Part shown: positions 1 through 64,000 of the stretch, one piece after another | How positions within the stretch are numbered: position 1 is the first letter of the stretch | Layout: every line of letters starts with the position of its first letter | From: Azolla caroliniana | Lineage: Eukaryota; Plantae; Polypodiophyta | Length of the DNA stretch: 64,000 bases | NCBI GenBank assembly: GCA_043228905.1 | Contig: JBHGNT010000015.1 | Span: 12,214,001 to 12,278,000, forward strand | Direction of reading: 5' to 3' | Notes under the pieces: generated by a model | Databases searched by the model: none | What the model was told of the DNA's origin: nothing | What the model saw: only the letters and a program-made list of their open reading frames with translations | Program-made: the position numbers and the translations under genes

Positions 1-2777
1 CCGTCCTGGCTCTTGACCCGCGCATAGGCCGAACCATTGTCCAGCACCTTGGTCTCCATTCGCGCCGCCGTGATGTACGGCTCTCCCAGTATGACCGGAT
101 GCGAGGACGTCTCCTGCACGAAGAAGTGCTGGTCAATCTCGACGTCGCCGATCTTGACTCGCACATTCGGACAGGCCCCGTGCAGTTCCTCGGTGGCGCG
201 CGTTGCTGCCCTTATTTTCCACCCGTGCTTGGTGTTGATCGGCCATTTGCCCTTCTTATAGAAGTCCATGGACATCAAATTGATCTCCGATCCGTGGTCT
301 ACCAAAGCTATCACCGGTTCCTGGACATCGCCGATCTTCACCGGGGTTTCCGTGGTCGCTCGGGCCCAGTGCGGTCTCGAATAGTGGCTTTCCGCCCACT
401 CGTCTCCCAACGCCATGTCGTCTAGGTGCGTCGTCCGTACTTCCACCGGTCTTTCCGGTTCTATCTCCGTTGACAGCCTCTTCCGTTTCACCAAGTCCAC
501 GATGGAGTCGTGGAACTCCTTCTTGGCGATTCCCAGCACCTCCCGTAGCGACAGCTCCACCTTGCTGTCGAGGATCCGTTCCTCCAGGACCTTTCGTAAG
601 TCCGTGGTTCTTTCTATCTCCGTCCCCAGACGGTACCCGCCCTTCTGGGGTTTATCTTGCGTACCGGCCCCGCCGGCTTCGTCCCGTCGTGGCCCGGACC
701 GGGTCTCGTATCGTTGTGAGGGCCCGGTCGTCCCGGGTTTCCCCACCCGCTTCTCTTCTACCAGAGCCTCGTAGTTCCGGCAAGCGGCTTCCACGAAGCC
801 CGTCTTTTCCTCGACCGGGTCGCTCCACCCGGTCATCTCCCGTACCCGTTTCTCCGCACGGTCCGATTCCTCCCTCTTCATCCTCGTATCGGGAAGGCCT
901 TCCAGCACCGTCGGCCAGAATCCGGCTTTGCTTCCTCTTCGGGCCTCGTTGCCCCCGACTCGAATACCGGCCGACGCCGAGTAGTGGACGGTTTCCGCAT
1001 GTCGGGCCGCCGCCTCTTCCATCAACCTCTTCATTCCGCCTCGCCCGTCGTTTCGGTTTAGGGCCCTTCTCGTGTCGTTGGCGTGAACCCGGCCTTCCCA
1101 TAGGTATACCACCCGGTTCTTCAGCGCCTCTGCGAAATCGCCGCAGTCTTTTCGGATGTGGCCGACCCCGTCGCACCACATGCACCTGTTCCCCGCCGCC
1201 GGCCGTCGGTCACGAGCAGGTCCTCCGCCTTCTCTGCGGGCTTGTGCGATTTGGAGGTCTTTTATCGCCCTCGTCAGTTCCTCCAACGCAGCTCCTCCAG
1301 TCGTGCCTCTGATCACGCCGGTCGGAGCTGAACCGGATTCCAGCCACTCCCGAGTCTCTTCCCTTCGCACCGGCTGCGCCGGCTCGAGTATCCTCGCCGC
1401 GACTGAGCCCGACCCGGTTGCTCTGTCATCCTCCCATTCTCGCCGTTTGTCGAAACGGCCGCAGGCTCTCTTGACCGCCGCCCAGTCGGCTGTCAGCCCG
1501 TCTTCGGTTTCTAGCAGGGCGCCCACGTGACTCCGATCCCTCTCGTCAACCGATTTGACGAACAGCAGGACCCGGCTTGTATCCAGGACCATCCTGTCAA
1601 GCGCCGAAAGGCGCGCGAAGTTCTCCTCGAACTCCCGGAGGAGTGCCGACGCATTCCTTCCTTTCCCGGGAGACTCCACCCACTCCATGAAGCTTCGCTT
1701 CGAAAGCCGGAGCGCGTCGTCCAGTCCGTATTTTTCCAGGAGCCGACCTTCGAACTCCTCCCAGGTACGGCTCTCCGCCCGCACCTCGAGCACCTCCGCG
1801 TGGATGCTCGGCATCGCCACTCGGGGAAAACCGGCAAGACGCCTGTCTTCCGGAATGTCCCGCATTAACATTTCCGCACCGTAGGACGCCAGGTACTTCG
1901 TGGCATCTTTTCCGGTGAATCGACCGATCGTTCCGACGACCGCCTCAATAGCTCTATCGAGGGCGCCGGTGCCCTCGCGCGCGCTTACTATCCGATCCAC
2001 GGCCGAAGCCATGGCCTCTGCAAGATCCGCCCCCTTCATTTCCTACTCTTCTGCCGCCTCTTTCACGTCGGGTTCACCAACATGTGGGGTTTGCTACGCC
2101 CTTGCGTGCAGAAAGGAGGAGGGACCACGGGGGTCTTGGACCGAAGAGCAAGAGAGAGAGGAGTAAGAGAGAGAGACCCGATTACACAGAACCGAAGATC
2201 GCATAGGGACACGGCCCAACAAACAGAGATCACAAATAAACGCCGACGCAGATGGACGCAACAAGAAAAGATATGTACTTATGAATGCAAGAAAATAACA
2301 GACTAAAGTATTACAACCCACGGTGGGGCACGAAATAGATACTAACGAAAACGAACAGGGCGGCGAACAGATGCCGACCCCTGTATGTCGCGACGCACAG
2401 AAAGGGAAAACAGGTCGGAGGTGCTGCAGGACGCGCTCGGGGCGTTCCACGGAACAGCGCAAGCCTCCTCGAAACCTGCACAGGTACGCGATGGAGCAGA
2501 AGACAGAGAAGGCAGGAGTGAGAGAGAAGCTCCGAAATCGGTTCGGCAACACTTCGTCCTCTCCGCGCGAGATACCCCACTTCTAGTCTTCCTCCTCCTT
2601 TTATAGCCCGTCAAGAGGCCGTTTGGCATTAACTGCATACCAACCGAATCTACCCACCTAGGATCCTCGTATGTACCTACTTCGACCTTAGGTACTTCTT
2701 GGCGCGCGTGTGTGTGTAGAGCCGTTTCCCACGCCTTGTTCCTCCGATTCCTCTTGTGGGCGGTTTTCTTCACGACA
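1..2777 (-). mobile_element. Ty3/Gypsy LTR retrotransposon G1 (5' LTR, PBS, disrupted gag-protease; continues beyond window start)
   Basis: 5' LTR 2083-2777 starts TGTCGTGAAG on minus. tRNA-Trp PBS at 2062-2079. Gag with CMWCDGVGHIRKDC knuckle and protease ALVDHGSEINL, highly similar to G2/G3. Early in-frame TAG in gag. Confidence 0.93.
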
Positions 2778-2779
2778 AC

Positions 2780-3050
2780 GCTCTGATACCATGTAATGGA
2801 ATGGGAGGCAAGAGTGATTGCAATGCAGTGGAAGAAGATTGAGAGAGAGTGTGTGAGACAACAGAGGGAGGGAGGGAGAGAGAGAGCTCTGAAGGCAGAG
2901 ATAGAAAAAAATGTATATTAACCAAAAATACATCAAAACATAAAACATCCAACCATGACTAAGTTACAATGCGTTGGTTTATATACCAACTAAGCTAGGG
3001 AAAGTGTCCTCTCTACTATTTACAAAACTAGCCCAACATGTCCATGAGCT
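2780..3050 (-). mobile_element. LTR end plus tRNA-iMet PBS of an older LTR element interrupted by G1
   Basis: Minus strand reads ...CCATTACA-TGGTATCAGAGC (PBS 2780-2791) directly abutting the G1 LTR. Left extent of this LTR is approximate. Confidence 0.65.
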
Positions 3051-6000
3051 AGTGTGAAACCTATCTATGGGAAGTTGAGTTTGACTCTCAACACCGGGGA
3101 AGAGGCCAGATTCGGAGTCCTCAAAACCAGGACAAATCAGGACAAGGTCAAAGTCAAGGGGGAGGCCTACTTGCTTTTATCGCGGAAAGCCGGGGCACTT
3201 CCAGAAGAACTGTCGACACTTTTGGAAAGCCATTTAAGGGGAGCCGACATTCCGGATCATGGCTCGAGCCCGGAAGATCAACACACTATACTTGATGCAT
3301 GCCTAGATCTATCGGGAAGAAGTGAACGTGGCATGCGAAAATGCCGGTGAGCTGTGACACAAGAGGTTGTTCCACATGAGCCAAAAAGGGATGAGAAGAC
3401 TTGCTGGAGATAACCTCATTCCGGAGGTGAAAGACCTACAGCTTGAGAAGTGCACCGATTGCTTGGCAGCAAGCAAAACCAAACCTCTTTCAAGTCAAGA
3501 CCACCGTTGAGACAGAATGCACCATTGGAACTTGTGCATACCAATGTATGCCAAGTGGACACGAAGTCACATGCCGGATCGCAGTACTTCATGACATTCA
3601 TAGATGACCACAACCGAAAGTTGTGGGTCTCAACATTGAAGACGAAGGATCAGGTGTTATCCATCTTCAAGGAATTCCACACGAGGGTGGTAAGGGAAAC
3701 CGGTTGGAAGTTGAAGGCGGTTCGAGCGGAAAACGGAGGAGAGTACTAGGGCCAGTTCGAGGAGTATTGCCGATTGAAGGGAATCCGGTTCGAATTTACC
3801 GTGCCGAAGACGTCAAAACTAAACAGATTGGCCGAAAGGATGAACCAGGCCGTGATGGAGAGATCCAAAGCATGTTGGCACATGCTAAGTTGCCCAAGAC
3901 GTTTTGGGCTGAGGCGCTAATGACAACAACATACATGATAAACAGATCACCCTCAGTGCCCTTGGAAGGAGACTCACCGCAGAAAGTATAGACCGATAAA
4001 GACGTGTCTTACCGTGATCTGAAAGTGTTTGGATGTCTCTCTTACGTACATGTTGCAAAGGACAAGAGAGAAAAGTTGGATCCAAAGTCCCGACCATGCA
4101 TATTCCTTGGATACGGCGATGATGAGTTCGGCTACCAAGTGTGGGACTTAGTCGACAAGAAGGTCTTCCGAAGTCGAGACATAGTCTTCATGGAAGACAA
4201 GAACATTGTCGACTGGGAGTCGGAGAAGAAGATAGTGGACTCCAAGTCGACCGACACGGATCGGTCAAAAGATACAAGGACTCATCCGGCCGGAAGCCGG
4301 ATGACACTCGAAGAACCAGCCAGAGTCGAACAAGAAACCGAACCGATCGAAGAAGAAGAAGAATCTCACACCGGGTCAACTGACATAGATCAGTTGGAAG
4401 ATGCTAGGACACATATGGTCGGAAGTCGGATGTCAGACGAGGACCATGATGAACCAACCGGATTCGGACAAGAGACCGAACTGATCGAAGAAGAAGAATT
4501 GGACACCGGAGCGGAACAAGACCTGGATTCGGATTCGGATTCGGATGAAGAACAAACGGAGGAACCGGTGGCCGAAGACAAAGGAAGAAGATATCCCCTC
4601 TTGGAAAGAAGAGCCCCCCAGAGATTTCTGAATGCAGAGCATGTGTTGCTGACCGCCGTGGGGGAGCCGAAAAGCTTCGACGTAGCGAAGAAAGACACCC
4701 ACAACCGCAAATGGTTATTAAGTGCCATGCAGGATGAGATGGATTCCTTGCATGAGAACCACACATATGAACTGATGGAGTTGCCGAAGGGAAAGAGAGC
4801 GCTCCGGAACAAGTGGGTGTACAAGCTAAAACCGGGGGACGCCGCATATCCACCCAAGTACAAAGCCCACATTGTGGTGTAGGGCTTCCAGCAGAAGAAA
4901 GGAGTGGATTTCGATGAGATCTTTGCCCCAGTAGTGAAGATGACATCCATCCAGACGGTGTTGAGCATAGTGGCAAGCATGGACCTCGAGGTAGAGCAAC
5001 GAGACGTAAAGACGACATTGCTACATGGCGACCTCGAAGGAGAGATCTACACGCAACATCCGGAGGGATTTGTCAAGAAAGGGAAGGAGCACCTAGTATG
5101 CGGTTGAAGAAGAGCTTATACGGACTGAAGAAAGCTCCCCGGCAATGGTACTAGAAGTTCGACTCCTTCATGACCGACCAAGGATACCACAAGACGCAGG
5201 CCAACCACTAAATACTTGTGAAGAAGTTCGACGGAGGAGACTTCCTAATGCTCCTAATGTATGTGGACGACATGTTGATCGTCGGACGGGACCATATCAA
5301 ATTGGAATGTGGAAGAAGGCTTTGAGTTGATCATTCGCAATGAAAGATGTGGGTCCAGCAAAACGGATTTTGGGGATGTACATAATCCGGAACCGGTTGA
5401 AGAAGCAGTTGTGGCTATCACAAGAGAAGTACGTGACAAAGGTGCTTCAAAGGTTCAGAACATCGGATGCTAAGCCAGTCAGGTCGACACTTCTGACTAA
5501 CTATGTCGCATTGTTACGCACGTGCGTGGAGAAACGAGGCGGGACCACCGGGGTCTTGAACCGAAGAGCAGGTGATAGGAGGGGAAAGAGAAAGAGAGAG
5601 ACGACCGGTTACATATGAGCAAAGAAACACAGGGACACGGCCCATCAACGCAGAAGACGCGAATGGACACAGAGACAGAGAGACACAAATGTTTGTATAT
5701 TAACAAGGGACACAAAAACAATAGAGCACACGAGTGGTTACAACCGAACAGGCCGGCGAACAGATGCCGATGCCTGCTCGTCTGCGCACGAAAGGGGATA
5801 GGATGGAGGTGCTACCGGAAGCACACGGGCGTTCCTCGAAGCAGCGCGAGCCTCCTAAAAACCTGCAGAGAAGAGCAATAGAGAACAAACAGAGGAGAAG
5901 CGTTCGGTTACGGTCCGACAGCACTTCGTCCTCCTCAATGCGCTATCCCTTCTCCCTGCGTCTCCCTCTCCTTTATAGCTTCAAGAAGGGAGCCGTCTCC

Positions 6001-6142
6001 CTCATTTACTTCCTACCTACCGAATCTAACTACCCGGTTATGCCTTTGTACTTAATTCCCTATTATATACATTAAGGGCGTGCACACGTGAAGAGCCGGT
6101 TCACGCGCGCTATTCACCGATTGCGCCAAGGGATGGTTTTCT

Positions 6143-9100
6143 TCACGACATCCGCCCCCACCTAACTACGCATCCACCGGTATGCGCCAAAATTGGGTTC
6201 TGGTTGGAGAAAACTGGTCCGGGTTCCGTTTCTTCGTCCATCGGTTCGTCCTCCGTTTCGGACTGTTCGTCTTCGCTGTCCAGGCCTCTTAGATTCGGTT
6301 CGTCATCGTGGCGTTTCTTGAACGCTTTGACCCGCTTCCCTGCTACCGGCATCACCATCCTCGTACTGTCAAGTTCCGCCAGGTGATACGTCCCGTTGTC
6401 GTTGGTGCTCGTTACCACGTAAGGCCCGAACCACCGCTTCGCAAACTTCCATGTTGCTCGGTGCTGGTTGTCGAGGCTGCTTTCGTAGACTAGCACCCAG
6501 TCGCCTTCCTCGATTTTCTTTGGTCGGAGCCGGTGCGTCCGGTCGAACCGGGCTTTGTTCTTCATCCTCGCCGCCCGAAGTCTCTCCGCCGCTCATTCCA
6601 CGTCCTCTGGCCTCCGCTCGAGCTGCCATATATGCGCCGCTAGCAATTCTTCCCGACTCATTTCGTCACTCCAGTCTACTGTCGCCGAAGAGGAGATCGT
6701 TCGTTCCATCGTCATGATCGGCTTCTGTCCGAACATGAGCTCTGACGGCATGAACCCGGTTACCGAACTGTGCGTTGTCTGGTCCGCCCACAAGGCATAG
6801 GGTAACAGTCGTGGCCAGTTCCCGACCTGTCCTTCGCACGCCCGGACTAGCGCTTTGACGATCGGTTCGTGCCCGCGCTCCACCTTCTCGTTTGCCTCCG
6901 GATTGTACGCTGTGGTGAGCGAGAGCTTGACCCCTAACCGATCGAACAACCCTCGGCCTCTTCGACGTCCAACTCCCCGCGGTCAGCCACGATCTTTCTG
7001 ATGCACCCGTACCGGCATATCACGTCCTTGATCAGGAACCGACACACGGCCGCGGTCGTTTTTTTTTGCAGGGCTCGGCCTTCCACCTGGTTCGTCAGGT
7101 CCTCCAGGGCCAGCACCAGATATCGCATCTGCCCTACGCCCATCGACATCGTCACCAAATCTACCATCCATTTGAAGTGGATGGCCGGAGGGTATGTAGG
7201 GTGAAGCTCGTCCCGATGTCGAACTATGGAGTGCATCTGATAGCTCTCACAAGTTGTAACGAACCGATGTACGTCCCGGTACAGTCCCGGCCACCAGTAC
7301 TTCCCCTTTAGTTTCTCGAACGTGGCCCACGTCCCACGGTATCCAGCCCAGGGGCTATCGTGATAGGCCTTCAGCAACTCCCCCTGTTCCGCCTTCATCG
7401 CCACTACTCGGAGCGGGATGTCGTTTCTCTTCTTCAGGTGCTTCCACAAGTATCCGTCCTGGAGAAAGAATCGGTACGCTTTCTTCCGGATCCGGTTGGC
7501 CTCGTCCCTTGTCCATGACGCGTTCGGAATCATCATCCTTAAGAATCCCCCGATCTGCAGCCACTCCCCGTCGTACTTGCTTTCGTTGAAATCGTTAAGC
7601 GCCGGAGTGCTCCCCCCTTCGGTTGTTACGTAAGCCGCCTCGAAGAAGTCCACGCCGACTTCCTCGTCCTCCGAAACCATGCCGCCCTCGTCGTTGAATC
7701 GCGCCCTCGAAAGCATGTCGGCCATGACATTGTCTTTCCCGGAAATGTGTCGTATTTCCTGATTTAGGGACTTGATGTACGCTATCCACCTGAGCATTGC
7801 CAGGTCCGGGGTTGCGCATCCGGAGACCATGCCGAGAATCGGTAGGCAGTCCGTTTCAATGATTACCTCTGTCCCGATCAGATAATCTTTATCGGCCTTC
7901 ACCGCCGAAATGATACCCCAGAGTTCATGTTTAACGTAGGCGTATCCTCGTTGTCGCTCGCTGAGGACCTTCGCGCCGAACCGGATTGGGAACCGAATGC
8001 CGTCCTCATCTTCTTGGTTGACGACCCATCCGATCCCGGTCGGACTCGTATCTACCGTTATGTAGATGGGAGTGCCTTTCTCGTAGACAGCCTTCCGGAG
8101 TGCCGGAGTTGCAGCAAGAGCCTCCTTCATCTTCCGGACCGACTCCGTATGCTCGTCTCGCCACTCGAATCTTCGCCCCTTTTTCAGCAACCCGTATAGC
8201 GGTTCGGCAACGTGGGCGTAATGCGGGATCCATATGTGGTAGAATGCGCATGCTCCCAAGAACCTCCGTACCTCCGTGACCGAGTTACAATCGGGCTTCA
8301 TTGCGGAGATGGCTTCCACCTTTGCCGGAGATGGTTTCCGGCCATACGGTCCGCATAGATGTCCAACGACCATGATCTCTGATTGCCCGAAGGACGATTT
8401 CTCCCCGGAGAAGGTGAGCCTCGCGTCCTCTAGCCTCTGCAGCACCCTCTCGCAGTCGTCAATGTGCGTCGCCACGAATTTCCGGTATCCGTCTGGTCCG
8501 ATCGTTTCGTCCTTTTCCTCCACCGGACATCCCCTGATCGGGATGTCGTCCAAGAATGGCATGGTGATGTCCGGGATACAATCCCTCAACACCTTGTTCA
8601 TCGCATTCACCATGTGGGCCACCGAGTTCGTCCCTCCTTGTGGCAGGGTACACATCCGCACTAGGCCGAGAGGAGTCCGCATTGTCGTAATGTCTCTGCT
8701 CTCTACGGCTAGTTGGAACTGATCGTACCCCGAGTACAGATCACCGACCGAGTAGATCGACCTTCCGGCGAAGGCCTCCGCGAACTCGTCTATCGTTGGT
8801 CCGATTCCTGCGTTCCGAATGGTCACTCTGTTGACCGGTTGCAGGTCTTGAATGAAGCGCAACGTCCCGTTCTTCTTCGGTACGGTAAACCACCGGTTCG
8901 AGTACGGGGCACTCGACGGTTCGAGGATGCCCATATCGATTTTCTGCCTCAACAGCTCCATCAGCTCCGGGATGTGAGCTTTTGGTACTGGAATTGGCTT
9001 GAGATTCCACGACACATGCGGTACCGTGAATATCACCATCGGCTTCATGACCGTCGGGTCTACGCACCCGATCTCTTCCGGTGAGAATGCGAAGGCTTTC

Positions 9101-9729
9101 CCGTGCCTTCCGAGCATTCTCCGAAACCGGTCTTCTTCCGCCGGTAGTAGGAACCCGCCCCCACCGATTTTGAGCTCCCGTAGCGTTCTGTCGGTGAAGG
9201 TGTGTCCTATGCAGGCCGGATCTCGTAAACTGGGGTCCGATGCGACCCCCTTGATTCGCAACTCGCTGCCCTCTGGTAAGGGTGCCGCGAATGGCCTTAC
9301 CTTCCGGTCCACAGTTTTATACTTCGTGTTAACCCGGGCCGTCCGTTCCGACTCGAGCCCTCGACTAAAGTCCGCGATGACTTCGTACATTTCTTCTGAA
9401 CAAACCGGTATCGTCTGGTCCTCTTTAAGGCCCTCTCTGATCACCTCTCGCAGTATTCCCAAGGTATCGTCAAAGGAGACCGCCTCCACGGCTCCGTTGA
9501 TTTCCTCGCTGGGCCCGAGAACTCCGCACGCCCGAAGTCGCTCTTCCACCCTTGTCTTTTCTCAGCCTACGACGCCAACTATCGTACACCCTCCGTTGTC
9601 GGAGAAACAAAACTTCCTACTTATGGTACAAGGTTTCTTCGGTTTCGCTCCTATCGTACATTTGTGGGGTTTTCCCGGAGTGTCAGGACTGTCGCGGCCC
9701 CACGCCTTGGCAGCCCTCTCTAAAAATCC
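6143..9729 (-). pseudogene. pol: G2 pol (RT-RNase H-integrase), disrupted
   Basis: ORF 6934-9549 with RT (QDLQPVN, LPQG, PFLDD), RNase H (TVDTS, ETDC, ADMLSR) and integrase. Continues in 6593-6949 and 6143-6565 (WFGPY). Premature stop at 9562. Confidence 0.93.
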
Positions 9730-11873
9730 TCTCGGTTCTCGCCACTGAGGGACTCGCAGTTTCGCTCGTGGTTCGGTCGCACTGTCAGGAACTGGACCGA
9801 ATGACGCCCGTCCTGACTCTTGACCCTCGCGTAAGCCGACCCGTTGTCCAGCACCTTGGTCTCCATTCGTGCTGTCGTAATGTACGGTTCTCCCAGTATG
9901 ACCGGGTGCGAGGACGTCTCCTGCACAAAGAAGTGCTGATCTATCTCGACGTCGCCAATCTTGACTCGCACGTTTGGGCAAGCCCCATGTAGTTCCTCGG
10001 TGGCGCGCGTCGCTGCCCGTATCTTCCACCAGTGCTTGGTGTTGATCGGCCATTTCCCCTTTTTGTAGAAGTCCATGGACATCAGGTTTATTTCCGAATT
10101 GTGGTCCACCAGCGCCACCACCGGTTCTTGAACATCTCTGATCTTCACCGGGGTTTCCGTGGTCGCTCGGGCCCAGTGTGGCCTCGAATAGTGGCTCTCC
10201 GCCCACTCGTCTTCCAGCGCCATGTCCTCTATGTGCGCCGTCCGCACCTCCACCGGCCTTTCCGGTTCTGCCTCCATCCACAGCCTCTTCCTCTTCACCA
10301 AGTCCACGATGGAGTCGTGGAACTCCTTCTTGGCGATCCCGAGCACCTCCCACAACGACAGTTCCACTTTGTTGTCGAGGATTCGTTCTTCCAGGACCTT
10401 TCGTAGGTCCGTGGTCCTTTCAATCTCCGTGCCCAAACGGTATCCGCCCTTCTTGAGGTTATCCCGGGCACTGGACTCACCGGCCTTGTTCCGTTTCAGC
10501 CCGAATCAGGATTCGTATCTTTGTGAGGGTCCGGCCCCTCCGGTTTTACCTACCCGCTTGTCTTCAACCAGAACCTCGTAGTTCTGGCAAGCTGCGTCGA
10601 CGAACCCCGTCTTTTCTTTGACCGGGTCACTCCACCCGGTTACCTCCTGGACCCGCTTCTCCGCGCGGTCCGCCTCGTCTCTCTTTAGTCGGGCACCGGC
10701 GAGGCCTTCCAGCACCGTCGGCCAGAACCCGGCTTTGCTCTCCTTCCGGGCCTCGCTGCCTCCGACCCGAATACCAGCTGACGCTGAGTAGTGGACGGTC
10801 TCCGCGTGCCAGGCTGCCGCTTCTTCCATCAGCCTTTTCATTCCTCCTCGCCCGTCGTTTCGGTTCAGGGCCCTCCGGGTATCGCTGGTGTGCACCCGAC
10901 CTTCCCACAGGTACACTACCCGGCTTCTCAAAGCCTCCATAAAGTCCCCGCAGTCTTTCCGGATGTGGCCGACCTCGTCGCACCACATGCACCTACTTCC
11001 TACGGGAGGCCGTCGATCACGAGCCTGATCGCCGCCTTCCCTCGGAGCTTGGGCGATCTAGAGATCCTTTACCGCTCGTGTCAACTCCTCCAGAGCCGTT
11101 CCCCCGGACGAGCCTCTGATCACGCCGGTCGAAGACGAACCGGTTTCGAGCCACTCCTGGGTCTCTTCCCTTCGCGCCTGCAGTATCGGTTCGAGCTTCC
11201 TTGCTGTGACAGGTCCTGCCCCGGTCGCCTCTGTATCAGCCCACTCCCACCGTTTGTCAAAACGGCCGCAGACTCTCTTTACCGCGGCCCAGTCGGTCGT
11301 CAGCCCGTCTTCGGTTTCCAGTAAAGAGCCAACTTGCCCCCGATCCCGTGCGTCAACCGATTTGACAAACAATAGGACACGACTTGTGTCCAGAACAGTC
11401 CGATCGAGCGCCGAAAGGCGCACAAAGCGTTCCTCAAACTCCCGGAGGAGTACCGACGCATTTCTTCCTTTGTTGGGGGACTCCACCCACGCCATGAAGC
11501 CCCGCTTCGAAAGTCGAAGCGCGTCATCCAGCCCATATTTCTCCAGGAGCCGTCTATCGAACTCCTCCCAGGTCCGGCTCTCCGCCAGGACCTCGAGCAC
11601 CTCCGCATGGATGCCCAGCATCGCCACTCGAGGGAATCCGGCAAGATGCCTCTCTTCCGGAATATCCCTCATCAACATCTCTGCCCGGTAGGACGCCAAA
11701 TAACTCGTGGCATCCTTTCCATTGAACCGGCCGATCATACCGACGATCGCCTCAATAGCCCTGTCAAGGGCGCCGGTGCCCTCGCGCGCGCTCACTATCT
11801 GGTCCACGGCCGAAGCCATGGCCTCTGCAAGATCCGACCCCCTCATCTTCTGCTCCTCTGCCGCCTGTTTCAC
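9720..11873 (-). pseudogene. gag: G2 gag-protease ORF (broken by stops/frameshifts)
   Basis: ORFs 11058-11873, 10506-10988 and 9720-10436. CX2CX4HX4C knuckle, protease ALVDHNSEINL, ends ENREDF-TAG. Confidence 0.9.
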
Positions 11874-13279
11874 GTCGGGTTCACCAAATATGTCGCGTTG
11901 TTACGTGCGTGCGTGGAGAAACGAGGCGGGACTACCGGGGTCTTGAACCGAAGAGCAGGTGATAGGAGGGGAAAGAGAAAGAGAGAGACGACCGGTTACG
12001 TATGAGCAAAGAAACACAGGGACACGGCCCGTCAACGCAAAAGATGCGAATGGACACAGAGACAGAGAGACACGAATGTTTGTATATTAACAAGCGACAC
12101 AAAAACAACAGAGCACGCGAGTGGTTACAACCGAACAGGCCGGCGAACAGATGCCGATGCCTGCTCGTCTGCGCACGAAAGGGGATAGGATGGAGGTGCT
12201 ACCGGAAGCACACGGGCGTTCCTCGAAGCAGCGCGAGCCTCCCGAAAACCTGTAGAGAAGAGCAATAGAGAACAAACAGAGGAGAAGCGTTCGGTTACGG
12301 TCCGACAGCACTTCTTCCTCCTCAATGCGCTATCCCTTCTCCTTACGTCTCCCTCTCCTTTATAGCTTCAAGAAGGGAGCCGTCTCCCTCATTTACTTCC
12401 TACCTACCGAATCTAACTACCCGGATATGCCTTTGTACTTAATTCCCTATTATATACATTAAGGGCGCGCACACGTGAAGAGCCGGTTCACGCGCGCTAT
12501 GCACCAATTGCGCCAAGGGACGGTTTTCTTCACGACAACGGTGGTTGTAGAAGCTGGTAAAGAGGTAATCTGGATGAAGGACTTCATCAGAGAGCTAGGG
12601 TTTTGGCAGGAGGAATTCCGGCTCCACTGCGACAATGAAAGTGCCATCCACCTCACGAAGAACGCTGCCTACCACTCTCAGACGAAGCATATCCAAAGGA
12701 GATATCATTGCCTCCGGGAGAAGGTAGAAGATAAAGAGTTCGTGCTGACGAAGATCCATATGGAGGAGAATGGGTCGGACATGTTGAGCAAGGTGTTGTT
12801 AGTAGACAAGTTGGACATGTGCCGGAGAAGAATTGAAATGACAAGACATCCCATGTTGGAGTGAAGGGGGAGCTTGTTGGGAATTCGGTCCAAGGACATA
12901 TCTGTAAATTTGTTTCTAAAGTCATATAAGTATAAATATGAGTTAGGGCAATCACGTTAGTATAATGTGTAGAGATATTGTTGTATAGACATAGAGAGAG
13001 CATGAGAGGAGAATGTGAAATACAGAAAGCTTTTTTGTTGTAACCGTCGGTTGGTGAAGACATAGAGCTCGAGGTCGTTGCCTCTGAGTCTCATTCTATT
13101 GTACCCCTTCCTCTCATAGTGATAGTTGGAGTCTGTGGGCTCCCGTGGTTTTTTCCCATTTTGGGTTTTCCACGTAAACATCTAGTGTTGTCTCATACTG
13201 TGTAAGTGCATTAATCTAATCTCCATTGAGTGATTGAGACTCGGTTGTGGCCGAGCGCTATTTCGCACATGTTTTTCAA

Positions 13280-14245
13280 TAGGCTTTGGAGTTGTTTCAT
13301 GGAGTAGTAAAAAAACAACCAACAGTGGCACTATCTTCAACGAAGGCAGAATACAAAGCAACATGCATAGCGGCATGTGAGGTAGTTTGGCTAAGAAGAA
13401 TCATTATAGATGTGGCGGTTCCAATAAGGACGATAACGGTATTGAGGTGTGACAATCAGAGTTGCATGGCCGTTGCCAAGAACCCCGTATTTCATGCACA
13501 TACTAAACACATAGAGATTCAGTATCACTATGTGTGGGAGCTAATAAATTATGAGATTGTGGAGCTTGAGTACTGTCTGACATAAGAAAATGCTGCAGAT
13601 ATCTTCACAAAGGTGCTTGGAGTAGAACAACTACAACAACAACTTCGACGACTAGGAGTTGGCCCAATTCCAAGTGAACTCAATGGGTTGACCATTCAGC
13701 GGGCATGTTAGATATAATCAATGATTAGTCCCAAGTTGTAAATCTATCCCCATATGTGCTCTTAGAGGTGTCAATCTAGGAAACTGTAGATGCGTAAGAC
13801 ACAATGTATTTAGGATAGAGCGAAGTAAGCTAATAGGGTTGGCTAATCAAGTTAACTAGAATATTTTGTGGGCAAGTTACAATGTACTTAGTCTTGAAGT
13901 ATGTGCCATTGACTTCTAGATAAGTACTATCTAGCATTAGTCAGTTGACAAAAAAGGAATATCTCCACTACAATCAACTGACTTGCACATTTAGTGTTAT
14001 ACTCCGACCAAACATAGACTATAATTCACTTTCTTACATAGTGGTTGGATTGATTATCAGTCTCAAGTGTCCACTAATTTTGTAGTGAGGTGGTCCATAT
14101 CCCATCTAAGCTCTAAGGTGTGAGCACATGGGTGAACTACCATTGTGAGCTACTCTCATATGTAATAGAAATTTTGTTTTCATATATCCATCTCTGTGGT
14201 TGTAACTCTATATACCTATATTATCAATTCTCAATATTTCTAACA
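13280..14245 (+). mobile_element. Copia RNase H remnant with 3' LTR (13706-14245)
   Basis: KKQPTVALSSTKAEY..LRCDNQS..NPVFHAHTKHIE. LTR bounded by TGTTAGA...TCTAACA. Confidence 0.85.
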
Positions 14246-14593
14246 TACTCAACCCATACATATTAGTTATGTATTCATGCTTGTAAATTGGTTGTAAAGT
14301 CATTTCAACATATGCATTAAGACCATGGTCATGGAGCTTTAGAAAAGCTTTGAACTTTTATTTTTGTTTCATATGGGTAACATGAATTCACCAATAAACC
14401 CCTAAAAGTGTTCTACATAGATGTAACTCCTTTGAGGACAAAATCCTCATAGAGCTTAATTGTACAAATTGCCATCCATCGATTTTTTTGTCTCTTGATC
14501 CCTTGATTATACATATTTTGATCCCTTTGGAGGGATACAATATAGCACAATGAATAAGACTAGTATGTTTGAGATCTTGTGCAACATCCACAT

Positions 14594-15388
14594 CAAGGCC
14601 TGAATTTGACAGGTTAGTATAAAAGTTTTTTGACGGGCATTTTTTAAAGATGTATGTCATATGACACAAGAGTGCAAAAACTAACATGTCATTTGACATA
14701 CAAATTTTAATAATGAAAGTTTTACATGATGTTTTACCAATTTTAATAATGAAAGTTCTATATGATGCTTCATGTTGTACATTTCATTACTATAGAAAGT
14801 GCACACAGATGCACAAATAAACATAACTACCTAACAAAGATAATGAAATACATAAAATTAATATCATGTTAATGTTTTTACTAATAAGTATGAAAAAAAA
14901 GTTAGTAAAAATTTAGTTTTAACTTAACACTTAAAACATTAAAATCAAACCTAGAGTTATACACTCTTATAGTATGTATTTAATAAAGGTTATTGTTTAA
15001 AATTTCAATCAAATCTCAACTAATATTATTAGTAAAGAAATTAAGAATAAATACTTGAGAATATATACCATTATTACATGATAATGATATTATTTTAAGC
15101 GTGTTATAAAAAACATATAATTTTTGGATTTCTTTTATATAGTATTAATATATTATAATACACACTTCATATATGTATATATAATAAGTGACATATGTAT
15201 ATGTATATAATATATATGACATGGAAAATAGAATTTTCACATGTCATTTGACATGCATAATTTGTAGGGGCCTTTCGCATGAAAAATGGATATTTAAACT
15301 TTATATGTCACTTGACGGGCATTTTTATTATGTGTTGACGGTCAAAATGGCCTTCGACGAGCATGACACCCGTCAAATTCCTGCCCTG
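14594..15388. mobile_element. hAT-type MITE
   Basis: Imperfect TIRs CAAGGCCTGAATTTGACAGG / CAGGGCAGGAATTTGACGGG, perfect 8-bp TSD ATCCACAT (14586-14593, 15389-15396), AT-rich core. Confidence 0.88.
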
Positions 15389-16115
15389 ATCCACATCATT
15401 CTACCCTCTACATCTCATTTCACTACTTGTATTTGTGGGGAAGAGATCATTATCACCCTTCCCCTGGAGGTCAAATATACTATTATAGAAGATAAAATAC
15501 ACAATTTTAATGTATGGGTTACAGAATTGATAGAATCAACACTTCATAAGAGTTGCAACTTAAACCATTACATTGCATTATAATGCCATAATAGGTAAAA
15601 TGTCTGTTCATTGTTTTGGTATTGTTGAGATGTCAGTATTCATGTGCAGGTGCCCTATATTGGCATATAAAAGATTTGGTGCCTATTTGGCCTAATTAAG
15701 TCGGTTATAAAAAGACTTTCCATTGTATTCCACAACGAAGAATAGATGTATCAAAGTTGTATGTCAAGGTTGGATTATCATTGTCATCTGCCACAAAGTT
15801 GATGTCATTCTGTAGATAGGACTACATCTAACAAAACCATTTCTCATTTGAAGAAATACAAGAAAATAATAATTTGAAATGATGAAACCAAAAAGGTATT
15901 AAGAGACCAGATTTCTTATATATATATGATTATATCATTGATTGGGAGGCTGTCCAATTCCTTTCCATAATATCAGTCTTTTCTGGTTTTATAGACACAG
16001 GTTCTTGAAACATGGTATAGAACGACAAAATCAATAACAAGTCTGTGTATGCTAGACATCCTAAAAGGATACAATGCTATACATGGTACACATAATTCAT
16101 GGCAAACAAAACTGT

Positions 16116-19100
16116 TCAGTTATACCAATGCAAAAATAGAAGGGCAAGAGGAAAGACAATGAAGAAAAGAATGAGGAAAGTCCGACTACTGTTGGATCGA
16201 TCAATCGCTTTGCGTATCTCTTTGTTTCCTTTATCCACATTTTCTGTTGCAGCCACAGCCTACATCAAGTAGACCAGTGAAAAAAAAAAAAACCTTACAA
16301 GAGAACAAAAATATGTAATAAACACTAATTGTTTAAGAGAAGGAAAATAGAATTAATAGAACATACAATATTTTCCTCATTTAAAGGCAGTGCCACCATG
16401 ATATTAAAAAAAACTCACAGGGGGAGGGGGGGGTTATCTACTGGAAAATAGCATCTGCCTCCATGATTTCAATAAAATAAATAAATAGCAAACCTGCTGA
16501 TATAGTATTTCAATTTGTTGCGCTTGCTGAAGAACATGGGTTGAAAACAAGTGATTTAAAGCAGACATCTCGATCATCTTTCTCTCTGTCTCTTGTGCAG
16601 AATCTAGCAGATTCATAAGCTCCACCTATTACACATGTTTTTCACACGGATTTGTTCATGGAAGGACAATGCGTATATAAATATACATGTGGATAATGCT
16701 CCATGTATATGTACGTAAGCATGACAATTATGTATTATATATAGACCTGCAAGGCATGAGTCTCATCATCCAACAACTGATGCTTTGACTCTAATTCAGG
16801 CCGACTTTCTTGTCTAGTGGCCTCTACAATATCAGCTCCCTTTTCATTTGTCCTCTGTGCAACCATCCCTTTTCTCCATCGTGGCGTAGTTTTTTCAATA
16901 GCTTCTTGAAATCGCACCGCACGTAAGCCATCAAAATATGCAGTCACTGAATGCAACCGTTCACTCAGAATAAGCACCTGGAAAACATAGCTAAAATGTT
17001 TATTTTCATTAACTAAAATTTGATTCACTTGCAATTTTCAACATCTTGAAAAGGGTAAAATGACATGGTGACGACTCATTATGATGATTCTTTTTTTAAA
17101 GGCCCTCTACAAATATGTCCTTAACTAGTGTACAAGGAAAATGGGCAATTGAAAGTAAAACGTAGCATGATGAGGATATTTAGAAGCCAAAGATAGAATC
17201 AACTTATTGTACAGAATACATCTCCACAAATGATAATAGTATTCAAAGCTCACATATATTCAAACACCAACAGTAATGGTGGCCCCACTACATACATTAG
17301 CAGTCTCTTTTCATCTTTGCTAGATCATATACTTGAATTTTTTGCTTATACCAGTACATTTTAGAATGCAAAAGCCACATGTGGCATTTATACCCAAAGA
17401 ATACCATGTTGCATTCACTAATTTGAAGCCCAAATCAGACAAGTTGGATAGTACAGCCCATCAACAGTGAAATATTCAATGACTGGAAAAAAAAAAGTTA
17501 TGCCCTCGTAATACTATATGAATCAAAATTGTAGCATCACGAAAGGATAGATCAGGAAAGTCCATAAATCAAATCTCTTTGAAGAGCTCTTCTTATACAT
17601 AAATTTAGCTCTTCTAATACCAAAAATATTCATGTCAAAGTCACACATCAGCAAGGAAACCAAGAGGAAATCATACCACACCATGCTGGTGTGCAACTAA
17701 ATCAGCATTAGAAGAATTGCCAATGAGTCCACCAAGCCATTTGCTTTGACCTCCAGTTTCATCTCTGCCAATGGTATTCTTCAAAATTTCTACACGTTCT
17801 CGACAAGTCTTAACAAACATTCCCACCTGAAATGAGTAAGAAAACGTACTGTTGCTCAGTTCCCAGATTATCCTGTTTCATGAACTACATCCTTATTTGC
17901 TGGCAGTTACGCACACATTTATCCTATACATGCAACCCAGAAGAACATTCATCTTATTCCATATAAGATAGGTATCAATAAAAATAATTTCATTAATTCC
18001 TTTCATAACATCCGGTAGAGAATCACAATCAAAATACACACGTAACAAAAATTGAAGTGGATGATGTCTTCTTTTAAATAAGGCTCCATTGATGACTTTC
18101 AATAGTGGACTGATATATATTCCATTGACAGTAGACAATCCAGCATTTTGAACAAAATGAAAGAAGAAAATTAGTATTTAAAATTTAAAATTTTAAAATA
18201 GCATACCTCATGCTCAATGCTGTCTCGATCTTGTTCGGTACTTCGATGACGATCAGTGTAATCTTTGTGATGTGTTACAATAAATGTGTGCAATGTATTG
18301 ATACTTCTCATCTGCATGACATAGAGATTACATCAACAATGTACGAGAAAGGATCTCTAGTTGGAAACTATGGGCTGCAATAGCAGGAGCAGAACATGCC
18401 ATTTACAGAGAAGTAAAATAACTTAGAAAAGTCAGAATATATCAGCATATCGTTCCTGGTACTGAGCATTTAAACAGCATTGCTGCTGGAAGTCAAGTCA
18501 AAAAGCTGAAATAAAGAAAGAATGATATATTAATGTCTTTTAAGAGGCCAAAATGGCCTATAAGACCAAACAAGACATTACATCTTAAGCTTTGTCTCAT
18601 CTTTGAGAAAAACAAATCAAAATAAAATAAATATTACTCAGTAAATAATTATTAATGTTATATTGAAATGGTATTCTTCAAGATAATAATGTGAGAAAAC
18701 TGTTACGAACAGTAATAACATGCCAAAGAGGCTTCCAGCAGCAGAAAAATAAACAAAACAAGGAGTATTTTTTAGTGACGCTAAAAGCCTTTAAATACAA
18801 AAATGAGACTGCAGGTTCATAGAAGATGCACTTATGAAAGGGAATAAAATATGTCTTGGAGCATAATGAATTAAAATAGTTGAGCAGTGAAGAAAAAATT
18901 GTGAGGGTTTTGTCCCTCCTACTGGGAGAAGTCGGCAGTTGAATTGGAGGAGTCGACAAGCCAAATTCAGGATGGTCGATCGGATCGACCAGCGAGTCGA
19001 CTGTGGTAGTCGACTATATTGGATGGACGATCCAAGTGAATGACTAGGCCGACTAGTTGAGCCAAACTGATGGTCGATGACAAAGTCTGCTAGTCAGACC

Positions 19101-21162
19101 GACTCGATAGTCGACATAAGAATCAGCTAGTCAAATCGACTAGACTATCGACTTGTGGGTGGGACAGTCAAGTCGACCAGTCAGCCGATTAACTGCTATT
19201 ATTATAATATAATAATAATAACTTATTTCTTATATAAATATGTGGAGCTAGGGCAAACTTTAAGGGGGAAATTGTGGAACTGTGCAGAACAGTTAAGAGT
19301 GCTCAAAGAGAATAACAGAGAGAAGTAAGGAGACAAGAGGGAAAATGAGCGTAGGCATAGTTAGGGGAACGTGCCAAAACCTTAAGTGAGGATTCTCTGA
19401 TCTTCAGAGATTTGTAATCTGTTTCTATTGTACTTCTGTCTATAGTGAAAATCTGTTGCCCCGTGGTTTTCCCTGTTTTAGGGTTTCCATGTAAAATTTG
19501 TGTACTATATTTTTTTGTTTTCTGTTCTGTACATTTCAGTCTCTTTCTCATCTATCTACGATCCTAAGTCCTAACAAACTGGTATCAAAGCTTGAGGTGC
19601 AAGATGGAAGGTGGTGTGAGTGGTTTTCCAGGAATGATAGTCCCAAACTGACACAACTACTCTGATTGGAATATCAGGATGGAAGATCTTTTGATAGTCA
19701 AAGACCTGTACAAGCCCATAGACAAGAGTGAAATACCCACAGGGGTGTTGGAGTCTGAGTGGAAAGTCTTGAAAAAGAAGGCAATCGCCACATCACACAG
19801 TGTGTAGACATAAGTGTTCTACAGCATGTGGTTAACGACACAGCATGAGGGGACGTGTTGAGAATCAAGCTCAATTTGTGTGAACATGTGCTTATGAAGA
19901 AAAGGACAATGTGTGAAAAAGTGTGTGAGCACACTTTATTGTAATTGGTGTAGTTGTCGAGTGTTAATGTGGTCAAAGAATATTACATATTCTTATGACA
20001 AAAACGTACTCAAGTGGATATCTTGGTTAGATTCCACCAACACATTTAATATGGCAGTCCCTTGAGGACTTCTATATAAAACCCCCTTTGCCCATTCTAT
20101 TTAGTTGATGATCTTTAGTTAATTAATATAGCTCTCTTCAGTGCATAAGCTGCCATCCCCCTACTGCGTGTTTTCTTATTTTCTGGTTATTCTCTCTGAT
20201 TCCTTCTCTTGCTTATACACACACACTATGCTTCTGAATATTCAACTCTACTAGAGTTAGATTCTTTACAATGTATATATCATGTAAGCATGATTAACTG
20301 GAAAGTTACATTAGAAATTTGTTATGAAACTTTATGCATGATAATATAAGTTTAAAATACCATACAATTTCAATTCCAGCACTTGTGAAGGCAGACCGCC
20401 CGATAGCTTTTGGCATGATCAAAGAGCTTGTCAATTTCATTATGGTTGCCTATTGCAAATGTAAGATACAACACATATTTAGTGAATTTGAAATACCTAG
20501 CAGTCTAACAAAATTACATTTAAAATACTAAAGCATAATTAATGCAAACAATGCAACATTGTTGCAAGTGAATCCTTTCTTGGTAGCAACATTCTCCATC
20601 TGAAGGGATAGTGACTAAAGAAAGAGAAACTTCTCACATGATCGTTCCTCATCTTCATGCTCTTGAATACCATATAATGACTGAAGGGTGAGCTACTCTC
20701 TTACAACCGTTAATCATTAAAGATCTCATGCCGCTACTCAGGCTCTATAAGCATCAATGTTTTTCTACAACAGGGAATCAGAAATGAATAGTGTACACAG
20801 CATCGAGCCTTTAAAGGGGACGAAAACATCCCATATGATCCATTATGGAATTCTTACATGTGTACATGCCCACGCATGGATAAGTTACATAAAGATATAG
20901 TTAACCTTGAGAACTTGATAGTTTCGCAACATTTTCCGCAAGAAGGTTAGTTCCGTCGATTAGCATCAATATAATACTGACAATGTATCATAATATAAGT
21001 AGCATTGAAAATACACATTTTATATCTTTGACACTAGTGAAAGATGCTTTATGAAAAATAAAACAAGGATGTGATCTAACTAACCTCATCCAGCCCTTGC
21101 TTGACAGCCACAGCACGAATGCAAGTTTTGAACTCATTGGTTATATCTCTTGCTGTTCCCAT
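16116..21162 (-). CDS. SYP81: Syntaxin-81 (syntaxin-18/Ufe1-type ER Qa-SNARE), 307 aa, 7 coding exons
   Basis: Exons 21162-21085 (MGTARDITNEFK..), 20449-20366, 18311-18207 (..STEQDRDSIEHE), 17826-17677 (..AHQHGV), 16977-16747 (VLILSERLHSVTAYFDGLRAVRFQ), 16625-16494 (QETERKMIEMSALNHLFSTHVLQQAQQIE) and 16259-16116 (GNKEIRKAI..SSRTFLILFF..LLFLHWYN*, TM anchor). All introns are GT-AG phase 0 and the frame is open throughout. Confidence 0.95.
18900..19845 (+). mobile_element. Copia 5' LTR (18900-19576), PBS-iMet and gag fragment in SYP81 intron 2
   Basis: TG...TAACA LTR with GTCGAC-rich U3, PBS TGGTATCAAAGC 19580-19591, gag MEGGVSGFPG..MEDLLIVKDLYKPI. Same family as 56350-59915. Confidence 0.8.
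19846..20270 (+). mobile_element. PPT plus 3' LTR of a second Copia family in SYP81 intron 2
   Basis: GAGGGGACG then TGTTGAGAATCAAGCT...ATTCTTTACA. Termini match the LTR at 62168-62536. Confidence 0.7.
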
Positions 21163-22169
21163 CTTCAGCGGCGAGAGGATACTTGATCTCTAAGGTCAAG
21201 TTGACATTCAAAGGCAGCCCATGGAGGATGGAATGCTTCACATGAAAAAGTTATTTGAAATCATCGGTAAATCCTTGATAAAAATCTATTTATTATGCTT
21301 TGTACCTTAAGGGCAGTTAGATTTATAAAGGCAAAAATAATAAATCCATGAGAAGGATCAAATGGTTTTCACAAGTTCTAAATTCACAAAATAGCTCGTT
21401 AGATAAAATGAGAAACCTACATGGCAATATCTATTGGTCAAAAGAAAATAGAATGATATTGTGCAATGTTACACCATGATATGTTGTCCGCATGTATGGA
21501 ATATGATAAATTCATGACACCATTGGATGATAATGTGAAACACTGCATCATGATATGGAATATGATGATTTCTAGGAAAAGTATTATCGTGCCGGTGCAA
21601 ATTTGAATCATATCATGTAGTCTATATGTGCAATATGGTGATTCTCGAACAAAATAGGATGATATTAGTGTTTAATGTTGCATGGTGAAAGTCGTATGTC
21701 CATGTGGAATGTAATGATTACTAGACTAAATATGGCAATCCTAGAGTGAAATGGTGCATCATGAGATGATGGAATATGATATACTCGTGTCTGATGTTGC
21801 ATCAAGGTATGATTAACGTATATGAGGAATAGCAATGATTTTCTGACACAGAATGCTGATAGTAGTGTGCAAATGTTGCATCATGCAAAAGGTTAACACT
21901 AGTGTAAAATTGTTGTGTGTCATGACATTTTTGGCGATTCCACGGATCTATACGATGGAATCTGCAAAGTAAAGTTTTGACTGATTCCCCCAGGACATAG
22001 TGATTGATCCATTCAAAGTGATTACAACATTGAATCACTGGAATCGAGGGGAGAGAGAGAGAGAGAGAAAGAGGGAGAATACCTGGTAAGTCTTGTTGCT
22101 TGGCGATGGAAAGAATATACCAGTGAGATTCGAGGAACTTCTTGGGCGTCGCAACAATCCATAACAAGC

Positions 22170-25100
22170 TGTTTTTAGGTTATATACATGTTAAAGCAAA
22201 TTGTTTTGAGCAAATTTATCCATATATTTCTGCAAAACAGAACCTAAAAATTGGGGCTTTTGCTCCTATATGCATCGAAAAGCTGAGTATTAGCTTTATA
22301 TATGCTCTCTGAGGTCAAAGATAACATTAGTTGTTTTTAAGCATGGATTAAAGTTCTGAAATTCTCTACGCAAAAAAATTAGAGATCAATTTTTGTGCCC
22401 AAAATTGCTTATTTTTGCCCCGATTTCTCTTGTGACCTTTTAGAGCTATGGTGCATTGTTTCTTGAGGTTAGTTTCTAATTTTGGTACATTTGACCTAAA
22501 ATTCTAGCAGGTTAACCTCTATATTGTGCAACTATAGCATCATCCTCCTCAGATGTGAAGAATCTATTTGAGATTTGACGATTTGCGGGAACGAGTTTTG
22601 ACTTGTGGAAGGAGAGAATGTAAGGAATTCTCTTTCTAAAGGATTGTGATAGGGCATTGGAGGCAGAAAAACCAGAGAACATGTCAGAAGATGCATGGAG
22701 GATTTTGAACAAAAAGGTTAACACATATATTAAGATGGTTGTTTCTAATGAGATTTTGGTAGATCTCAAAGGCTTGATATCTACTTTCGAAATATGGGCT
22801 AAGCTGAAGGCTACATATGAAAACAATACGCTTTTAATCAAGTACATCTAATGCTAAAGCTTGTTGGCTTGCAGCTGGATGAATCTAAGAGTGCAACTAA
22901 ACACTTGTCTTTGTTTACAAGCACCTTACCATAGCTACAAGACTCAGGAATGGCTCCTTTTGATGACAAGCTCAGGGCCATTTTCTTGCTTATGACACTA
23001 CCTGACTCATGGGAGACATTGGTAGTCTCATTGTCTAATAACCCCAACTTGACCTTTGATGGTGTTAAGGGTTCCATACTCAATGAAGATATCAAGAAAA
23101 AAACAAGTGGACAAGGTGGCAACTCAATCAACATGGTTAGAGGTGGGACAGACAAGAGAAGTAGATATGTACACAAGAACAAAAGTAGAAGCAAGGAACG
23201 GGGAAATAGCTGCAAAGGTAAAAGCAATGATGTAACATGCTATCAGTGTCGCAAGAAAGGCCACAAGAAACCTAATTGCCGCTATTACAAAGCAGAACTT
23301 GAAAAAAAGCAGAATTTTGGAGATAAGAAAAAGTACAATATCGATGCACATGACAAACAAAAGTATAAAGAGAAGGCCAATTTGGCCTCCTAATGTAATC
23401 ATTGAGGAGCTATCAGATGTTAAGGACATTGTATATGCCACTTTTTCAGCTGATGATACTTATGCATATGATGCCTCTGTAAATGTTCATTCACAAGATA
23501 TGTGCATCACTAAGAATGTTCTTATTGATACTTTGTTGACCGTCAATGGTGCATTGGCCCAAACATAGATAGTAGTTGACTTTGGTGCTTCATTTCATGT
23601 GACTTCTATCAAGGAGTGTTTTTCTACTTTTATTGCACGCAACCATGGCCATGTATACCTTGGAAATCATGCATGTTCCATTGAGGGTATTGGCATTGTG
23701 CATTTTTCTACAAATGGCACTAATGAGTTAGTTTTGCATAATGTATGTTATGTACTAAGGATCAAGAAGAAATTGCTTTTTGCGGGTCAAATGAATATGC
23801 ATGGTTATAGCATTCTCTTTGAGAGAGGATCATGGAAAATGACAAAAGGTTCAAGGCTGATTGTGAAAGGCACAAAGAAGGGAACTCTTTATTGTTTACA
23901 AGGAAATGTTATATCAAGCAAGTTTATTGCTTTGGCTGAAGTTCACTCCCATATGAAGTTGTGGCATAAGAGACTTGGCCATATGAGCCAAAAGGGTCTT
24001 GCTAGGCTTCGTAATCTAATGAAGCTTAATGCTAAAGGTACAAAGCTCAACTTTTGTAATGAATGCCAATATGGAAAGCAAGTAAAGCGTAAGTCTCGTA
24101 AGTCTTGTGTACTTGATCTTGTTCATTCTTATGTGTGTAGCATGCCCACCAAATCTATGGGGGCTGTTGTGTATTTTATTTCATTTGTTGATGATTTCTA
24201 TAGAAAAATATGGGTTCAATTGCTTAAATCTAAAGATGAAGACTTAACTGCATTTAAGCATTTTCATGCATTTGTGACTACCCAAACAGGCAGAAAGCTG
24301 AAATGTTTGCGTACGAATAATGATGGTGAGTATACAAGTGCTGAATTCAAGAAATTTTGTGAAATTTTGGGTATTAAGAGGGAGCTTATTGTTCTATACA
24401 GCCCCTCTTCTAATGGTGTGGTTGAATGATATAATAGGACACTTTGTGAGAGGGTGAGATGCCTACTGTCCACCGCTAATCTCCCTCATGGATTTACGTG
24501 TCTTTAAAAGGTGACATCCCTGAAGAGGTTTGGTCTGGTAAACCTGCTTCATATGATCACTTACGTGTCTTTGGCTGCGAGGCTTTTGTACATATAAGGC
24601 TTGAGCTGAGAAACAAACTTGATGTCAAGTCCATTAAAGGCTTCTTCATGGGATATGGTGAAGAAGGCAAAATGGGCTACAAGATTTGGATACCCCAACT
24701 CAAGAAGGTTATATGCAACCGGGATGTTTTCAATGAGGCAAGGCTGCTTCAAAACAATTGTGCCTCAAAAGATGACCATAAAAGAGTTAGATTTCAGCAT
24801 GACCAGCCACCTGTTAGACTTAGTTTTGACCATCAGGATGCACCACAAAGGACTGAAAATATTGATGATCCAGTGCTTTTGGAGCCAAAAGACAGCAAGA
24901 TGAGGATCCTGAGGGGAATATGCAGCCAAGTAATAACGCTGAAAATGGCACTGAAAATAAGGGACAGTAGCCTAATAATGATGATTTAGACATACCACCT
25001 GATATTGACCCATTGCCTGACAATGTGGATCATTGGGTGAGACGTTCTACTCGTATTAGACGAAATGTGAGTAGATTTGACCCCTCGCTGCACTACATAA

Positions 25101-25560
25101 TGTTGATAGCTGAGGGAGAACATCTTACATATAAAGAGGCAAAGGCATGTGAGCACAACAATAAGTGGGAGCTTGCTATGCAAGAAGAGATTAAGGCTTT
25201 GTATTCAAATAATACTTGGGACTTGCTTATTGCACAAGGATGCACTACATAATGTAGATAGATGAGGGAGAACATCTTACATATAAAGAGGCAAAGGCAT
25301 GTGAGCACAACAATAAATGGGAGCTTGCTATGCAAGAAGAGATTAAGGCTTTGCATTCAAATAATACTTGGGACTTGCTTATTGCACAAGGATGCACTAC
25401 ATAATTTGATAGATGAGGGAGAACATCTTACATATAAAGAGGCAAAGGCATGTGAGCACAACAATAAATGGGAGCTTGCTATGCAAGAAGAGATTAAGGC
25501 TTTGCATTCAAATAATACTTGGGACTTGCTTATTGCACAAGGATGCATGCTATAGGTAGT
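22170..25560 (+). mobile_element. Degenerate Copia internal region (gag-PR-IN-start of RT)
   Basis: Gag LLMTLPDSWETLVVSL, knuckle CYQCRKKGHKKPNC, protease VDFGASFH, WHKRLGHMS, integrase LRTNNDGEY, RT start AMQEEIKAL..NNTWDL. 5' boundary approximate. Confidence 0.9.
25089..25547 (+). repeat. Three tandem copies of a 152-bp unit at the start of the Copia RT
   Basis: Units start at 25089, 25241 and 25393 with TGCACTACATAA. TGCA microhomology at the junctions. Confidence 0.9.
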
Positions 25561-26557
25561 TGGCATGCAAGGAGGCGTTGTCGCGATAACGCTCGTGCGT
25601 GGTACTATGTACTCGAGCGGGACCACAGAGTTCTTAGACCAAGGAGTCAGCAAGGTGGGGGAAGATCGGAGATTGACCTTTGTCGAAGACGGCACCTTGT
25701 CGGGCTAAGGTTTGTCGACCTTTGGGCTCGTCGACCTTTGGGCTTGTCATGCTTTGGGCTCATCAACCTTTCGCACTCAATGACCTTTCTTGTCGAACAA
25801 ACTAGACAGGGAAAGGACGACTACCACGATATTGGTGGGTTTATACAAACTAGACAAGGATATCTTACAACATTAAGGGTTACAACAATTAAAGACAAAC
25901 TACCACGATACCGGTGGGTTTATACAAATGATCATACGATTAGAATACGAACGAGAACAAAGCAATTGAAGGGATGGCTAAACGATTCCAGTGAAGGTGA
26001 GTCTAGTGGCCGTTGAGACTTCGACTAACTCTGTTGGCTACATTGCCATGCATCGGATTATTGCCCCCTTCCTTTGATGCCGCCAACATATAGTGTTCTC
26101 TGTGGTGGAGAAGATGATCGAACTTCAGAAATAGTCGTAGGAAGATAAGCTCAAAGTGGAAGAAGAAACCCAAACCCAAAACTCTAGAGTAAGGAGAAGA
26201 ATAGAAAACAAACCCTCACAAGACCTAAGGCTACAAGGCAAAAGAAACCCTAGACGTTGACAAAAAGAAAAGGAAACCCTAAACTTTCTTACTAAGACGA
26301 TAAAGGAGGAGAAGAAGTCAAGCCCAAAACCCCTAAGTCCTCTAGTAAGTTGAGGAGAAGTAGAAGAAAAAAAAAAGAAGCCCTAACGGTCCACATCAAA
26401 CAACAAAAACGGTACCCAAAATAAACTTCCTTCTCTTCCTTTTGTAGAGAAAAAGAGGAGTCTATTTTCGGCATTAAATGCACTTATTCCCCTCCTTTCT
26501 TCGAAAAAGGAAAGAGAATAAATAACCTTTTATTCACGTTGCACTGGTAGAGATTTG

Positions 26558-26979
26558 TGTTGGAGGGTGGCAGCTCCAAACCTGCACTCTCTTTCATCTT
26601 TATTATCTCTGTACCACATTCTCTCTCTTCCCAAATTCTTTTCTCTCTAGAATCTGCAATGCTTTAAATGCCTTTTGTCTCTTCCACTTTTTCCAAGATA
26701 TTCCCTTTTTTTATTCCTAGTTTATTGTACCTGTTTGGTAGTACAAGAGTCTCTTAACTACCAAACAACCATTCCCAATTTTGTATAAATAGGCTTATAC
26801 CAGCCTCTTTTGTAATGAGATTATTTTCTGCTGCTACTTAGAAACATGCACAACTCTTTGGCTATGTCTCTGCTCTTTGCAACCATTTTTTCTACTACTG
26901 TCTAACAGCCTTCTCATAGCTTGGCTGTGTCTATTTTGTTCTAACTCTTCCGCTGCTTCTATTAACAGCTTTTCTCACA
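26558..26979 (+). mobile_element. Unrelated 422-bp solo LTR
   Basis: TGTTGG...CTCACA, 5-bp TSD ATTTG (26553-26557, 26980-26984), TATAAATA near 26784. Confidence 0.8.
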
Positions 26980-27346
26980 ATTTGAACTCTGCACCCCGAC
27001 AAGCCCATAGAATAGTTGTAACCACTAGGCTATTCACTCTTGTTTATTTTTATTTTTCTTTGTATACTTATCTTTTTGTAACGTGCGTGGACCTTCACCC
27101 CTAAACCCTAAACCCTCTGCTCTTTGCAACCATTTTTTCTACTGCTGTCTAACAACCTTCTCATAGCTTGGCTATGTCTATTTTGTTCTAACTCTTCCGC
27201 TGCTTCTATTAACAGCTTTTCTCACAATTTGAACTCTGCACCCCAACAAGCCCATAGAATAGTTGTAACCACTAGGCTATTCACTCTTGTTTATTTTTAT
27301 TTTTTTTTGTATACTTATCTTTTTGTAACGTGCGTGGACCTTCACC
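26868..27346 (+). repeat. Direct duplication (247-bp period) with CCCTAAA filler
   Basis: Copies 26868-27099 and 27115-27346 are nearly identical, with CCCTAAACCCTAAACCC at the junction. Confidence 0.9.
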
Positions 27347-27395
27347 GTTTCTCTTTTTCTACCTTAGGCCACGCCACATCATGACAACACAACGT

Positions 27396-28320
27396 GGTCG
27401 AGATGTGGCATGGCCAAAGGGAGAAAAGTGGGAAAAACAAGGGTTCACTCACATCATTGAATATGTAAATAAGAAACATGAATATAATACATAAGTGTGA
27501 ATGGCCTAGTGGTTAGAGCCATTAAGTTAGGATAATGGGGTGCATAGTTCAAATCTCTGTCAATGTGAATAAAGGTTCACTTATTCCCTTTCTTTTTCGA
27601 AGAAAGAAGAGAACAAATGCATTTAATGCCGAAATAGGCACCTCTTTTTCTCTAAAAAGGGGGGAGAAGAGGGTTTATTTCAGGTCGCCCATTTTGTTGT
27701 TTGAGGGGATCATTAGGGGTTTATCTTCTTTTCTTCTTCTTTTTCTAGAGATCGTCATTTTTGGAGTGAAGGGTGTACTACTAGGGTTTGGCTATTATTA
27801 TTATTCTTGAGAGTTAGGGTTTTCACTTCTCTTTTGTGAGTATCTAGGGTTTCTTCCTCTCTACTCTAAACTTTAGGTCTTGTGGGGGTTTGATTTCTAG
27901 TCTTCTTCTTACTCTGAGAGTTTTAGGGTTTGGGTTTTAGGTTTCCTCTTCGGTTTCTTCTTCGACATTTCAGTGGTTATCTACTTGCGACTATTTTGGA
28001 GGTTCCGTCGTCTTCTCCACGGTGGAGAATGGTATATGTCAGCGATTTTGGGAGAAGGTTGGGCTAACTCGTACCCCAGTTGTTTAAGGGAGGACGTAAT
28101 GGCAAGAGAGCTACTCCGATTCGAGGCAATGTGGTCGTCAAAGGTAGTCATGCTCAGCAGCCCACTATATTCACCTTCACCAGATACTCTTTAGCCCCCC
28201 TTATTGCTTGTTCCGTTGTCGTTTGTGTTTTAATCGAGTGGTCGATTTCATAAAAACCACCGAAATCGTGGTAGTTTGCCCTTAATAGTCGTAATCCTTC
28301 ATTTTGTAAGATATTCTTTG
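27396..28320 (+). mobile_element. 3'-truncated LTR of the same subfamily as 25579-27386, in inverted orientation
   Basis: Starts GGTCGAGATGTGGCATGG after ACGT. 27550-28320 aligns by eye to the reverse complement of about 25855-26555. Confidence 0.72.
27502..27556 (+). promoter_or_regulatory. tRNA-like Pol III internal promoter (A and B boxes) inside an LTR
   Basis: A box TGGCCTAGTGG 27502-27512, B-like AGTTCAAATCT 27546-27556. Homologous copies on minus at 27227-27279 and 26980-27032. Confidence 0.55.
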
Positions 28321-30400
28321 TACATTTTCCCCACATTTTTGTCTTAATCTCGTGTATAACCCCTCAGCAAGCAACCACACCAAGATGCAAAACCCCTCAG
28401 CAAGCAACCCTTATTTACGCGGAACCGACATATCATGCCACCAATGCACCAAGAACAAAATGGTCATAGCCATTGCCATGTCCATATAACTATATGTACT
28501 ATGCAAAGGTTCTTACATGTTTCCCTTGATCAGAATGCTCGTTTCGGAGATGCCCACAAAACTAGCCTAGGTCACATACAATTCTCCGACATCCCTTGCC
28601 AGTGACACAACCTCAACATTTCCCATACAAAAAGCCTTATACAATCATTGTGAGGGACGACCCCAACAGGCTGCTACCCACCACGAACCCATTTTGTGCT
28701 TCCCCTCTTAACCTCTCCACCCTCAATCCATTAACACCACTCACCCGTAGCTTTGCCACCATCTCACAGATCAGAGGTCAGTCGTTGCTGCTGCAGAACA
28801 CAAATCCGCCGCTACAATCTGCAGGTCACACAGATCAGTAATTGCTGCAGACCGTCAGACATAGATTGGCTACAGCAAACCAACGACTGGAAGTTGCAGC
28901 AAGCCGGTCTACAACCCCTCCCCCATCTCTTAGTATATAAAGTGTTAGAGAGAGTATATATTGTTACACTCTTTATTCTCTCTTTCCCTTTGCCCTTCTT
29001 TGCTACCATACCCCATTGGGGGGAGGGTTTAGGCCCTCATGACTCCACCCTTTCAACAGGTTGGAGATGAAATAAGACATTCTCAACTAGACCCCCATAT
29101 GAAAAGGTGTCTTTCCAATACATTACTTATCTTACGTTTGATTATGCAGCAGTATTGGACCTAGCTACATTTTAGCTAGTATTTCCTCATTGTACTACCT
29201 TCGGCATGCAAGCCTTAACTAGATTTGGGAGCTGTTACAGCTCATCGTCTTTTGTTCTACATGATTATATAAGTATCTCGGGTTCTTTGATTGCTATTCA
29301 TCCACATTGTTTCTGAGCATCAACATAATAACACTATTCTTTTTTACTGTTTCTGAGCATCCACATTGTTTGATCAATGCGATCATTCTTGTACTATTTC
29401 TCTTGTGTCATTTCCAATAGTAGATTGTCTCATGGTCGGAATTTCGGCCTTTAATAGATTAAAAATTATTTCTTTCTTTCCCTTGATGCACAAAAAGTAT
29501 CTTCTTTTATTCTATCCCAATCGCATAAATCTGGTTGATTTTCCCTATTTCCACCGTCAAATCTCTCTCCATATCTCCATGTATGCATTATCTTTTTGTT
29601 TCAGAAACCCTGGAGGGTTTACACATACATAAACATGTCTAATATGAGATTAAAAAAAAAAACTTCTTCCTTGGCATGGCTTTTCACACCGTAGCATCAA
29701 AGTCAGAAATCTGGGAAGAACCTAAGTTTGATCCTCACCAAGGGATCATCCCCATCCCATAGATCATATCATTGTCAGGTGGATGTTTAATAATATCTCC
29801 CCCTCTCCCTCATTTCATCTCTCTTTCTCCATCTCCCTCATCCATCACTCTCTCTCCCTCTCCCTCACTCGTCAGTCTTTCCATACACACAGAAATGAGA
29901 ACGATTTACTTTACCTGAATATCGCTGGCGATGTTCACGAGCGCCGTGATGTGCGGGAGAATGCGGAGCTTTGGGACGGATGGCAAAGTGTCGAGAAAGA
30001 AGGGAAACGTAACAAATCCACAGAGAGGCAGATGGAGTTTTGGTTGCTTGAAGAGGAGCAGCCTGCCATAGCCTAGCTTAGGGTAGGGTAGGGTCCACTC
30101 CCTCTCTGGCTACCACATATATGTATGTATGTATGTATGTGTGTGTATCTAAAGAGAGTCCTGTTTTTCTTCTCCTCCTCCTCTTCTCTTTTTGAGGTAC
30201 ACAAACTCTCTAGGTTTTGAGACCTACACCTGGGTCCTGGACCTTCCCCCCTCCTGCCATTTCTGCTTACTTTATACATGACATGTACATAGTTACTCGA
30301 TGACCGGCTAGGGCATCTGCACTTACTTATAGTTAACCAATGGCCGGCAAGTACATACCCTTAGGTCCCATGGACACCGAGAGAGACTGTCGCCTGCCTC

Positions 30401-30919
30401 TACCAATCGGCAACAACTAAACCAAACACCGCGAAACCGCAGCTTAACGGTTTAAGCAGTTCAGTTTCGGGGTTTACCAGTTCGGTTCGAGCCTTTATCG
30501 ATTTAACGGTTTTCAATTTTAAAGGTTTGAAACCGCGGTTCAAACATTTTAAACGGTTTGACGGTTTAGGATTGACACTCGATAATTTTCTTAACTATTT
30601 TTTTGAACATTTTAAGCCTAATTTTGATCTTTTTGAGGAAAATCTTTAAATTTTAATAAAATTGAAATATCCAAAAATTTTAATTTTTTAAAATAAAAAT
30701 GTGAAATTTTGAAATTTGACCTAACGTAAAAACCAAAACCGAACCGCGAAAGCGTGGTTGTAACGGTTTAAAGGTTTGAAAGATTCTAATACCGTTTCGT
30801 TCGAGCTTGAATTTTTTGTAATAGTTCGGTTAAAATAGTTTTGTAGTTTGGTTCAATTCAGTTTTTAACGGTTTGAGTTTGATACTCTCGAACCAAACCA
30901 AACCATTGCTAATTGTTAC
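30401..30919. mobile_element. hAT-type MITE with AACCG-rich subterminal repeats
   Basis: Imperfect TIRs TACCAATCGGCAA / TAACAATTAGCAA, 8-bp TSD CCTGCCTC / CCTACCTC, many AACCG/CGGTT motifs. Confidence 0.72.
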
Positions 30920-32005
30920 CTACCTCATCAAATGTCGATGGCCACTGCTTCCACCCTATTGGCCACAATCATCTCCATCAGCCTAATGTGCATTCCCACA
31001 TGCACATACTTAGAATTTTTTGACCTTCCATTTTCTTGGTAAGAAACGAATTTTGCTCTGTCATTTGCATTCATCATGATTGCTAAATCAGTGACATTGT
31101 GAGCTTTGTCTACGTGATCGTACATCGAACACATTATGTGGTCGAATTCAAAGACGAAAGGTGATGCTTCTACCAATCGTGATGTTTGACCATGGGAGGT
31201 ATTATATCGTTTTCTTTCAAAGGTACATCGGGTATCACAAATGGTAATTTTTGTGGGAGATTTTGACATACGACCTCTCGATGAGCATAAAACCATATAG
31301 TTGACGGCGAATCAAGCTAAAAAAAATGTATTTGCATTCCATTAGGGATTTGGTCATTGTCATGCCTATAACATCTCCAAGAGTTTCGTTGTGTTAGGGA
31401 AAATACCACTTTACCAAGAGCATATTCACAATGCTCGTGATGACAAACTTAAGTTATAAAAAGATTTTATTGTAATCAATGTCAATCTTTACTAGTATAA
31501 CTTCATGCTTATATAGATTTGATTGTAATATGGAACATGAAAGCAATCATTTGTTGGAAATCTCTCACATAGGACAATGCAATATGATGCTAAAATGAAA
31601 ATCAATCGATCAATGAATATGACTCTTTTCTCTTCAATTTTGCCAAAATTATGTAAATGTCTAATAGTATGTTGCAAATCAAACAATCAATAAATATAAC
31701 ACTTTTCTTCGACATGTCAATCGGTGGGGGCATGAGTTAAGGTTAGAAAAAGTCTCTATGTTCTTTGCTAGGAAGTAATGTGACAACATCCCCCTTTGAC
31801 ATACATAGATTGATAATTTCAATTTTGGAGGCAAAGTGGTGGCTACATGCATGAATTTTGCACAAACAAGTTGCTCAAGCATGATGGGGATGTTAATTGG
31901 GGTGTTTACAATCATGATGATTGAGATGTCAAATTGTCTCGAGCCAAAACGAATATATTTATCACATAAAGAGGATGCCTCGTGGGGAAAGGAGAGTGAG
32001 AGACT

Positions 32006-32371
32006 CAGTGTTGTAAGAATACTTAGTATACAATACACATATAATATGTATGCTAAGTATTCTAACTTTAAAAAAAAAACTTAGAATACGTATTTTACAG
32101 ATAAAATACGTATAATATTTAGAATGTGTGTAGAATACTTCAAATACATAGCATACATGTAATAAAATACATAAATACTTCTTAAAATTTCAAAGTTTTC
32201 TTTTTAGAAAAATACTTATTAATTTTTTTTTGAAATGTTAACTACTCATAAATACGTAGAATATATAGAATACGTGAAAAATTATGAAATGCCAGTTCTA
32301 AACATAGAAAACGTGTATTGTAAAACGTATTCTAAACGTAGAATACACATTTTTTCATTTTGAGAACTATG
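32006..32371. mobile_element. Probable MITE remnant (AATACGTA-rich)
   Basis: Weak TIRs CAGTGTT.. / CATAGTT.. and repeated AATACGT motifs. No convincing TSD. Confidence 0.35.
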
Positions 32372-32465
32372 AGAGAGAGAGGGAGGGATGGAGGGGCATC
32401 TCCGAAATTAAGAGAAAACGCAAGGCATATGGAGAAGGGTATCGTTTGGAATTAGGGTAAACACT

Positions 32466-32502
<37 letters not shown>

Positions 32503-33892
32503 GTTGCCGTGTGTTTCGTTGTTGCGCTGCCGCCGTTTGTTGTTGCGCTACCATCTATGGCCGTATTGTCGTGTTGCCATGTTGTTCGGTTGTCGTCGCC
32601 TCTTGCCTCTTGCCTGTGTGTGCGTGCTTTGCGTTCTTGTTACCGTTGTAAAGTGCACATCCATGGTGGAACTTTGAGGTGTGTGCCTCCTTTGGTGGGT
32701 TCTTTCGACGTGCTCGTTGCGTGCTATGTGTGAACCAACAAAATGCCAATGTGAATGTGACGTCCACACAGGCTCGACTAAGTCTCTCACCCATATCTTT
32801 TATCTTTTTTTCTTATTGACACCAAAATGACATCTAAACGAACTAAAGACAATAAGGATATACAAGATGAGGCTATAAGTAAAGAAGACTTTTAGATATG
32901 TTTAATCGTTTAGCAAAAATAGAGAATGATATGAGAAAATGGGTGAAAGACGCCGAAACCCACAAAAAAAAGATAGAGAGGAAAAAGACGCCCTTAAGGC
33001 CGAAATAGAGAAACTTAAAGTGGAAAACACCAACCTTAAGAAACAACTTAATGACATCGAGGTATCTAGGGAAGATGATGAAATATCCTCCATAGAGGAT
33101 ATAAAAGAAGAGATTAAAAAAGTTAAAGAGGAAGTTAAAAATGACTTGGATTTAGCTAAAACGGGTTGGGTAGACGTGGTGAAAAGAAACATTAAAAAAG
33201 AAATAAAAGATAAAAATATTGTTAACACTACCCTTGAAGAAGAGAAAATGTGTCAGCCCCGACGCTTAAATGTACGTTGTCGTGAAGAAAACCGTCCACA
33301 AGCGGAATCGGTGCACAGGAGCATAGGAACCGGCTCTTCTCGAATGTTGTCCATAGAAGATCCTAGGCAGGTAGATTCGGTAGGTAGGAAGAAAAGGGGA
33401 AACGACTCCTTCCTTGCTGATAAAAGGAGGGAGACGAGGCGGGAAAAGGGATCGTGGAGAGTCGAGGACGAAGTGCTGTCGGTTTGCGTGCGAAGGCCTC
33501 TCTCTCTCTCTCTGGTTCGCAGACTCCATAGCTTCCTTCTGTGCAGGTTTCGGGAGGCTCGCGCTGCTCTGAGGAATGCCCGAGTGCTTCCGGCAGCACC
33601 TCCAACCTACTCCTTCCTTTCTGTGCGTTTGCGAACAGGTATCGGCATCTGTTCGTCGGCCTGTTCGGTTGTAACTGACTTCGTGTTTCGTTGTCTGTCT
33701 TTGTTAATACATACATACATTCGTGTCTCTTTGTGTCGCTGTCCCACTCGCGTCTTTTTGTCGAAGGGACGTGTCCCTGTGAATCTACTCTCGCACATAG
33801 TGGGTCTCTTTTCTTTTCTCTCTTGCTCTTTGGTACAGGACCCCCGAGGTCCCGCCTCATTCCACGCATCCGCGAGGAATACCACAACATCT

Positions 33893-33910
33893 TGGTGAAC
33901 CCGACGTGAA
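33893..33910 (+). promoter_or_regulatory. Primer-binding site complementary to the tRNA-Trp 3' end
   Basis: TGGTGAACCCGACGTGAA is the complement of the plant tRNA-Trp end TTCACGTCGGGTTCA-CCA (recalled sequence), 3 nt after the LTR. Same site in G1, G2, G4 and G5. Confidence 0.85.
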
Positions 33911-33932
33911 GGAGGCGGCAGAAGAGCAGAAG

Positions 33933-36056
33933 ATGAAAGGGTCGGATCTTGCAGAGGCCATGGCTTCAGCCGTGGATTGGATACTGAGCGCACGCGAGGG
34001 CTCCGACGCCCTCGACAGAGCCATTGAGGCGGTCGTCGGTACGATCGGCCGGTTCAGCGGAAAGGATGCCACGAAGTATTTGGCGTCCTACGGGGCAGAA
34101 ATGCTGATGCGGGACATTCCGGAAGAGAGGCGTCTTGCCGGGTTTCCTCGAGTGGCGATGCCGAGCATCCATGCGGAGGTGCTCGAGGTGCGGGCGGAGA
34201 GCCGTACCTGGGAGCAGTTCGAAGGCCGACTCCTGGAAAAATACGGGCTGGACGACGCGCTCCGGCTTTCGAAACGAGACTTCATGGAATGGGTGGAGTC
34301 CCTCGGCAAGGGAAGAAACGCGTCGGCACTCCTCCGAGAGTTCGAAGAACGCTTTGTGCGCCTTTCGGCGCTTGACCGAACCGTTCTGGATACGAGCCGG
34401 GTCCTATTGTTCGTCAAGTCGGTGGACGAGCGGGACAGAGATCAAGTCGGCTCCTTGCTGGAAACCGAAGAAGGGTTGACAACCGACTGGGCTGCGGTTA
34501 AGAGAGTCTGTGGCCGTTTCGACAAACGACGAGAATGGGCTGACAACGGGGCGGCCGGTGCGGGCTCTGTCACAACAAGGAGGCTTGAACCGGCACCGCA
34601 AGTGCGAAGGGAAGAAACCCGGGAATGGCTCGAAACCGGTCCGGCTTCGACCGACATGGTCAATGGCTCGTCCGGAGGAGCAGCGCTGGAGGAGTTGACG
34701 CGGGCGATAAAGGATCTCCAGATCGCGCAGACTCGAAGGGAAGGCGGCGAATCGGCTCGTGACCGACGACCGGCGGCGGGGAGCAGGTGCATGTGGTGCG
34801 ACGAGGTCGGCCACATTCGGAAGGACTGCGGCGATTTCGCAGAGGCGTTGAGGAACCGGGTGGTGTACCTGTGGGAAGGCCGGGTGCACGCCGGTGACAC
34901 CAGGAGGGCCCTGAACCGAAACGACGGGCGAGGAGGTATGAAGAGACTGATGGAAGAGGCAGCGGCCCGACACGTAGAGGCCATCCACTACTCGGCGTCG
35001 GCCGGAATTCGGGTCGGGGGCAGCGAGGCCCGAACAGAGGGCAAAGATGGATTCTGGTCGGCAATGCTGGAAGGTCTTGCCGGCGCACAACTAAGGAAAG
35101 ATGAAACGGACCGCGCTGAGAGACGGGTCCGGGAAATAACCGGGTGGAGCGATCCGGTCGAGGAGAAGACGGGCTTCGTAGAAGCTGCCTGCCGGAACTA
35201 CGAGGCTCTGGTAGAAGACAAACGAGTGGGGAAAGCCGGAGCGGCCGGGCCCTCACAACGGTACGAGACCCGATTCATGCAACGACAGAACGATGCCGGC
35301 GGGTCCAGCTCGCAAGATAACCCTAGGAAGGGCGGATACCGACTGGGGACAGAGATAGAAAGGACTACGGACCTACGAAAGGTCCTAGAAGAACGGATCC
35401 TCGACAGCAAAGTGGAGCTGTCATTGCGAGAGGTGTTAGGGATCGCCAAGGAGTTCCACGACTCCATTGTAGACCTGGTGAAACGGAAGAGGCTGTCGAC
35501 GGAGATGGAACCGGAAAGACCGGTAGAGGTGCGGACGACGCACATCGACGACTCGGCGCTGGCAGATGAGTGGGCGGAGAGCCACTATTCGAGGCCACAC
35601 TGGGCCTGAGCGACCACGGAGACCACGGTAAAGATCGGAGATGTTCAGGAACCGGTGGTGGCGTTGGTGGACCACGGTTCGGAAATAAACTTGATGTCCA
35701 TGGACTTCTATAAGAAGGGGAAGTGGCCGATCAACACCAAGCACGGGTGGAAGATACGGGCGGCGACGCGCGCCACCGAGGAACTGCATGGGGCTTGCCC
35801 GAACGTGCGGGTCAAGATCGGTGACGTCGAGATTGACCAGCACTTCTTCGTACAGGAGACGTCTTCGCACCCGGTCATATTAGGTGAACCATACATCACG
35901 GCGGCGCGAATGGAGACCAAGGTGCTAGACAACGGTTCGGCCTACGCAAGGGTCAAAAGCCAGGACGGGCGCCATTCGGTCCAATTTCTGACCGTGAGAC
36001 CGAACCACGAGAGGAACCACGAATCCCTCGGTGGCGAGAACCGAGAGGATTTTTAG
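33933..36056 (+). CDS. gag: G3 gag-protease (one premature TGA at 35607-35609)
   Basis: ORFs 33906-35609 and 35655-36056 share a frame. The TGA replaces the CGA found in G1/G2. CMWCDEVGHIRKDC knuckle and ALVDHGSEINL. Confidence 0.92.
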
Positions 36057-36090
36057 AGAGGGCTGCCAAGGCGTGGGGCCGAGACAGTCC
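36047..36090 (+). promoter_or_regulatory. Predicted -1 ribosomal frameshift signal
   Basis: G GAT TTT (36047-36053) immediately before the gag-pro TAG. pol is open in the -1 frame from here. Potential stem GGGCTG(36060-65)/CAGTCC(36085-90). Conserved in G2 at 9723-9729. Confidence 0.72.
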
Positions 36091-39000
36091 GGACACTCGG
36101 GAAAGACCCCACAACTGTACGATAGAACCGAAACCGAAGAAACCTTGTACGATAGGTAGAAAATTCTGCTTCTCCGGCAACGGAGGGTGTATGATAGTCG
36201 GCATCGTTGGCCGAGAAAGGGCAAGGGCGGAGGAGCGACTTCGAGCGTGCGGAGTTCTCGGCCCGGACGAGGAAATCAGCGAGGCCGTGGAGGCGGTCTC
36301 CTTCGACGACACCTTGGGGATGCTGAGGAAGGTAGCCGGAGAAGACCTTAACGAAGACCGGACGATACCGGTATGTTCCGAAGAGATGTACGAAGTCATC
36401 GCAAACTTCAGTCGGGGGCTCAGGTCGGATCGGACGGCCCGAGTTAGCACGAAGTACAAGTCTGTGGACCGGAAGGTAAGGCCAATCGCGGCACCCTTAC
36501 CGGAGGGCAGTGAGTCCCGAATCAGAGGGGTTGCGTCGGACCCCAGTTTACGAGATTCGGCCTGCATAGGACACACCTTCACCGACGGGACGCTCCGGGA
36601 GCTCAAAATAGGTGGGGGCGGGTTCCTACTGTTGGCGGAGGAAGACCGGTTTCGGAGGATGCTCGGAAGGCACGGGAAAGCCTTCGCATTCTCACCGGAA
36701 GAGATCGGGTGCGTAGACCCGACAATCGTGGAGCCGATGGTGATATTCACGGTACCGCATGTACCGTGGAATCTCAAGCCGATTCCAGTACCGAGAGCTC
36801 ACATCCCGAAGTTGATGGAGCTACTGAGGCAGAAAGTAGATATGGGCATTCTCGAACCGTCGAGCGCGCCATACTCGAACCGATGGTTTACCGTACCAAA
36901 GAAAAACGGAACATTGCGCTTCATTCAGGACCTGCAGCCGGTCAACAGAGTGACCATTCGGAACGCAGGAATCGGACCGACCATAGACGAGTTCGCGGAG
37001 GCCTTCGCCGGAAGGTCGATTTACTCGGTCGGTGATCTGTACTCGGGGTACGACCAGTTCCAGCTAGCCGTGGAGAGCAGAGACATTATGACGATGCGAA
37101 CTCCCCTCGGCCTAGTGCGAATGTGTACCCTGCCACAAGGAGGGACCAACTCGGTGGCCCACATGGTGAATGCAATGAACAAGGTACTGAGGGATTGCAT
37201 CCCGGACATCACCATGCCGTTTCTAGACGACATCCCTATCAAAGGGTGCCCGGTGGAAGAGAAGGACGAGACAGTCGGGCCGGACGGATGCCGACGATTC
37301 GTGGCAACACACATCGACGACTGCGAGAAGGTGCTACAAAGGCTAGAGGATGCAAGGCTCACCTTCTCCGGGGAGAAATCGGCCTTCGGGCAATCGGAAA
37401 TCCTGGTGGTCGGACACCTATGTGGACCATATGGCCGGAAGCCGTCGCTGGCAAAGGTAGAAACCATCTCTGCGATGAAGACCGACTGTAGCTCGGTTAC
37501 GGAAGTTCGGAGGTTCCTGGGGGCGTGCGCATTCTACCACATATGGATCCCGCATTATGCCCACGTTGCGGAGCCGCTATACGGGTTGCTGAAGAAAGGG
37601 CAAAAAATCAAGTGGGGAGACGAGCACACGGAGTCGGTCCGGAAGCTGAAGGAAGCTCTTGCGGCAGCACCGGCGCTCCGGAAGGCTGTCTACGAGAAGG
37701 GTACCCCGGTATACATAACGGTGGATATGAGTCCGACCGGGATCGGATGGGTCGTCAACCAAGAAGACGGGGACGACATTCGGTTCCCGATCCGATTCGG
37801 CGTGAAGGTCCTCAGTGAACGACAACGAGGGTACACCCAGGTTAAACGCGAACTCTGGGGTATCGTTTCGGCAGTGAAGGCCGACAAAGACTACCTGATC
37901 GGGACAGAAGTGGTTATCGAGATGGATTGCCTGCCGATTCTCGGCATGGTTTCCGGATGCGCGACACCGGACCTGGCGATGCTCAGGTGGATAGCATACA
38001 TCAAGTCCCTGAACCCGGAAATACGACACATTTCCGGAAAGGACAACGCCATGGCCGACATGCTTTCGAGGGCGAGGTTTGATGACGAGGACGGCATGGT
38101 TTCGGAGGACGAAGAAGTTGGCGAGGACTTCTTCGAGGCGGCGTACGTGACGACCGATGGGGCGAGCACTCCGGAACTTAACGGCTTCGACGAGAGCAAG
38201 TACGACGGCGAGTGGCTCCAGATCGGTGGGTTTTTGAGGACAATGACGCCGGATGTGTCATGGACGAGGGACGAGGCAAACCGGATCCGGAAGAAAGCAT
38301 ACCGATTCTTTCTCCGGGACGGATACTTATGGAAGCACCCGAAGAAGAGGAACGGCGTCCCGCTCCGGGTGGTGGCGATGAAGGAAGAACAGGAGGAGCT
38401 GCTGACGGCCTACCACGACAGCCCTTGGGCTGGACACCGTGGAACGTGGGCCACGTTCGAGAAGATAAAGGGGAAGTACTGGTGGCCGGGACTGTACCGG
38501 GACGTGCATCGGTTCGTGACAACTTGCGAGAGCTGTCAGAAGCACTCCATAGTCCGACATCGGGACGAGCTTCACCCTACGTACCCTCCGACCATCCACT
38601 TCAAATGGATGGTAGATCTGGTGACGATGCCGATGGGAGTAGGACAGATGCGGTATCTGGTCCTGGCTCGGGAATATCTGACGAACCAGGTAGAAGGCCG
38701 AGCCCTTCAGAACAAAACGACCGCGGCCGTATGTCGGTTCCTGATTGAGGACGTGATATGCCGGTACGGGTGCGTCGGGAAGATCGTGGCTGATCGCGGG
38801 GAGTTGGACGCCGAAGAGGCCGAGGAGCTGTTCGACCGGCTAGGAGTCAAGCTCTCGCTTACCACTGCGTACAATCCAGAGGCGAATGGAAAGGTGGAGC
38901 GCGGACACGGACCGATCGTCAAGGCGTTAGTTCGGGCATGCGGAGGACAAGTCGGGAACTGGCCGCGGCTGCTGCCTTACGTGTTGTGGGCGGACCGAAC

Positions 39001-39550
39001 TACGCACAGTTCGGTAACCGGATTCATGCCGGCAGAGCTCATGTTTGGGCAAAAGCCGATCATGCCGATGGAACGTACGATCTCCTCATGGGCAACCATG
39101 GACTAGAGAGACGAGATGAGCCGGGAGGAACTATTGACGGCGCGCATACGACAGCTCGAGCGAAGACCGGAGGACGTGGAGCAGGCTGCGGAAAGGCTTC
39201 GGGTGGCCAGGACGAGGAACAAAGCCCGGTTCGACCGGACGCACCGGCTCCGACCGAAGAAGATCGAGGAAGGCGACTGGGTGCTAGTCTACGACAGCAG
39301 CCTCGACAACCAGCACCGAGCGACACGGAAGTTCGCAAGAAGGTGGTTCGGGCCTTACGTGGTACAAAGCGCCAACGACAATGGGATGTACCATCTGGCG
39401 GAACTCGACGGCACGAGAATGGCGATACCGGTAGCTGGGAAGCGGATCAAAGCGTTCAAGAAGCGACACGACGACGAGTCGGATCCGGTTAACCTGGACC
39501 GCGACAACGAACGATCCGAAACCGAAGAAGAACCGACGGGCGGGGAATAA
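36047..39550 (+). CDS. pol: G3 pol (RT-RNase H-integrase; one premature TAG at 39104-39106)
   Basis: 971-aa ORF plus in-frame 39116-39550. RT PFLDD, RNase H, HHCC (HDSPWAGH..CESC), D-D-E core and GPY motif. No chromodomain. Confidence 0.95.
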
Positions 39551-42500
39551 CGGCTGGACCGGTTTTCTCCGTCCCAACTCAATTTGGCGCATGCCGGTGG
39601 ATGCGCGGTTAGGTGGGGGCGGATGTCGTGAAGAAAACCGTCCACAAGCGGAATCGGTGCACAGGAGCGTAGGAACCGGCTCTTCTCGAATGTTGTCCAT
39701 AGAAGATCCTAGGCAGGTAGATTCAGTAGGTAGGAAGAAAAGGGGAAACGGCTCCTTCCTTGCTGATAAAAGGAGGGAGACGAGGCGGGAAAAGGGATCG
39801 CGGAGAGTCGAGGAAGAAGTGCTGTCGGTTTGCGTGCGAAGGCCTCTCTCTCTCTCTCTGGTTCGCAGACTCCATAGCTTCCTTCTGTGCAGGTTTCGGG
39901 AGGCTCGCGCTGCTCTTAGGAATGCCCGAGTGCTTCCGGCAGCACCTCCAACCTACTCCTTCCTTTCTGTGCCTTTGCGAACAGGTATCGGCATCTGTTC
40001 GCCGGCCTGTTCGGTTGTAACTGACTTCGTGTTTCGTTGTCTGTCTTTGTTAATACATACATACATTCGTGTCTCTTTGTGTCGCTGTCCCACTCGCGTC
40101 TTTGTGTCGAAGGGCCGTGTCCCTGTGAATCTACTCTCGCACGTAGTGGGTCTCTTTTCTTTTCTCTCTTGCTCTTTGGTACAGGACCCCCGAGGTCCCG
40201 CCTCATTCCACGCATCCGCGAGGAATACCACGACAACGTGTTACTGGGTTCAAGGAAGGTGCATCCCCCAATGAGGATGCACAAACACTTGAGAAAATGT
40301 TAGGGTACATAGACGCCCTACCTATCACCAACATTTGGAGGGCCGGACGTGACACAACTAAGAAGAGAGCCTTAGTCCTTCAGTTTAAAGACTTGGAATC
40401 TAGAATCACATTCTTTAAGAAGAGACCAATTCTTCGAGGATTTGGTGGGGACCCTATCTATCTAAATGAAGACCTCACTAAGATGCAAATTGAGCACCGC
40501 AAAAGTTTTATGCCACGAGTCATGCAAGCTCGTAAAGAAGGGCATCACGCCTTTTATCAAGACGGGCGAGTGATAATAAATGATCGTGCTACTAATTGAT
40601 GGCATGCGGCCCATGTGATAGAAAATACACTTAGGATGACCTTATGGAATTGTAACGATGCACTCCAGACACACCCTCGTCGCATGGAGGAGATATTAAA
40701 GGTCTTAGATATATTTTTCTTGGTAGAAACACACCAAAGCCCAAATAGAGGACTCCCACGAGTCGAAGGATTTCGGTAGGGGTCTATATTTAGAAAAACC
40801 TCAGGTCGACAAACTACTAGAGGATCTAGAGGTGTCGCAATATTGTTTGGGAGAGAGCTACGTAATAGGATAGAAATACCAAGATAAAATCCAGAAGCTC
40901 GTTTTATGTGGGTGAAAGTCTTCACTGGCAAGGACCAGGCAATATTTTTCGCCATTTGTTACTTTCCCTGAAAGGATCCCGTTATAATATGGCTAGAGAG
41001 GCAAGATTAGTTGATGAAGAAGTGCCACATGGGCCTTCTCCATACGAACCTCTATCGGATGACATAATCCGATATTCTTCCCAAGGAGAAGTCTTCCTTG
41101 TAGGAGATTTCAATACGAGAACCCAATCTCGACGATGCACAAAATTTCAGATGGATAGAAACCTAGAAATGGTAAATGTGGATCCTTTTGACATAGATCA
41201 AAAGGATCCACCGTAGATCAAAAGACATCGCACCAACTTTAATCAACCAAGCCATCGCACCACAATACATTTCACACATGAGCTCTTTGACATATGCTCG
41301 CGACATGTTCAGGCCCATCTCTCCTCTTGTGATCCCTCCTTGCCTTTAGAAAGCCTTACTATGGAACTCACACGGAACTCTCACACATCCTTCACTCCGC
41401 AACAATTAGTAGTTTCCCATATACGAAACACTCCAATCAAGGTAGAGTAGGGTCTATGTCACAAAATAGATGGTATGATGAGGATTGTAGGGACTTACAT
41501 AGACAACTTAAAGTATCACAACTCAATGGTACTATTACCTCAGTACAAGCTCGTAAAGAAATGCGCAAGATGACACGTCGTAAGAGACGAGTGTGGGGGG
41601 CATCCCAATATTGGGAACTCTACCATATGTTCATGAATAGCGATTGCGTCACTATGTGGAAGAGACTACGTGAACCAAGACCACAAACACCCATCGAGGA
41701 TCCCAACACTTGGCACACATATACAGAGAGACTTTACCAAGTCCCAAAGCAGCCACCCATTCCAATGTCTTCTACACCCCGACCTACCATGGGGACACTT
41801 TTCATGACCTCTAGGGTCACAAAGGTCATAAAAAATTACAACATAGGAAGTTCATGAACCATACAGGATAGCGAGCAAAACACATCATATATACGCGAGA
41901 GTGCCTAGCTCCCTTTCTTACTCTAGTCTTCAATCATGCCCTTGTTGAGGGTTTTCCACCACAGTGGACTATGAACACAATGCCCCCCATACATAAAGGA
42001 GGAGACCCCCCATGGACCCAAATACATATAGGACCATTATGATAGGTCATATACTCGCTAAATTATATGGTGCATTGATGGAAGCAAAGCTTAGCGATTA
42101 TATGGAGACCTTAAATCTTCATGCACCTGAACAGGCTGGCTTTAGACGAGCCTTCTCTACTATTGATCATATCTTCACACATAGATGCTTAATTGACCAG
42201 ACAAAGGTTCGCAAGAAGAAATTATATTGTTGTTTTGTGGACTTCCACAAAGCCTTTGACACAGTCCCTAGACAATGGTTGTTTGATAGGCTTAAAATCT
42301 TGAAGATACTAGATGACATGATTTGGGCCATCTACACACTATATGAGCAAGTCTCAGGGTGCGTCCAATGGCCAGGTGGCCTATCCAATTCCTTCACTAG
42401 CACTATTGGTGTAAAACAAGGTTGCCCCCTATCACCGACTCTTTTTGGGATCTACATTGATGAGATCACAAATTTTATTGCTCGTAAGGGAGGCAACAGA

Positions 42501-42678
42501 GTAGTCCTTGGGGGTACGTGGGTTCGTATCTTGCTCTACGTTGTCGTGATGTGGTATGTCTAGTGCGAGAAAAACTCAAAAATTGAGGATCCACACACAT
42601 TTCACGAATACTTGTAAAAATGAAAATAAATAAACCTAGGTCACAATGGCATTGAGTGCATGTAGAGGGTTGCAAGTA

Positions 42679-42733
42679 GGATTTGAACCTTGCACCTCTA
42701 AGGTAAGAGGCAATTACCTTACCACTAAAGCTA
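42679..42733 (-). promoter_or_regulatory. tRNA-like Pol III promoter cassette in the G4 5' LTR (copy at 45684-45738)
   Basis: Minus strand: TAGCTTTAGTGG (A box), 32 nt containing a GCCTCT/AGAGGT hairpin, then GGTTCAAATCC (B box), with T-runs downstream. Confidence 0.65.
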
Positions 42734-43242
42734 CTACTAAGTGCTTTAGATGTTCTATATTTCTTTCTCATATTCAGTATTCCGTAGGAAACAAACGAAC
42801 AAAACCGTGTACACAAAACCACGGTTTTAAGCCCATGGTTTCCTGCATGTCACAAAGCAAAACTGTGTGCACATAAACCATGGCTCCAAGCCCATGGTTT
42901 TGTGCATGGACAAACCTATAAAACCCCTAGTACGGCTTGTGTAAGGGGGGGCTCAATATGATATGACCATCATCATCACCATCAATAATATAAGCTTCTA
43001 TTTCTTCTTCTTCGCATCTATCTTGTAATTATTTATCTACTTCTGAAAGTGTACAATCTTCAATCTTCTCAAGTGTAATAGGTCTTCCTCCAATCTTACA
43101 TTCACATCGTCCTCTTCTCAATACCTTGACGGACATCCTCCTTGGTCCAAGACCCCGGTGGTCCCGCTCAAGCAAAGCACGCTCGCACGCGCATCTTCGC
43201 GACATTTTTTTGTGAACCCGACGTGAAGAGCAGTAGGGGAGG

Positions 43243-45387
43243 ATGAAGCTGGACAAGGAATATCTAATGAAGGCAATGTCAAAGATGATGATAGAGTTTT
43301 CAAGAGAAGGGAAAACACGACATGCGGCCCAACAAGCCGTCGAAAGCATGATCAAGCGAGTCGGGTTTTTCGATGGAGGCAAAGTCCAAAAATTTCTAAA
43401 GGCCTACAATGCCGAAATGGATTCAAGAGGAGTGGAGGAAGCAATGAGGCTGGAGTACTTTTGTCGAGTGGTGGCCGAACCAATCTTCGAAGAGATTAAA
43501 GAGATTCAAAAAACTCACGATTCGTGGGTGTCCTTCAAAGAAGCTTTACGAGAGTCATATGGTTACGAAGAGCAAAAGGGACGAGGTCTGTATGAGTTTC
43601 ACGAATGGGTGTCATCGAGAAAGACCCACCAGAGTGCTATGCATGCATTCGTTGAGTTTGAGTATCGCTTCGCTCAACTCTCGGACCGGGATCGAAGATT
43701 GGTGGGGGTGAATAAAGTTCTGATGTTTGTAAAGTCAATCGATCGGAATGAAAGGAAGACCATTGGAATCCAACTCGAGGATGACAATGGTGAAAATGGC
43801 CTCACTGAGGATTGGGCCAAAGTGGAAAGGGTATGCTGACAACACGATAAGAGGGAGATGAGACTCTCATCGACAACAACACGACCCACAAGGGATGTTC
43901 AAAGGAGAATGGGATGTGGCAATAAAAACCCACTGAAGGAAGAAAGCTCGAAGAGGAAAGCTTCGAAAGAACTCAACATAGAAGCCTTGATGAGAGAGGC
44001 AATAATGAACTTAAAGGCACAAGTCGAGGTTGAAGAGAAGATGAAAACAAAACCGAGGAAAATGGTGATCGACGAAGAGGAGACCTCCTGACAAATGCAG
44101 ACTAATGGTACAGCCAATACGAAGGCCCAGGTTTGGTATGACAGTACCATGGGAGAAGGTGTGAAACAAGCCACCTTCTCGACTTATGGAGGAACGACGG
44201 TCGAGAGAAGGGCCGAAGACTCGAGAGCGGGAAATGCTGCTTTAAGAGTGGATGAGCATTTCAGAACACATGCTGTGTCCGAAATATCGAGTAATGAAGG
44301 TGCAAGCATGAGGGAAGCTTGCGTGATCAAGGGATGTAAAGAGTGCGAGGTCGACGTGATTGAGGCGGTAGCCACGAGAAACGACATCAAGTCGCAGATG
44401 GCTAAGGAAGAGTTCACGGCGGATGACCGTGTCGAGACTTTCCCAACATTTGATCTAGAGACTTGGGCAGTTGCGTCCGAGAGCCAACATGAGACCCAAG
44501 AGACGGAAAGTGGTGGGGAAGAAAATATTGAAGACAATGCGAATAACAACATTGAGCGAAAGATGGCTACGGATGAGAAGACGGTGACCGATGGTGTCGA
44601 GGTTCTCCCCACATTTCTTCCTGAGACTTCGGCAGTTGTGCCCGAGTGTCAACGTGAGACCGGAGAGACGGAAGGTGACGGCAAGAAATCGAAGGACCAA
44701 AGTGGCAATGAGGACGATGACCACAGACGAAGGGATCCCTCCACACCGGTTCCGAAGACTTCGGCAGTTGTGCTCGAGAGACAACATCAGACCGGAGAGA
44801 TGGAAGGTGGCAGCGAGGAGATGAGGGTCGAAGTCGGCGCATACAGAGGAACGGTTGCCAACAAGGAGACCAAAAACAAAGCTACAATAGAGTTCGATGA
44901 AGAGCCAAAGAGCGGCAAGAAAGGAAGAACCGGAATACAATCCGGATGGAAGATGACTCGGTTGGTATTCCGACCCGAACGGAAGCCGACCTGGACGAGA
45001 GTTGATCAACCAGGCCCGACCCAACTGAAAACCGGACAGAAACTAACCCGGACGAAAGTCGATCATCTAAGTCCGATTCGGCCGAATGCGAATCCGAACG
45101 AAGGCCGACCAAGCCAGAAGTTGATTGGTCGAGACCGATCCCGACAGAAGTTGAGCCGGCCTAGACAAAGGTCAAAGCAAACGAGCCGCAACATCCAGTC
45201 GAGGCCGTTGAGCATAAGGAAAGGCAAGCATGAGACGAGAAAGGATGATAAAGGAAAGTTAAGTGACCAAGGAGATGGCCGAGATGAAGGTGGCACATGC
45301 ACGAGGCATGAAGCGTTATGCTCGGGAGGAGCACAGGGAGCCATGACAACTAGACATGGCAATAAAAAAGGTGAGCGAATGATATGA
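43243..45387 (+). pseudogene. G4 Gag-like ORF with long repetitive extension (714 codons, two in-frame TGA)
   Basis: ORFs 43243-43839, 43858-44091 and 44095-45387 share a frame. N-terminal part aligns with G3 gag (GFFDG..YNAEM, VLMFVKSID, GLTEDW..V.RVC). Confidence 0.8.
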
Positions 45388-46295
45388 TGGATCGGATGGC
45401 AACGGCAGTTCGAAGTAGACGACAAAAAGACGGTGCAGACGAGGCACAAGAAAGGAGGAAATCAAACACCAACCACCTTTGACCCTTCCACATCACTCTT
45501 TTCTTCTTGGCACATACCAGAGGATGTGCGGTTTGGTGGGGGTGGATGTCGTGATGTGGCATGTTTAGTGCGAGAAAAACTCAAAAATTGAGGATCCACA
45601 CACATTTCACGAATACTTGTAAAAATGAAAATAAATAAACCTAGGTCACAATGGCATTGAGTGCATGTAGAGGGTTGCAAGTAGGATTTGAACCTTGCAC
45701 CTCTAAGGTAAGAGGCAATTACCTTACCACTAAAGCTACTACTAAGTGCTTTAGATGTTCTATATTTCTTTCTCATATTCAGTATTCCGTAGGAAACAAA
45801 CGAACAAAACCGTGTACACAAAACCACGGTTTTAAGCCCATGGTTTCCTGCATGTCACAAAGCAAAACTGTGTGCACATAAACCATGGCTCCAAGCCCAT
45901 GGTTTTGTGCATGGACAAACCTATAAAACCCCTAGTACGGCTTGTGTAAGGGGGGGCTCAATATGATATGACCATCATCATCACCATCAATAATATAAGC
46001 TTCTATTTCTTCTTCTTCGCATCTATCTTGTAATTATTTATCTACTTCTGAAAGTGTACAATCTTCAATCTTCTCAAGTGTAATAGGTCTTCCTCCAATC
46101 TTACATTCACATCGTCCTCTTCTCAATACCTTGACGGACATCCTCCTTGGTCCAAGACCCCGGTGGTCCCGCTCAAGCAAAGCACGCTCGCACGCGCATC
46201 TTCGCGACAACGTAGACGACATAGTTTTGCTCTTTAAGCGATCTAATTGATCTTGGATTGAATTTAATGATTGTACAATATGTGACAAAAATTAG

Positions 46296-46740
46296 GCATG
46301 GGGTATCAAGCATATTACACTTGTTGATTATGGTAATGTAGCAATGTCAAATCCAGTTCGCCAATCATTATATAACTTCGATCATTGTTTAAATGGTGGG
46401 AGAGCAAAGGATGAAGTAGCTGTTGAAAGCTTGCGGAGTATCCTGCATGGTGTGGTAGTTGACCATCCCTCTTTTCCATTACTTGTGTGAAGTTTTCCTT
46501 CTTGATGTCTTCATATTTGTTTGAATATGTTTCAAAATATCACTCTTTATAGGATGCTATTGGAATTGGATTGTCAATACCCATGCTGGGCGTAGTGTAT
46601 CGAAGAGTGAAGTTATAGATGTAATGGAGGCTTCTGATAAATTACACCAGCTTGTGGATGAACATGATATAATTTTTCTTTTGACTAATACTCGAGAAAG
46701 TCATCGGTTACCAACCCTCCTTTGTGCAAACGCAAACAAG
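46296..46740 (+). pseudogene. ATG7: ATG7 (autophagy E1-like enzyme) two-exon fragment
   Basis: Exon 46296-46454 encodes [26 protein letters not shown].. and exon 46553-46740 encodes ..IPML..EHDIIFLLTNTRESHRLPTLLCANANK, with AG/GT boundaries. There is a 1-nt frameshift at the PMPGH motif and TDTRESRW is altered. Confidence 0.87.
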
Positions 46741-47036
46741 GTAAAATAAATCTGTTTTGAACATGCATGCTCATTTTGTAAGAAATCAAGCAATAACACA
46801 AGAGATAGGAAGAAGGTAACAGGGAGAGAGAGATCAAGAAACTAACAATTGTATTTCTCACACCACATGAATAGTGGTTACAATGTGTATATATAAGAGA
46901 GAGGGTAGTTACAAAACGTTGTCGCGTTGTTACACGCGTGCGTGTAGAAGGGCGGGACCACGGGGGTCTCAGACTAGGGAAGAAGGGAAGCCAAGAAGAC
47001 GATTCCGGGTGCGTTCCGGAAGCAACCGAATGGGAG

Positions 47037-50021
47037 AGAAAGAAAGAAAGATGTATTAACGTCTTCTAAGGCCAAATTTTGCCCATGAGACAATTGGTTT
47101 ACAACAATAGAGTATTTATCCAGTCATCATAACTAAAAATAAAATTAAGTAAAAAAAATAGAACTTAAACTAAAAGAGTTCTAGTAGTGTACAATATGTA
47201 GTATACTCGAAAGTGACTATACACTAAGCCTAATTTTATTTCCACCCAAGCCTCTCGAAAAGAAGTGGGGGGTCAAAGGGTCTTGATGTGGGTGCCAATG
47301 TAGAGAGTGCCCTAGCCATGGCTTCTAGGCGGTGTAGCTCACGTTCCCTTATTTTCAATATTGCTTCCACATCACGTTGAGTTGCTTTGAAACCCGGCAC
47401 CCGAGGATGTCTGGTTCTTCTCTGGTTTTCTACCTCATCAATGGAAAGGCCGAGTGGTGCAAGTGTGTCGGCATTCGTTGTCTCCTCAGGTTCTTGAAAA
47501 ACTACATTTGTTACATGTTCGTGATCATTAGCAACATTATTGTCAACATTTTGTAATTTATTCTCTCTGTGTTGTTTTAGCTCTAGAATGTATTTGCCTA
47601 ATTTCTTTATATCTAGAGTATCTAATAGTTTGGGGAGGGTGGGAGACGGACCAAGTATGTCTTGGTATTTTGCCCTTATCTCGGCATAGGTTGGACACTT
47701 GCATGTAAAGTGGTACTCATCCTCTATCTCTATGTGACATAACCTACATATCCTTTCCTCCCTAGGGACTCCACTAGTACGGCCATTTTCAATCTCAAGT
47801 TGGTGAGATGATATTCTAAGTTGTCCAATGGCAACCCTTAGTGCATGTGGTAAGAATACATCTAGATATTTTGGCCGCGTGATAAAACCTAACTCAGAGA
47901 AGTGCATGAAGTGTTTCTTATAGTACGACATTTTAGATGGGAGTGGCTCTAGTGGGGTGATCCATTTACACCGAATGTAAATTTGCCATATTTCTTGGCG
48001 TATTACTTTATTGCGGTTCTCATGAGAGATTAAGGTGTTATCACTCGTGTGGTTGTACCTAAGGGGAGGTAGGTTATTAATGTCTAGACCATTCGCAAGA
48101 AGCCAAGTCACCATCATGCCATACCATGAGCTAGTATAGCCGGACTCATACAATGATCGAGAGGCCTTAAAGGCTTGATGAGATATTCTATCATGTGGTT
48201 GGCTATGTATCCTATCAATAAAGACTACAAGTTGAAAAAGTGCCTCTACTAGCATTGGGGGTAACGTGAACTCGGCCCTAATAATGTCATGTGGTACAGT
48301 CGATTTGCTTCGGAGTTGGCGTGATAGCATCATCACCAATGGTCTCTCTAATTGCATCCACATGAAGGATGGTAATCCTGGAGCCCAAACCGCTGATGCA
48401 TACATGAGGGAGGGGGTCACTAATGAGTCAAAGAGCCACCCTTTAGTCTGTGGCTCTTGAAAGTGTGCTTGGTGGCATTGTCTCTCTAGGAGTGAGAGGG
48501 ATGCATGTCCTCTCGTGAGTCTATCCTTCGCTGCCTGTGTCATCGAAAATTTACCTGAGCGGGCACTAAAAGTGACTCCGAGATATACGTACGATCCAAC
48601 CACCTCGACTGGGCTATGGGAGATAGTTAGGTGACACTTAGCTCTAACTTGGGCCGATGTGTGGAAGATAAGGACTTTCGTTTTCCCTAGATTCACTACC
48701 AATCCTCGTTGTACACAAAAGTCATCTAAGGCATTGAGGTGCCTCTGTAGGTCATGTTCGGATTCAGAGAGCAAAACTATGTCATCCGCATAGAGCAAGA
48801 TACGAACCTGCGTATCCCCAAGGACCACTCCGGTGCCTCCCTCACGAGCAATAAAATCTGTGATCTCATCAATGTAGATCCCAAAAAGCGTCGGTGATAG
48901 GGGGCAACCTTGTTTTACACCAATAGTGCTAGTGAAACGATTGGATAGGCCACCTGGGCATCGGACACACCCGGACACTTGTTCATATAGTGCGTAGATG
49001 GCCCATACCATATCATCTGGCATCCTCAAGCTTTTAAGTCGATCAGACAACCGATCTCTAGGGACTGTGTCAAAGGCTTTGCGGAAGTCCACAAAACAAC
49101 AATATAATCTCTTCTTGCGAGCCCTAGTTTGGTCAATTAGGCATCTAAGTGTGAAGATGTGATCAATAGTGGAGAAGGCTCGTCTAAAGCCAGCTTGTTC
49201 AGGTGCACGAAGGTTTAGGGTCTCCATGTAGTCGCTAAGCTCTGCTTCCATTACTGCACCATATAACTTAGCAAGGGTATGGCCTATCATAATGGTCCTA
49301 TATGTATTTGGGTCCATGGGGTCCCCCCCTTTATGTATGGGGGTCACTGTATTCATAGTCCACTGTGGTGGAAAACCCTCCGCAAGGGCACGATTGAAGA
49401 TTAGAGTTAGCAAGGGAGCTAGGCACTCTCTCGCATATATAATGTGTTCTGCTCGCAATCCTGTGTGGTCCATGAACTTCCTATGTTGTAATTTCTTTAT
49501 GACCTTCATGACCCTAGAGGTCGTGAAAAGTGTCCCCGTGGTAGGCTGGGGTGTGGAAGGCATTGGAAAAGGTGGTTGGTTTGGGATTTGGTAAAGTCTC
49601 TCTGTATATGTGTGCCAAGTTTCGGGATCTTCGATGGGTGTTTGTGGTCTTGGCTCCCGTAGTCTCTTCCATGCCGTGGCGCAATCGCTACTCATGAGCA
49701 TATGGTAGAGTTCCCAGTATTGGGATGCCTCCCACGCTCGTCTCTTACGACGTGTCATCTTACGCATTTCTTTGCGAGCTTGTGTGGAGGTAATACTACC
49801 ATTGAGTTGCGATACTATAAGTTGTCTATGTAGGTCCCTATAATCCTCGTCATACCATTTATTTTGTGGCATTGATCCTGATCTACCTTGATTTGAGTGT
49901 TTTGTATATGGGAAACTGCTAGCTGCTGCGGAGTGAAGGATGTGTGTGAGTTTTGTACTAAGGCTTTCTAACGGTAGAGAGGGATCAATGGAGGGGAGAT
50001 GGGCCTGAACATGTTGAGAGT
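47037..50021 (-). mobile_element. 5'-truncated LINE L-B (RTE-X-like) with (CTTT)n tail, inserted in the G5 3' LTR
   Basis: G5 LTR sequence stops at about 47037 and resumes at 50022. Tail reads AGAAAGAAAGAAAG on plus. No clear TSD. Confidence 0.9.
47236..50021 (-). CDS. Uninterrupted LINE ORF2 part: RT plus C-terminal Cys/His motif, endonuclease missing
   Basis: QAGFRR, FVDFRKAFD, GVKQGCPLSP, LLYADD, YLG, and SSHQLEIENGR..REERICRLC..EDEYHF..C. First in-frame ATG at 49872 gives 878 aa. Confidence 0.9.
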
Positions 50022-51429
50022 AGCGCGCACTTGACCCCGACTCACACCCATACACGCACACACCACGCCGACCCAACTCACGCCCTTATGTACAGAAATG
50101 GAGGTAAGAGAACACCAAAAACACCCGCACACTAACAAAGACACGGATATGCACAGACAAACGTAAATGTATATATAATAAGGGGAAGAATACATCCCCG
50201 GCTTCGAGCTGGACCAAGGTAGATTACAACAGTCGTCGGCTGCCAAGCCGCCGGTCGGGGAGCTCACGGGCTTGTTGCATTGAGCGGGGTCTTGCGCAGG
50301 AGACGAGCTGAAGCAAACCCTAAGCGAACGCGAAGGGGGGGGGGGGAGAAGAAGAAGAAGAAGAAGAAAAGAAGGAGCGAATGTAACTAACTCTAAATCT
50401 AACGGTATACCCTCTAACGCAAAATGGGCAACCCTTTCACAAAGGGCGCTCCCTTCATTTTATAGAACAAGGAGAGGGATGCGTTACAATGTGGGATAAA
50501 TCCCGACTTACATGGGATTCTCTGTCCCGACTTGACTCCTACTATTCACACGTTTATGCCAGGGTGAGTGCACATGGTGCACACCGCCGATTCTCTCGAT
50601 ATTCTCCGATTCCGCCTAGGGACGGTTTTCTCCACGACATCCGCCCCCACCTAACCGCGCATCCACCGGTATGCGCCAAAATAGACTTTTTGCTGGAGAA
50701 GACCGGCCCGTGCTTGCCCTTCGTCCTTCAGATCGTCATTCGCTTCAGACCGGTCCATCCTCGTGTCGCTTGCCACTCTGCAGGCTCATTTGTCCCGTCG
50801 ATGGGTCCTTCGCCGCGATCTCCGTAGTACGCGTACTTCCGCTGGCCCTTGTTCAGCCGTATGCACGCCCCGCTCTCCGCCGTATGCCCAATGTCCTCCA
50901 CTTGAGGAACGCTCATAGTGGCCCGCTTGGCCTTCGTCGACCATTCATGTTGACATGATTGCCGTCCCATGTTGTTTCGCATTGCCTTCGTCCTCTCGCC
51001 GCCACCTTCCTTCCCCATGGTCTTAAGTCGCCATGTCAGCTCGAACCGCCATGGTCTTTGAAACGGTGTGGAGGATCCTCCTTTGGCCTTCTATGCGCTA
51101 ACTCCGAACCGCGTAACTCGTCTCCGCGCTCGCCTTTCCGCTCCAGCACCTCCGTGTGCCGCATACCCTCGTCCGTTGTTTGGCACTGCCTGTGCCGCAC
51201 TCCGTCTCGTAGTCACGCTTCGATCCGGCCCGCTATGGTCACTTGCGAGACTCTTCTTCCGTCCTAGGTGTGCCTTTCCGGCCCGACACACCTCCCCGTG
51301 GCCGCCCCTACCAGCTCCTTCCGAAACCGTAACCAGTTGGTAAGGGTTTCGCACTTCGTCCGCCCCCGTCTTACCGACTCCCGATCCGCTATCTCGTGTT
51401 GCCGGATCCCATTCCTTGCCGTCACCGTC

Positions 51430-52620
51430 CTTCTCCCTAGGTCTCACGTTGCCACGTTGGCCGAACTGCCGGGGTCTCTGGATCGGTGTGAGGGTCCCAT
51501 AGGACCGGTCTTCATTTCGTTGCTTACCGAAATTTGGGTGTCTTTTGTTTGAGTCCCTCTTGGACTCTCCTCGTGTCTTCCGCATAGTCGGGTCCCGTTT
51601 CCCGCCGCCACCAGCCTTCTCCCTAGGTCTCACGTCGCCACGCTGGCCGAACAGCTGGGGTCGCCGGTCTGGTGTGGGGATCTCGTAGGACCGGACTTCC
51701 TTATGCCCGTGACCTTGCCGGTAGGTCTTTCAATTCGTAGCCGCTTCGCCGGCCTGATACCCTCTTTCTCCGCTTTCCGTCGTCCGATCACGTTCACCTG
51801 CCGCCACCGATCTCTCCTATAGGACTCATGCCGGCTCTCGGGCCGACCACCGGATCGGTGTGAGGATCTTTGTGGGACCTCGGTTTGCCCGCCTTGCCGC
51901 CGCCACTGTTCTTCACTCTAGGTCTCACGTCGGCTCTCGGGCCGACCGCCGGAGTCTCTAGAACCAGTGTGTGTAAGGTCGCCGCAGCACCACTCGCCGT
52001 CTGGTCACATTCACCTGCCGCCACCGACCTCTCCTATAGGACTCACGCCTGCACTCGGGCCGACAACCGGATCGGTGTGAGGATCTCCGTAGACCGCCCT
52101 CGTCCGTAGTTCTTCGCCTTCGTCCCCTCGCCGCCACCCTCAGTATCTTGGTCTTACGTCGACCGCGTCGCTGACTGCCGAAGTCTCTAGAACCGGTGTG
52201 AAGGATCATCCCCTGGCCTCCTATTTCTCTTCCTGACCCTGTCCCCGGTCGTTCTTTTCCGCATGCCGAGAGGGCGGTTTGCTCCGCACCCTCTCCTGTG
52301 GTACCGATGTACCGTGTCCTCGGCCTCTTCGTCCCTCCTGGAATGGTTATCCGGGAGTTCGCTCCACCCGGTTCTCATCCGGGTCCGTTGGTCATTCTCC
52401 GGATTGTTGGGTCCCGTTCTCCTGTCGCCACCGTCCTCTTCTATAGGACTCACGCTGACACTTGGGCCAATAGCCGGATCGGTGTGAAGATCTCCGTAGG
52501 ACCGGTCTTCGTTCTCCCCTTCATCCCTTGTACTTCTCTAGAACTCGTCGTTGCTCTCCTTCTCGCGTACCCGCCTCCATCTCCCATCTCTCTAGGTCTC
52601 ACATCGGCGCTCGTTGCCGG
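51430..52620 (-). repeat. Degenerate GC-rich modular repeats inside G5
   Basis: CTATAGGACTCA..CCGGATCGGTGTGA.GATCT at about 51815, 52033 and 52441. CTAGGTCTCAC at about 51437, 51623, 51918 and 52592. Confidence 0.7.
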
Positions 52621-53164
52621 CTGCCTGAGTCTCCAGATAAGACGTGGTGTTTCCGTCCTGTAATGATTTGCGGACGCTCGTTCGGGGTACCGCTCCCAAG
52701 CACGTTCGGTGAGAAGCATCTGGTCTGTGATCAACCAAGCCCCGCCTGGGCTTGATTCTCCAATGTCCAGAGTTTCGGCTCCGATGCCGACCTTGCCAGA
52801 CTCGTTATGAACCTTTGATCACTTCCCTTTCCAATTCCCGACCTTCGCTCGGTCGGTCTTTCTCCCCATGTAAAAGAGGGCGGCTCGTCCCGCACCCTCT
52901 CTCGTATCGGCACCTTCATGCCGTATCCGGTCCCGATCGAACAATCCACGACCGGATTACGCTCCACCCGTATCGGAGCGTCGCGTGGTTCGGTCCCCGG
53001 CCGGGTCGTTCCTTGGTCTCTTTGTCGACCTTTTCGCGGGCCATCTCCCATCCATCTTCGCTGGCATCGTGCCAGGACTCCCCGATACCGTCATCCTTCT
53101 CCTCGGTCTCATATGGGCATAAGGGCCTGAATGCCGAGTTCTCCGGAATCGGGTCCGAGGGCTT

Positions 53165-54373
53165 TCATCCGCTCCTTCCTCGTATCGTCTCGCCGGTGAT
53201 TCTCAGTCTCTCGCCGCCGCCTTCCTCCTCTTGGGACTCACGTGGGTACTCGGGCCCGACTGCCATCGTCTTGGGAGCAAGTGTGGGAAGACACGAGGAA
53301 TCGCCCGTCCATTTTACGCCCCTGTCCGTAGCCACCGGCTCTTTGTGGTCGGCGGTCGTCTCCTTACCGATCGCGCAAGCCCCGCCTGGGCTTGCTTCTC
53401 CACTGACCGAGGTTTCGGGCTGACACGCCCGACACCGCTGGTCCCAACGTTCCGATTCCGTGATCGGTATCTCGGCCTCTTCCTTGGCCGTTCTATCTCC
53501 GCAAGTCGAGAGGGCGTTTTGTTCCGCACCCTCTCCCATGGTACCGTGGTACCGTTCTTCCATCATCGCGCGGGGCAAGTCCGTCTCCTCGGCGTCGACT
53601 AGTGGCCTCGGTCTTTCCTCTTCCTCGAGCATCGCCTTGAGAGCCGCGTACGCTTTCGCAATCCTCGCCCCGAAGCCGAGCCTTGCAGACTCTCTTTGCC
53701 GTTCGGCCTCTTCTCGCTGTGATGGCACGCCGTCGCGCGCGTTCCTCTTAGCCTTCTCGGCTTGCTCGTCATCTAGCCGTTGGCACACCCTTCTGACCTT
53801 CGACCAGTCCTCTGTAATCCCATTCGCTCCGTCATCGTCTTCGAGCTCAATCCCGATGGCCTCTCGTTCCGCTTGGTCGATTGACTTCACGAACAACAGG
53901 ACTTTGTCCAGCCCCACCAAACCTTGTTCCCGCTCCGGGAACCGAGCAAGCCGTCGCTTGAACTCTTGGAACGCCTTCGTTGCACCCCAGTGGGTCTTTG
54001 CCGATGCTACCCACTGGTCGAAGTCGTGCCGTCCCTAGCTCTTCCGCCGTCCTCCATATGCCTGCAGGAGCGCCTCTTCAAAGGCCTCCCACGAACTATG
54101 AGCTTGTCGGAGCTCCTTCACTCTCGCGTGCATACGGACGACGACAGCCCGATAGAAGAACTCCAGCCTCAATGCTTCGTCCACGTCTCTCTCCTCCATT
54201 TCCGCATTGTAGGCTTCCAAGTAGAATGGGACCTTGTCCCCGTTGAACCGGCCGACTCTTTCGACCACGCATTTGACAACTTGCTGTGCCGACTCTCGTC
54301 TCATCACCACTCGTGCCGACTCCAACACCACTTCAGCCACCATCTCCGCGAGGTCGTCGTCTTCCGACTCCAT
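53165..54373 (-). pseudogene. G5 Gag-like ORF (in-frame stop at 54035)
   Basis: VGRFNGDKV..YNAEMEER..LRLEFF, VLLFVKSID and GITEDWSKVRRVC. Closest to the G4 ORF. Confidence 0.82.
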
Positions 54374-57300
54374 TCTCCCTTGCCACCCTTCACGTCGTGT
54401 TCACCAAATATGTCGCGTTGTTATGTGCGTGCGTGTAGAAGGGCGGGACCACGGGGGTCTCGAACTAGGGAAGAAGGGAAGCCGAGAAGACGATTCCGGG
54501 CGCGTTCCGGAAGCAACCGAACGGGAGAGAGAAAGAGAGAGAGCGCGCGCTTGACCCCGACTCACACCCACACACGCACACACCACGCCGACCCAACTCA
54601 CGCCCTTATGTACAGAAACGGAGGTAAGAGAACACCAAAAACACCCGCACACTAACAAAGACACGGATATGCACAGACAAATGTAAATGTATATATAACA
54701 AGGGGAAGAATACATCCCCGGCTTCGAGCCAGACCAAGGTAGATTACAACAGTCGTCGGCTGCCAAGCCGCCGGTCGGGGAGCTCACGGGCTTGTCACGG
54801 CGAGCGGGGTCTTTCGCAGGAGACGAGCTGAAGCAAACCCTAAGCGAACGCGAAGGGGGGGGGGAGAAGAAGAAGAAGAAGAAGAAGAAAAGAAGGAGCG
54901 AATGTAACTAACTCTAAATCTAACGGTATACCCTCTAACGCAAAATGGGCAACCCTTTCACAAAGGGCGCTCCCTTCCGTTTATAGAACAAGGAGAGGGA
55001 TGCGTTACAATGTGGGATAAATCCCGACTTTCATGGGATTCTTTGTCCCGACTTGACTCCTACTATTCACACGTTTATGCTAGGGTGAGTGCACATGGTG
55101 CACACCGCCGATTCTCTCAATATTCTCCGATTCTACCTAGGGACGGTTTTCTCCACGACAACATTTTTATAAAAGAGGGGTACTTTAGAAATTTCTTACT
55201 TTATTTCATAATATATTTTATTTTCCTACTAATATTATTTTTTATTTTTTATTCTAATACCCCCCATAACATAAAGAGTTTATTTTTCTTTATTGATCTT
55301 ACTAATACTAAGAGCAATTTTATTACAACAATTCCAATCCTTTTGTTATGGTACTGGCTTCGTAAAAAAATCAACCCACATTGTTGTAGTAGATGTGTAA
55401 TGTAAAGACATTTCTTTTGCTTCTACCAATTCTCGAATAAAATGATGCCGTGCTCTTATATGCTTACTTTGATCTGTGATCTTTGGATTGATAGCTAGCT
55501 TAATGCATGATTGATTGTCGCAAAATACTTTGACTTCATTATGCTTTATGATGTCGAGCTCTTCGATGATCGTCTTTATCCACAATCCTTCTTTTGCCGT
55601 TAATGCCGCTGCAACATATTCCGCTTCGGTACTAGAAAGAGCCACCAATACTTGACTTTTGGTTCTCCATGCAATTGCTCCATCGGCGAATGTGAAAACC
55701 ATACCAGATGTTGAGTGGAGGTATCAACACCCCCCCCCAATCGGAATGCGTCCAACCAACTAATGGTGTTTGGAGCCAACCACTAAGTTGGGACGAATTC
55801 CTAGATTGGAAAGACTTGTATGTTAGACCTGTGTCTTTAATGTATTGTAGATAACAAAGAACTTGCTTTAAAGCATTCCAATGAGCTACTCCGGGATTAT
55901 GCATAAATCTAGAAAGAAAACCAGCTGAGTAAGACAAATCCGGACGTGTACAACTCACAAGGTACCTTATACTTCCAAGGATTTGTCGATAAGGAAGTGA
56001 TTTCATGAGTTGCTCTTCTTCCACTGTCTTTGGACTATCATTGGATGATAGTTTGCATGGTACGGTCATTGGTGTTGCAATAGGTTTACAATCAGACATC
56101 TCGAACTTGTGAAGAATTTCTTCGATCAACTTACGTTGCGACATGGTAAGTGTGCCTTCCGTCCTATTCCTTGTTACCTTGATACCAAGGAATACTCTAG
56201 TGGTCCAAGGTCTTTGGCGGGAAACTTCTCCTTGAGTTGATTTATAATCTTTCACATTGAAGTAGTAGAGTTAGAGGCAATTGGCAAATCATCAACATAG
56301 ACACCAATGATTACATAGTCACTTCCTTCTTTACGAATGTAAAGATTTGGCTTGGCTTGAAGACGCCAAAAATTAATAGACATTCTCTTCATCCAGCACC
56401 CTATGCAAGAATGCCGTCTTGACATCCAATTGTTCGATCTCCAAATTCATGCTCACAGCAATGCTCAGAATAGTTCAGATGGATGTCATCTTCACGACAG
56501 GTGCTTGCGAATATTTCGTTGAAGTACTGAGGGGGACTTGATCAGGTAAATAGCTATGTACATCACCTTAGCCCAGTACAATTTCAGCATTTTAGCGTGA
56601 GAGAGCATGCTCCTTACTCTCTCCATGATTGTTCGATTCATCCTCTCTACAAGCCTGCTCAACTCAAGGGTCTTTGGAACAATGTATTTGATTCGAATAC
56701 CCTGGGCCTTGCAGTATTCCTCAAAACTGCCCTTTATATTCGCCACCATTGTTAGTTCGGATAGTCTTTAGCTTCCGACCCGACTCTTGTTCGGTTCTTG
56801 CCTATAACTCCTTGAACATTGACAGTACCTTATCCTTCGACTTCAGTACAAAGGCCCATGTCTTCTGATATGGTTGTCAATAAATGTCACGAAGTACTGT
56901 CCACCTCGATGTGATGGAACATCTACATAGCACACATCTGTGTGCACTAGTTCTAGTGTAGCTTCTCTTCTTCTTGGTGGTCTTGTGTGGAATGCTGCCT
57001 TGTTCTACTTTCCGAATAAGCAATCGACACACTTCTCCAAGTGTACTCCTTTCACTTTTGGGAGAAGTTCCTGGTCGGCCAGGATGTGCATTCCTTTTTC
57101 ACTCATGTGGCCGAGCCTCTTATGTCATAACTCTCCACTCAAGTCGGCTGCCACATTCACTTCCGACTTGCACAATCGGGCATGCATCATATATAGTGTG
57201 CCCTCTTTTTGTGCTCGTGCCATTATGAGGTTTCCACCGCAAAACTTCCACTTGCCATTTCGGAAACTACCAATGTAGTCTTCATCATCCAATCTTCCAG

Positions 57301-58728
57301 TTGATATCAGATTCAATCTGATATTGGGGACATGTCGAGCTTCCCTAAATGTTAGTTGACAACTAGTTGACGTCGTCAGGCACACCTTCCAATGCCGGCT
57401 ATCTTGCACTCTCCATGATCTCCCATCTTTACATAACCATGATGAACGACTAGGTAAGTCGAAAAACACTCTCTCGATGGAGTTATGTGGAATGATGCAC
57501 CCGAGTCGATTACCCAGGTGCACTCTTCGCTTGCAAGATTTATGCTTGCCTGCTCACAAATGAACAAGATCTCTTTTGCACTCGTAGCTACGGTAGATGT
57601 GCCCTTTTTCTTCAGGAATCTTGCTGGGTTCAACATTTTTGCTGACACTCTTGTCCTTCTTGAGGTGTCGGCAGCACTTTTGAAAGTGTCCAAGCTTTCC
57701 ACAATTTTAAAGCATGTTAGCTTACTTCTGGACTTGGATTTGGCATGAGACTTTCCTCTCCTTGGTGAACTTCTTTGACGGTTTCTTCCTCTACCGGTAT
57801 GTTGAGTCAAATTTGACTACGATTTGACCAGGCCACCCTTGTCCTTCCTTCTAGTCTCCTTTTTCAAGATGCTTGTCTTTACCGCTTGTAGAGACAAGTT
57901 CTCTTTTTGGCCCGAGGTGTTGAGAGTCACCACTAGATTCTCCCAGTTGTCCGGTAGGGTACACAATAGTAGAATGGCGTGCATTGCATTTTCAAGGGGA
58001 AACATGGTTGTAGCAAGTTGATTCACATACCCCATGAATGTGCTATTGTGCTCGACTATGCTTTCCCCGTCCCTGTATTCCAGTCTTGCCATCTTTTTCA
58101 TCAAAGATGTTTTGTTGAGGGTGTTCTTCCTCTCATATAAGCTTGACAACTTCTGCCACATCTCATAGGCATTTGTGTCATTTGCCACATGTTGAAGGAC
58201 ACTTACATCGACACACTATTTGATGGTGGCCACCACATTCGTATTTAGGAGTTTCCATTCAGACTCCAATACCCTCATGGGTATTTCGACTTTGTTGATT
58301 GGTTCGTATAGGTTTTTGACTATGAGAATGTCCTCCATCTTTATCTTCCAGTCCACATAGTTCTGAGCGTTTAGAATTATCATGCTTGGGAAGCCACTCA
58401 CACCTCCTTCCATCTTTAACCTTCTGCTCTGATACTAGTTTGTAGAGTTTCACTCCCTTTAGATTATGAGAAGAACTGATTGTGTAATTGACATTATCAC
58501 GGAAAAAACAGAAAACACACCAAATACACGGAATACAAAGTTTTATGTGGAAACCCTAAACGGGGAAAACCATGGGAGAAACAAAGATCCACTATACAAG
58601 AGAATACAGAAAACGGTTACAATCTTCTCTGAAACACACAAAGGATAACCCGCTTAGGGTTCTTAGCAAGTTCGCAGAACTTTGCTATTGCTCTCTCACG
58701 CTTACACTCTCTCTCTTCTCTGTCACGT

Positions 58729-59582
58729 TGTCGTGCCTTTCGGCTCCGGATCGTTGCGTGAGTCGGGTGGGAACCGCTGGGGTTTTGGACTAGGAGGAAA
58801 GAAAATTCTAAGGCAATTAAGAATATGAAATATATTATAAGAAAGAAAGATATGAAAAACTCGTGAATCCCACGAGTATAGTGTATTAGTGAGTACTCAA
58901 ATTAAGAGAGAAAAATAGTTAGCAAACTCGTGGATCCCATGATTATATTATATTAATCATCCCTTGTAAAAATAATCAACAACCTCTATACATCTTTCTC
59001 TCTTCCTTATATAGTCTTGGAAGAGTCTAAGTTTATCCCATGCAAGCATCATGCTTTTCCTATCTTTAGTTTTCATGCACACTGCATGTGCATGATTAGC
59101 TTTCTATCTCATCTTTTCTTTTAACTCGAGTGTCTATGCATGAATAACTTTTTGTACCATGCATGTCTAGAATATTTACATGGGATAAAGTTTAGTATAA
59201 CTTTAAAATTCATAATACGCTAGTATAATGGTAAGGCTTAAAAATCGTTAACATGGAGGTACAGGGTTCGAATCCTGCTCTATGCATGTAACAATCTTTT
59301 TTTCTATTTACAAATTTGTCTCTTCATCCGGTTCTCACTGGTTCCTCCTTACCAATTCCATCCTTCATCCGGTTCCTCCTTACCAATTCCATCCTTCATC
59401 CGGTTCTCACCAGGTCTTCCTTACCGGTTCCTCCTTCCGGTTCTCACCGGGTCTTCCTTACCGGTTCCTCCTTCCGGTTCTCACCGGTGTCATGCCTTTC
59501 GGCTCCGGATCGTTGTGTGAATCGGGTGGGAACCACCGAGGCTTTGGTATTTTTCATGTAGTGTATGATTCACACTACGACA
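58729..59582 (-). mobile_element. 854-bp solo LTR of the Trp-primed Gypsy group, TSD ACGT
   Basis: TGTCGTG...TACGACA flanked by ACGT (58725-58728, 59583-59586). The U5-like GGGAACCGCTGGGGTTTTGGAC motif sets the orientation. Short tandem repeats at 59320-59487. Confidence 0.85.
59221..59303 (+). promoter_or_regulatory. tRNA-like Pol III cassette within the solo LTR
   Basis: A box TAGTATAATGG 59221-59231, consensus B box GGTTCGAATCC 59265-59275 within a CAGG/CCTG stem, T7 run at 59297-59303. Confidence 0.68.
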
Positions 59583-60468
59583 ACGTAGTGCAATAGAGGC
59601 TAACAACTATTCTGTTCTACTCTATGATTACCCTATGTGTATTTATACTTGTACACTGTATGGGCTATTTACAAATGTATCCACTGCTACTGCCATTCCT
59701 ATTATAACAATAATAGTTATTCAGCCGAGGGAATTCGACTAATCGACTCTAGTGTCGACTATCCAGTCGGCCTTATCTTTGACCATCTGATCGGCCTGAC
59801 TAGTTGGTCATCGTCTTCGACTTGGACTCTCCTACTGTCGACTCTCCATGTCTTCGACTGTCGGCATTGGGCATGACCAATCAGCTGCACCCATAGGAGG
59901 GACATATTCCTAACACAAGGTTGTTGGCATTGCTCACACTCACACTCTCTCACACACTCTCTCCAACACACTATGCACACAATTCTCTTCGCTACACATT
60001 GGCTTCACACAAGTTTTTCCCTAAAGTTTCATATTTATGGGAGGGAGAAAGTTATCACTATTATTATTACTATTACTACTACTACTACTACTACTAATAA
60101 TCGTTAATCAATTGACGAATCGACTAGTCGATTCAACTAGCCGACCGCTTTGTCAACTATCAAGTCGACCTTGTCTTTGACTTGGATCATCTATTTCCCT
60201 ATGTTATCGGCTCTCCACATGGACTCTTTCTTGTCTTCGATTTTCGGCTCCTCCTTGGCCCGACTAGTCGGTTATTCCTTGTCTTCGATTGTCGGCTCTT
60301 CCTTGGCCCGACCAGTCAGCTCCTCCCATAGGAAAGACATAGCTCTAATAGTATGTGATGCATGCTAAGTTGTGCAAGTACGAAGCAAATGTGGCAGATG
60401 ACTCGAGTGGTGGGATATGGCACAAGAGGCTAGGACACATGAGCGAGAAAGGCATGCATATCCTAGCC

Positions 60469-62167
60469 TGTTACGAAGGTGCTCCGACTCTTCTTTATTG
60501 ACAACAGATCGTGATGTGCTGGATTGTTTAGTGCTCAAGATAGAAAGGGAAGGGAAGGGGAAGGAGACTTACCTCTGTGTAGCAAACCAAAAAGCTTCTT
60601 CTATTTCATTACATGCAGAGCTCAACTCACTCTCGTCAGTTTTCTGTTTTTCTACTTCTTTCACTCTTACAACTTACTACTCTTACTTTTTACCTAAGTT
60701 ATAAGTGACTTATATATGCAACTAATTAGCTGTGACTAGCTAAATAGTGGTGCATAGCTAAATAGCTGTTTCACCTTTATGTCCACTAGTAGCTAATTTC
60801 CTAATAGCTACTATAGAAGATCTCACTTACCAATATGCATCACATACCTTTGTTGAGCTTGTTTCTCAACACTCCCCCTCAAGCTCAACTTATCCTTTCT
60901 TGAGGTCATCTTCAATCCTCTTTTCTTCATGCTTTTCAGGTATCATACCAATGCTTATAACTCCCATCATGTCTCTAAACTGTGTATGTTTTTCCATGCT
61001 CAATCCCTTCGTAAGAATATCAACCACTTGCTGATTTGTACTTACATACAATAGATCCACTTCTCCATCAATCACTTTTTCTCTAACAAAGTGATAATGC
61101 ACTTCAATGTGCTTCGTTCTTGCATGGAACACTGGGTTTTTTGCAAGCTGAATGTTGCTCATATTGTCACACCAAATTGTGACTACACCATCTATATATT
61201 CTCCCAAATCAGCAAGCAATCTTTTGATCCATACCTCTTCACAAGTGGCTATTGCAGCTCCTCTATATTTAGCTTCAATACTTGATAATACAACAATAGC
61301 TTGTTTCTTGCTACTCCATGAAATAGTTGCACTTCCCAATTGAAAGAGTGAAGATAGAAAGAAAAGATAAAGAAGATATATATATCTAAAACTACAAAGA
61401 TCTATTGATCATGAAAGAAGGAAGATAGAAAGAAGATACAACTACAAGTATCTATTGATAAGAACAACACTACATGAATTGTAAAGAAATCACCACAAGA
61501 AACAGACCCCTCCCACCACCTTACTCTTCTTGCTTTATATGAAGTTCTCCTCTACTAGATAAGTTTCCCTTGCTTTCTTTTCCACGCTTTTTTTAGAGCT
61601 TTTCCATCTCCTATTCTTAGCTATGACACAACGATCTTCTAATTGTTATATCTCCCTCATCGGAGCTCAAAATTTAGAGATTTAAAAAGATATCGATAGC
61701 TCTCTTTACAAGCTTTCCAACCAATATTTGAACATAATATTTGGCTTCTAAATGAATGAGTTCTGAGCGTTCGTTTCAAACTGTATTTTGGTGGCTCACT
61801 TTTTTCTTCTTTTACTTTTCTCCACGTGTCTTTCTTTTTGTTTGACCTATCCTCAAGACCTTGGTTCGTGTTCTTGACCTTTGGATGTGAATGCTCCATA
61901 CCTTATATTCTTGTAGTGTTCAATACTTTGAATTCTAAAAACACTTTCACACCAATGTAAACATATATCCAATTGTGGATCTTCTATCAGTTTGGCTTCT
62001 AGCCCAATCAACATCTGTATATCCTTCCAGCTTTATGTCCAGATCAGCCCTGTAAAACAGTCCATAGTTCTGAGAAGCTTTTACATACCTCAAGATTCTT
62101 CTAATGCAGTCCAAGTGTGGCTTTGTTGGTTGTTGCATAAACTGGCTGACGAATCCAACAACATAAC
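60469..62167 (-). mobile_element. Copia RT/RNase H remnant with 3' LTR (60469-60871)
   Basis: VSQFMQQP, GYTDVDWA..DRRST, GSATISWSSKKQ, WCDNMS, NPVFHARTKHIE. PPT GAGGGGGAG. Confidence 0.87.
61341..61951. mobile_element. 611-bp solo LTR with 5-bp TSD CCAAT
   Basis: TG...CA ends and TSD at 61336-61340 and 61952-61956. Removal restores the Copia motif FTLGSATISW. Confidence 0.82.
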
Positions 62168-64000
62168 TGTAAAGAATCAAGAGATAGATTCTTGTGAAGA
62201 GGAATAGGTGTGAAATGTGTGTGTGTGTGAGATAGAGAGAGAGAGACAAAGTATACGCAAGGTTAAATATATTAGCAAAGGAGAAAGACTCAACATTTTA
62301 CAAGGTGGGAGGAGGGTGGTTTATGTAGTTACCCTCTCTCTTCATTAACTACAAGACTCATGGAGCATGGGGAATGTGAAAGCTCATAAGTTATGTGTCA
62401 TAGAATATGATTCTATGACTCATACTAAATGCTAGAATACAAAGTGGTGACATAATGGTGACTCTTGACTGTTGGAGTGTCTCTTCACTCTCAAGGTGAG
62501 TTCACCACTAGACCAAGTTGAGCTTGATTCTCAACACACCCCCTCAAGCTCAAGTCGGGTCGGTTTCAGACGGTATCTGACATCCGCTTCAATTCACGTT
62601 CGGGAGTCTGCGTCGACTTGCGTCGACTCGCTTTATGCGAAGTTGCGGAATCCGTGCTGCTCTAGCTTGCATTGTGCGTAGTTACGAAGTCTGTGCTTCG
62701 GCTTGCGTCTTTCTTCGCGGCTTTGCGCGGTAGATCAGCTCTTTGCTGCTACGGTGTGTGGTTGCGGAATCTACACGTTATTGCGTAGTGTCTTCAGTAC
62801 TCCCCCTCAAGCTTGGCAAATCCGGGATCGTCAATCCGAGATCGGTCATGAATTGCCATAGCTTGTCGGCTCCTAAGGCTTTAGTGAAGAGGTCGGCCGT
62901 TTGAAGATTGGTGCTTATGTGTTGTAGGTCGACATCGCCAGCCAGAACGCGCTCTTGGATGAAGTGATAGTGCACTTCGATGTGCTTTGTCTGTGCGTGG
63001 AACACCGGGTTCCGAGCCATATAGATACTGCTCATGTTGTCGCAGTAAAGGGAAGTCGGATCCTTGATGGGTACGCCCAGATCTTTCAAAATCCTCTTGA
63101 GCCATATGGCTTCACACACAGCTACGGCTGCGCCCCTGTATTCCGCCTCCGTACTTGAAAGAGCAACGGTAGTCTGCTTCTTGCTACTCCAGGATATTGC
63201 TCCGCTGCCGAGGGAGAAAACAAATCCGGAGGTTGATCTTCTATCGGCTTTGTAGCTGGCCCAATCGGCGTCGGTGTACCCCTCGAGTCGTATTGGCATC
63301 GCGGTCTTGTAGAGGATGCCGCAATCCATTGTGCCACTCACGTATCGTAGAACTCGCTTAGCGCAATCCAAGCGAGTATCACGCGATGTTTGCATGAATT
63401 GGCTAAGGAGGCCAACCGGATAACTGAGATCGGGTCGTGTGATCGTGAGGTAGATGAGACTCCCGATGAGTTGCCGATACTGAGTCGGCTCACACGCTTT
63501 GGTGCCGGAGTGCGCATCTAGTTTGAGATTACGATCGAGCAGGGTTGCTACGGATTTGCACTCAGCCATCCCGAACTTGTATAACAAGTTGAGGATGTAG
63601 TGCCGTTGAGAGATCATGATTCTGGCCGGAGTCCAAATTACCTCGATGCCGAGGAAGTAGTGGAGCTCCTTCATGTCCGTCATCTCGAACTTGTCGGAGA
63701 GGAGGGTTTTGACTTTATTGATGTTGACGAGATGCTCACCTCCAATGACTAGGTCATCCACATATAAAATGATGACGATCGGACTTGCGGAATCGCTTTG
63801 TATGTAGAGGGAGTTGTCCGATTTTGACATACGAAAGCCGATTTGATGAAGATATTGCGTTATCTTCGAATGCCAAGCACGCGGTGCTTGCTTGAGGCCG
63901 TAGAGTGGCTTCTTGAGTCGGCATACAACTTTTGGATGAGTGCTCGAGTTGAAGCCGGGTGGTTGGATCATGTACACCTCCTCTTCTAATTCGCCTTGTA
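62168..64000 (-). mobile_element. Younger Copia element, 3' part (3' LTR 62168-62536; continues beyond window)
   Basis: PPT GAGGGGGTG then TGTTGAGAATC...TCTTTACA. Inserted into the 60469-62167 element. Confidence 0.9.
62778..64000 (-). CDS. pol: Copia pol C-terminal part (RT + RNase H), open frame
   Basis: LYGLKQAPRAW, YVDDL, TRPDL, YTDADWA, SSTEAEY, ADLFTK, SLRGS. Confidence 0.92.
   Translation of the reverse strand, partial: QGELEEEVYMIQPPGFNSSTHPKVVCRLKKPLYGLKQAPRAWHSKITQYLHQIGFRMSKSDNSLYIQSDSASPIVIILYVDDLVIGGEHLVNINKVKTLLSDKFEMTDMKELHYFLGIEVIWTPARIMISQRHYILNLLYKFGMAECKSVATLLDRNLKLDAHSGTKACEPTQYRQLIGSLIYLTITRPDLSYPVGLLSQFMQTSRDTRLDCAKRVLRYVSGTMDCGILYKTAMPIRLEGYTDADWASYKADRRSTSGFVFSLGSGAISWSSKKQTTVALSSTEAEYRGAAVAVCEAIWLKRILKDLGVPIKDPTSLYCDNMSSIYMARNPVFHAQTKHIEVHYHFIQERVLAGDVDLQHISTNLQTADLFTKALGADKLWQFMTDLGLTIPDLPSLRGSTEDTTQ

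What the first reader, a model, noticed from the sequence alone, without database searches (positions are those of the whole stretch)
2778..59586. Gypsy lineage that integrates at CpG-centred ACGT sites (4-bp TSD)
Seen: four insertions have ACGT-type duplications: G3 (33274/40236), G4 (42538/46210), G5 (46916 ACGT / 55161 ACAT, a CpG transition) and the solo LTR (58725/59583). Removing G3 or G4 plus one ACGT restores the host reading frame. Other ends read ACGC (2778), ACGG (12538), GCGT (25575), ACAC (27387) and ACGT (27392). Only 5500-5503 (ACTA) breaks the pattern. Unrelated LTRs in the window have ordinary 5-bp TSDs (ATTTG, CCAAT). Known: most plant LTR elements make 5-bp TSDs with little sequence preference. 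Inference: the integrase has no chromodomain, so it may read ACGT or methylated CpG directly. That would steer the family into older TEs, and every insertion here whose host can be identified is inside another TE.
Basis: partly seen in the sequence, partly recalled or inferred. Interest (0 to 1): 0.82.

Follow-up and report, generated by a model that had tools for sequence, protein, structure and literature searches.

The report
Phygy-type retrotransposons inserting at CG sites
These plant retrotransposons really do insert at 4-base sites with CG in the middle (most often ACGT), but this habit is already published for the Phygy lineage, to which they likely belong, and whether DNA methylation plays a part is untested.

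Summary
G3, G4 and the solo LTR carry ACGT/ACGT duplications; G5 carries ACGT/ACAT. The CG belongs to the host: inner LTR borders abut the PPT and PBS. In 74 filtered LTR flanks from metagenome contigs, 69 are NCGN (background 3.2%) and 28 are ACGT; T first or A last is avoided (4 seen, 40.6 expected). So the rule is VCGB, with ACGT the mode rather than the target. The ACTA exception is a breakpoint: about 440 bp of host are missing there.

It is not new. Neumann 2019 (PMC6317226) defines Phygy as chromodomain-free Gypsy with 4-bp NCGN duplications (100% of 186 elements) and a tRNA-Trp PBS (81%). These elements match in TSD, compact layout, and lack of chromodomain and aRH. Placement in a tree with labelled Phygy sequences was not possible, and the Trp identity is recalled.

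The likely mechanism is readout of the central CG by the integrase on a sharply bent target, plus the general intasome dislike of T first and A last (PMC4422553). Methyl-CpG reading and steering into older TEs are not shown.

The parts
1..2777 (-). G1: 5' part of an autonomous-type copy (5' LTR about 2085-2777, PBS, gag-protease); runs off the window start
   Evidence: gag 93% identical to P0123
2778..2781 (+). G1 5' flank, GCGT on the element strand, directly behind the Met-type PBS of another minus-strand LTR element
   Evidence: Met identity recalled
5504..12537 (-). G2: 7034-bp copy, LTRs 647 bp and 96.5% identical, gag-PR and RT-RH-IN with stops and a frameshift; inserted in a Copia RT-RNase H region
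5500..5503 (+). ACTA: edge of a host deletion of about 440 bp, not a TSD copy
12538..12541 (+). G2 5' flank, CCGT on the element strand
25579..27386 (-). Old LTR-A related to the G4 LTR; flanks GTGT and ACGC on its strand, not a matching pair
27396..28591 (+). Old LTR-B, 67% like LTR-A, head to head with it; 5' flank ACGT at 27392, 3' end uncertain
33278..40235 (+). G3: 6958-bp copy, LTRs 612 bp and 98.0% identical, PBS at about 33893, gag (DUF4100)-protease, overlapping RT-RH-IN frame, SH3-like integrase tail, no chromodomain, PPT before 39624; one stop before the protease and one in the integrase linker
33274..33277 (+). G3 left TSD ACGT in LINE ORF1 (right copy 40236-40239)
42542..46209 (+). 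G4: 3668-bp non-autonomous copy, LTRs 663 bp and 99.7% identical, distant gag only (37%), same PBS core and PPT
42538..42541 (+). G4 left TSD ACGT inside the LINE RT Y-V-D-D codons (right copy 46210-46213)
46920..55160 (-). G5: non-autonomous copy (5277 bp without the LINE at 47052-50015 that splits its 3' LTR), LTRs 96.0% identical, distant gag only (39%)
46916..46919 (+). G5 TSD ACGT; the other copy at 55161-55164 reads ACAT (CpG transition); host is the 3' end of a Copia element
58729..59582 (.). 854-bp solo LTR with TGTCG/CGACA ends and ACGT/ACGT TSD (58725, 59583), inside a Copia-type LTR; lineage and orientation unverified

Best explanation
These are Ty3/Gypsy LTR retrotransposons, likely of the Phygy lineage, that insert with a 4-bp duplication centred on CG, likely because their integrase reads the CG step directly on a sharply bent target. 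Shown: the 4-bp stagger, the CG centre (69 of 74 outside sites), the avoidance of T first and A last, no strong preference further out, and the same pattern in pol-less copies G4 and G5. Inferred: G4 and G5 are moved in trans by the integrase of G1-G3-type copies; the 4-bp stagger needs a strong central bend that favours a pyrimidine-purine step, as in the foamy-virus intasome; the T-first/A-last avoidance is the general intasome rule; the narrowing to CG alone needs base contacts, the best candidate being a long conserved basic loop in the SH3-like C-terminal domain. Methylation is likely tolerated rather than required. Nesting in other TEs follows from TE density and from CG supply.
For: TSD pairs and frame continuity. 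74 filtered flanks: 69 NCGN against 3.2% background, p about 1e-96; ACGT 28 of 69 against 4.3 expected; TCGN/NCGA 4 against 40.6; columns -5 to -12 mixed. Central step CG 69, CA 2, TG 1, TA 0, although TA, CA and TG are each twice as common as CG in the flanks. 3' flanks: 17 of 21 NCGN. In four runs, loose ends pile up exactly at the A of ACGT (19, 27, 21, 17 contigs) and depth falls 13- to 19-fold just outside it. Phygy row: 4 bp, 100%, NCGN; tRNA-Trp 81%; no extra domain (PMC6317226). 4-bp retroviral sites favour a central YR step and disfavour T at 0 and A at +3; PFV Arg329 of the C-terminal domain contacts bases at the edges of the site (PMC4422553). The integrase model matches PFV and Ty3 intasomes best. 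The loop motif L-x-x-Q-H...K-F-x-x-R-W is 97-100% conserved in the 74 of 120 homologues that the pattern caught.
Against: No labelled Phygy sequence was obtained, so no tree. G2 and G3 (7.0 kb) are shorter than the published Phygy range of 7656-9968 bp. That the loop touches the target is an analogy; the model has no DNA, pTM is 0.55, and no residue-level match to PFV Arg329 was made. Only 3 of 11 outside LTRs with both flanks had identical flanks, 1 more differed by a CpG transition, and 7 did not match; chimeric short-read assembly is the likely cause but was not shown. The outside flanks come from 13 assemblies with neighbouring accession numbers, so perhaps one or few hosts. Sequence cannot separate methylated from unmethylated targets.
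Confidence: 0.65

Rival explanations
1. The integrase needs or strongly prefers methylated CG, so the element reaches silenced DNA without a chromodomain.
For: No chromodomain. All six identifiable hosts in the window are TEs. CpG-type transitions are common in the LTR pairs (30 of 59 substitutions) and in 3 of 5 non-NCGN outside flanks, so these regions are methylated at some time. Phygy is reported among the families enriched at centromeres of the liverwort Apopellia (PMC12885004, passage).
Against: All of this is expected after insertion in a TE-rich genome. Flank CpG o/e is 0.66-0.76 with a wide spread (0.0-1.32), not the depleted state of old methylated DNA. No methylation data were seen.
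Confidence: 0.2
2. The pattern is only indirect readout: the intasome takes any easily bent pyrimidine-purine step.
For: Central YR enrichment and T-first/A-last avoidance are general for 4-bp retroviral sites (PMC4422553).
Against: TA is never used (0 of 74), and CA or TG only 3 times, all readable as later decay of CG, though these steps are more common than CG. The paper calls retroviral base preferences weak.
Confidence: 0.07
3. A host DNA-binding protein, such as a bZIP factor on ACGT cores or a methyl-CG reader, tethers the intasome to these sites.
For: ACGT is the commonest site and is, from recall, the plant bZIP core. Ty3, the nearest solved relative by sequence, is targeted by TFIIIB (entry title).
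Against: A bound factor would cover the bases that are cut. 41 of 69 CG sites are not ACGT, and there is no G-box-like preference further out.
Confidence: 0.06
4. The flanking CGT/ACG bases are part of the element ends, or the matches are chance.
For: The ends and flanks together form a longer inverted repeat (ACGT-TGTCG..CGACA-ACGT).
Against: 3' LTRs are preceded by the PPT and 5' LTRs are followed by the PBS, in the window and in 34 + 3 outside loci. The outer bases of the 4-mer vary (17 different 4-mers in 74). The host frame and the empty site use those bases.
Confidence: 0.01

Closest known systems
Phygy lineage (non-chromovirus Ty3/Gypsy; Neumann et al. 2019, PMC6317226)
   Same: 4-bp TSD with NCGN; compact internal region filled by gag-pol; no chromodomain, no aRH, no extra ORF; PBS read as tRNA-Trp (recalled).
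   Different: Defined from Physcomitrella patens elements of 7.7-10.0 kb; G2 and G3 are 7.0 kb. Here the motif resolves to VCGB with ACGT as mode, and pol-less partners (G4, G5) share it. The paper's per-element TSD table was not seen, so the finer bias may already be in it.
TatI lineage (same paper)
   Same: 4-bp TSD (100% of 4 elements), tRNA-Trp PBS (75%).
   Different: TatI has an aRH domain in all members and is about 9 kb; no aRH found here; no NCGN preference listed.
Selgy lineage (same paper)
   Same: Short non-chromovirus, 4-bp TSD (96%), overlapping gag and pol frames.
   Different: tRNA-Ala PBS (90%), 4.4-6.7 kb, no NCGN preference listed.
Prototype foamy virus intasome (PDB 4bac, 4e7k; PMC4422553)
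   Same: 4-bp stagger, central pyrimidine-purine step, T first and A last disfavoured; best fold match to the integrase model.
   Different: PFV preferences are weak and cover any YR step; here CG takes 69 of 74 sites. The position matching PFV Ala188 is acidic or deleted here, depending on the alignment.
Riccia sorocarpa Gypsy polyproteins (such as P0022)
   Same: Closest named homologues: 61% identity over 946 residues, with DUF4100 gag and the same C-terminal loop.
   Different: Annotated only as hypothetical proteins; their TSDs and lineage labels were not seen.

Membership tests
Phygy | Groups with REXdb Phygy in RT-RH-INT trees | not testable with these tools
   No labelled P. patens Phygy sequence came; named hits were Riccia, Chara and distant animal elements.
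Phygy | Ty3/Gypsy order PR-RT-RH-INT | tested here: met
Phygy | 4-bp TSD | tested here: met
   4 of 4 complete window pairs fit 4 bp only; empty site.
Phygy | NCGN target motif | tested here: met
   69 of 74 filtered outside 5' flanks (76 of 84 before the likeness filter), 17 of 21 3' flanks.
Phygy | PBS complementary to tRNA-Trp | tested here: inconclusive
   All five window copies share the PBS core. Its complement is an 18-nt small RNA ending in CCA, listed as miR894 and mapped to gypsy repeats (PMC5846777). That it is the 3' end of tRNA-Trp is recalled; searches gave no confirmation.
Phygy | No chromodomain and no aRH | tested here: met
   No such Pfam match in the G3 integrase tail or in P0003, P0004, P0022 at E up to 0.1; none listed for the 120 homologues shown.
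Phygy | Short element with coding sequence filling the interior (published 7656-9968 bp) | tested here: inconclusive
   Layout met; 6958 and 7034 bp lie just below the P. patens range. The paper calls size a weak character.
TatI | aRH domain | tested here: not met
Chromovirus (Galadriel, Tcn1) | Integrase chromodomain | tested here: not met
   The tail is an SH3-like domain followed by a short acidic stretch.
Selgy | tRNA-Ala PBS, 4.4-6.7 kb | tested here: inconclusive
   Full copies are 7.0 kb and the PBS is recalled as Trp, not Ala; tRNA identity not confirmed by a tool.

The most novel reading that the evidence does not exclude
The Phygy-type integrase is itself a 5-methyl-CG reader: its conserved C-terminal loop recognises the methylated central CG, which targets insertions to silenced DNA without any chromodomain or host tether.
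Probability: 0.15. Interest if true: 0.75.

Novelty: new member of a known kind. Interest (0 to 1): 0.27.

Why it matters
The lineage trait is published, so the finding as written is a rediscovery. What is added is modest: a quantified VCGB rule with ACGT as mode, shared by non-autonomous partners, and a candidate loop in the integrase. Phygy is the one plant LTR lineage with a reported sequence preference (PMC6317226), and searches found no paper on its mechanism. If the integrase read methyl-CG, it would be a new route to heterochromatin targeting and a possible tool for CG-directed insertion.

Tried and rejected
No whole genome is held, so the genome-wide logo was replaced by a metagenome scan and two lays on related runs. 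No RNA holder was listed; expression was not examined. tRNA check: 31 viral-collection matches to the PBS core held no tRNA gene; a paper search gave only cancer tRF reviews (listing only). Labelled Phygy sequence: not found in homologue searches, cluster members (10 clusters, no organism names), the Atlas (gag nearest to DUF4100 clusters of Streptophyta and Basidiomycota) or the supplements of PMC7466625 (no PBS match). PMC5014426 and PMC2864245 (passages) gave no TSD data for Ylt1-like elements. Earlier findings of the scan: three look-ups, nothing. Rejected: 5-bp TSD; ACTA as a counter-example; 25575/27387/27392 as a TSD pair; a longer palindromic target (columns -5 to -12 mixed), although the G4 site and, read with ACGT, the G5 site each lie in a 10-bp palindrome. 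Rows dropped before the count: of 90 non-PPT matches, 3 PPT variants, 3 duplicates and 10 that failed an LTR-likeness filter (5 look like chance hits: AAGG, CCGA three times, CGGT; 5 are probably real: ACGG, CTGG, ACGT, GCGA, CCGT). The tally left out one doubtful 3' end (L066); with it the count is 17 of 21.
Full report
Setting. No genome is held for this window. The window is a nested pile of Copia, LINE and Gypsy pieces. The host is a plant by its TE content and homologues: the closest named proteins are from the liverwort Riccia sorocarpa (61% over 946 residues), and the gag is nearest to DUF4100 clusters of Streptophyta. The species was not determined.

Anatomy. Five related elements share TGTCG..CGACA termini (one or two LTR ends are decayed), one PBS core and a nearly identical PPT. 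G1 (cut by the window edge), G2 (5504-12537, minus) and G3 (33278-40235, plus) are autonomous-type: gag with DUF4100 plus protease in one frame, RT-RNase H-integrase in another. G4 (42542-46209) and G5 (46920-55160, with a LINE in its 3' LTR) have only a distant gag (37-39%) and no pol. LTR pairs are 96.5, 98.0, 99.7 and 96.0% identical. The integrase ends in an SH3-like domain and a short acidic tail; Pfam shows no chromodomain and no aRH.

Check of the observation. G3, G4 and the solo LTR have ACGT on both sides; G5 has ACGT and ACAT. Only 4 bp fits. G3 lies in LINE ORF1 and G4 in the Y-V-D-D codons of the same LINE's RT; the frames on the two sides agree when one 4-mer is counted. A contig of run X9 continues from the left G3 flank straight into the right flank with one 4-mer. 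G1 and G2 each give one clean flank, GCGT and CCGT on the element strand. ACTA at 5500 is the edge of a deletion: the host Copia stops late in RT and resumes inside RNase H, about 440 bp short by comparison with another Copia in the window. The ends at 25575, 27387 and 27392 belong to two old head-to-head LTRs related to G4's LTR, with no matching pair. The solo LTR has no similarity to G1-G5 beyond its ends. Inner LTR borders abut the PPT and the PBS, so the CG is host DNA.

Test beyond the window. 34 matches follow the PPT. Of the other 90, 16 were dropped (3 PPT variants, 3 duplicates, 10 not LTR-like); 74 remained. 69 are NCGN, 3 are CpG transitions of it and 2 are other, against 3.2% NCGN in the adjoining DNA (p about 1e-96). 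Without the likeness filter the count is 76 of 84. ACGT is 28 of the 69 (4.3 expected, p 2e-16), ACGG/CCGT 18, ACGC/GCGT 11; sites with T first or A last number 4 against 40.6 expected. First base: A 47, C 18, G 8, T 1. Last base: T 45, G 16, C 10, A 3. The rule is thus symmetric VCGB. 3' flanks give 17 of 21 NCGN. Against this: only 3 of 11 LTRs with both flanks had identical flanks, 1 differed by a CpG transition and 7 did not match, likely from chimeric assembly through near-identical LTRs (not shown). The real loci come from 13 assemblies with neighbouring accession numbers, so they may stand for one or few hosts. Separately, in contigs of four runs (three studies) the commonest listed loose-end place before the LTR is the A of ACGT in three runs and tied with the PPT place in the fourth (19, 27, 21, 17 contigs, unlike flanks); depth falls 13- to 19-fold just outside it (51 rows not shown, and this lay can only show ACGT-like flanks).

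How it likely works. Shown: 4-bp stagger, CG centre, edge avoidance, and the same pattern in pol-less copies. From the literature: retroviruses with 4-bp duplications bend the target sharply, favour a central pyrimidine-purine step and disfavour T at 0 and A at +3; PFV Ala188 and Arg329 make the base contacts (PMC4422553, abstract and passages). That explains the V and B. It does not explain CG alone: TA is never used and CA/TG only three times, though each is twice as common as CG in the flanks. Direct base readout is therefore inferred. An AlphaFold model of a natural intact integrase (mean pLDDT 81, pTM 0.55) matches PFV and Ty3 intasomes best. Two conserved features are candidates: a long basic loop between the first two strands of the C-terminal domain (97-100% conserved core in the 74 of 120 homologues caught by the pattern) and an acidic residue three places after the second catalytic Asp (98 of 98 caught; it aligns to PFV Ala188 in one alignment and next to a one-residue gap in the Ty3 alignment). 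Neither was shown to touch DNA. Methylation cannot be judged from sequence. CpG-type transitions (30 of 59 LTR-pair substitutions) show methylation after insertion at most. The claim of steering into older TEs is weak: 18 of 73 outside flanks match window TE proteins (a lower bound; several are the family itself), flank CpG o/e is 0.66-0.76, and old methylated DNA loses the CG target.

Comparison with what is known. Neumann et al. 2019 (PMC6317226; passages, section 9 and Additional file 5 read) state that Phygy elements are the exception among plant LTR retrotransposons in preferring NCGN; the table gives 186 elements, 4 bp (100%), tRNA-Trp 81%, 7656-9968 bp, no extra domain. Its per-element table (Additional file 1) was not seen and may already hold the VCGB bias. 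PMC6911290 (passages) also reports mostly 4-bp TSDs for Phygy and Phygy nested in Tcn1. PMC12885004 (passages) reports Phygy in a liverwort and its enrichment at centromeres. PMC7466625 (passages and supplement searches), PMC8282616 and PMC9002660 (passages) add nothing on targeting. TatI shares the 4-bp TSD and Trp PBS but has aRH; Selgy has an Ala PBS; chromoviruses have a chromodomain. Membership in Phygy is likely (about 0.9) but rests on features, not a tree, and the Trp identity of the PBS is recalled; its complement is the small RNA listed as miR894 (PMC5846777, passages). Searches (listings) showed no paper on the mechanism of the Phygy preference; the library lacks most subscription papers.

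Verdict. Real, well supported and largely known: new families of a known lineage with its known target rule, sharpened here to VCGB. Interest 0.27. The open and testable point is whether the integrase reads methylated CG (probability about 0.15-0.2).

Noticed in passing
window 46296-46740 (+): Two exon-like pieces of an ATG7 gene (PDB ATG7 matches at E 9e-10 and 3e-5) lie between the truncated LINE and G5; the second piece shows a frameshift, so likely a pseudogene fragment.
   Followed up: partly
window PBS copies, such as 33893-33910: The PBS is the exact complement of the 18-nt small RNA listed as miR894 and mapped to gypsy repeats in Cryptomeria (PMC5846777); likely a tRNA 3' fragment that could silence these elements.
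   Followed up: partly
window 32860-42538 and 47052-50015: G3 and G4 both sit in one LINE copy (ORF1 and RT), while an 88% identical LINE sits inside the 3' LTR of G5: the two families have inserted into each other.
   Followed up: yes
window 2778-2791: G1 inserted directly behind the Met-type PBS of another LTR element, using a CG that such a PBS can supply; a possible recurrent hotspot.
   Followed up: no
window 58726-58788 and 59485-59547: The solo LTR repeats its own first 60 bases (87-88%) about 100 bases before its end, next to short tandem repeats.
   Followed up: no
window 25579-28600: Two old G4-like LTRs lie head to head, 9 bases apart, one with a 232-bp internal duplication; origin unexplained.
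   Followed up: partly
loci L015, L038, L084, L088, L090, L097, L105: Several outside copies are inserted into elements of their own family, which is CG-rich.
   Followed up: partly
loci L002, L072: LTRs preceded by a PPT and followed by a PBS, that is tandem elements sharing an LTR or collapsed assembly.
   Followed up: no
window 1-12000 and 32000-40000: The autonomous copies are 56-62% GC with CpG o/e near or above 1.0, against 0.27-0.6 in much of the surrounding DNA.
   Followed up: no

What the first reader, a model, noticed from the sequence alone, without database searches (positions are those of the whole stretch)
25579..59303. tRNA-like Pol III cassettes carried in LTRs of the non-autonomous/solo group
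Seen: A-box/B-box pairs at tRNA spacing lie about 100-360 bp from the LTR 5' end in three different LTR types. They are in both G4 LTRs (42679-42733 and 45684-45738, antisense), the solo LTR (59221-59275, antisense, followed by T7) and the 25579/27396 pair (sense). Presence in both G4 LTRs shows the cassette is replicated with the element. I saw none in the G1-G3 or G5 LTRs. Known: Cassandra TRIMs carry 5S-derived Pol III promoters in their LTRs. Inference: this could be a tRNA-derived analogue that gives Pol III transcription, a short antisense RNA, or TFIIIC-based insulation from silencing.
Basis: partly seen in the sequence, partly recalled or inferred. Interest (0 to 1): 0.7.

Follow-up and report, generated by a model that had tools for sequence, protein, structure and literature searches.

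The report
Backward tRNA promoters inside retrotransposon ends
Several families of a plant jumping-gene lineage carry a decayed tRNA-gene promoter in their end repeats, mostly pointing backwards about 180 bases upstream of a predicted TATA box, so it likely acts as a docking site that keeps the element's own promoter open and not as the promoter itself, a variant of the tRNA-bearing 'Helenus' elements described in 2024.

Summary
The A/B boxes are real. The window has 6 hits, all spaced 44 nt and all in LTRs of a Phygy-like Ty3 lineage (shuffles 0.35). Three corrections: 25579/27396 are two inverted, head-to-head LTR relics, not an LTR pair; one B-box there is split by an insertion; G5 is non-autonomous yet lacks the cassette. 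In 122 related metagenome loci the cassette recurs in several further LTR families, with 0 hits in 27.6 kb of flank. Boxes and spacing persist while the middle, flanks, anticodon, acceptor stem and terminator drift. Most copies are antisense, 144-238 bp upstream of a TATA-like motif, so they cannot drive the genomic RNA. A tRNA analogue of Cassandra is already published (Helenus, PMC10886601), but those are short TRIMs with sense cassettes (101 sense motif hits, 0 antisense). Best reading: a likely selected TFIIIC docking or boundary site in a shuffled U3 module (0.45); neutral passenger 0.3. No expression or binding data. The scan found Helenus-like cases on other DNA before. New variant of a known kind.

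The parts
42542..46209 (+). G4: young non-autonomous Phygy-like Ty3 element (663-bp LTRs, 4-bp TSD ACGT, no pol), inserted in a LINE RT gene
42542..43204 (+). G4 5' LTR
42679..42733 (-). tRNA-derived A-box/B-box cassette, antisense, in U3 of the G4 5' LTR
42916..42924 (+). TATA-like motif of the predicted Pol II promoter, 184 bp from the cassette's A-box; CATGCA-type repeats lie between
   Evidence: function inferred
43205..43226 (+). PBS (3 substitutions vs family); tRNA-Trp assignment recalled, consistent with Phygy in PMC6317226 supplement
43237..43839 (+). short gag-like ORF (37% to G3 gag, 49% to G5 gag)
44092..45387 (+). acidic repeat ORF shared with other pol-less relatives (L061, L048, L076, L028)
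45530..45546 (+). polypurine tract, preceded by a conserved hairpin
45547..46209 (+). G4 3' LTR
45684..45738 (-). antisense A/B cassette in the G4 3' LTR, identical to the 5' copy
58729..59582 (-). solo LTR (854 bp, TSD ACGT on both sides)
59221..59275 (+). A/B cassette with consensus boxes, antisense to its LTR, T7 run at 59297-59303
25579..27386 (-). LTR relic A (no TSD pair)
27225..27279 (-). sense cassette of LTR A, B-box cut by the insertion
26978..27032 (-). second copy of the same broken cassette, made by the 247-bp tandem duplication
26558..26979 (-). 422-bp TG..CA insertion with 5-bp TSD inside A's B-box (likely a solo LTR of another family)
27396..28318 (+). LTR relic B, head-to-head with A, 3' end missing
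27502..27556 (+). sense cassette of LTR B (B-box with 2 mismatches)
46920..55160 (-). G5: non-autonomous relative without cassette (counter-example); 3' LTR split by a LINE

Best explanation
The cassette is a tRNA-derived A-box/B-box pair built into the LTRs of several Phygy-like Ty3 families, and it likely works in cis as a TFIIIC docking site that keeps the LTR's predicted Pol II promoter, about one nucleosome length downstream, open or shielded from silencing. Shown: tRNA-gene geometry, location in LTRs, mostly antisense orientation, a near-constant distance to a TATA-like motif, copying into both LTRs, sharing between otherwise different LTRs, and loss of the cloverleaf. Inferred: TFIIIC binding, any Pol III transcription, and the effect on chromatin. 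The genomic RNA would be made by Pol II; short outward Pol III RNAs (88-125 nt predicted for G4 and the solo LTR) would be by-products. The module likely moves between families by recombination during reverse transcription.
For: Across 10 family representatives, pairwise identity is 0.72 in the A-box and 0.84 in the B-box, against 0.31-0.39 in the flanks and most of the middle (0.57 in the 11 nt before the B-box); the distance from the A-box anchor to the B-box is 38-39 nt in 16 of 16 copies. Within families the boxes are 86% and 91% identical against 79-80% elsewhere (9 pairs). Acceptor stems pair at 20 of 70 positions against 28 in shuffles, and the anticodon varies, so only the promoter-bearing parts persist. 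In a second organism, contigs pile up on the B-box part of the solo-LTR cassette (depth 5-8 thousand vs about 150 upstream), and their loose ends show A-box-like motifs with different middles. A-box to TATA-like motif is 144-238 bp in 11 copies. The cassette plus its downstream 200-300 bp is shared between LTRs with different ends. It is tandem-duplicated in L064/L068 and L072, and L064, L068 and L076 also carry a sense copy 72-76 nt after the TATA-like motif. TFIIIC binds the B-box and often lies at chromatin boundaries (PMC8136502, passages; mouse and yeast context).
Against: There is no binding, chromatin or expression data. Most cassettes were found by their boxes, which inflates box conservation, and the within-family pairs are not independent, so p=0.001 overstates the case. 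In the solo-LTR contig pile-up only 14 of 271 positions vary at 10% or more in run X1 (my count), so the lack of change at fixed box positions is not significant. Decayed copies exist: L020, LTR A (insertion), LTR B (2 mismatches), L044 (B-box C to T) and one L064 A-box. Of 36 loci with a called full LTR, the strict scan hit only 6, so the lineage replicates without it. A and B carry it in the sense orientation. TFIIIC boundary activity was not shown for plants in anything I read.
Confidence: 0.45

Rival explanations
1. Neutral passenger: heads of tRNA genes or SINEs were captured a few times and ride along with a successful U3 module, doing nothing.
For: Many families lack it. Decayed or interrupted copies occur. 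Orientation and position vary. Kojima notes that 'not a few LTRs' in Repbase contain partial tRNA sequence (PMC10886601 section 3.1). Box conservation is partly an ascertainment effect.
Against: Boxes and spacing persist where flanks and middle are at background identity. There is no SINE body or tail: shared sequence fades about 25 nt after the B-box and continues on the upstream side instead. There are 0 hits in 27.6 kb of flank and 1 weak non-LTR hit in 99 kb downstream. Only 1-4% of contigs from organisms A and B run on unlike.
Confidence: 0.3
2. The cassette is a Pol III gene whose 90-130 nt antisense RNA is the functional product, for example a decoy or regulator.
For: The solo LTR, B and G4 would give 88, 103 and 119-125 nt RNAs. 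The upstream region is AT-rich (0.72-0.77) and the downstream T-rich. T-arm pairing is above shuffle (29 of 40 vs 22), though this is partly fixed by the box letters.
Against: The terminator position is not conserved (first T4 at 5-210 nt, none within 400 nt in L081). The transcribed middle is not conserved, and the predicted folds differ.
Confidence: 0.1
3. It acts at the RNA level: the antisense copy in the 3' U3 of the genomic RNA pairs with the D- and T-loops of a host tRNA, like a bipartite primer site (Ty3 precedent recalled, not checked in a paper).
For: It would explain the antisense bias and the conservation of loop sequences common to all tRNAs. The cassette leans to pol-less families.
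Against: Sense copies exist. The middle tracks no single tRNA (anticodon loops vary). Nothing beyond the generic T-loop core matches what the PBS shows of the primer.
Confidence: 0.08
4. It is the element's own Pol III promoter, as in Cassandra and as proposed for Helenus.
For: Same A/B anatomy as Helenus. Sense copies in L037/L046/L110 have a TATA-like motif 44-45 nt upstream, and L129 has a 278-bp LTR with a sense cassette.
Against: It is antisense in G4, the solo LTR and six other groups. G4 is 3.7 kb with nine T>=4 runs on the sense strand. A TATA-like Pol II motif is retained.
Confidence: 0.05

Closest known systems
Helenus (TRIMp3), Kojima 2024, PMC10886601 (parts 1-4 of 6 of the main text read, plus passages and supplement searches)
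   Same: Non-autonomous LTR elements whose LTRs carry a decayed tRNA-derived sequence conserved at boxes A and B, with PBS, PPT and TSD, many solo LTRs and no working tRNA.
   Different: Helenus are 311-1263 bp, non-coding, with sense cassettes (101 sense vs 0 antisense motif hits in its supplement). The only plant member is a 120-bp-LTR element of Selaginella with a 5-bp TSD. Here the elements are about 3-4 kb with ORFs, the LTRs are 0.6-1.8 kb with a TATA-like motif, the cassette is mostly antisense in U3, and the TSD is 4-bp NCGN.
Cassandra (5S-derived TRIM; as described in PMC10886601, original paper not read)
   Same: A Pol III internal promoter carried in both LTRs.
   Different: Cassandra is 5S-derived, short, and transcribed from the 5S part in the element's direction.
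Phygy clade of non-chromovirus Ty3/gypsy (PMC6317226; passages and one supplement row)
   Same: 4-bp NCGN target duplication (100% of Phygy), tRNA-Trp PBS (81%), no chromodomain hit in the G1 and G3 pol ORFs; named relatives come from a liverwort and a fern.
   Different: The passages read do not mention tRNA-like LTR cassettes or pol-less derivatives. G1 and G3 are about 7 kb against 7.7-10 kb for Phygy.
tRNA-derived SINEs as chromatin boundaries (mouse B2, PMC8136502; passages)
   Same: An A/B-box element upstream of a Pol II promoter, proposed to act as a boundary.
   Different: B2 is a free SINE with body and tail. Here only a head-like part remains and it travels inside the LTR. In B2's tested cases the boundary lowered neighbouring expression.

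Membership tests
Helenus/TRIMp3 | tRNA-derived sequence with conserved A and B boxes in the LTRs | tested here: met
Helenus/TRIMp3 | two LTRs, PBS, PPT, TSD; no RT | tested here: met
   G4; L012 has a complete 1.9-kb interior without a pol hit and L072 a 2.3-kb one
Helenus/TRIMp3 | TRIM size (under about 1.3 kb) and no protein | tested here: not met
   G4 is 3,668 bp with gag-like and acidic ORFs
Helenus/TRIMp3 | cassette oriented to transcribe the element | tested here: not met
   antisense in G4, the solo LTR and most loci; Helenus supplement 101 sense vs 0 antisense motif hits; sense in A, B and a few loci
Helenus/TRIMp3 | Pol III transcription | not testable with these tools
   no RNA holder listed; also unvalidated for Helenus itself
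tRNA-derived SINE | head plus body and 3' tail with own TSD, dispersed outside LTRs | tested here: not met
   no shared body or tail; 0 hits in 27.6 kb flank; contigs rarely run on unlike; no whole-genome check possible
functional tRNA gene | cloverleaf with paired acceptor and anticodon stems | tested here: not met
   ARAGORN and Rfam negative; acceptor pairing 20 of 70
Phygy (Ty3/gypsy) | 4-bp NCGN TSD and tRNA-Trp PBS | tested here: met
   the tRNA-Trp identity of the PBS is recalled
Phygy (Ty3/gypsy) | placement in the Phygy clade by RT/RH/INT phylogeny | not tested
   no REXdb references at hand; only homolog list

The most novel reading that the evidence does not exclude
A plant Ty3 lineage has repeatedly recruited tRNA-gene promoters as portable TFIIIC barriers. 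Outward-pointing A/B cassettes bracket the LTR's Pol II promoter on one or both sides and shield it from silencing, and pol-less elements gain most from this.
Probability: 0.25. Interest if true: 0.72.

Novelty: new variant of a known kind. Interest (0 to 1): 0.42.

Why it matters
If the cassette binds TFIIIC and protects the LTR promoter, it would be a built-in anti-silencing device of a plant retrotransposon and a natural multi-copy test of whether tRNA-type boxes act as chromatin boundaries in plants. It would also widen TRIMp3 from 'borrowed promoter' to 'borrowed Pol III factor site'. If neutral, it is mainly an annotation note: these LTRs are a source of tRNA-like and SINE-like false calls.

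Tried and rejected
No whole genome is held for this window, so there is no genome-wide census. ARAGORN found 0 genes in the window and in 16 loci. Rfam gave no tRNA match at E<=10 in the window or in 10 loci. Two viral-contig scans were uninformative: 11 loci from a 16-base pattern, taken as chance and left out without inspection, and 0 hits. No RNA holder was listed, and run X23 (RNA by guess) laid 0 contigs on the solo-LTR cassette; neither is evidence either way. I considered that the cassette sits in a foldback or MITE with inverted flanks: flank similarities were weak (p 0.01-0.95) and I did not pursue it. The G4 variant table shows 40 of 106 rows, so it could not be used to count box changes. 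The 3-4-fold depth peak on the G4 cassette first looked like a free SINE; it is better explained by sharing among LTR families, and the solo-LTR cassette shows no such excess in organisms A and B. Pfam found nothing at curated cut-offs for the long ORFs of the pol-less elements. The 422-bp insert has no relative in the window or loci. Seven literature searches listed no paper on antisense tRNA-type cassettes in long plant LTRs. I judged most hits by title and abstract start only, subscription journals are largely missing, Repbase was not searchable, and the supplements of the sugar-beet preprint were not seen.
Full report
Setting. The window is nested plant transposon DNA: copia remnants, LINEs, and five Ty3/gypsy elements G1-G5 with TGTCG..CGACA LTRs. 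They insert into NCGN targets with 4-bp duplications and share one PBS. I recall that PBS as tRNA-Trp. Both traits match the Phygy clade (4 bp NCGN 100%, tRNA-Trp 81%; PMC6317226 passages and one supplement row). Named homologs of the G3 RT region come from the liverwort Riccia (54-68%) and the fern Adiantum (68%), and unnamed metagenome proteins reach 86%. The host is therefore likely a non-seed land plant. No genome is held.

Observation. A scan with recalled A/B consensus patterns gives 3, 4 and 6 hits at 1, 2 and 3 mismatches, against shuffle means of 0, 0.2 and 0.35. All are spaced 44 nt and all lie in LTRs of this lineage, which cover 9,664 of 64,000 bp. The six hits are four independent copies. 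G4 is 42542-46209 with LTRs differing at 2 of 663 sites, a short gag-like ORF and no pol. The '25579/27396 pair' is not a pair. It is a minus-strand LTR (A) head-to-head with a truncated plus-strand LTR (B), 67% identical. Both carry the cassette in sense at the same place. A's B-box is cut by a 422-bp TG..CA insert with a 5-bp TSD and was then duplicated. G5 lacks pol and lacks the cassette, against the title's grouping.

Relatives. A scan of metagenome contigs for LTR end plus PBS, which is blind to the cassette, returned 122 loci out of about 270 estimated; 42 of them hold only about 300 bp of flank. Most share one accession series, their hosts are unknown, and collapsed repeats may be chimeric. 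With LTR starts picked by hand, a scan at spacing 42-45 gave 9 hits in 6 of 36 full LTRs (29.4 kb) and 0 in 27.6 kb of upstream flank. It gave 3 hits in 99.4 kb downstream of the PBS (2 in the 3' LTR of L072, 1 weak in L086) and 3 in 50.1 kb where no start was called (L034 and L062, in LTR-homologous sequence; L060, weak). Shuffles gave 0-0.1. Antisense cassettes occur in G4/L081, L012, L034/L044/L062, L064/L068 (two in tandem), L072 (two), L076 and the solo-LTR family, where L020 is decayed. A second, more degenerate sense type lies after the TATA-like motif in L037/L046/L110, L060, L129, L130, L064/L068 and L076 (profile scores 12.5-37 bits, best shuffled 9.8). L037 carries gag and the start of pol, and L044 a full-length gag 57% identical to that of pol-bearing L042. 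The cassette is therefore not confined to non-autonomous elements. The antisense type was seen in 0 of 8 pol-bearing and 4 of 10 pol-less families (p=0.09; families grouped by hand, four undetermined groups left out).

What is conserved. Across 10 family representatives, identity is 0.72 (A-box), 0.84 (B-box), 0.57 (11 nt before B) and 0.31-0.39 elsewhere. Within 9 related pairs it is 86% and 91% against 79-80%. Selection of copies by their boxes and non-independent pairs inflate both figures. Acceptor stems are not paired (20 of 70 vs 28 shuffled), anticodon stems are not above shuffle overall (29 of 50 vs 26), and anticodon loops vary. D- and T-stem pairing is above shuffle but partly fixed by the box letters. 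Terminators are not conserved. There is no SINE body: shared sequence ends about 25 nt past the B-box and runs 200-300 bp the other way, into a CATGCA-rich block ending at a TATA-like motif 144-238 bp from the A-box. This block is shared by LTRs with different ends, in line with the modular reshuffling reported for non-autonomous elements (10.64898/2026.03.01.708851, passages).

Run contigs. On the G4 LTR, summed depth peaks 3-4-fold at the cassette in four runs, and 2-11% of contigs run on unlike. On the solo-LTR cassette, depth in organisms A and B does not exceed the upstream flank and 1% run on unlike. In organism C (17% run on unlike) nearly only the B-box part aligns, with loose ends showing A-box-like motifs and other middles. 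This argues against a large free SINE family and fits box conservation, but contigs give no copy numbers.

Mechanism. An antisense cassette in U3 points out of the element and cannot make the genomic RNA. G4's sense strand also has nine T>=4 runs. What persists is the part that TFIIIC reads (A and B boxes recruit TFIIIC: PMC13437025 passages), at about one nucleosome length from the predicted Pol II promoter. I therefore favour a cis docking or boundary role (0.45), by analogy with B-box boundaries (PMC8136502 passages). Binding and effect are inferred, not shown. A neutral passenger stays plausible (0.3), given decayed copies and the many families without it. A functional short RNA (0.1), tRNA pairing on the genomic RNA (0.08) and a Cassandra-like promoter (0.05) fit less well.

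Known kin and novelty. The tRNA analogue of Cassandra was published as Helenus (PMC10886601; parts 1-4 of 6 read), and that paper also notes partial tRNA sequence in 'not a few' Repbase LTRs. These elements fail two Helenus features that I tested: size and coding state, and orientation. They resemble Helenus in anatomy but are not members. Seven searches listed no report of this antisense, promoter-flanking form; Repbase and most subscription journals were not covered. Earlier scan notes describe Helenus-like cases in other genomes, one of them an antisense relic in a Ty3 tail. Look-ups by place and by sequence showed none on this cassette among the notes listed for this genome (8 of 45 and 8 of 19 shown). 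Verdict: real feature, new variant of a known kind, function untested; interest 0.42.

Noticed in passing
window 45500-45546, 39577-39623; L012, L026, L033, L048, L061, L072, L076, L091: A 6-8 bp hairpin lies directly before the PPT in most of the 20 PPT-like matches folded, with letters varying on both sides of the stem between families.
   Followed up: partly
L012:847-2715(+), L072:830-2767(-), L070:834-1589(+): Pol-less elements carry long ORFs (623, 646, 252 aa) right after the PBS with no Pfam hit and no similarity to gag; L072 and L070 share an N-terminal stretch.
   Followed up: partly
window 44092-45387; L061, L048, L076, L028: A class of pol-less elements fuses a gag fragment to a long acidic repeat ORF that stays open over 430-690 aa.
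   Followed up: partly
L037, L046, L110 (about 250 nt from the LTR 3' end): A pol-bearing family has sense A/B-like cassettes, tandem in L046, with a TATA-like motif 44-45 nt upstream; the best candidates for true Pol III units.
   Followed up: partly
L129; L108: L129 has a 278-bp LTR with a sense cassette between a PPT and a PBS; L108 has a very short interior (PBS to PPT about 170 bp), TRIM-like.
   Followed up: no
window 27100-27115: Plant telomere-type repeats sit as filler at the junction of the 247-bp duplication in LTR A.
   Followed up: no
window 25579-28318: Two related LTRs lie head-to-head 9 bp apart, next to 152-bp tandem repeats of copia-like sequence.
   Followed up: partly
window 41297-42538 and 48791-50020: Two copies of one LINE (88% identical): one is interrupted by G4, the other interrupts the 3' LTR of G5 and keeps a 949-aa frame.
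   Followed up: no
window 59485-59547 vs 58726-58788: The solo LTR carries a second copy of its own 3'-terminal 60 bp near its 5' end, plus 37-72 bp tandem repeats.
   Followed up: no
window 30420-30910 and 32020-32350: AT-rich stretches with repeated AAACCG-type and AATAC-type motifs that look like non-autonomous DNA transposons (seen).
   Followed up: no
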